DNA of 36,030 nucleotides, taken from contig FLMG01002924.1 of assembly GCA_900088475.1 (NCBI GenBank), forward strand, positions 1 to 36,030, given 5' to 3'. Shown piece by piece: positions 1-36,030 of the stretch (position 1 is its first letter; every line of letters begins with the position of its first letter). The notes beneath the pieces are model-generated. The model searched no databases. It saw only the letters and a list, made by a program, of their open reading frames with translations, and was not told where the DNA came from. Both the position numbers and the translations under genes were made by a program. The DNA comes from Hyphochytrium catenoides. Taxonomy: Eukaryota > Protista > Hyphochytriomycota.

Positions 1-29
1 TCCCTCTCTCTCTCTCTCTGTCTCTTAAG

Positions 30-367
30 GACTGGCTTGCTGACGAAGTCATTGGCGACTCCATTGCCCGCTCTGTTCCTCCGAGCCGCGTCTACACTCA
101 AAACCTTGTCCGACAGTATCAGCGGGGTGAGTAGAGGACAGACAGAGTATAGAGAAAGACGATAAGAGAGAACCATAAAAAAGAGAAAGAGAAAGGAAGG
201 AGAGAGAGAGATCGAGAATGAGGGAGAGAGAGAGAGAGAGTGTGTGTGTGAGGGCCAGGACACTATTATCTTACTGAAATTCGATCCCGCCATCCTCTTT
301 CTCTCGAAGTATGTGTTCTTGATCCTGCTCCTTTAGTCTCTCTCCCTCTCTCCTTCACTCTCTCTTC

Positions 368-401
<34 letters not shown>

Positions 402-1545
402 CCACTCTCTCTCCCAGTCTACTCTTTCTCTACCGCAAGACTCTCTCCCTTTTCTGTTTAACATACCGCTTATCTTTCTCTCTCTTCTCTCTCTCTCTCC
501 AGCCGTTGAAGCCGCAGACCTGGAACTCTCGGAAGGGATTCTTCGACTGCTATTCCGCTGGATGACAGCAGCAGACGCTGAAGAGAAGGAAAGAGGAACA
601 GCAGAAAGCGCGGCAAGAGAGCTAGCAGATTCTAAAGAGAGAGAGAGAGAAGGCGGGTACAGAGACACAGAAGAAGAAGAGAGAGAAGATCTGTGCTTCG
701 CTTCTTATCACTTACCTGGCCGCCGTATCTCAGAAGTCACTGTCGTCCGAGTGGCCAGGAGGCACAATGACGTTGGACTTAGAGTGTGGGAGGCAGGCGT
801 GGTCCTTACGGAGTATCTTTTCTCTCTCTCTTCCTCTCTCTCTCCCTCCCAAGAGGCCTCCCCAAGTGACTCCGGTCCTCTCTTCAGAGGAAAGAGAGTC
901 TTCGAGATCGGCGCTGGCGTGGGTCTCCCGTCTCTTCTCCTCGCGAGATATGGGGAGACGGAGAGAGTCATTCTCTCCGACTACTCTCTCCCTGTGCGGA
1001 AGAACTTGCAATATATCATAGAGTTGAATAGAGAGCTGACGCTGACCCAAAGAGAAAGAGAAGAGAGAGAGACAGCCGAAGAGAGAAAAAAGACTTTAGG
1101 AGACGGCCTTTGGACGGATAGATTAGAGGTTAGGCCCTGTGATTGGACGGACTGGAGAGAGAGAGAGGATCCCTCTCTTCTTGATGCTGATATTATCCTA
1201 GGGGCAGACCTTTGCTACGACGTCAGCGTCATCCCCGATCTTGCACGAATGCTATCCTCTCTCCTTAGAAGAGGAGAGAGGCAGGAAGAGAGACAGTTGA
1301 CCAACGGGCAGGATGATGTGGAAAAGAGAGAAGCAAAAGAGAGAGAGGGAGAGAAAAAGAAGAAGACAAGGTCTCCCCCGCTTGCTCTACTGGCAACCAC
1401 ACTTAGAAATGAAGCCACGTTTGCTGTCCTTCTGTCTTCCTTGGCAGAGGCGGGAGTGGCGTACAAGGAGATGGAGAGAGGTCCTCCTCTCTTCTTCTGC
1501 GAGAACAGGGACGCGGTCAAGATATTTGAGCTTTTCTGCCTTTAA
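30..1545 (+). CDS. EEF2KMT: Protein-lysine N-methyltransferase, EEF2KMT/FAM86/Efm3-like (Methyltransf_16 family); 5' end lies upstream of the window; exons 30-126 and 503-1545
   Basis: Exon 30-126 reads DWLADEVIGDSIARSVPPSRVYTQNLVRQYQR, resembling the FAM86 N-terminal PPSxxY segment. It splices in frame across intron 127-502 (G|GTGAGT...CTCCAG|CC) into the 562..1545 ORF. Family motifs: DVGLRVWEAG, motif I VFEIGAGVGL, VILSD, CDW, DIILGADLCYD (DxxY) and ATTLRNEATF (cf. EEF2KMT AFTVRNPET). Confidence 0.8.
200..250. repeat. (GA)n/(GT)n microsatellite, intronic
   Basis: Direct reading: ...gagagagagagagagagtgtgtgtgtg. Confidence 0.9.
337..500. repeat. (CT)n-rich tract, 3' part of methyltransferase intron
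   Basis: Imperfect CT dinucleotide run ending at the AG acceptor at 501-502. Confidence 0.9.
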
Positions 1546-2157
1546 AAGAGAAAGGATGCTTCCTGCTGTGTGACGCTGTTTCTTTTCTTCTCTCTTGCGC
1601 AGAAGCGGCTGATCACGCTGGTTCATCTCCAAGATGGAGAGTTTGAGGAGACTGAAAGGGAGAGGAAGAAGGAGCGCATTGTCTCTCTCTAGCGTTTGAA
1701 GGACAAGGAAACAGTGGCGAATGGAGGGATGCGCTCAACTCCAGATAAAGAGCAGACAGCTGGAGAGCCAGAGTCTGTAAGAAAGCTTCTTTAAATTAGG
1801 TGGGAGAGATTCCTAGGGAACTCACGAGGAAGAGAACGAGACTCTACGGCGAAAGAATGAGAGACAGAGAAGGACGGTGAAGAGAGAGCGAGCACCAGAA
1901 TGCCGGAGGCTCTTCGTCGTCAAAGAGAATAGGGTCAGAACATGCAAGGATCCCCGTCGTTCTCTCCCGTCATTGGCCTGTCTCATCAAGTCTCATCCAC
2001 CAGTCGGATACGCGGTCTGAAGTGCGAATGGCACTTCTCTCTCTATCTCTATCTCTTTTCTTAGTGCTGGGCCTGTAACTCCCTTGTTAGACCCTTGCTT
2101 TTTGGCTCTTGGGTTTCTAGGAAGCACAGAGCTGAGGAGTCTCCCTCCTCTCCGTAG

Positions 2158-4966
2158 CTATAACTCTCCCTCAGTCTCGCTCTGCTCGACAGTATCTCCT
2201 TTTCGTTCTTCTCTCTCTTTCCTCCGCCTCTGCGATCTCAGCCTCCTTTGACATCGCTCTTTGGACTGCTCATAAGCCCGAGAGAACTTCAAGATGACGG
2301 CGAAGATCTTCTCTGATGGGCAAAGAGTTGGATCCTCTCCAAAATACTCCGCAAGTCTCTCAACCTTTGACGAATGAGAGAGACAAACAAAAGAGAGAAG
2401 AGAGAGAGAGAAGAGAGAGAGAGAGAAGAGAGAGAGAGAGGGGAGAGAGAAGGACGTGAGAAGACAGGAAGCAAACCAAATGTAAACAAGGCGAAGGCGA
2501 AGGAAAAGGGCGACAACACCTACATAGACAGAATACAACGGAGGATAAAACATATAAAGGAAGTGAGTATACCAGGGAATAGAGACAACAGAGTCTTCAA
2601 GATGGAAGAGAGAGTTAGAAGCTTATTCCATCGCCAGCATGCGCCGACAAGAGGAGAGAGAGAGTGTATGGGTCTCTGCGTCGAGAGAAGGCAAAAAGAC
2701 TAAGCTCACCTGCTTCTTCACGCCATTATGGCGGCGTTCTAACTCTTCTATTGAGGCCATCTGGGCCGCCAGAAACTCTTTAAGCTGTGTCATGGCCTGC
2801 GGCGACATCAGGAGAGGAGGCTCTTCTCTCTTGCCTCTCTTTCCCTTTTTCTCTCCTTTTCCTTTATCTCTTTTAGAGGCAGCAGCAGCTATTTCAGCTA
2901 ACAGGGGGTTCTTGCTGCTGCTCTCTGACGAAGAAGAGGAGACTGGAAGGAGAGAGAGAAGAAAAGGATGTGAGTTCTTCCCCATCGGACGATGCCCTCG
3001 AGTCTGGCCCTACCTTCACCATCTCTCTTCTCCATATCCGCACTCTTCTGACGCGTTAACTCTTCTTCCGTCGCTCTGAGCTCCTCTTCAAGCTCCTTCA
3101 TATGTCCTCGCAAGCCGGACACTCGCTGACGAGTCTCAGCAGCAGTGTACCTGTTGCATGTGTTATAAGGAATGGGGGAAGGGGCAGGCCCAGCAGGGAA
3201 GGCGAGAGACAGAGAGAGAGAAAGAGATGAGGGATGGATATTGGAGAGAGAGAGAGGGAGAGAAGAAATTGGGTTACTTCCACCTCTAAGTAGACGCAGG
3301 GACCCCTCTCTTCAGGTCAATATGAGAGGAAGGAAAGAAGAAGAACAGCGCTTTCAAGGACAAGGCACGATAAAGACAAATAAAGGAGACTGCCTAGGAC
3401 ACTCTTTCTTTTGCTCTTTCTCTCGATTCCTTACTTGATTGCTCGCTCAACGTTAGGAAGCTCAGAGGGAAAATCTAGCGCTTCCAGCTCATTCTTCTCC
3501 AAGTGCATCAACACCACCAGATCCAGCAGCGTTGTCTTCTTGTCCACTCCTTTGACCTCTGCAGTCTTCAGAAGAGAATCAAGAGAGAAGCCGCACGCTT
3601 CAGCGTTTCTACTGCCTTCATTCAGCACGTTGCCCATTGCTAGCAGCTTTTGCAGGACCTTAGAGAACTTGATGCTGCCCATTATCTCTGCCGAGGCCAC
3701 AGAGATCATAGATAACGACTCTGATAGCGAGCTGACCTCCGAGTCGAAATGATGAACGAAGAGGAACAGGTTAATCTTCAGAGAGAGCCGAGGTATGCGC
3801 CCCATAGTGAGGAAGAATTGTTCTACTTTGCCTAATTGAGAGAGGTCCCCGTCGTAGTCGTCCAACGTGCGAAGCTCGCTCTCTGTCGGGAGAATGTCTC
3901 TCAGAGTATGGAGCTTCTCCTCAGAGAGAACGTCTCTATTGAACTCTGCGACAGCCTTGCCTATCTCTTCTAAGGTGTTAAAGCTCTTGAATTGAGCCAG
4001 TCCAATAGCCACGTTGTTACATCTCTTAAGGTCTATGAGCTGTGGCTTCTTCTTCTCTTCGTCCATATCTCCTCCTTTGCCCGAGAGAGAGGAAGTTGGC
4101 TTAGCGCTGAAGAGCATCTGTAGCTGCTTCATCTCTTGCTCTTCGGAGCTCTCTCGCGGAGTGAGACTCCAGACAGAGTTCTTCGCTCTCTCTTCCGTTA
4201 TGGTCTCCCAATGGATCTTCATCAGAGGAATATCCCGGTTGGAAGTACGCCTAACCAAGCTTCCTGCCCCGGCTCCCGACTCCTTCTCTCCTCCTCTTCC
4301 CTCTTCTGCCCCAGTCGGATCGCAGAAACGCAGAATGTCAGCAGGAGAGAGGCCGTCCGTCATCATCTTCAGCCGGATCGAGCCCATTGGAACGCCGTAA
4401 GAAAGCATCTTAAAGTACTTATCAAACTTCTCTTCTCCTCTTAGCGCCTCACGGAGTTCCTTTGCCGTCCCTCCTCCACCAGCCGCCTTGCCACCTCCTC
4501 CTCCCGTCTTCGTCTCGTTTTCTGTCGGTTTATCGGCTTCCCTCTTTTCTTTCTCCTCTGCGGCACGCTGGAACCTCGCCTGCAACGCGTCAGGAACTTT
4601 GTCTATTCTTAGCTTCTGGATCACTGACTCCAAAGCAACACCAACAGTGAGCATGCGCCAGTAAGCGGCAAAGCTTGGATCCCTTTCCACGTCCATTTCA
4701 AGAGAAAATCCCGAGGACTTAGGTGCAAGCGGTTTCTCCTACAAATTGAGATGGGTTTAGAGTGAGAAGGAGCTCTATCATCGGACAGGTAATAAGAAAA
4801 CTAGCCAAAGCACACAGGGAAGAGACTAAATACAAGGAGGAGCATTATCGCCGCAAGCTGCTGGTGGACGCTGGGCTAGACATGGAGCCGCCGATAGGTA
4901 GGAATGAGGTAGAGAGAAAAAGAGACAGAGAGAAAACATTGAAATGAGAGAGAGAGAGAGAGAGAG

Positions 4967-5001
<35 letters not shown>

Positions 5002-8000
5002 TGAAGAGAGAGAAGTGCTCGAGGTAGGTAAGACGGTAAAATGGGTAGGTCAAGAAAAGGCATGTTCTGAACTAAGAGCCACTGACTCCCCTTACCGAAG
5101 CGGTGTTTGCGAGCATCTCCTTAGCAGTTCCAGAGGTTAGAGCAGGTGATTGTTGTTCTCCTTTTTCTATCTTTTTCTGAGTAGAAGGTTGGGACGTTAG
5201 GGGCTCTTTGTCCTCACCCCTGCCACCTTTCTCCAGCAGCTCCTTCCCTGTCTGGGCTCCGTCTCTCTTCTTCGAAGAAGGAGAATGAGCCTTCTTACTC
5301 CTCGGTGAGGGCGGAGGGAACATCTTTGACTTTGGAGAGCTCGCACGCGAAGGCGACGCGCCCCTCTGTTTGTCTTCTCCTTCTCTCTCCCCTCCGCTGG
5401 CAGCTTTAGAGGTGGAGATATCCACCTTTAGGCCTCCAAAGCCTCTGGCGGTGGCCAATACCGACCGCTTTGGTTCGGCTGCAGAGGCCACAGGCTCTGT
5501 CTTGTTCTCTCCTACAATCTCCTGGACGGCATCTTCCTCTACTGCTCCGTCAGTCCCCGTTCCAGGTGTCTCTCCTGCCGTATCGATGACAGGCACAATC
5601 CCAGCACCTGCCGTCAATTGGAACTGTTCTACTCCTTCCTCGTCGTAGTGGGAAGACGGAGTCTCTCCCGCTGCCTCTCGCGGATCATCCCACTGCGAAT
5701 GTCCCGAGGCAATGTGCACATAGTAAGGATACCCACTTTCATCAAAGTAGACATGCCACCAGTCATAGTGAGAAGCGGAAGAGGACGAAGCAGCAAGATC
5801 ACTCGCTGACGGGTCATAGCTTTCTCCCATCTCCGCTGCAGGACCCTCCTCTGTCTCTCCTCCATGTCCGCCATGACTGTAAGCAGTAGATGTCTCCTCC
5901 ACCATCCGATTGTACATCTGGCTGTTCTCTGCCCGGGCTTGTTGAGGATGCGAGCTCTCATAGTAAGGAGGGGGTGCAGAGAAAGACTGCATATAAGGTT
6001 CATAGCCTTCTCTCTCTCCTCCCACTCCTTCCCCTCCTGTTGAATAAGAGGGATAGCCTTGATCATACTGATATGAAGGAGGAAAAGCTCCTGCTCCCTC
6101 TGTGCTCCAATATGGTGTAGAAGTACCCAGGTTGAGCTGTCCCGAGGAGGAGAACGAGGGATAGCCCGTCCCTCTCTCTCTTGTGAGTGCTTGTCTAACA
6201 TAATCTCTAGGTGTAGCTGAAGGAAGTGACTGGTGTGGCGAAAGATAGGGAGAAGGATGAAGGAGAGATGGTGGGACAATCTGTGCACCTATCATGGGAG
6301 AGGGCGGGAACCCTTGTGGAGCCATGACAGAGTGATTGGGCATAACCATAGGAAGGCCATAGCCCATGTTCATAGGAGAGGGATGGAGAAGAGAGGGAGA
6401 GGGGAAAGCACGAGGAGAGAGAGGAGAAGAGAGATGAAGACCCTGGAAAAACTCTGAAGGACTCGGTGCCGAGCTGTCTCCATATATCGGCAGAGCTGAA
6501 GGAACTCTCGGCTCACTCTGTCTCCTCTGCGCCCATTTTTGGAAGTCTCCTTCTCCTCTGTCCGTGTCCCCTCCTCCGGCTTTTTCCAGAGAACTTTTCC
6601 GTCTGACGGTAGCTGGCGGGGGAAGAGGAGTAGGAAGTGGGACACTGGCTTCCACCTTCTCTCCTGGCTTGAGACATCTATTAAAGGATAAGCCTGCAGA
6701 GTGGCCCTAGGATGTAGGAGAAGAAGTTGACTTAGTATAGGACAGAAACGTAGTGACCGTCAAGTGAGGAAACAAGGAACCGAACAAAGAGAAATCCACT
6801 ACGTTATGAGTCAATAGGAACAAGACGACGGATGAGGAGGAGAAAGAGCATGGGTAGGGAGCTGGAGAGGGGAAAAAGTTTGAAGAACTCAAGCAAACGA
6901 TGACGGAGAGACAGCCTGGAAGTACCTCATATTCTTCTAACAAGGCGAGACAATCCTGATGGTTCCTGGCAGAGGCGATGTGCAGTGGGGTCTGACCCTT
7001 GGCGTTCAATGCTTCTACTGGTGCCGCAGTCTCCAGCAGCAGTTTCACCAAATCCTTATTTCCTCTCTGCATAGTGAAGGACAGAGAGAGAGGAGAGAGA
7101 GACAAGAGAGAGAGAGACAGAGAGAGTGACAGAGAGAGTGACAGAGAGAGAGAGAGAGACAGAGAGAGAGAGATTGTGGGAGAGAGAACCGAAGCAGAGA
7201 GGAGAAAAGAGAGGGACGGAATAATATGGCGAGAAGGAAACAATTAGATCAGGATAGAGAGACCACTCGGGGTTCTAGCTCTATTCTTAGAGCTGCCTAC
7301 CAGGGCTCCAACTAAAAAGGTGGCTCAGATCAAGGCAAGACTACGACGGAGACTGAAGGCCGTGAAATAATGTCCTTACCCAAGCTGACAAGTGCAGAGG
7401 CGTGTCACCCTGGTGGTCACCCATACTAATCAGCGCATCCGCTCCAGCTTCTAACAGATAAGCTGCACATTCTGTGCTTCCTTTGTAGCAGGCACAATGT
7501 AAGGGTGTCCTCCCTTTCGCATCCACCATGGAGAAGTCTCCGCCGTGGTGCAAAAGAAGGATAAGGCATGGAAGATCCCCATTCCGCGCCGCCACGTGCA
7601 GAGGTGCGCCTCCCTCGGCAGCGTTATACTCGTGGTTTACTATGACTGACGCCATGTTACTCTCAGCCGCTGTGGCAAGGAGGAGTCCTAGTTCATGGAT
7701 CACGGAGGGGAGACAGTTAGAGAGCTCGTAACTAGGCAAATGCTTGGAGAAGCTTATGAAGGGAGAGGGAGTAGAGCTCACCGGCACAAGCTGAGTTCAT
7801 AGACGACACGGAGGCCTGCAGTGCTGTCTCCCCAAACTCTGGATGGGGATCATTCTTTGCTCTCCAAGAGAGAGCCAGCTCAACAATTTTTACTAAGCCT
7901 AACTTGCACGCAATAACCAGAACAGTGTCTCCCGTTCCTGGCTCTAACAAATCTATTGGACAACCCTTGGCGAGCATATCACTAATATCTACAATACGGT

Positions 8001-11000
8001 TGTTCCTCGCAGCCTTGAAGAGGTTCTCCAACCAGTATTGCTGAAGGGCGGGAGACGGAGGGGAGAGAGAGAGAGGAGAAGAAGGCATACTGGAACTTGT
8101 CTTCTGGCTGCGGTGGCTATGGACACTTCTCCCACTTCCTCCTCCCCGACCAATTTCCCCTGTAGCAGCTCCAGTTTTGACTCCCGAGGAAAGACTTCCA
8201 AGATCATCATCTTCACTGTCGTCGCTTACAGTTCGTTTCTCCCCTGCAGACGGTGAAGAAGGCGCTACGAGAGAGAGAGAAGCCTTGTGGAAAGCAGGCG
8301 GTGTCTCTCTTTGCCCTCGGACGCTTCTTCTGAATATTGCTTGTGAGAGCCCTTCAATCCAGAACTCCAGCTACAAGGCGGTGATTAAAAGGGAATAAGA
8401 AGAGCAAAGGCATTAAGTCTTTCTATCTTTGAGGAGGAGGTAGTGATGCATCCTTACATCGTGAGATGACTCTGCAGCTAAGTCCAAAGTCCGATCGTCC
8501 AGGATGAGAGAGAAACAGAGTTTCTCCTCCCATATATCTGCAAGACCATCAAGAGTCAAAGGTACATCGCAAGCGCAAAGCATTCCCTGTGTTGCTGATG
8601 TCTCCTTTGATCGCCCTTCTTTGAGCGCTACGTCTGGTTAACTGTTCTCTTACAGCTCACTACCAAGGCTGTCTCAATAGTACTATCACCCATCCTTCCC
8701 ATATCCTCGTTTCTTCCCCGACTTGCTCATGGGATTGCTTGGATCTTACCTGAGGTGGTGCTCTTGACTTGACTCCAGAAGGCAGGCGTCTTGTGGCCTC
8801 TTTTAATCTCCACCACATCCAAGAGGACGATAAAGCTGGCTTTCTTACTCTTTTTCCTAGGATCCTTCCATTCTAGCCTTTGCGGCTCCTGCAGTGACGG
8901 GCCTGTCACCTGGAACCACCGCCGCCGTGGCGTCTGACCTAAATGGAAAAGAGGTCACATGATAACAAGGGAAATTGGGGGAGGTTGAAGAGTGAGGCAA
9001 GATCTTCTCTCTTTTGAAAGGACGCTACGGAAAGAGGACGGGAGGAGGCACGTACTCGAATTGAACGGGATCTTCCATAGAAAGCCCCCCGTCCAGACAG
9101 ATTGGCCGACTGTGGGCGCCTCAGAGGAAGAGGTCGTTGGCGCAGAACGGTTGGTCGGAGAGAGAGCCGAAGGAATCGGTTTAGCAACCTCTGGCGTGAC
9201 CAATGGAGCCGCGCTCACAAAAGGAAGAGTCGGTAGCTGACCGAATTGTCGTGCAGGCGGCGACGTAGAAGAGAGAGGAACGGGGGTAGCCTTCTTCTCT
9301 ACATCCTGCTGCAAGGTACCCTCAGAAGATGCAGAGCTTGAAGAAGAGAGGGCTAAGGAGGGCTGCGGTGTATGAACCATAGGCTCTACGGGCTTGGATG
9401 CATCGACAATCCTGTACTGCAAAAGGATCTCACCGGCCTCGACCGTGGCCTCGTTCGGTCGGTAAATCTATGGAGAATAGCGTTTAGAAGAGAGAACAGG
9501 CAAGAAAGAGAAGAACGCAAGCACTCCTTACCTTCACCCATTGCTCTCGACCTTCCGTGCCTAGCTCTGACAAGTCCAGACTGGCAGTTCCTATGATGGC
9601 GTTGTCGTTCTTTACAATGACTCCCAGTAGGTCTCTCTCCTTCTCTCTCTCTGCTAAGAGAGGCAGAACGAAGTTCTGATTCCAGGTTGCTTGGGTTCCT
9701 CCTTTCTTACAGCCGAAAGTCTTGACTAAATAATGGCCTAGGTTCAGCTGCACGAAAGGAGTTTGAACCCCGAAGCGCTGAGCGTTGAAGAGATTTCGTG
9801 CTTGGACGACTGTGACCATAAGCTGTGTTAGGGGTAAGGGTGGCGCTGAGAAAACAGGAGAAGGTGTGGGAAGAGCTTGTGGCTTTGCGGAGGAGGAAGA
9901 GGTGAGCTGATTGTTCCCTTTGTCCGGAAGAGTGCGTCGTCTATGGACCATTTCAGCGGAAGGAGGGGCAGAAGCTCCACTTGGCATGAGATTTGCATAG
10001 TCAGTGGACACGAAGACCACTTTTTCCGCCTCTTGAGAAGCAGATTTAAAAGGAAGAGAGTGCTGTTGACTCTCTCTCTCCCTGTCACTTCCAAAATGGG
10101 TCGCCATAGTTTCTGAGGATAAGGGAAGAGGCGCTATTTGGGAAGGCGAAAAGAAGGAACCACGGTCGCGAGGGGAAGTTGTCGAGAAGACCTCAGATTC
10201 CGGATGGCTTTCCGTCACTACCACCACCGGAAGGTCATCGTATCTTTCTTCTCCTGCTCCTTTACAAACGACGAAAGACGAGGACGACATGTCTCCCATG
10301 TCTCCTAGGTCGGCGTTGTCATAGTACACTGAGTCACTGTCCGACTCTGCACTTTGACTCACCTTAGTCCCAGATTTGACCTCCTTATCCCTTGAGAGTG
10401 GAAGGTCAGCTGGGGCGATAGCTCGAGAGTCAGCAAGAAACCGTAACCCTCGTTCCTTTGTCTTGATAGGAACACCTTCGCTTCGGTCCTCGCCTGTACT
10501 GGCATCATGAAAGCTAGATGGGCCATTCTCTCCTTCTGCCATGCTCTCTTCGGGCATTTGGGATACACTTTTGGCAGCCGCGCCGACCTCCTTTACCTCT
10601 ACGGTCATTGGCAATCTGGTTACTGCTGGCTCTGTACATATATTAGCTGTCTCTAGCGGCTTTGAGCAGGCATCTGAAGGTTGCCTTGCCTCGGTACCTG
10701 ATGGGATTGCGAACAGCTTGGGCACTTCTCTGCCTTTGTAAGGAGAGACAGAGATCCTTACGGGGCCCCCATTAGGTCTTTCAGATGGAGCTATGGCGTG
10801 GATTTTACTTGGAGACGGCACAGTGCTGGTCATTGCCCTAGGATAAATGGGGATCGGAGGCCCTGGCAAAGCAGAAGCCTCCTCCTACCCAGTGAGGGAG
10901 ACACAAATGAGTGCAACACGTATGGGACGCAGATTTGTTCTTTCTCACTGATGTACCTGCGTGCTTCGCCGGGAGTCATTGGCAACGCTACTTTGTTCCT

Positions 11001-11055
11001 TATCATCCAAAGTCTCAACCTCGCCAGTAGCGCTGGCTACTCGACGGCTCATCAT
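2158..11055 (-). CDS. Multidomain formin (C2 - PH - ankyrin repeats - WW - 2x CCDC53-like motif - FH2), ~2,220 aa, 13 exons
   Basis: Exons on minus strand: 11055-10957, 10884-9532, 9467-9056, 8938-8750, 8537-8458, 8370-7782, 7687-7380, 7066-6926, 6706-5096, 4738-3435, 3150-3014, 2942-2710, 2364-2158. All introns are GT-AG, phases are consistent, and the total is 6663 nt. FH2 motifs: MKIHWETI, NSVW, IDLKRCNNVAIGL, LGKVEQF, LAMGNVLN, GFSLDSLLK, TTLLD, YFGED. The start codon is less certain than the rest. Confidence 0.88.
2250..4240 (-). other. FH2 (formin homology 2) actin-nucleation domain
   Basis: Lasso Trp residues (IHWE, SVW), the conserved Ile in NVAIGL, GNVLN, GFSLDSLLKTAEVKG with the conserved Lys, and YFGEDP...IFAVILKFSRAY. 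Confidence 0.9.
2376..2450. repeat. (GA)n microsatellite; polypyrimidine tract of the last formin intron on the minus strand
   Basis: Direct reading. Confidence 0.9.
4910..5012. repeat. (GA)n microsatellite, formin intron
   Basis: Direct reading. Confidence 0.9.
5678..5770 (-). other. WW domain of the formin
   Basis: DWWHVYFDESGYPYYVHIASGHSQWDDP matches W-x(n)-G-x-x-YY-x(n)-S/T-Q-W-x-x-P. Confidence 0.85.
6926..8030 (-). other. Ankyrin repeat array (about 6-7 repeats) of the formin
   Basis: Repeat starts LFKAARNN, GDTVLVIACKLG, GETALQASVS, GGAPLHVAARNG, GRTPLHCACYKG, GDTPLHLSAWRG, GQTPLHIASARN. Confidence 0.9.
7081..7185. repeat. (GA)n microsatellite with GACAGAGAGAGT higher-order units, formin intron
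   Basis: gacagagagagt repeated about 3 times at ~7116-7150 within a GA run. Confidence 0.9.
8325..9100 (-). other. PH domain (PLC/Num1-type) of the formin, spread over 4 exons
   Basis: Spliced translation GGFLWKIPFNSSQTPRRRWFQV...LEWKD...IVLLDVVEIKRGHKTPAF...LCFSLILDDRTLDLAAESSHD|LEFWIEGL matches the PLC-like PH consensus, including the C-terminal helix Trp. Confidence 0.8.
9400..9825 (-). other. C2 domain of the formin (split by intron 9531-9468)
   Basis: LMVTVVQARNLFNAQRFGVQTPFVQLNLG...KTFGCKKGGTQATWNQNFVL...LGVIVKNDNAIIGTASLDL...QWVK|IY...AGEILLQY follows the C2 beta-sandwich pattern and lacks most Ca-binding Asp residues. Confidence 0.8.
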
Positions 11056-12879
11056 GCCGGTCTAAGACTAAGCCATCAATGCATACTGCGTAGCACAAGG
11101 ACACAGGGAAGTGACCTTTATCTCCAATGGCCTCTAATAAGCAGCTCTGTATTGCGTGAGAGTCCGTTGTCTTGCTTGCCGATGCTACGATGTAAATAGA
11201 AGAACGCAGAGGATTGCTCTGCTAAATTGGGGCGCTGTGCGTTTGATATTAGCTCGTCAGCAACGGAGTAACGCTCATAGATCCGTAGGCATAGCCAGAC
11301 GAGTACCTCAGCTTCAACAGAGATAATGTGCTGTACATTGGGCACGCTATCGGCAGAGAGCCTGCAGCATTCAGTAGTGGTGAGCTCAAGAAAGACCCGA
11401 TAACGAGGCTTCGTCTCGGTCTCTCAGACAGAGATTTCTGTCGGTTGACAGAGTTCTTTGGACTCACGTTGCCTTGTAACGTCATAACGGTCATCCTCAC
11501 CGGCTATCTTTCTGTAGTTATCGTCGGGCACCTGGTTGTGATTATCATTATTCAGTCTTCATGCCAGTAGTTTGGTGGGTTACATCCGTTGAGAAACGTC
11601 CCAAAAAAAAGATCTTCCTTTCCTCAGGAGTCGTTGTTGAGGCGAGGCGAGTGCACTTCTTCTTGGTTGATGATGACGGAGAAGGAAAGCGTGGTTAGCG
11701 CTTGGTCTCCTTGCTTGTCGTCCTCCTCCAACAACTGAGGTTAGCTGAGAGCAGCTGCCCGGAGCACGACTGGCAGCAAGGAGTCAGGAGGCCAGCAAGA
11801 AGTTGGTGAAGTTGGTGTCTGTGACAGTTGGTAGTAGTAGAACGAGGAGGTAGAAGGACAATCGTGGTGGGGCCAGAAGAAGAAGGACAAGATCTAAGAA
11901 GAACTCATCATTGAGGAGCGGTAGAAAAAACACGAATAAGAGGTGAGAGTAAGAGATTGTGGTGCTTGCAGAGCGGCAGTGACAAAGGGCAGCATACTCA
12001 AGTGCTAGGAATTATCTTAGGGAGACAGGAAAAGAGGACACGAGAGGAAGACAGAAGAAGCCATGATGATCTCGTGGTCCTCCAGGCTGATTCAGTACAG
12101 ATAATGGGACACTCATCCCCTCTCTTACCACTTGGCATTTGATTGAGGACGAGGGAGAGGAGCGTGGATAGATAGGGGATGTGCTGTCAATTGATCCAGG
12201 GATTCTCGCTGGCTGTCTATTTAGTCCGTTACTCCCTTACTTCTCTTTTAGCAATCTTCTTCTGCTTGTCTCATGACTGCCCCTGCCTCTTCCTACTCCC
12301 ATGTGAGGAACATCTTAGCCATATCTTCCTTTGTTCTCTTCCTACAGTCACCTGTATCTCCTCTTGCGTCACGTTCCAATAAAGAATTAACATAAACAGT
12401 GTGAATAGCCTTAGCATCCGAGGTCTATAGGCTATCTCTTCTCCAAGCAATACCGAGTACAGGTTCTACTCCTTCACCTTGCCCTTTGGCCATTTTCCCA
12501 TCGTTCTGTCAGCGTCGCGACCCGCTGCGAAAGTCGTACGTAACCACGTCAATGTAGGAGTCTATCCAGAGTTCCTCATCACCTCGTAGGCAACAAGCAA
12601 CTTTGGTTCCTTCTTCAGAACTTTAAGAGAAACGAAGGCACTCCGGGTTAAGAGGCTCATAACATATTCAGAGGACAATGACATCTTCCGTCGGATAAGT
12701 TCGGTCCTGCTCTACTAATAAGCCAGTTGGTGGCCAGCTTGCGCGTGAGGTCGATTACATCTTTTCTAGTTCTCATCAACAGCAGAACAAGATTCTCTTT
12801 CACGGCGGCCCACTTGGCATTAGTGGTCCTACATCTTGAAGCCACTGCCCTACGTGCCTGACAGGTCTCTCCTGGTAAA
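11056..12879. promoter_or_regulatory. Divergent intergenic region (promoters and 5' UTRs) between the formin and REJ copy A
   Basis: Head-to-head gene orientation. No specific promoter element was identified. Confidence 0.4.
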
Positions 12880-14952
12880 ATGACAATATGGATTCCTTTT
12901 ACCAAGTCCCGAAGGTTCTATCTGTACGCGATAATCCTCCTTTGCTGCGTAGTCGTGGTTCTTCCGTGCCCAACATTATCTGCACAGGGGCAATCGGGCT
13001 ACATATTGAGTAGTGTTGCCCGCGTCAGGAAGCTACAGTCCAATGTGACGGTGCCTCTACCAAGTACAGCGAACTCCACGTCTGCCTCTACCGCGGTCCC
13101 TACTGCTTCCCCTACTCCTAGGCCCACGGCTGTAGCAACCCCAGCCCCTACTACTCTTCAGCCAGTTATCACCGCTCGCTTTCGAAACTGCTATTATGGC
13201 CAACTCACTATGCCTCTTGGTAGTCACTCGTACACTTGGCTCCAGCTGGTGGCTCTGGGGATCCCAAACCCTATCACAGGCCTTGAGATCCCCGGAAACT
13301 TCCGTGTGCGGCTGTTCACTGGAGGAAACCTGAACGGCCGTGTGCTGACTGTCTACGGGCCGCGAACTATTCAGTGCTTTGCGGGCCCGCTGTTCCAGGT
13401 CATCAACTATTTTGCTTATTCAGTGGACATAACGCCATACACGGCGAAGGATTTAGAGCTCGAATCCCAGAGAGCCAAGAATGCATCCTATCAAGTCATA
13501 CTTCCTCCCGCTGCAAACAGCAGTGTGAACGCGACCAGAAGAGAAACGCTATACATTGCTGCTGACAATGAGTACCTTCTCTACGCCGACGGCATACCTC
13601 TAGGCTTCGGCAGCTCTGGCGTGCCAAGAATTGGCAACTATTCGGTACCCTTAGGAACCTTTATCGCCTTGAATATGACGAACTGGATTGGGGGAACACG
13701 TGGGATGAATGCTGCCGGCACAATCGTTGCCTGGGGGAACGTTATCTCCGACCTTACTTGGCGGTGCATTCCCTCGACAGCGATGAGGAATAGCTTAGAT
13801 GTGAGTTGGACATTGCCGGACTACGATGACAGTGCATGGCCCTATGCCCGAGGCTTTGGAAGCAAGATCTCAGCTCCTTGGCGTCGGGACCTTTTGCGCT
13901 CTCCTGCTGCTTCCTTTATCCCTAACGATGCCGAAAGAATATGGGACCTGAACTTCTCGGTGACTGCTTACTGCCGAATGGCACGAAATCGAAGCGCTGA
14001 ACTGGTCGTTCAGGCTCAGAACTATGCTCCACTCTACGTCTTCAGTGACGGAAGTTATGAACTCTATGCAAATGGCAAGCTAGTGGGCAGTAACTACTGG
14101 CAGGTCGCCGGCGGAAAGTACATGATCCCCAGGGACGCTTTCCTCACTTTCTCTGTCTCTCAGCCGGGCAATGGCTCACGTGGGTTTGTCATGTACGGTG
14201 ATAGAGCGCTTGCTGGAAACGTTACTGACACATTGTGGAAGTGCACAAATGAGACCCTTGCCAATGAAGCGTGGAAGTTGAACGGCTATGATGACAGCAG
14301 TTGGCCAGGAGCTGTGAGTCAGGGACCAATGATCTTAGGCAACTTTAGGCCGCTCTACCCCGACAGCTGGCATTTCCTCTTCCCTACGTCTTCTCATTGG
14401 ATATGGGACGCTTCATCGTCCACTTCGGTATCTTGCAGGCAGCCACCAATCCCATCTAAAGTGAATACTACCTTAGTCGGGACTCTCCAGCCTACGTCTG
14501 CTCCTGCGGCTCCTGCTGCGACACCTGACGAGGAGTCCGTACCAGCAGTGATGGTGTCGTTCCGCCCACCGACCCTTCCTCCCGGCATCAAGGGTGAGGC
14601 TCCTGGCTGTGGCGTAGCCATCCTTTTCCCCCTCTAATGTGTTATGTTAGGTCATCAGTCATCTGCACCTGTCTAACTTTTTCTCTCCTTTACCCATTAT
14701 TCACCTGTTATTGCCCGCAGGCATCGAGCTCTCTGCGACATCTCAACTATCCGATGATCTGGCCTACCTCCTTATAAGCTTCTCGATCCCTCCTCTCTAC
14801 GGTGGCGACAGTGTCAACGGAAGGTTTCCCTGTTCCAGACATATAGAGAATGCTAACTTACTTTTGGGACCAGCAGGTATGTAGGTGAAAATAGTTAAGC
14901 ATTGGCGGGCTCGCCAAAGGGAAGCAATAGAAAGAGACGGGAAAGGAAAGAA

Positions 14953-14988
<36 letters not shown>

Positions 14989-17900
14989 GGAGAGTATAAG
15001 AATGAAGAAAAGACAAGGGGGAGATAGAGAGAGAAAGAGAGAGGCAAACAAGAGAGAGAGAGAGCACAAAGAAGGGAAGGGAAAAGACCTTATCAATCTG
15101 GAGAAGAGCATTGGAGATGCTAAGCCACAGCATCATTGTAACATTCTCCTCGCCCTCTCCTGCTAACCCTATCCTCTCTCCTTTTCCCCTTTCCAAAAGA
15201 CACGTCAGGGATGAACTGCGACTGGCTGAACGAAAGCACTTTACGGGCTTCACTTTCGTCTGACGCCTCGATACTTCCGGGCCAGAGAGTGTCATTAGTC
15301 GCCGCATCCTTTTCCTATCCGATCATCTCGCCTAATGTTGTCGTTAAAGCGCCTAATCATCCGCAGCCAGTTGCATTGACCATAGAAGCTCCGGTCAAGC
15401 TGGGACCAGTAAGAGTTTATCCCTAGCGTTATACCTATCTTGCAGCGTTTTGCCTGGCAACGTACATCCCGCCATATCCCATCCAGGCCTTTCTCATCGT
15501 TGCTCAAGAGATCGCCCTTCTAATCTCTTGACATCGTCGCGCTTCGTTCTCTAGACTTAGGCTTTCTTTCTCTTTCTGTTGAGTTCCCAAGAATCAATAA
15601 CTGTTTCCCTCTTCCTGCCACCATTCGCCTCCCGCTCCCCCGTAGTCTGAGGCCTACTAGTGACCTGTCCCTGATTGTTATCTCTCTGTTCTCATCCAGT
15701 GCAACGATCTCCGGGTCCGTGTTGGTTATGTTAGCGGCTCGGGCGGCAGACCTGTCACATATCGCTGGTCTCTCCAGGGAAATGCTGGCGATGAGATCAA
15801 TAACAAGCTGGAGCAGATCAACGCTGGACAAGGTAGTAGATTATCCTTGTAGGGATCCTCACCTTAAGTGCAGCTCCGTACATATGTACTGAATGCGCGC
15901 TCTCCTTGCTCTATGCCTCGTTTGCCATAGGGAAAGATGCATTGGATATCCCTTCAGCGCTTCTCCCAGCTGGGTCGAACCATACCATAAGCGTCACCGC
16001 GTATAACTTTCTCAACCACTCGGCATCCCGCTCTGTATACGTGATGAAAGCCATACGGCCTCTGCCTGCTGTCTCAATAGAGGGAGGAAGGGAAAGGAGT
16101 GTAAACAATCCCTCTCTCCGGACGATAATTAGGGCGTCGGTCTCTGCTTCATCTAACGATTCTTCTTGTGGGAGTTCCCTGGCCTCCCAGGAGATAGAGA
16201 TGCGATGGCAGCAAGTTCAGCCATATCCAGGGTGAGGATTTCACCATCATTGTATCTCCTTCCTTCCATTCTCCGAATGTCGTGTGCCCGCTTTGAGGGC
16301 CGCAGACAGCAGTTGTTCTCTTCTCCATTGGCACTCAAGATCGTCCCTCACAGTCGACTCAAGAGAGATCGGTCATGGCCCGCTAATATCTCTTTATATT
16401 TTCTAGGGGGAAGAGCCTGGAGTTGCTATCTTCGACTTCTGCGAGCCGCACGGTCCTCGTCCTCCCAGGAGGCGTTCTATTACCTGGAACAGCTTACACT
16501 TTCTTACTCTCCTCTAACTATCGCGGTCAAAATGAGACCGTCGATGTGCCGGTACACTAGGGGAGAAGGCCTCTCACTCCTTATCGTCTATATCCTCCCG
16601 CTCGTTGTGTTTCCACTATCATGGCGCTGCCATGCTGCCGGATACCTATCGCTCCTTCTTGCATAGTTGGTCCTTATCTGCTTCTCAGAAACGAGAAGGG
16701 CTGGCCCTTCCCTAACAGTCCATTGAGTTCCTTTTCTTTCGGGTCTTGGCTTTATTGGTCTTACTGCGGGCCAACATAAGGGCACGTCTCTGACGTCCCG
16801 TGACTTTCTTCATCTCTCAGGTCACTATCACCGTCGGATACGCTCCTCTCTCTTTATCTCCCATTGGAGGCTGGAATAGGTCTTCTTCCTCCCTCTCTCC
16901 TCTTACGGTTGGGTTGACGGCAGTGGGATCAGGGAGGCTGGACCTGATGGGCATTGATACCATTGAATGGGTGAGTTAGTTTGCCCCTATATCGCTTGTT
17001 TCGAGCACTCTGTCGGGATCGAGCTCTGAGGGAAGGCCTGCTAATGAATGAGCTTTCAACCTTCTTCTCGCATTCATTGGCAGAGATTTCTAGTGGCCTC
17101 TTACTGGCAGGCAGTCCCTTCACATCGTGGCGCTGTACTCAATGTACCCTTCTTCCTTTGGCAAGAGCTAATCTTTGATCATAATCTTGTCATTCGGTAG
17201 AGTTGTTCTGCATGCGCGTCCTTTGACTGCAGTAGGATTCTTGCTCCTTCAACCTGCGTCACTGCTAGCGGGCATCCTATAAGCCTTCCATCGCCGTCAT
17301 GGAAGACAGCCTTCCTTTCTTTTGGGCCAGGCGTCTTCAAGAGTAAGCCGTCAGTCCTGTCGCAATCAACTTGTCTCTCTGAATGTTCCATTTCCTTCTA
17401 CGTGACTTTCTCTTATCGAGTGACAGTTTGCCTCTCACTTCTTTTAAGAAGCAGCTTCCTGTACGCCCGTGGCTGCGTGCTCTCCTTCTCTGTCCTCTAT
17501 AATGTGTGTCCGCACTCTATCCATTCACTTTCCTTTATTACTCTGCTAAACCAAACCTAGATGGCCAAACCTACCAGTTCTACCTAGCAGTGAAGGGCCA
17601 GAGCGGGCTGGCAAGGTTCTTCTCCACTATTTCTGTTGAAGCAGATGCCCTTCCTGTCTCTCTTTCCGTGCTAACTTCTGGAGGCAGAATCAACAGGTCG
17701 GGTCTTGCTTTTCTCTACATCTTTATGCAAGGTCTTTGCACCTGCTTGTTGTTCATTCTCCCAACTTATGGGGACTCGCAGTGCTTTATTTCTTCTCTTC
17801 CGCCTTGCGCTAAAGCTCTGAGTCCCATTCTATTCCTCCTGCGATTGTGACCGAATGGGCTGTTGTTTGATCTACGGAGCTCTACTCTCCTAGACAACTG

Positions 17901-20316
17901 CATCGTATGGCCTGCCAAGACTAACTCCTACGTCTGCACACAGCGGCCAACCGGTTCGGCTCAATGCAGATTCCACAGCTTGGGAAACAGATGAGAGCAG
18001 AGCTGGCCTCCACACAGAGTGGAAAGTTTACAAGGGTGACAGTCTTGTCTATCCTCTGCTTGCGCATACTGTTATCAACGGAACGAGACTATCTATCGGC
18101 CCAAGCTTCTTTAGCCCAGACTCTGCATATACCTTCACCTTCTCCTTCTCATCAGCCGGAGGACAAAAGGGCGTGGCTTCTCTACTGGTGGCTCTGAACG
18201 GCGGTCCTCGCTCTGGGTCATTTGCAGCTGTTCCTCAAACGGGAACTGCGCTTTCTACTCTCTTCCATTTGTCCGCAGACAACTGGGTCGATGACCTGCA
18301 AGATTTACCGCTCACGTGAGAGACTCAGCATCAGCCTTCTTCTTCATCTTTACCTGCCACCATGAAACATCAGCCACTCTCTCAAGTCTCGGTTGCCAGT
18401 CTTCTGCCAGAAGCTGCTCTGTCTTCACCGCCACAATTCCCATTGCTCCTCGTAGGCGGCTATCTGTGCAACCAAGGCGTTGTTTGCATTTTCTAACTCT
18501 CTCGCTGCGGCTTGGTTTCCCCTATGCAGGTACACCTTCGGCATCAAAAGGTCTGGAACCACCTATCCCCTTATGGCGCCCTCTCCTGACAAGTCTCTCG
18601 ACGTACGTATACTTTTCTTGTCTCATCATCCATGCAATTGCCCTTGAGCTCAAGCGATGGTCTCACATGCCAATTCGACAATGTTGGTTCACAGTCGCTA
18701 CTACCTGAACTCTCTGGCGGAGAGTCCGCTGTCCTCGTTGTCTCTGATATCCACGGAGCTACCACGGAGGCGGAAGTGGAGATCACTGTGACCTCGTCAA
18801 TGGACTGGGATGCCAGCTTCGGCTCAGTTCTCTCCTCAATTAGCAGAAGAGACGTTTCAGAAGGTCAGTTCTTCCCGGCCATTGCCAGCCACTTGTTGAC
18901 TCTTTAAGGATCCACTGGCCCAGCTCAATCATTTGGTCGCTTCTGGCTGGAGCTAGCCGTTTGTCTCCGATGAGGTCATAGAATTCACTCACCCTGTCTT
19001 GCCTAACAGAGCGCTGTTTGACCACGTTATTGGTCTTGGACATCGAGTGGTGCCGGCAAGTGTTGCCAGAGCTCAATTGCACTGCCCAGAGTAAGTCGCG
19101 GTCTACCCCTTCTCTGCATAGTCTCTTTAGTCTTTACCTCTTTCTGTCTCTCCTCTTCACTCCTGGGGAATGCTCTTCTGCTCAATTCTCATCATCATCA
19201 AGGAACATCCTCATTTAGGTGCACCGTTGACCCGTTCGTGGCTCTTTCCAGGTGACCGCTTGTGCTGCTCGAATAGTGGAGCTTACTGGAAGTCATGCTC
19301 AGGATCAGCTTCCGAATGTAGCGGCAAATGTATCTGTGACCCTGGGGCGTTTGGGAAGGACTGCGGGGAAGACCATGATTTGTGGACCCTAAGGTAGAGA
19401 AAATGGAGAGCTAAAGATATAAAGGTCTTACCACGTTGCCACGTACTCCGAGTGACGAGGAAAGAAGCCGACTCTACTTTCTTTCATTGCCTGCACAGGC
19501 AATTCCAACATCCCACTTTTTATCAGGTGTCTTTTCTACTCTTTCCGACTGACCATCTAATAGAAGACCGCTCTATCTGCCTTGAATGCGCTGGCGATCA
19601 CAATGTCAATGGATCCCATCAGAGCTGCCCAACGAGAGCTCTTCGTCTCTCAAGCCCTGCAACTGTTAAAGAGTCAAACCCTCAACAATACATCTGTCTC
19701 AGTCCTACCTTTTGAGGTTCAAACGGAGGTGCTATGGAGAATAAGTCAAGATACATGGCATCTGACAGACGAAACCATGGTACAGAGACGAAGTTTCCAT
19801 TAAAACTCCGCTCCTATGAAAGTGTTTAGTCGTGGCATGCGTGCTTTTGTTGGCTCACTGTCGTTTTCCTTTTGCTGCTCTTGGGCCTTCTTCTTGCACC
19901 TGCCTTTCCTCAATCAATCTTTGGCATTTCGTTGCAGGTCAAGGTTTTGGATGTCATCGAAGAGCTTCTGGAGGAGCAGCTGGCCGAGGAAGGTAGACCA
20001 GTCAAGTTCTTGCTTATGAGTCTTCTTTTGTCTGTTGCTGCACATCTTTTTTTCCTTCTAAGCAAGCTTGCTTTTCAGAGGCATTTGCCGTCTGTCTCTT
20101 GTTGAAGTGTCTGCTCCCACCCGGTGCTTCTCGCACTCTTCACGATCTATCTATTAACATGAGCAATGCTCTATCCCTCTTTCCTAACCGCTAGGTTCTT
20201 CTTCTCCTGCGGCTGTAGACAAGCTTTTGATGAGCGTCAGCAACCTCATCGAGGCTCTCGAGGATTTCCTGACTCTCGCGCCTCCACAGTCTTCGACGGT
20301 GCCGGCACGTCTTTAG
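12880..20316 (+). CDS. Secreted REJ/PKD-domain protein, copy A (signal peptide, PT stalk, beta/gamma-crystallin-like, 2x CBM67-like lectin, PKD/REJ, EGF-like, helical segment; no TM), ~1,418 aa, 17 exons
   Basis: Exons: 12880-14593, 14721-14876, 15200-15408, 15700-15832, 15931-16231, 16407-16551, 16821-16970, 17201-17342, 17561-17696, 17944-18315, 18530-18602, 18695-18863, 19010-19090, 19252-19393, 19623-19779, 19938-19992, 20195-20316. Total 4257 nt with an open frame throughout. REJ hallmark NGGPRSGSFAAVPQTGTALSTLFHLSADNWVDDLQDLPLTYTFG...VSDIHGA; EGF-like CSGKCICDPGAFGKDC; N-terminal hydrophobic YLYAIILLCCVVVVLP. The 3' end is the least certain part. Confidence 0.8.
13171..13437 (+). other. 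beta/gamma-crystallin-like module of copy A (counterpart at ~22840-23090 in copy B)
   Basis: FRNCYYGQLTMPLGSHSYTWLQLVALGIPNPITGLEIPGNFRVRLFTGGNLNGRVLTVYG...CF...INYFAYSVDI resembles the microbial crystallin pattern (CNYxG...G-x-Y-T-x-x-QL-x-ALGI-x-ND-x-ISSL-x-VP-x-G-Y-x-V-x-LY-x-x-x-NF-x-G). The Ca-binding NDxxSS motif is degenerate. Recognised by eye only. Confidence 0.55.
13540..14445 (+). other. Two tandem lectin-like modules (CBM67 / fungal-lectin-like beta-sandwich) of copy A; counterpart at ~23180-24080 in copy B
   Basis: Each repeat reads Y-I-x-x-D-N/G-x-Y-x-L-Y-A-D/N-G ... D-x-x-W-R/K-C ... W-x-x-x-x-Y-D-D-S-x-W-P-x-A ... W/R-I-W-D ... C-R. Four copies across the two genes. Confidence 0.6.
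14940..15065. repeat. (GA)n-rich tract in intron 2 of REJ copy A
   Basis: Direct reading; absent from the homologous intron (24674-24956) of copy B. Confidence 0.9.
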
Positions 20317-22504
20317 GTTAAAATAGCTTATGTGACCGTCGGACAGCCGTAGACTCAGTAGTTGAAAGCAGTCTTTTGGTGGAGTCTTTATGAAATAGAT
20401 CATGAACCCAATCCTCAAGGACTGCGAAGACAGGCAGATTGCAAGCGACAGAAGCCGTCCGGGCACGCAGTACCAGGAATATAAAAGCTTGGATTCGCTG
20501 CTAGTGATAGTGCACCACTAGGTGAAGGAGAGACTTGAGAGCCAATAGAGCAGATCCTTGACCGTGTGCTTATTGGGACTTTCTAGCTTGATCGCCTTCT
20601 TGTCCATCCATGCCTAGAAGCGAGTAGCCCACTCTGGTGGTTGGGTTCGTTCTCTTTAACCCATTCTACTGGTGGCTCAATCGGAATTCTTTTATGAAGA
20701 CAATGCAAAGTATCGTCTCCTATTCACGTTTTAATAATGGACAGCAGATAATGATAACCAGCCTCTGGGCATCCTTCCAACCATTTGCATCGCACAGACC
20801 ACATCGAGCTGGATAGATTGACATGTACATGGCTAGATCGATAGGGAGGTAGGTGCAGGTGTGTACCTAGATTGAGAGTAATGCACAGGGGGAAGAGCCT
20901 AGACAGAATATAGACCTTCGAAGACGGCAAGTCATGTCTCACACCTTCTCTATGACATGTACTATGGCAAAAAAGAGGGTATGCAAGAAGACAACATGAA
21001 GCAGAAACGGCCCAACCCCTGGAGGCGGGCGACACGGCTTCCTCCCCAAAATCCTGGTCGCTCTACGACATCATTCACGAGTGAAGACCTCTGATCAATT
21101 TGTGACGACTTTACTCTCACGGCAGGAGCACGCAGGAGGAACGGTATGCTCATGTTCTTCCCTCCTAAATGGTCAGAGTCAGAACGCAAAGTTGCGGCTG
21201 CCACGACCTCCATCAGCTTTCCGCAGGACAGAGTCTACCGCCGGCAGATCTGAAGATGCAGATTCTCTGCCTCTGCTGGTTGTTGGTGGGCTGCGCCTTT
21301 CGAACTCTTCTGGGTATATCTCACTAATAACGGAATCTCTTCGATTACTACAAATAGATTATCGAGTTAAGCATGGAAAATAGTCTCTGCCTTGCAGTTA
21401 TGGAGCCACTGTTCCTTCCTTCCAGCGTCAGTTACAGAAGAAGACAGAGGCAGGCCTAACTCCTTGCAGCCCAAACTGACTGCCTTCCTTCCTCCTTCGT
21501 CCTCCTCCACCTCACTGCTCCATACTAGCCCGAGAAGAATGCCAACGCACTAGAGGAGCTTTGAGATAATGAACCAACCAGGCCCACGGGTCTAGCTGGG
21601 CTTCTTGCCTAAGAGTACACAGCGGCAGGACGGAGGACTACTACTATGATAATGCACCACGCCTGATGATAACCCTAACGAGCTCTTCTTCTCGTCGGAG
21701 TAGTTGAAGGCTCGTAAGCAAGAAGAGGGTCAGCCAGTGTCTACGAGTGGGGAAACCGACAACAGAGTGGTCGTTGTTGCTGCTGTTCTTGTCTCTCCCC
21801 CGCCAGCGGACGAACGGGCTGTTTGCCGACGTCGGCTGTCTGTGTGGATCAAGGTGTACCAGTAATGTCACAACCGGTAAAAGAGGTAGTTTGCACTCTT
21901 CCTTCAGTCCTCTCCTTCTTCCTCCTCCTCCTTCAAAAGCACTGTGGTGATGACGACCGCTTACTGATGGCTAATTGTGCAGGTGGAAACGGTAGATGGG
22001 CTCGCCACTAGTAGTAAGATTTGCCCTGGACATGGGAGGAACGGACACACTGGTTCTGTCTCCCCGGGAGGCATTATCCCACTGTTTCCTTCGGAAACGG
22101 TTTCGAAGCACCCTTTATCCTTCTATGGCAACTTCTCTCTGTATCCACACCTGCCAAGTTAGCAGAAGGACATGGTGGCAATGGTGGCCGAAGGAGCAAT
22201 GGAGCAGTTAGACTCTGCAAACGAGGCAGCGATGATAACAGAAGGCCTCACTCTGGGCTGGAAATGGAGGAAGTCGCTTACCAATAGTCTGGTGCAGGGC
22301 AGCTCGCCAAGGAGCTTAGCGCTGCCGCCATTTCAAGAGCAGAACAGGGAACTCGTGGAGATTTTGAGGTTGATTCAAGGGTCAACAGGGAGCGGTGAGG
22401 CGCCACATTGTCGGTCTCTTTCTTCTCATCCCACAAGAGACAGAAAAGCCCTATAAGAATCACTCAAAGGCCCACCATCCACCTCGTGAGAAATCCGGAG
22501 AAGG

Positions 22505-25500
22505 ATGCCGCCGCCAAGCGAGCGCTGTACCGCCCCTGCTGTTTATACTTTGAAGAGGAAATGGCTGTTGATTCTTCTCTCTGCTCTCCTCGCCATCGAG
22601 GGGACAACAACTGGTGGTACACTTATGGTAGAAGCCCAGACAACGGATACACAGAGCGATGTCATGGAGTTCTTTATGACTTTGCTTGGCACTATCTTAG
22701 GTGTCGAAAAGAAGGCTCCTAGACCCACCCCAGCGCCAAGCCCTGCACCAACAAGGATACCGACGCCTGCCCCTACCCCTTGGCCAAGCTCAGGACCTAA
22801 GCCAGCACCGACCCCAAAGCCCACGACCCCCAGCCCTGTGATCTATCTCAACATTGGTCACTGCTACAAGAGTCCTGCCAGAGTCGCTGTTAACGTGAGA
22901 AACTATACCAACTACTCTGACCCAATCACCGGCACCCAGATTCCCCCTCGCATCCGAGTGAAGTTCTATTCTGGCACCTTCTTGAATGGCTCTGTTCTGA
23001 CAATATATGGTCCAAGGTTCATTCGGTGCTTCAGCGGTCCGCTCTTCAACGTCATCAACCAATCGGCCTATTCCTTGGATATCAGCCCGTACACACAAAA
23101 AGACTTAGCTATAGAAGCCCAGATACCAACAAATGCATCTTACCAAGTCATTCTGCCGCCCACCTCTAACAATACCGAGAGACAGAAGCTCTATATCTCT
23201 GTCGATAATGAATACCTTCTCTATGCAGACGGAGTACCCTTGGGAGGAGGCTCGTTCTGGCCTGCAATCCATACCTATTCTATTCCATCCGACGCTTATA
23301 TCGCCTTAAGTATCATCAACCATGGCGGTGGCCTAGGAACAGCGGGTGCCCTGGTCAAATGGGGCTCAGTAGTCTCTGACCACTCCTGGCGTTGCATCGC
23401 AGCGGACGCCCTGGACCCATTAGACGTGAGTTGGACGCTGCCGGATTACAACGATAGCTTTTGGCCCTATGCACGGGGTCATGGGACGAAGATGTCATCT
23501 CCCTGGTTTGGACGGCTTGTAGAGTCACCATACTTTAATCAGATTGACTTTGACGCCCAGTGGATCTGGGACTCTAACTTCTCCAAGAACGCCTACTGCC
23601 GCATGTCACGAACCTATAATGCTACCCTAGCTATGCAGGCTGAGCAGTATGAGCCAGTGTACATCCATGCGGATAACAGTTACGAGCTCTTCGCAAATGG
23701 CCTTTTCGTGGGCAGCAACACGTTTACCTGGGTGGGCGCCAGGTACCTCATTCCGAAAGGCGCCTTCCTATCCGTCAAGGCTAACAATACGCTGACTCCG
23801 GACTTCCGTGGAGTGATAATCTATGCTGACCGACAGCTGCCAGGCAACGTGACAAATCTGAAGTGGAAGTGTACTGATTACGGTCAACTCGGCACTGACG
23901 CTTGGAAATATGAGCACTATGGTGATAGTGGTTGGCAGTTTCCTAAGACTTATGGGACTTACTTCATGAGCCCTTGGCGAGGCGGGATGATGCCCAACAC
24001 GTGGTACTACCTGTTTCCGTCAAATGCTTTCTGGATTTGGGATACAGTGAACTCCACCGTTGTGGCTTGCCGTCAGCCTCCATTAACGGAAAATGCAACT
24101 CCTTCGGCACCTAGTACTCCTCTTCCAACCGTAGGACCCACACCAGCTTTCACCCTCGCTCCGACTCCGCAGCCTTACTTTGGGCCAACCCTTCCGCCGA
24201 CGCCTGTTCCAACACCTTTGGGTAGGTCCCAAAACAAAGAACTCTTATCCTGCGCTTATAGTTCTTCCTGTCCACCGTTATGTACGCAACTGCCACTTTC
24301 GGGGACTATGAGTTCTGCACCGATGCCCTTATCATTCGAACGATTGAGCTTCCTCATTTGATCCTAACAATATTCCTAGCTGAGTCAAGCTGCCGCACCT
24401 GTATATATCTTTTTCTTTCCTTCGTTGCATTGTCCACCATTGGTTGGCCCATGCGTCCACTAACTGTTACCTTTCTTGCTCCACCCTCTTCGGTCTCTAT
24501 CTGTCTCTTGGTAGCATCAAATAGCCCGTCTCTGGTGTACTCGACCTGCCAGTTCTCGGACGATCTTCGCTACCTGTTTTTTTCGTTTTCGAGTTCGACA
24601 TGGGCGAATACGAGCACGGAAAGCTTTCCTTGCTCTGACTATTTGGAAAGCGCAGCCTCTTTAGGTCAATCAGGTAGGCAACCTACCACATCTTTGGGAG
24701 CTCATGAGTCAATGATGTTCACCATGAGGGTAGGGCTTACTGAGCTACAAGGTAGGGATATTAGACCATTTGGCTGCGAGAGATGTTCTTAGAATAGGAG
24801 AAGCAGGAGGGGCGCCTACTGAGTACATAAGCATCCCACGGAACGTTTGATGAAGCAAAGGGCGGAGATGCTAGATTCAGCTGTAGAATCGATGACTGAC
24901 AGCCTTCCTTCTCTATCGTCTTTATCACGGTGTTCACCTCTTCTCTCTTCCTTTAGATCCTGATGGTCAGAACTGCGATTGGCTAGATCCAAGGACCCTC
25001 CACGCAACCCTGGGCCTTGACGCGGAGGTTAAACCTGGTGATGTCCTAAACTTCAACGCTTCTTCCTTTCAAGTTCAACTAGCCACAACTGAGGTCTTAG
25101 TCAGCGGTCCTATCAACCCCTTGCCTATGACCTTGTCCATTAGCGGTCCCACTACTCTGGGGTTGGTACGTCCTAACTGGTGGTGTCTATCACAACCTTC
25201 TACATCTGTCCTCCCCTTCTTGTCTTGCTTCTCAGGGATCCTATATTGCTTCGGTGTATCTGCTATAGCGCTTTCTTTACTCTGTCGCCTCATAAGCCAT
25301 TCGTCACTCTCGCTGGCTGCATTACCAATCTTGGACTTCTTACATTCAATGAGTCACTGTTTGGCCAAGTAGGGCTCTCTTCAATATGTGAGGCTCGATG
25401 ACTGGTTTTGCCTTTGTATGAATACTGGTCTGGCTCTTTTGAATCTTCTATTGATGCTGCTCCTGGTCGCAAATCCTGTCAATACTCTTAGTGTACCGAT

Positions 25501-28500
25501 CTAAGAGTTCAAGTGGATCAAGTGACAGGGACCGGAGGTCGAGAGGTCACATACGGCTGGACTGTAGAGGATACGGAGGATGAGGAAATTCGCAAGCTGC
25601 TAAGTAACCTCAACATTGGAAGTGGTAAAGTGTACCTGACCTATCCCCAAGCTTCTCTGATCTTGAAGTATTTCTCTGTTACTCTTGCCACCTCTCTAGA
25701 CAGTAAGGAAGAGGTTTACCCTATCCTGCACATAGATTACGCCATTATGCTTGTTGGTACTCCTTAGGCCCTCTCGCTACCTTTGACCTCTCATGCCTAT
25801 ACGCTAACCCGGGAGTTCGCCTCGTCCTTGGCAGGGAAGAGCGCTCTGTATCTTCCTGCTTCCCTACTACTGCCAGGTAGTAACTATACAGTCGGCGTCA
25901 CGGTATCAAATTTCCTGCAGCAGTCAGTCAATGGGTCCATCACTGTGACCAAGCAACCAAAGCCTGTGCCTACCATATCAGTCGTAGGAGGACTCGAAAG
26001 GCATATCCGAAATCCATCTCTGCGTACAGATATCACCGCTCTTGTCTCACCTCCATCGGTCTATCCCGGATGTAACAACACCTTGTTAACGCAGTCTGTT
26101 GAGATGCGATGGGATCAGTCCCCTCCGTACCCTGGGTAGGTTTTTGATAGAGGATATGCAAGTATAGAGGAAGGGCAGGCCAATTTGCATTCCTAGCAGG
26201 AGACTCTACTTCTGGTTCAAGGAGTCATGCTCCATCGTACCATCTTCTCTGCCATTCTCTTGGTTTCCACGAAGACTCTGATGTCACTGACGAATGCATC
26301 TTTCTTCTTCCAACTGCTGCTTTCGTTCGGCTCGGCAATACATTCCACATCAGGGGGAAAGCGTTGACTCTTCTGACGTCCACAACTGAGACGAGTATAA
26401 CTCTAACAATCCCTGGGGGCACGCTTTTATCCGGAGAAACGTATGACTTGTCACTCTCGGTCAATTACCAGGGAGAGACTGACATGGTTGTCATTCCAGT
26501 AAGATCAATTCTTTTATGCCACTTCATTGCTTGCGTATAATGGTTGGCTTATCAAGACTGCCACCTGCTCCTCCCTGTCTTATCCGTCAATAACCTGCAG
26601 CTTAAGGTGACCGTAGACTCGGCACCTCTCTTCCTGTCTCCCATTGGTGGCTCCAACCAAAGCTGCTCCTCGCTTCTTCCAGCGACCATTGGTGTTGATA
26701 AATTGGGCCCAGGATCTTGGGAGCCATTGCACATTGGCGCCATTGAATGGGTGAGTATAACGAGGCTGCTCAACGCAGATAGCATCGCTCCCTCCGTTGA
26801 TGCACTCCTAAAGTTTGCTCCTCACCGTTTCTGTAGAGCTGCAAAGCATGCACTTCTCCACTCTGTGAAGCATTCCAGCCCTTCTCTACATGCCTATTAG
26901 CCGGCGGTACCCCTGCCACTCTTCCGACAGCGGGCTCAAAAACACCTAGCATCACTTTGCCAGCAGGCTCCCTCGTGGGTACGTAAAACCCTAACTTTCT
27001 CTTCTTCCTTTGGGCGACAATGTCTGGGTTCTTCTGCCTCCTCGTATCTCCACCTCTGTCTATCTGCCGGGAACAGTGCTCGTTGCACTTGCCTGCCTGA
27101 TCATAACTTCGCCACCCACCTTCAAAGCGTCCTTCTTCCTCTTCAGTGCGCCATCGTAAAGCTATCTGTAATCACACATTAAATCTGGTGCATTGGAGTT
27201 GTCTTATCTTGGAATGGGAATCATCTGTGACGAGCATCACGCTGGGTTCTGACCCGGGTTTCTCATTCTTCCTATCTCCATCTTGAAACTCAACACATTC
27301 GCAGAGGGGCAGACGTACCAGTTCAATATGACTGTTATCTCACAGACGTATACATCCTCGTTCCTGACAACCCTTTGGGTCGCTCCAAATGCGCTGCCTA
27401 CCTCTGTAAACTTGCTCACTTCGCAACCCAGGGTCAACAGGTAAAGTATCGAAGGGCGAAGGGCGAGAGAGTCTGGACATACATAATCATAGCTTCAGCG
27501 GTGGCAGATGTACTAGAGTCTTGCTCTTCCGTTGTTCTTGTCAGAGTGAAACTACTCTTTGTTCTACAACTATCTCTTTTAGATGGTTTCTCATTCCCTT
27601 TTCCTCGTCCAGCGATCAAATCGTGCGCCTCCGGTCGTTCATCAATTGGGGATCTGGACTAAGTAGGACAGGAACGGAAATGGAATGGAGCATCTACCAA
27701 GGCAACGCACTNNNNNNNNNNNNNNNNNNNNNNNNNNNNNNNNNNNNNNNNNNNNNNNNNNNNNNNNNNNNNNNNGGCAGCACTCTCTCTGTCGCCCCTG
27801 GACTCCTTCTTCCTGGCTCTACGTACACGTTTTCGTTCACCTTCTCCAGTAAAGACGGACAAAGAGGTGCAGCTTCTCTTCAACTTCACGTAAATGGAGG
27901 ACCCAAACCCGGTTCATTCGTCGTAGCCCCCGACAGGGGCTTGGCCATGTCTACTATCTTTCAACTGGAGGCCACCAATTGGGAGGATGACCTTCAGGAC
28001 CTGCCTCTTAGGTAAGGCGACTTACCTTAGACGAAATTTTGTACGCTTGCCCAAATCTGTTAAGAGCCGACGGACCAAGGCAGCTCCTCGTTGAAGCTGA
28101 CAAGCCCTGTCAGTCTATGTACTGTCAACCTTATAAGGCAGCTAACTTCTTCTCTCAGGTACTCGTTTGGCATCAAGAGGGACGGGATCATGTACCCTCT
28201 CACTGACCTCTCTCACCGTAACTACCTGGATGTAAGACGTACATGCTTATCATAGTCTTGGCAACCTCTTCAACTGACCAGTGGCTTTGAACCACTTCTA
28301 CTTTGCTCTTTCCACATCAGACTGTTCTCCCACAGATCGGTAACGGGGACAAGGTCTCGGTTCTTGTCTCGGATGCCTACGGCGCGACAACCGAGGCATC
28401 AACAGGTGTCTTGGTTGCTGCACCAGGAGACTGGCAGACCGCTTTTTCCTCTTGTCTCATGTCCCTTGATGATAAGAGAAAGAGCTATGGTACGTGGCTT

Positions 28501-31500
28501 CTTCCTCCCAAGGCTGCCGCTTCCATTCACTCCTCCCTGATACTACTACCAGTGTTTGGGATCTGGGGGCCATAATCACTTTATTGGCTGCCATTGTTCA
28601 TCGTCGACAGTCTTCCTCGAAAGAAAAATGCTGACAATCTATTATGGCCTTGGCCATTCATTTGTGCGTTTGCAGAAGAAAGGCTTCCAGTTCTTCTAAC
28701 GTTGCAGACAGAATGGGTCAATAGGGTTTCCCCGAAGCTTACATGTACCACTGAAAGTAAGATGCAGAGTCTCACCCTCAGATGTAGTCTGACTTCACAT
28801 CATCATTAAAAGATCCATATGGTCTTCTTTACTATCTTTCTGTTTGCTTTGACAACAGCTCCCTACTCAGCACGCTATTGCTCTGTCTGCTCTGGCCATC
28901 TTCAGCGCAGCGCTCATGCTGCTCAAACCTTGGTACTTACAAGACGAGCTGTTCACCTTGGAGCCCGGCATGTACTCCTCAATGTCATTGCGACGAAGGT
29001 GCTTTCGGCAAGAGCTGTTCAGAAGTGGCTCAAGAGAGAGATGCAAGGTAGGTGGGGGGCAGGCCTAGGAATTTACATAGTCCGAAGAGTGAAGAAAAGA
29101 GATAGGGAAGAAAGATATATATAGAACACAAAGAACCAAGCAAAAATTGCACCAAATATATGTGTCTTACCCCTGCCCGTCTTGCATGTGCTTCTTCTCT
29201 AGAACTGCAACCCAGCGCATTCTGCTTTCACACAGCATCGAGCTCATACAGAGCCAGAGAAAGACGCAAAGTTCTTCCTCACTCTCTCTAGCGGTAGAAA
29301 GCGAGCTTCTGTGGAGGACCTCACGAGACTACGCGCACTTAGAACTAGAGAGCATGGTAAGAGAGTGAGGCGGTCTGTGGCAAGTTGCTTCCTAGGAGTA
29401 TCCCGGGTTAAGAAGCATGGAGCGGCGCTGAAGTATTTGCCAGGGATGTCACGTAATTCTGTTTCTCATATATCGACCGTCTCGACTCAGGTCAAGCTTC
29501 TGGACATTCTTGAGGCGCTTCTGCAGGATGAGCTCGCGACCACAAGTAATGATTCGGTCTTTCTACTTCTGCAATGAGTTGGCCCGTTTCTGCTTCTTCA
29601 TGCCGTCTTTTATGTTCCTCGACAACTTATTGATAATAAACGAGGGGCCCTCGCCTCCTCTGCGTATAGTCTTCATCTTCTCACTGATGGTGATTCTTTC
29701 ACAGCAGCCCCAGGTGCTACTTTTGCTCTCACTGAGGGCAAGCTTTTGGACACGGTTAGCAACCTACTTCAGCGACTGGAGAGCTTATCCTCAGTATCAG
29801 CATCGGTATCACCTGCGATCGTGAAACAGATTGAAAGTGTGACTACCTTGATAGCCAGAGTAGCCATCAAAGACGCACTACCAGGGTACGGCCACTTCAG
29901 TTCTCCATCTTGCCCTCTAAAGCATAGCAGACCTGGTTGAAAGCTTCTGTTGGACTGTCAGCACCGTTCTTGTTACATAATAGCCTCTACCGGTCATCCT
30001 ATACTTTACCTCGTGCTCTACACTCCATCTGCTTACCTTTACCATGCTGCTATCCGTCCCTGACGCTTTCTACTCGGTCATCTCTCTTTAGTGAAAGAAA
30101 GCAAGTGCTACTAGCGGAGAACGTCCAACTGGCAGCCCAGGTAGGTACTTCTCTGTCAGCGCTGTAGTCTCCTTGACAAGCGCATCGTCTCCCATGTTTA
30201 CTGTTCAATTCACATATCTCATAGCTTGTGTTCTGCTATCCTCGTTCCGCAAATAGTGTCTGGAGGAGTGATATCCTCATTGTCTAACCCATTCCGCTTG
30301 CGTTACCGCTTCACATCCCTAGTGCGCCTCCGTCGGATCCATTGCCGGCGAGAAAGTCATGGTGCCGTTTCCCTACTATGACGGCCGCTTTGATGAGGTT
30401 GGGGGCGTCATTATTCCAGCCAGTCTTGCTTCAGACGTATCTGGCTCTCTCACCCAAGAGGCAGAAGTCAAAGTCATACTTATTCGGTACACGCTGAATC
30501 CTTACGGTGGCCTTGCAGCTGCTTCTACGACAGCTGGCAACAAGTAAGAAGATAGGGTCTCCTCCTCACTCCTGTGAATGATGTTGTCTGCTATATGTCT
30601 CTCGGGCTTGAACCGATGGCTACTCGGCTGTTCGTCGCTCACTCTTTGCCGTGGCTGACCTTCGAGCTTACGGATTTAATATAGCTCTGTCTTAATGCAT
30701 GTTTCTAGAGTATTATTGAATAGAAAGCTACTCTGTCTCCTGTTTACCTACCTTTCAGGCAGCTGACTTTGTCTTTTGCCTCACAGTCCAAACGTCTCGA
30801 CCCCTGTCTATGCCTTCAAGCTTTTAACTGAGACTGGGGAGGAAGTCCATCCTCACAGTCTGTCGTCTCCTTTAGCCGTTTACCTCCCTGACATGTCTGG
30901 GATCAATTACTACGCGTCCAACCCGCCACTGCCACAGTCGTTTTCCTTCATATGCGAGGAAGACTTCGAGGAGACCGTCAGCTTCACATGTACTGATGGG
31001 AAAACAGTCACCTATGAGGTAAGTCCGACAATTCGAAAGATGCCGGAGGGAAAGGAATGGGGTTTTTTCCTGCATGTGTGGGTACGCCAAAGGAGACAGA
31101 GAGAAAGGACGTCAGGAAAGAGACAAAGGCGCTTTGATCCTCCTACCTGTTAGCTTTATTCTTTTTGGCTGGTCACGTGTGACTGGGCATCATTCAGTCT
31201 TATTGGATCCTGCTTTGCTTCAATGGCCCGATCCGCAGCGCGTCTGTCTTGACGCTTTCAATTCCCTCTTAGGAGTCTATCGGCACTCCATCGTCCTTTC
31301 TTTCTGTTGACGTTTCCTTCTCCTTATCTGTCATCATGCTGATCCTCTCTCTGCTGCCAGTGTACTGGAGAACCTTATGCAGGGATACTCTACTGCGAGC
31401 TTCACTATGAGAAGGTTGAATGCGCCTATTGGAATAGTTCTACAGCCATGTGGCAGGACACTGTTTATGATGCCAAGGACATAGACAGCGTAAAGAGTGT

Positions 31501-34500
31501 TTGCCTATATGATACCTTCGGACCAGGTACACAAGAAGCTAATTCTTACCGTTTGGTTACGTTTGCTTCTTCTGCCCTCATCCTCTTGTTCCTGAGCAAC
31601 TAGCATGGTGGCTTTACTTGTTGCCAGATCTCAGCTATTATCTCTTCGTCCCTCGAACCAATCCTTCATTCCCATCGTCAACCTATCTACTCACGATATT
31701 CTTTAACCCTTCTACCGATGTATCTTCCCTCTAGCTTTTGCGGCTCAACCCGTCTACGCCATAGAGCACGCCAAAGCTGGCCCGGACAATTCTAACGCTC
31801 TAGCTGGTTTGATCACACCGAACACCACCTTGGAATCCCCCATTGCCGTCTTTATTGCGGTCGCGTTTCTTTGGAGTGTCCTCCTTCTTTCCCTTCTCAT
31901 CATCTTCTTTGGGTGGAAGAAAAGGAACGATTTCGAAAAGGCAAGACGCAGCTTGTATGTTGACAGTATTCCTGCTGTGATGGCTGCGCGACTGGAATGT
32001 CTACAGAGGGGCAAGAGCCGGAGAGACGAAGGTGATTGGGATGGAGGCTTCGGAAAGGAGAGCGAAATGTACATGGCCTCTTTACCCGCTGTCTCTACTC
32101 TTAATCCTGGTAACTTTGTGGCCAAAGACGTTGTAAACGCCACAATCGACCTCGCCACTTCCAGATTCAAGAAGATGGTGCTGAGATTGCAGAGCAACTT
32201 GTTTGCATGGTAAGAAGGTCAACCTGCATGAACAATGTCAAATGATAGTCATTTCTCACATGGAAGAGGGACTTAGAGATCGCATTACCTTAGCTAAGTA
32301 AACTCCTCCATTCTCTTCACTCTTTTGACCAAATTGCGGACTCACTAGGACCACCAAGGCTCCACACTTAAGAGAGAGCGTCAACATCCTCCTCAGTGAC
32401 GTTGAGCTTATGGTAAGTCCAATCCACCGACGTATATTGACCAGGTTGTCACACGGCAGTGCTATTGTGATGGCAATGTTCCTAGCTCTATGTCGTTCTT
32501 CCGCCCTTACTAAGACTGCCAAAATTGGACGGAGCCTGTAGCTCTCACGACCCGAGCTTCGCTCTACCTCGGACTGTCCATATCATTTGCTAATGCTAAC
32601 TCTCGTCTATCAACCTGCAGAGACCGTCACCGTTGCATCGCTTATTGGTCTTTGTGACACTTCTGGCGGTCCCTATGCTTGCGACCTCACTCGTCCTTTT
32701 CGGTAAGGGCTGCTCTTCACACTGATGACCGTCAGCTTATCATTGGACTGCCATTTTCAACCGCTGATGTTCACTCACGTTGCTGTGACTGTTGCTTCGT
32801 TATCTATCTTCTTTGCTTATTTGACGGAGTCATCTTCTTCTTGCTAAAGGACTTTGCTAAACCTAATCTGATGACCTGCAGGTAGCAGTCGGCTCAAGTC
32901 CAGAAGATTTTTCCCAACGGTTGCGGACGGAGTGTCAATGTTCATCCTGATCATTGTTCTCTCCGTTATCCTCTCTCTTTCTTTCACCTTGCTTCTCTCC
33001 TTGGGGTTTAGACTCGCCAAGAAGGCCAAAGTCTCTAAGAAAAGGTGAGAGGAGCTCTCAACACGTTCCCTTGTACTGACGTAAACTCCCAGCAGAGAAG
33101 CTTCAGTCAACTGACGAGTAATCCTATTGCAGATATGAAGACCTTGCGATATTGGATGAGATGGGAGAGATCACTGTTCCTGTCGAGTAAGAACTTATCC
33201 AATATCTCTTCTTGCAGATAGAGAGAATTGTCTAACAATTGTTCTTTTATATTGCTTCTCTTCTACCCGCTTTTAGGTGGGAAGGTACTCTCCATGCTTT
33301 GATGTTTCTCATGGAGAAACTTCGCCGCGCTGACTATAGACTGCAGGTGAGTCATCAAAAAGAACACCCAGCGTCAGTTTGAGAGGTTGGCAAGAAGGAG
33401 GAGAGTTGTGTGCAAAAGTCGACGCGGTCAAGAGAAAACTTTATGTGCTACAGCCAATTCTTGCACTTGGTTAATGTGCTTGACTAGACTCACACCGTGC
33501 TTGTTTCTTTTCTTCCCTTTTCTTTCTATTATTTAATCCAATATAGATGGCGTATACTAAGGCTGAGATTGACGGGTACGATGGATCTCCTCCACCGCCA
33601 GAGTATATCCAATTTGCGGAGGAAGAGAGGGCCCGTTTGCAGCATCTGGTAGAGACTGAGAAGCAGAAGTTGCCCCAGGATCTTCAGGACGAATTCAAGA
33701 AGGGAGAGAAGAAAAGCCTTCCCATTAACCACGCCAGACTACTATTGGTACACCCCATAGATCAGGTAAGGCAAAAAGGGAGACATGAGTCCATTGTCCT
33801 CGCTCATCCATCCCTTTCAGGATCTTTAGTCTTGCAAGTCGAATAATCTCCGTTCCCAATTCTCTTGTCTTGTTACCTCTCTTTACTGCCGAACTTCTGT
33901 TCATACTAGTTTCCACTAATAGACTAATCTATGGTTGGCGTGGACGCCCTCTTACTTGCTTAGGTTCACTACGTCTGCGAGATGGAGAATATCGGCTCCC
34001 GTCGTCGGCTTCTGAAGCTCTTCTTCATGCACTTCGGAGGACGCACCTCTCTTCCTACACCACCCTCCCAGTTTCGCCTTCAGTGGCTAGAGAAACTCAG
34101 TATTCTTGGATTTGCCCTCATTCTCTTGGTGACAACTGCCTGCGCTATTAGCTTTGGCTCTGTCGCCTTCCGGTCCGCCCAAAGCGCATGGCTGGGCATC
34201 AGTATTACCTGCATCATCATCAACATTCTACTGCTATCACCTCTGCTGCGCTTTTATAGAAGAGGTGCACTCCTCTCCCTCTCTCCCATACTCTCAAAGG
34301 CGATGTGGTTCCATTCAACATCTCCCTTGGGCAAGAATAAGGCAGGAAAAGGAAAACAGACAGCCGTTGAGGCATTGGAAGATGGCGTCTTTGGCGACGG
34401 TAAGCTGATGATCAGTATTTCACCTCAGGCACTGCAAGTTAGTGCTCCTTCTTCATCAGTGAACTTAAGGTTCATTTGTCCTTTGACCACATCTGGAAGC

Positions 34501-35933
34501 CTTGTTTTCTACTCTTACTCCCAACCTTTATTGCCTTTCTCTGTCTTTCGCTTTATGATGACGCTTCGTTTCCCTTTCCGTCCCGCTACGTTTTACTGAC
34601 CGGTACACCTCCCTAGCAGCTGACGTTGGACCCAGTGCCTTCCCAGTGATGGGATCCATAACGGTCTTCAAGGTATTTGCTGATCTTCTGTTTTGTACTA
34701 ACAGCCTAATAGGTCTAACCTCTCTCGCCTCCCAGGACACAGATGAAGTGGCAGAAAGAGACACGGCCAGGGCTAACAACATTGAGAAGGGCCTGAAAGA
34801 CAAGAGTAAGACGAGATGACCCTTCCTTTGATAGCCCGTATTGCCGTCGCTTGCTCTTATGGCGACAGATGGAGACGATCTTCATCTCTTTCGAAAGCAT
34901 TTTTCTATCAGAGATTCTTGCCGCCGCTAGCAAGCATCTCTAGTCCAGATACTACTTTTTTTTCTCTCCATCTTTCCTGGTTGGCTTCCTTACACTACTG
35001 GGGCGAGAGAGCCCAATCTGTCACACTTCGCCTTCTCTTTTGCTTTACTTTGTCTGCTTCACCCTCACTTCACGTCGTTTGATAGGTGCTCGAGCAAACA
35101 CTCAGCCCAGTGATGGCGCCAAGGAGAATGCATCGGACGATGCCAGGCACAATGATGAGACTAAGATAGAAGAGCTTGGGGAAGACCGTCGAGGGTCTTT
35201 TATCCAAGAAATGCGCAGGAAAAGCCAGCTCTTCTTAGCGAGAACCGGGATTATCAAGATGGAAGAAGAGGAACTTGCAACTGACAGAGTCACACCACGC
35301 GGGAGAGAGAGGCAATATCAAACGCAGTCCTCACGTGGCGAGGAAAGCAAGAAAGCAACCTTTTCTACAGCAGAAGCGGGCGAAGCTCACATTGACAGGA
35401 AGCCTAGAACTATTGAGGAAATGGAGAGCATCTTCCCTGGCCACGACAGTCAGAACAGAGGCAAGTATCATGACAGCTTCTCGCCGTCCACAGAAGTGCG
35501 AACACAAGATATGACCTCTACAGAGGCACGCGGAGAGAGGCGAGAGGAGCCAGATTTGCCCGAGAACCAGAGTAAAGCCCTTCGACCACAAATAGTGACA
35601 CAGAGTCCCCGTGGTCCGGCTGCAGGACAACCACTAGGGAATGAAAATGCCGCTTCTTTTGAGAGGGAGATGTCTGATACCCAGGAAAAACTGGGTGGCT
35701 TCTTTAGCTTAGGAGAAGAGAGGGAAGTAGGCGATGATGATGAAGTCGTAGGAAGCTTTCTGCCCTCGACTGCTCGGCCTCCTGTGCTCAAGAAGACTGC
35801 TACCATGACCTCCAGCAGCACTTTGGAAGATATACTCTCTTCCCCTTCGCATCATTCTCCTCTTGAAGCGTCTCCGGTAAGCCCGGCAAAGGCGAAGGTT
35901 CCGTCAGCTCCAAAGAAACTTAGCCAATGGTAA
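22505..35933 (+). CDS. Polycystin-1/REJ-like membrane receptor, copy B (signal peptide, PT stalk, crystallin-like, 2x CBM67-like lectin, PKD/REJ, EGF-like, GAIN/GPS-like, ~5 TM, disordered tail), ~2,500 aa, 32 exons
   Basis: Exons: 22505-24221, 24515-24673, 24957-25165, 25492-25624, 25835-26135, 26354-26498, 26601-26750, 26837-26978, 27305-27440, 27613-28011, 28159-28231, 28321-28489, 28676-28756, 28906-29047, 29203-29356, 29491-29545, 29705(or 29708/29714)-29885, 30092-30140, 30323-30543, 30787-31018, 31361-31526, 31735-32209, 32349-32412, 32621-32702, 32882-33044, 33133-33186, 33277-33346, 33547-33765, 33964-34399, 34617-34672, 34736-34805, 35086-35933. All phases are consistent. REJ motif NGGPKPGSFVVAPDRGLAMSTIFQLEATNWEDDLQDLPLRYSFG; GAIN-type YTLNPY; GPS-like CAYWNSSTAMW. 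An in-frame TGA at 22487 supports the ATG at 22505. Confidence 0.85.
27712..27775. other. Assembly gap (64 N) inside exon 10 of copy B
   Basis: Run of N. Confidence 1.
31361..31760 (+). other. Degenerate GPS-like motif of copy B
   Basis: Spliced sequence ECAYWNSSTAMWQDTVYDAKDIDSVKSVCLYDTFGP|AFAAQ lies about 35 aa before TM1. Confidence 0.7.
31840..34250 (+). other. About five transmembrane helices of copy B
   Basis: TM1 IAVFIAVAFLWSVLLLSLLIIFFGW; TM2 LLVFVTLLAVPMLATSLVLF; TM3 VSMFILIIVLSVILSLSFTLLLSLGF; TM4 LSILGFALILLVTTACAISFGSVAF; TM5 AWLGISITCIIINILLLSPLL. Confidence 0.7.
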
Positions 35934-36030
35934 CCTTCCCCAATGGTGAACATCGGGGTAAACTATCCCTCTATCTCATTCCACCTACTGATGTCGAGGG
36001 CTATCCTTCCCTGTAGCCTTTGAGCTGGGG

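Follow-up and report, generated by a model that had tools for sequence, protein, structure and literature searches.

A truncated, ectodomain-only paralog in a family of four REJ-type receptor genes of Hyphochytrium catenoides

This locus raises the question of whether a gene that encodes a receptor-like ectodomain and ends before any membrane segment is a functional gene in its own right, and whether it acts together with the full-length receptor gene that follows it. A preliminary description of the window (the whole analysed stretch of 36,030 nucleotides, on contig FLMG01002924.1 of the Hyphochytrium catenoides assembly GCA_900088475.1) had read the two genes, copy A and copy B, as a tandem pair of polycystin-1-like genes. 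A genome-wide search recovered four paralogs with the same head, namely A, B, C (scaffold C2064) and D (C3402 plus C3626), and the final splice models were built on splice sites common to these paralogs, replacing an ab initio model made without homology anchors, in which exons were over-split or over-extended. The homology-anchored models contain GT-AG introns only (16 in A and 30 in B) and have clean frames; the joined proteins served for frame checks, alignment, hydropathy, trees and dN/dS.

Copy A (12880-20316, forward strand) is an intact gene encoding 1418 aa of ectodomain only, a model based on its clean frame, its GT-AG introns and its colinear homology to B, C and D. Exons 1-6 lie at 12880-14593, 14721-14876, 15200-15408, 15700-15832, 15931-16231 and 16407-16551, exons 7-12 at 16821-16970, 17201-17342, 17561-17696, 17944-18315, 18530-18602 and 18695-18863, and exons 13-17 at 19010-19090, 19252-19393, 19623-19779, 19938-19992 and 20195-20316, all on the forward strand. 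The clean frame of 1418 codons over 17 exons, the stop codon TAG at 20314-20316, the ectodomain-only build and the lack of downstream GPS or transmembrane exons are as previously described. The hydrophobic core of a predicted signal peptide (aa 15-33) lies at 12922-12978 (+; Kyte-Doolittle 19-mer score 2.57), and this core is the sole strong hydrophobic stretch of the protein, one further weak segment lying within the REJ module. The hydropathy scan revealed no transmembrane helix and a C-terminal peak of only 1.05, and since the C-terminus has no hydrophobic stretch, it carries no GPI signal. The REJ module is marked by exon 10 (17944-18315, +), which matches Pfam PF02010 with E = 5.3e-11 and 42 bits against a cut-off of 25 (six-frame match at 18059-18325, 49 bits), and exon 14 (19252-19393, +) encodes a Cys-rich, EGF-like module with a weak EGF_2 match (E = 0.2) and a cysteine pattern common to A, B, C and D. 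Copy A further contains 22 N-glycosylation sequons. An alternative model of copy A, reading through intron 15 to a stop at 20105 and containing 'TM-like' stretches, was rejected because the stretches in question come from translation of polypyrimidine tracts lying within introns of B and C.

The head of copy A is encoded by exon 1 (12880-14593, +), which AlphaFold, Foldseek and phmmer together resolve into Pro/Thr-rich stalks, a beta/gamma-crystallin-like domain and two tandem lectin-like beta-sandwich modules. In the AlphaFold model, whose core has pLDDT values of 80-95, the crystallin domain has a double Greek-key fold and matches 1nps, 3sny and 3hzb over ~90 residues (target TM score 0.78-0.81, rmsd 2.5-2.8), and the phmmer matches P0001 and P0002 to this exon carry the Pfam Crystall domain. 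Foldseek matched the head to the Pleurotus ostreatus lectin, a fungal Gal/GalNAc/rhamnose lectin (6t1d, 6li7 and 6kc2; E = 2e-6 to 1e-5, probability ~1.0), with low whole-chain TM scores that are due to domain orientation, and to rhamnosidases (2okx and 3w5n; E = 3e-4 to 5e-4). The tandem beta-sandwiches thus share the CBM67-type fold of the Pleurotus lectin (PDB 6t1d, 6li7) and of rhamnosidase sugar-binding modules (PDB 3w5n, 2okx), a likeness by fold alone at only 13-18% identity, and differ from both in being fused to a REJ ectodomain. This lectin-like head in the predicted structure makes glycan binding by copy A plausible. A phmmer search of exon 1 against 1.84 billion representatives, a library without proteins of the source organism, yielded module-level matches only (best E = 4.7e-16) and no ortholog.

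Copy B (22505-35933, forward strand) was modelled with a clean frame on the splice sites common to C and D and encodes about 2527 aa in 30-31 exons, slightly fewer than the 32 counted in the preliminary description. Exons 1-6 lie at 22505-24221, 24515-24673, 24957-25165, 25492-25624, 25835-26135 and 26354-26498, exons 7-12 at 26601-26750, 26837-26978, 27305-27440, 27613-28011, 28159-28231 and 28321-28489, and exons 13-17 at 28676-28756, 28906-29047, 29203-29356, 29491-29545 and 29705-29885; these are followed by exons at 30092-30140, 30323-30543, 30787-31018, 31361-31526, 31735-32209, 32349-32412 and 32621-32702 and, toward the 3' end, at 32882-33044, 33133-33186, 33277-33346, 33547-33765, 33964-34399, 34647-34805 and 35086-35933 (all +). 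The exon at 34647-34805 (exon 30) is doubtful, as the paralogs give it no support. An assembly gap of 64 N (27712-27775) falls inside exon 10 without breaking the frame, and its length agrees with the paralogs: one HSP spans the gap in one frame, and where copy B has 21 X, both C and D show exactly 21 residues. The REJ module of copy B was matched by PF02010 at 27536-28009 in the six-frame search (51.6 bits).

The two copies are related, with colinear similarity between 13096-20018 of A and 22757-29571 of B. Each of the 16 introns of A has a same-phase counterpart in B (14 at the identical alignment column and two within 3-4 columns, in indel-rich linkers), and the 12 exons said to be of equal length in both copies (209, 133, 301, 145, 150, 142, 136, 73, 169, 81, 142 and 55 nt) were all recovered, exon 15 measuring 157 nt in A and 154 nt in B. 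Exon 1 is 47% identical between the copies (E = 2e-136), the whole proteins are 45% identical and the exons differ at ~45-50% of nucleotides; the introns, as stated earlier, share no similarity save one 40-nt low-value match. The proposed comparison of dN/dS could be made between the copies, where the NG86 method gave a dN of 0.53 with saturated dS, which supports the claim of an old duplication.

The resemblance ends inside exon 17. In this last exon of copy A (20195-20316, +), similarity to B, C and D dwindles after ~20 codons and the TAG at 20314-20316 aligns, as had been proposed and as the paralog alignment confirms, with a Glu at which copy B reads on; further stops follow within 11 codons in the TAG frame and in both other frames. 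The end point lies within the helical segment that precedes the GPS-like region, and this termination in the middle of a structural segment could destabilise the tail, which counts against a functional product. The spacer between the copies (20317-22504) is unique sequence in which neither a clear coding signal nor any remnant of exons 18 onward was detected: in a genome-wide search its only match was itself, with no repeat or transposon found, and on either strand its codon score mostly stays at or below 0.1 bit per codon; with exons averaging ~0.17, this score discriminates weakly. When all open-frame pieces of B from 29500 on were compared with 20001-22504 by tblastn, the check suggested at the outset, only noise was returned (E at least 0.003), and tblastn, codon score and a Pfam GPS scan detected no GPS-like or transmembrane-like coding exon in 20317-22504, in agreement with the preliminary reading. 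Comparison of the downstream spacer with the upstream flank of copy A, a test of the tandem-segment model, likewise gave no similarity, as expected at such age.

These findings bear on whether copy A really ends where its open frame does. Its transcript could run on into B exons 17-19 onward or into unrecognised exons, whether spliced from exon 16 or 17 or from an alternative donor at 20298/20299; copy A would then be a further ectodomain cassette serving a membrane receptor. Such splicing would be compatible in phase, as the phases are common to the paralogs (phase 1 at the end of exon 16 and at the start of B exon 17, phase 0 after the donor at 20298). However, an intron of ~9.7 kb would be needed, against 86-342 bp for the 46 introns of the A and B models and a mean of 208 bp in the source genome (PMC5795050); copy B has its own ATG and its own signal peptide, and the spacer offers no transmembrane-like coding exon, so that we regard this continuation as very unlikely. 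It is even harder to credit that the 3' half of copy A was lost or misjoined in the scaffold. The source assembly was produced with Platanus from short reads of a heterozygous diploid (PMC5795050), D is split across two scaffolds and C has assembly gaps, all of which would allow such an error, but the sequence between A and B contains no N run, the paralogs are too far diverged at the DNA level (~50%) to collapse together, and the genome-wide search recovered only four heads, while B, C and D account for all three full-length tails. Both the stop of copy A and its 3' end rest on this one short-read diploid assembly, for which a SNP frequency of about 2.75% is reported (PMC5795050).

What copy A lacks can be read from the membrane part of its paralogs. 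Exons 18 onward, missing only in A, are present in B, C and D, each of which is full length and has five membrane helices behind a degenerate GPS-like motif. Hydropathy, in line with the earlier assignment of copy B as a multi-pass membrane protein, places TM1 at 31848-31904 (2.93), TM2 at 32642-32698 (2.52) and TM3 at 32941-32997 (2.92), each kept in C and D, and a TM4 plus TM5 hairpin at 34111-34248 in exon 29 (2.14 and 2.34), an exon in which C and D are 65-69% identical to B (all features +). Copy B thus has five confident helices, compared with 11 for the polycystin-1 type. Its GPS-like motif (31418-31751, +) is split by intron 21 (31527-31734) and is devoid of the HL-T triad; exon 21 resembles the first half of the Pfam-positive GPS of the paralog C4108 (E = 1.1e-5, from unjoined sequence of an intron-split motif). 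In place of this triad, B, C and D share a shorter conserved motif that lacks His-Leu, and the canonical triad is present in the paralogs C4108, C3463 and C1463.

Pfam, phmmer and structure-prediction queries were single exons, which lowers sensitivity, above all for an intron-split GPS; in these searches, exon by exon or in six frames, the window had no match to PF01825 (GPS), a model that matches five other loci of the genome, or to PF01477 (PLAT/LH2), whose one genome match is on another scaffold. PF08016 (PKD_channel) matches ten loci elsewhere in the genome and none in the window, Pfam scans of B exons 19-29 gave sub-threshold noise only, a profile of exon 29 found nothing among PDB sequences, and an ESM Atlas search with this exon returned only unnamed clusters, with a top score of 0.89 and no usable lead. 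Of the term polycystin-1-like, these searches support the REJ module alone. Copy B shares with human polycystin-1 (PKD1) and PKD1-like proteins a REJ module, behind which a putative GPS-type segment precedes the first transmembrane helix, a large glycosylated ectodomain and N-terminal lectin-type modules; it differs in the absence of a PLAT domain behind TM1, of the six terminal channel-like helices and of the HL-T triad, in showing no detected PKD repeats and in having five rather than 11 helices, and copy A differs further in having no membrane part at all.

The proposal that A and B form a functional two-gene system adds to the truncation a claim about partnership, in which the soluble ectodomain would serve as decoy, ligand or co-receptor and replace the proteolytic release of an N-terminal fragment. 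Adjacency on the same strand at a distance of 2.2 kb, the maintenance of copy A by selection (see below) and the missing HL-T triad in B, C and D, which may therefore not shed their own ectodomains, would all suit such a system. Tandem duplication, however, yields adjacency whatever the function, and copy A is not specifically kin to B: the tree of the four paralogs has an almost star-like shape, with only weak grouping of B with C, which is on another scaffold, so that the view of A and B as a special pair gives way to a four-member family. Moreover, copy A is without the entire beta-sandwich and GPS part by which a cleaved fragment docks on its stalk, and this, together with the absent triad in B, C and D, weakens the analogy with a shed N-terminal fragment on which the proposal had drawn. 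We consider the two-gene system unlikely. A more specific version, that B, C and D lost GPS self-cleavage and that the separately encoded, selectively kept soluble A took over the role of the released fragment, as a diffusible lectin competing or cooperating with the five-helix receptors, appears quite doubtful; if it were true, soluble A and non-cleaving B, C and D would represent a genetically split version of the polycystin/adhesion-receptor principle.

The conservation pattern bears on the choice between a maintained gene and a dead or dying relic, that is, a truncated duplicate that is unexpressed or functionless. Copy A is cut in mid-domain, its last two exons are short and its stop stands directly at a GT; it is also the least conserved of the four paralogs, most so in exons 12-17, and its terminal branch is slightly longer (0.63 versus 0.42-0.56). 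Nevertheless, all 16 of its introns have kept GT-AG splice sites and its 4254 nt contain no stop or frameshift, when under neutrality 0.02 substitutions per site would already reduce the probability of remaining stop-free over this length to 0.04; that the frame is open despite ~50% nucleotide divergence from the paralogs argues against a decayed gene. Copy A has kept 20 of the 21 family cysteines, and in the head it agrees with 78% of the residues that do not vary among the other three paralogs, a constraint equal to that of the full-length genes (78-81%). By the same measure it scores 78% in the REJ core and then 67% in exons 12-14 and 61% in exons 15-17, the two segments in which the other paralogs reach 80-89%. 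Constraint on copy A thus appears to relax in a gradient toward the cut end, as expected of an old truncation, and given the longer terminal branch a relaxation across the whole gene is possible. To judge from these patterns copy A is kept intact by selection, and the relic appears improbable; as a selectively kept gene, copy A is most likely functional as a secreted or wall/matrix-associated glycan-binding protein.

We therefore favour, with a probability of roughly 0.6, the reading of copy A as an anciently truncated paralog of the four-member receptor family that is now probably a secreted or wall/matrix-associated glycan-binding protein independent of a membrane stalk. Its simplest origin would be either a tandem duplication that reached from the promoter into the middle of exon 17, or a duplication of the full gene with later loss of the 3' part, and a break in exon 17 would have left an open frame ending shortly beyond it. 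The predicted product is soluble, N-glycosylated and signal-peptide-bearing, and would consist of Pro/Thr stalks, the crystallin-like domain, two lectin-like beta-sandwiches, a REJ module of ~700 aa, the EGF-like module and a pre-GPS helical stump. B, C and D represent the full-length form, in which the same ectodomain is followed by the degenerate GPS-like segment, the five membrane helices and a charged cytoplasmic tail.

REJ proteins without a membrane part have a precedent in the sea urchin, where the multi-paralog SpREJ family ranges from 0 to 11 transmembrane segments, with N-terminal lectin domains in some members (Gunaratne et al. 2007, PMC1934368), and includes the transcribed SpREJ10, with no predicted transmembrane segment and no GPS (PMC1934368). 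Copy A likewise has a REJ module with neither, together with a predicted signal peptide, and so belongs with such SpREJ10-like proteins; its crystallin-like and Pleurotus-lectin-like head differs from the C-type lectin domains of SpREJ proteins. Unlike SpREJ10, copy A occurs in a stramenopile protist, is traceable exon by exon to a full-length paralog with five transmembrane helices and lies in tandem with one. The truncation is thus real but a fairly ordinary outcome of gene duplication, and copy A alone opens no new question, because REJ proteins without transmembrane helices and truncated tandem duplicates are both already known. Its value lies in being a clean, datable case of a large multi-exon receptor gene yielding a soluble lectin-like protein through a truncating duplication, with an intron-by-intron record of its origin preserved and constraint relaxing toward the cut end; polycystin research gains from it a natural "ectodomain alone" protein with which to seek binding partners. 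The general build of copy B is also already known in the stramenopile lineage, from Ectocarpus Esi0130_0068, a male-gamete-specific protein with REJ, GPS and 6-7 transmembrane helices (PMC4700764). Both are stramenopile surface proteins with a REJ module, a GPS or GPS-like segment and few helices; Esi0130_0068 differs in its head and in a Pfam-detectable GPS, and no truncated soluble paralog has been described for it. The four hyphochytrid genes extend this picture by adding a lineage-specific REJ receptor family that is PLAT-less and channel-less.

Copy A, the upstream ectodomain-only gene (12880-20316, +), and copy B, the adjacent full-length paralog (22505-35933, +), were modelled by setting exon borders at splice sites found at equal offset in both copies, and in the 3' half of B at splice sites common to paralogs on other scaffolds. 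The model of A comprises 17 exons (4257 nt, 1418 aa) in a clean frame ending at TAG 20314-20316, and that of B 31 exons (7584 nt, 2527 aa), also in a clean frame. All 46 introns of the two models are GT-AG and measure 86-342 bp, the mean intron length reported for H. catenoides being 208 bp (PMC5795050). Exon 30 of B may not exist, since it has no counterpart in paralogs C and D and is phase-neutral. Intron 2 of A contains an extended (GA)n/(AG)n microsatellite (14930-15070), and in paralog C the corresponding region has an assembly gap bordered by CT-rich tracts of a similar kind. The shared structure proposed in the preliminary description was borne out: all 16 introns of A have a same-phase counterpart in B, 14 of them in the identical alignment column and two displaced by 3-4 columns in indel-bearing linkers; the twelve exon lengths listed as identical matched exactly, and no meaningful similarity was found between the introns of the two copies. 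Translated similarity is colinear between A 13096-20018 and B 22757-29571, with 44.6% protein identity over 1376 aligned codons, 47% identity in exon 1 (E 2e-136) and 42-64% DNA identity in the equal-length exons.

In the last exon of A, similarity to B, C and D is kept over about 20 codons before fading, and where A has its TAG, B indeed reads on through a further 22 codons before reaching its donor. Because a further in-frame stop follows 11 codons past the TAG and all frames are closed, the truncation of A does not depend on this single codon. It had also been claimed that the spacer after A (20317-22504) holds no membrane-coding exons, and a search of open-frame pieces of B from 29500 onward against 20001-22504 agreed, returning nothing above noise, the best match (E 0.003) being on the opposite strand. 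The spacer contains no N, matched nothing in the genome except itself, showed no similarity to the upstream flank of A, and on both strands lacked a clear coding signal (codon score mostly <= 0.1 versus about 0.17 bit/codon in exons, a weak discriminator).

Genome-wide searches were run on a 61-Mb assembly of 4759 contigs built from short reads of a diploid genome, in which the window is scaffold C934; the published Platanus assembly has 4758 scaffolds plus one mitochondrial genome (PMC5795050). A search with the head (the exon 1 product) of A found four copies: A, B, C and D. Paralog C (C2064, about 8550-23912, -) is full length, has the exon-intron structure of B and stays colinear with it as far as the gene extends; the assembly of C is broken by a gap that interrupts the 49-nt mini-exon 18 and by a second one ahead of the last exon. 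Paralog D appears to be split over two scaffolds, with its head at the end of C3402 (859-2277, -) and exons 5-31 on C3626 (2-8973, +), exons 2-4 being missing from these pieces. C3626 starts within exon 5, remains colinear with B up to and including the last exon and most likely continues D, which leaves A as the only truncated one of the four paralogs, the other three being full length. Upstream of the D head, an extended series of Pro/Thr-rich repeats gave many overlapping matches. A distant REJ paralog on a short scaffold (C599:623-3734, +; 27-38% identity to B exons 4, 5 and 10) served as a weak outgroup, its branch too long to fix the root. The maximum-likelihood tree of exons 1-17 was near-star and grouped B with C (support 81/84), and thus A and B, though adjacent, are not demonstrably each other's closest relatives; the terminal branch of A was 0.63 compared to 0.42-0.56 for the others. 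This bears on the earlier proposal that soluble A and membrane-bound B form a two-gene sensing or adhesion system, for which the sequence offers nothing specific beyond the fact that they are neighbours; against it, A does not lie nearer to B than to the other two paralogs and is without the domain that holds a cleaved N-terminal fragment on its stalk. A tandem duplication running from the promoter through mid-exon 17 would produce just this arrangement, in which the full copy is immediately preceded by a truncated one.

The N-terminus of A carries a signal-peptide-like hydrophobic core (aa 15-33), beyond which hydropathy gave no convincing membrane helix and no hydrophobic C-terminus. The protein has 22 N-glycosylation sequons, a Pfam REJ match above cut-off, as in B, and in exon 14 a Cys-rich EGF-like module with weak Pfam matches. 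Among 1.84 billion representative proteins the head had no close relative and only module-level matches (best E 4.7e-16), to carriers of crystallin domains or to secreted enzymes of bacteria that carry beta-sandwich tails at the C-terminus. An AlphaFold model of the head, built from the four heads and 16 distant matches, reached pLDDT 80-95 across residues 100-520, and Foldseek matched it to a two-domain Pleurotus ostreatus lectin (E 2e-6, prob 1.0), to rhamnosidases and to beta/gamma-crystallin domains (TM score 0.8, rmsd 2.6). Glycan binding by the head is plausible in view of these matches of the predicted fold.

In the dN/dS comparison of A and B suggested earlier, dN was 0.53 and dS was saturated, a result uninformative about recent history. 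Single-base changes in the codons of A create a stop in 3.8% of cases, and under neutrality the chance of its frame staying open would be P = 0.04 at 0.02 substitutions per site and P = 0.0003 at 0.05. Of the 21 cysteines that the other paralogs conserve, A keeps 20. When each paralog was scored at the sites where the remaining three are invariant, A retained 78% in the head (others 78-81%), 78% in exons 5-11 (84-90%), 67% in exons 12-14 (87-89%) and 61% in exons 15-17 (80-87%). We read this gradient as a lectin-like head under full constraint, a REJ module under moderate constraint, and constraint long relaxed beside the cut, which would fit an old truncation in a gene still in use. The sequence-level evidence supports A as an old, truncated, ectodomain-only paralog under selective maintenance, its predicted product most likely being a secreted lectin-like glycoprotein.

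A REJ paralog without membrane helices is already a known kind, since sea urchin REJ-family paralog sets carry 0-11 such helices, the transcribed SpREJ10 having, like copy A, neither membrane helix nor GPS (PMC1934368), and proteins with REJ, GPS and 6-7 helices are known from the stramenopile Ectocarpus (PMC4700764). The less usual aspects of the family are the head and the five-helix body without PLAT or channel. The product of exons 18-29, common to B, C and D, has five conserved hydrophobic helices, the first of them (TM1) immediately preceded by a GPS-like segment, and then a charged tail. Pfam GPS, PLAT and PKD_channel gave no match in the window, exon by exon or in six-frame genomic translation, while other loci of the genome matched; the GPS-like motif of B is split by intron 21. 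Exon 21 of B aligns with the first half of the Pfam-positive GPS in paralog C4108 (E 1.1e-5), and the EGF-like exon of B aligns upstream of that GPS in the expected order, which identifies the B segment as a GPS homolog. The canonical His-Leu-Thr is present in C4108, C3463 and C1463, whereas B, C and D share at that position a conserved motif that is shorter and lacks His-Leu, making self-cleavage of B doubtful. The cytoplasmic TM3-TM4 loop of B (33547-33765 in exon 28 and 33964-34100 at the start of exon 29, +) ranks with the most strongly conserved regions of B, C and D, and exon 29 opens with 11 invariant residues in a row; the loop had no Pfam or PDB-sequence match and could serve as a module for signalling or docking.

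The window has a GC content of about 50% and a single N run, 27712-27775, located in exon 10 of B, the exon with the REJ match. A single HSP spans this gap in one frame against each of A, C and D, and the written length of 64 N fits continuity and frame, as exactly 21 residues of C, and likewise of D, face the 21 X of B in the exon alignment. Elsewhere in the window, an open frame at 562-1542 (+) matches Methyltransf_16, a lysine methyltransferase (Pfam E 4.5e-16), and a formin-like gene lies at 3431-6652 (-; FH2 domain E 8e-63). Its proline-rich stretch also matches CCDC53 and an upstream open frame carries a WW domain, the FH2, proline-rich and WW frames probably being exons of one gene. Between the formin gene and copy A lie ankyrin-repeat open frames and a C2-domain open frame (6707-7784 and 9484-10866, -), seen as open frames only.
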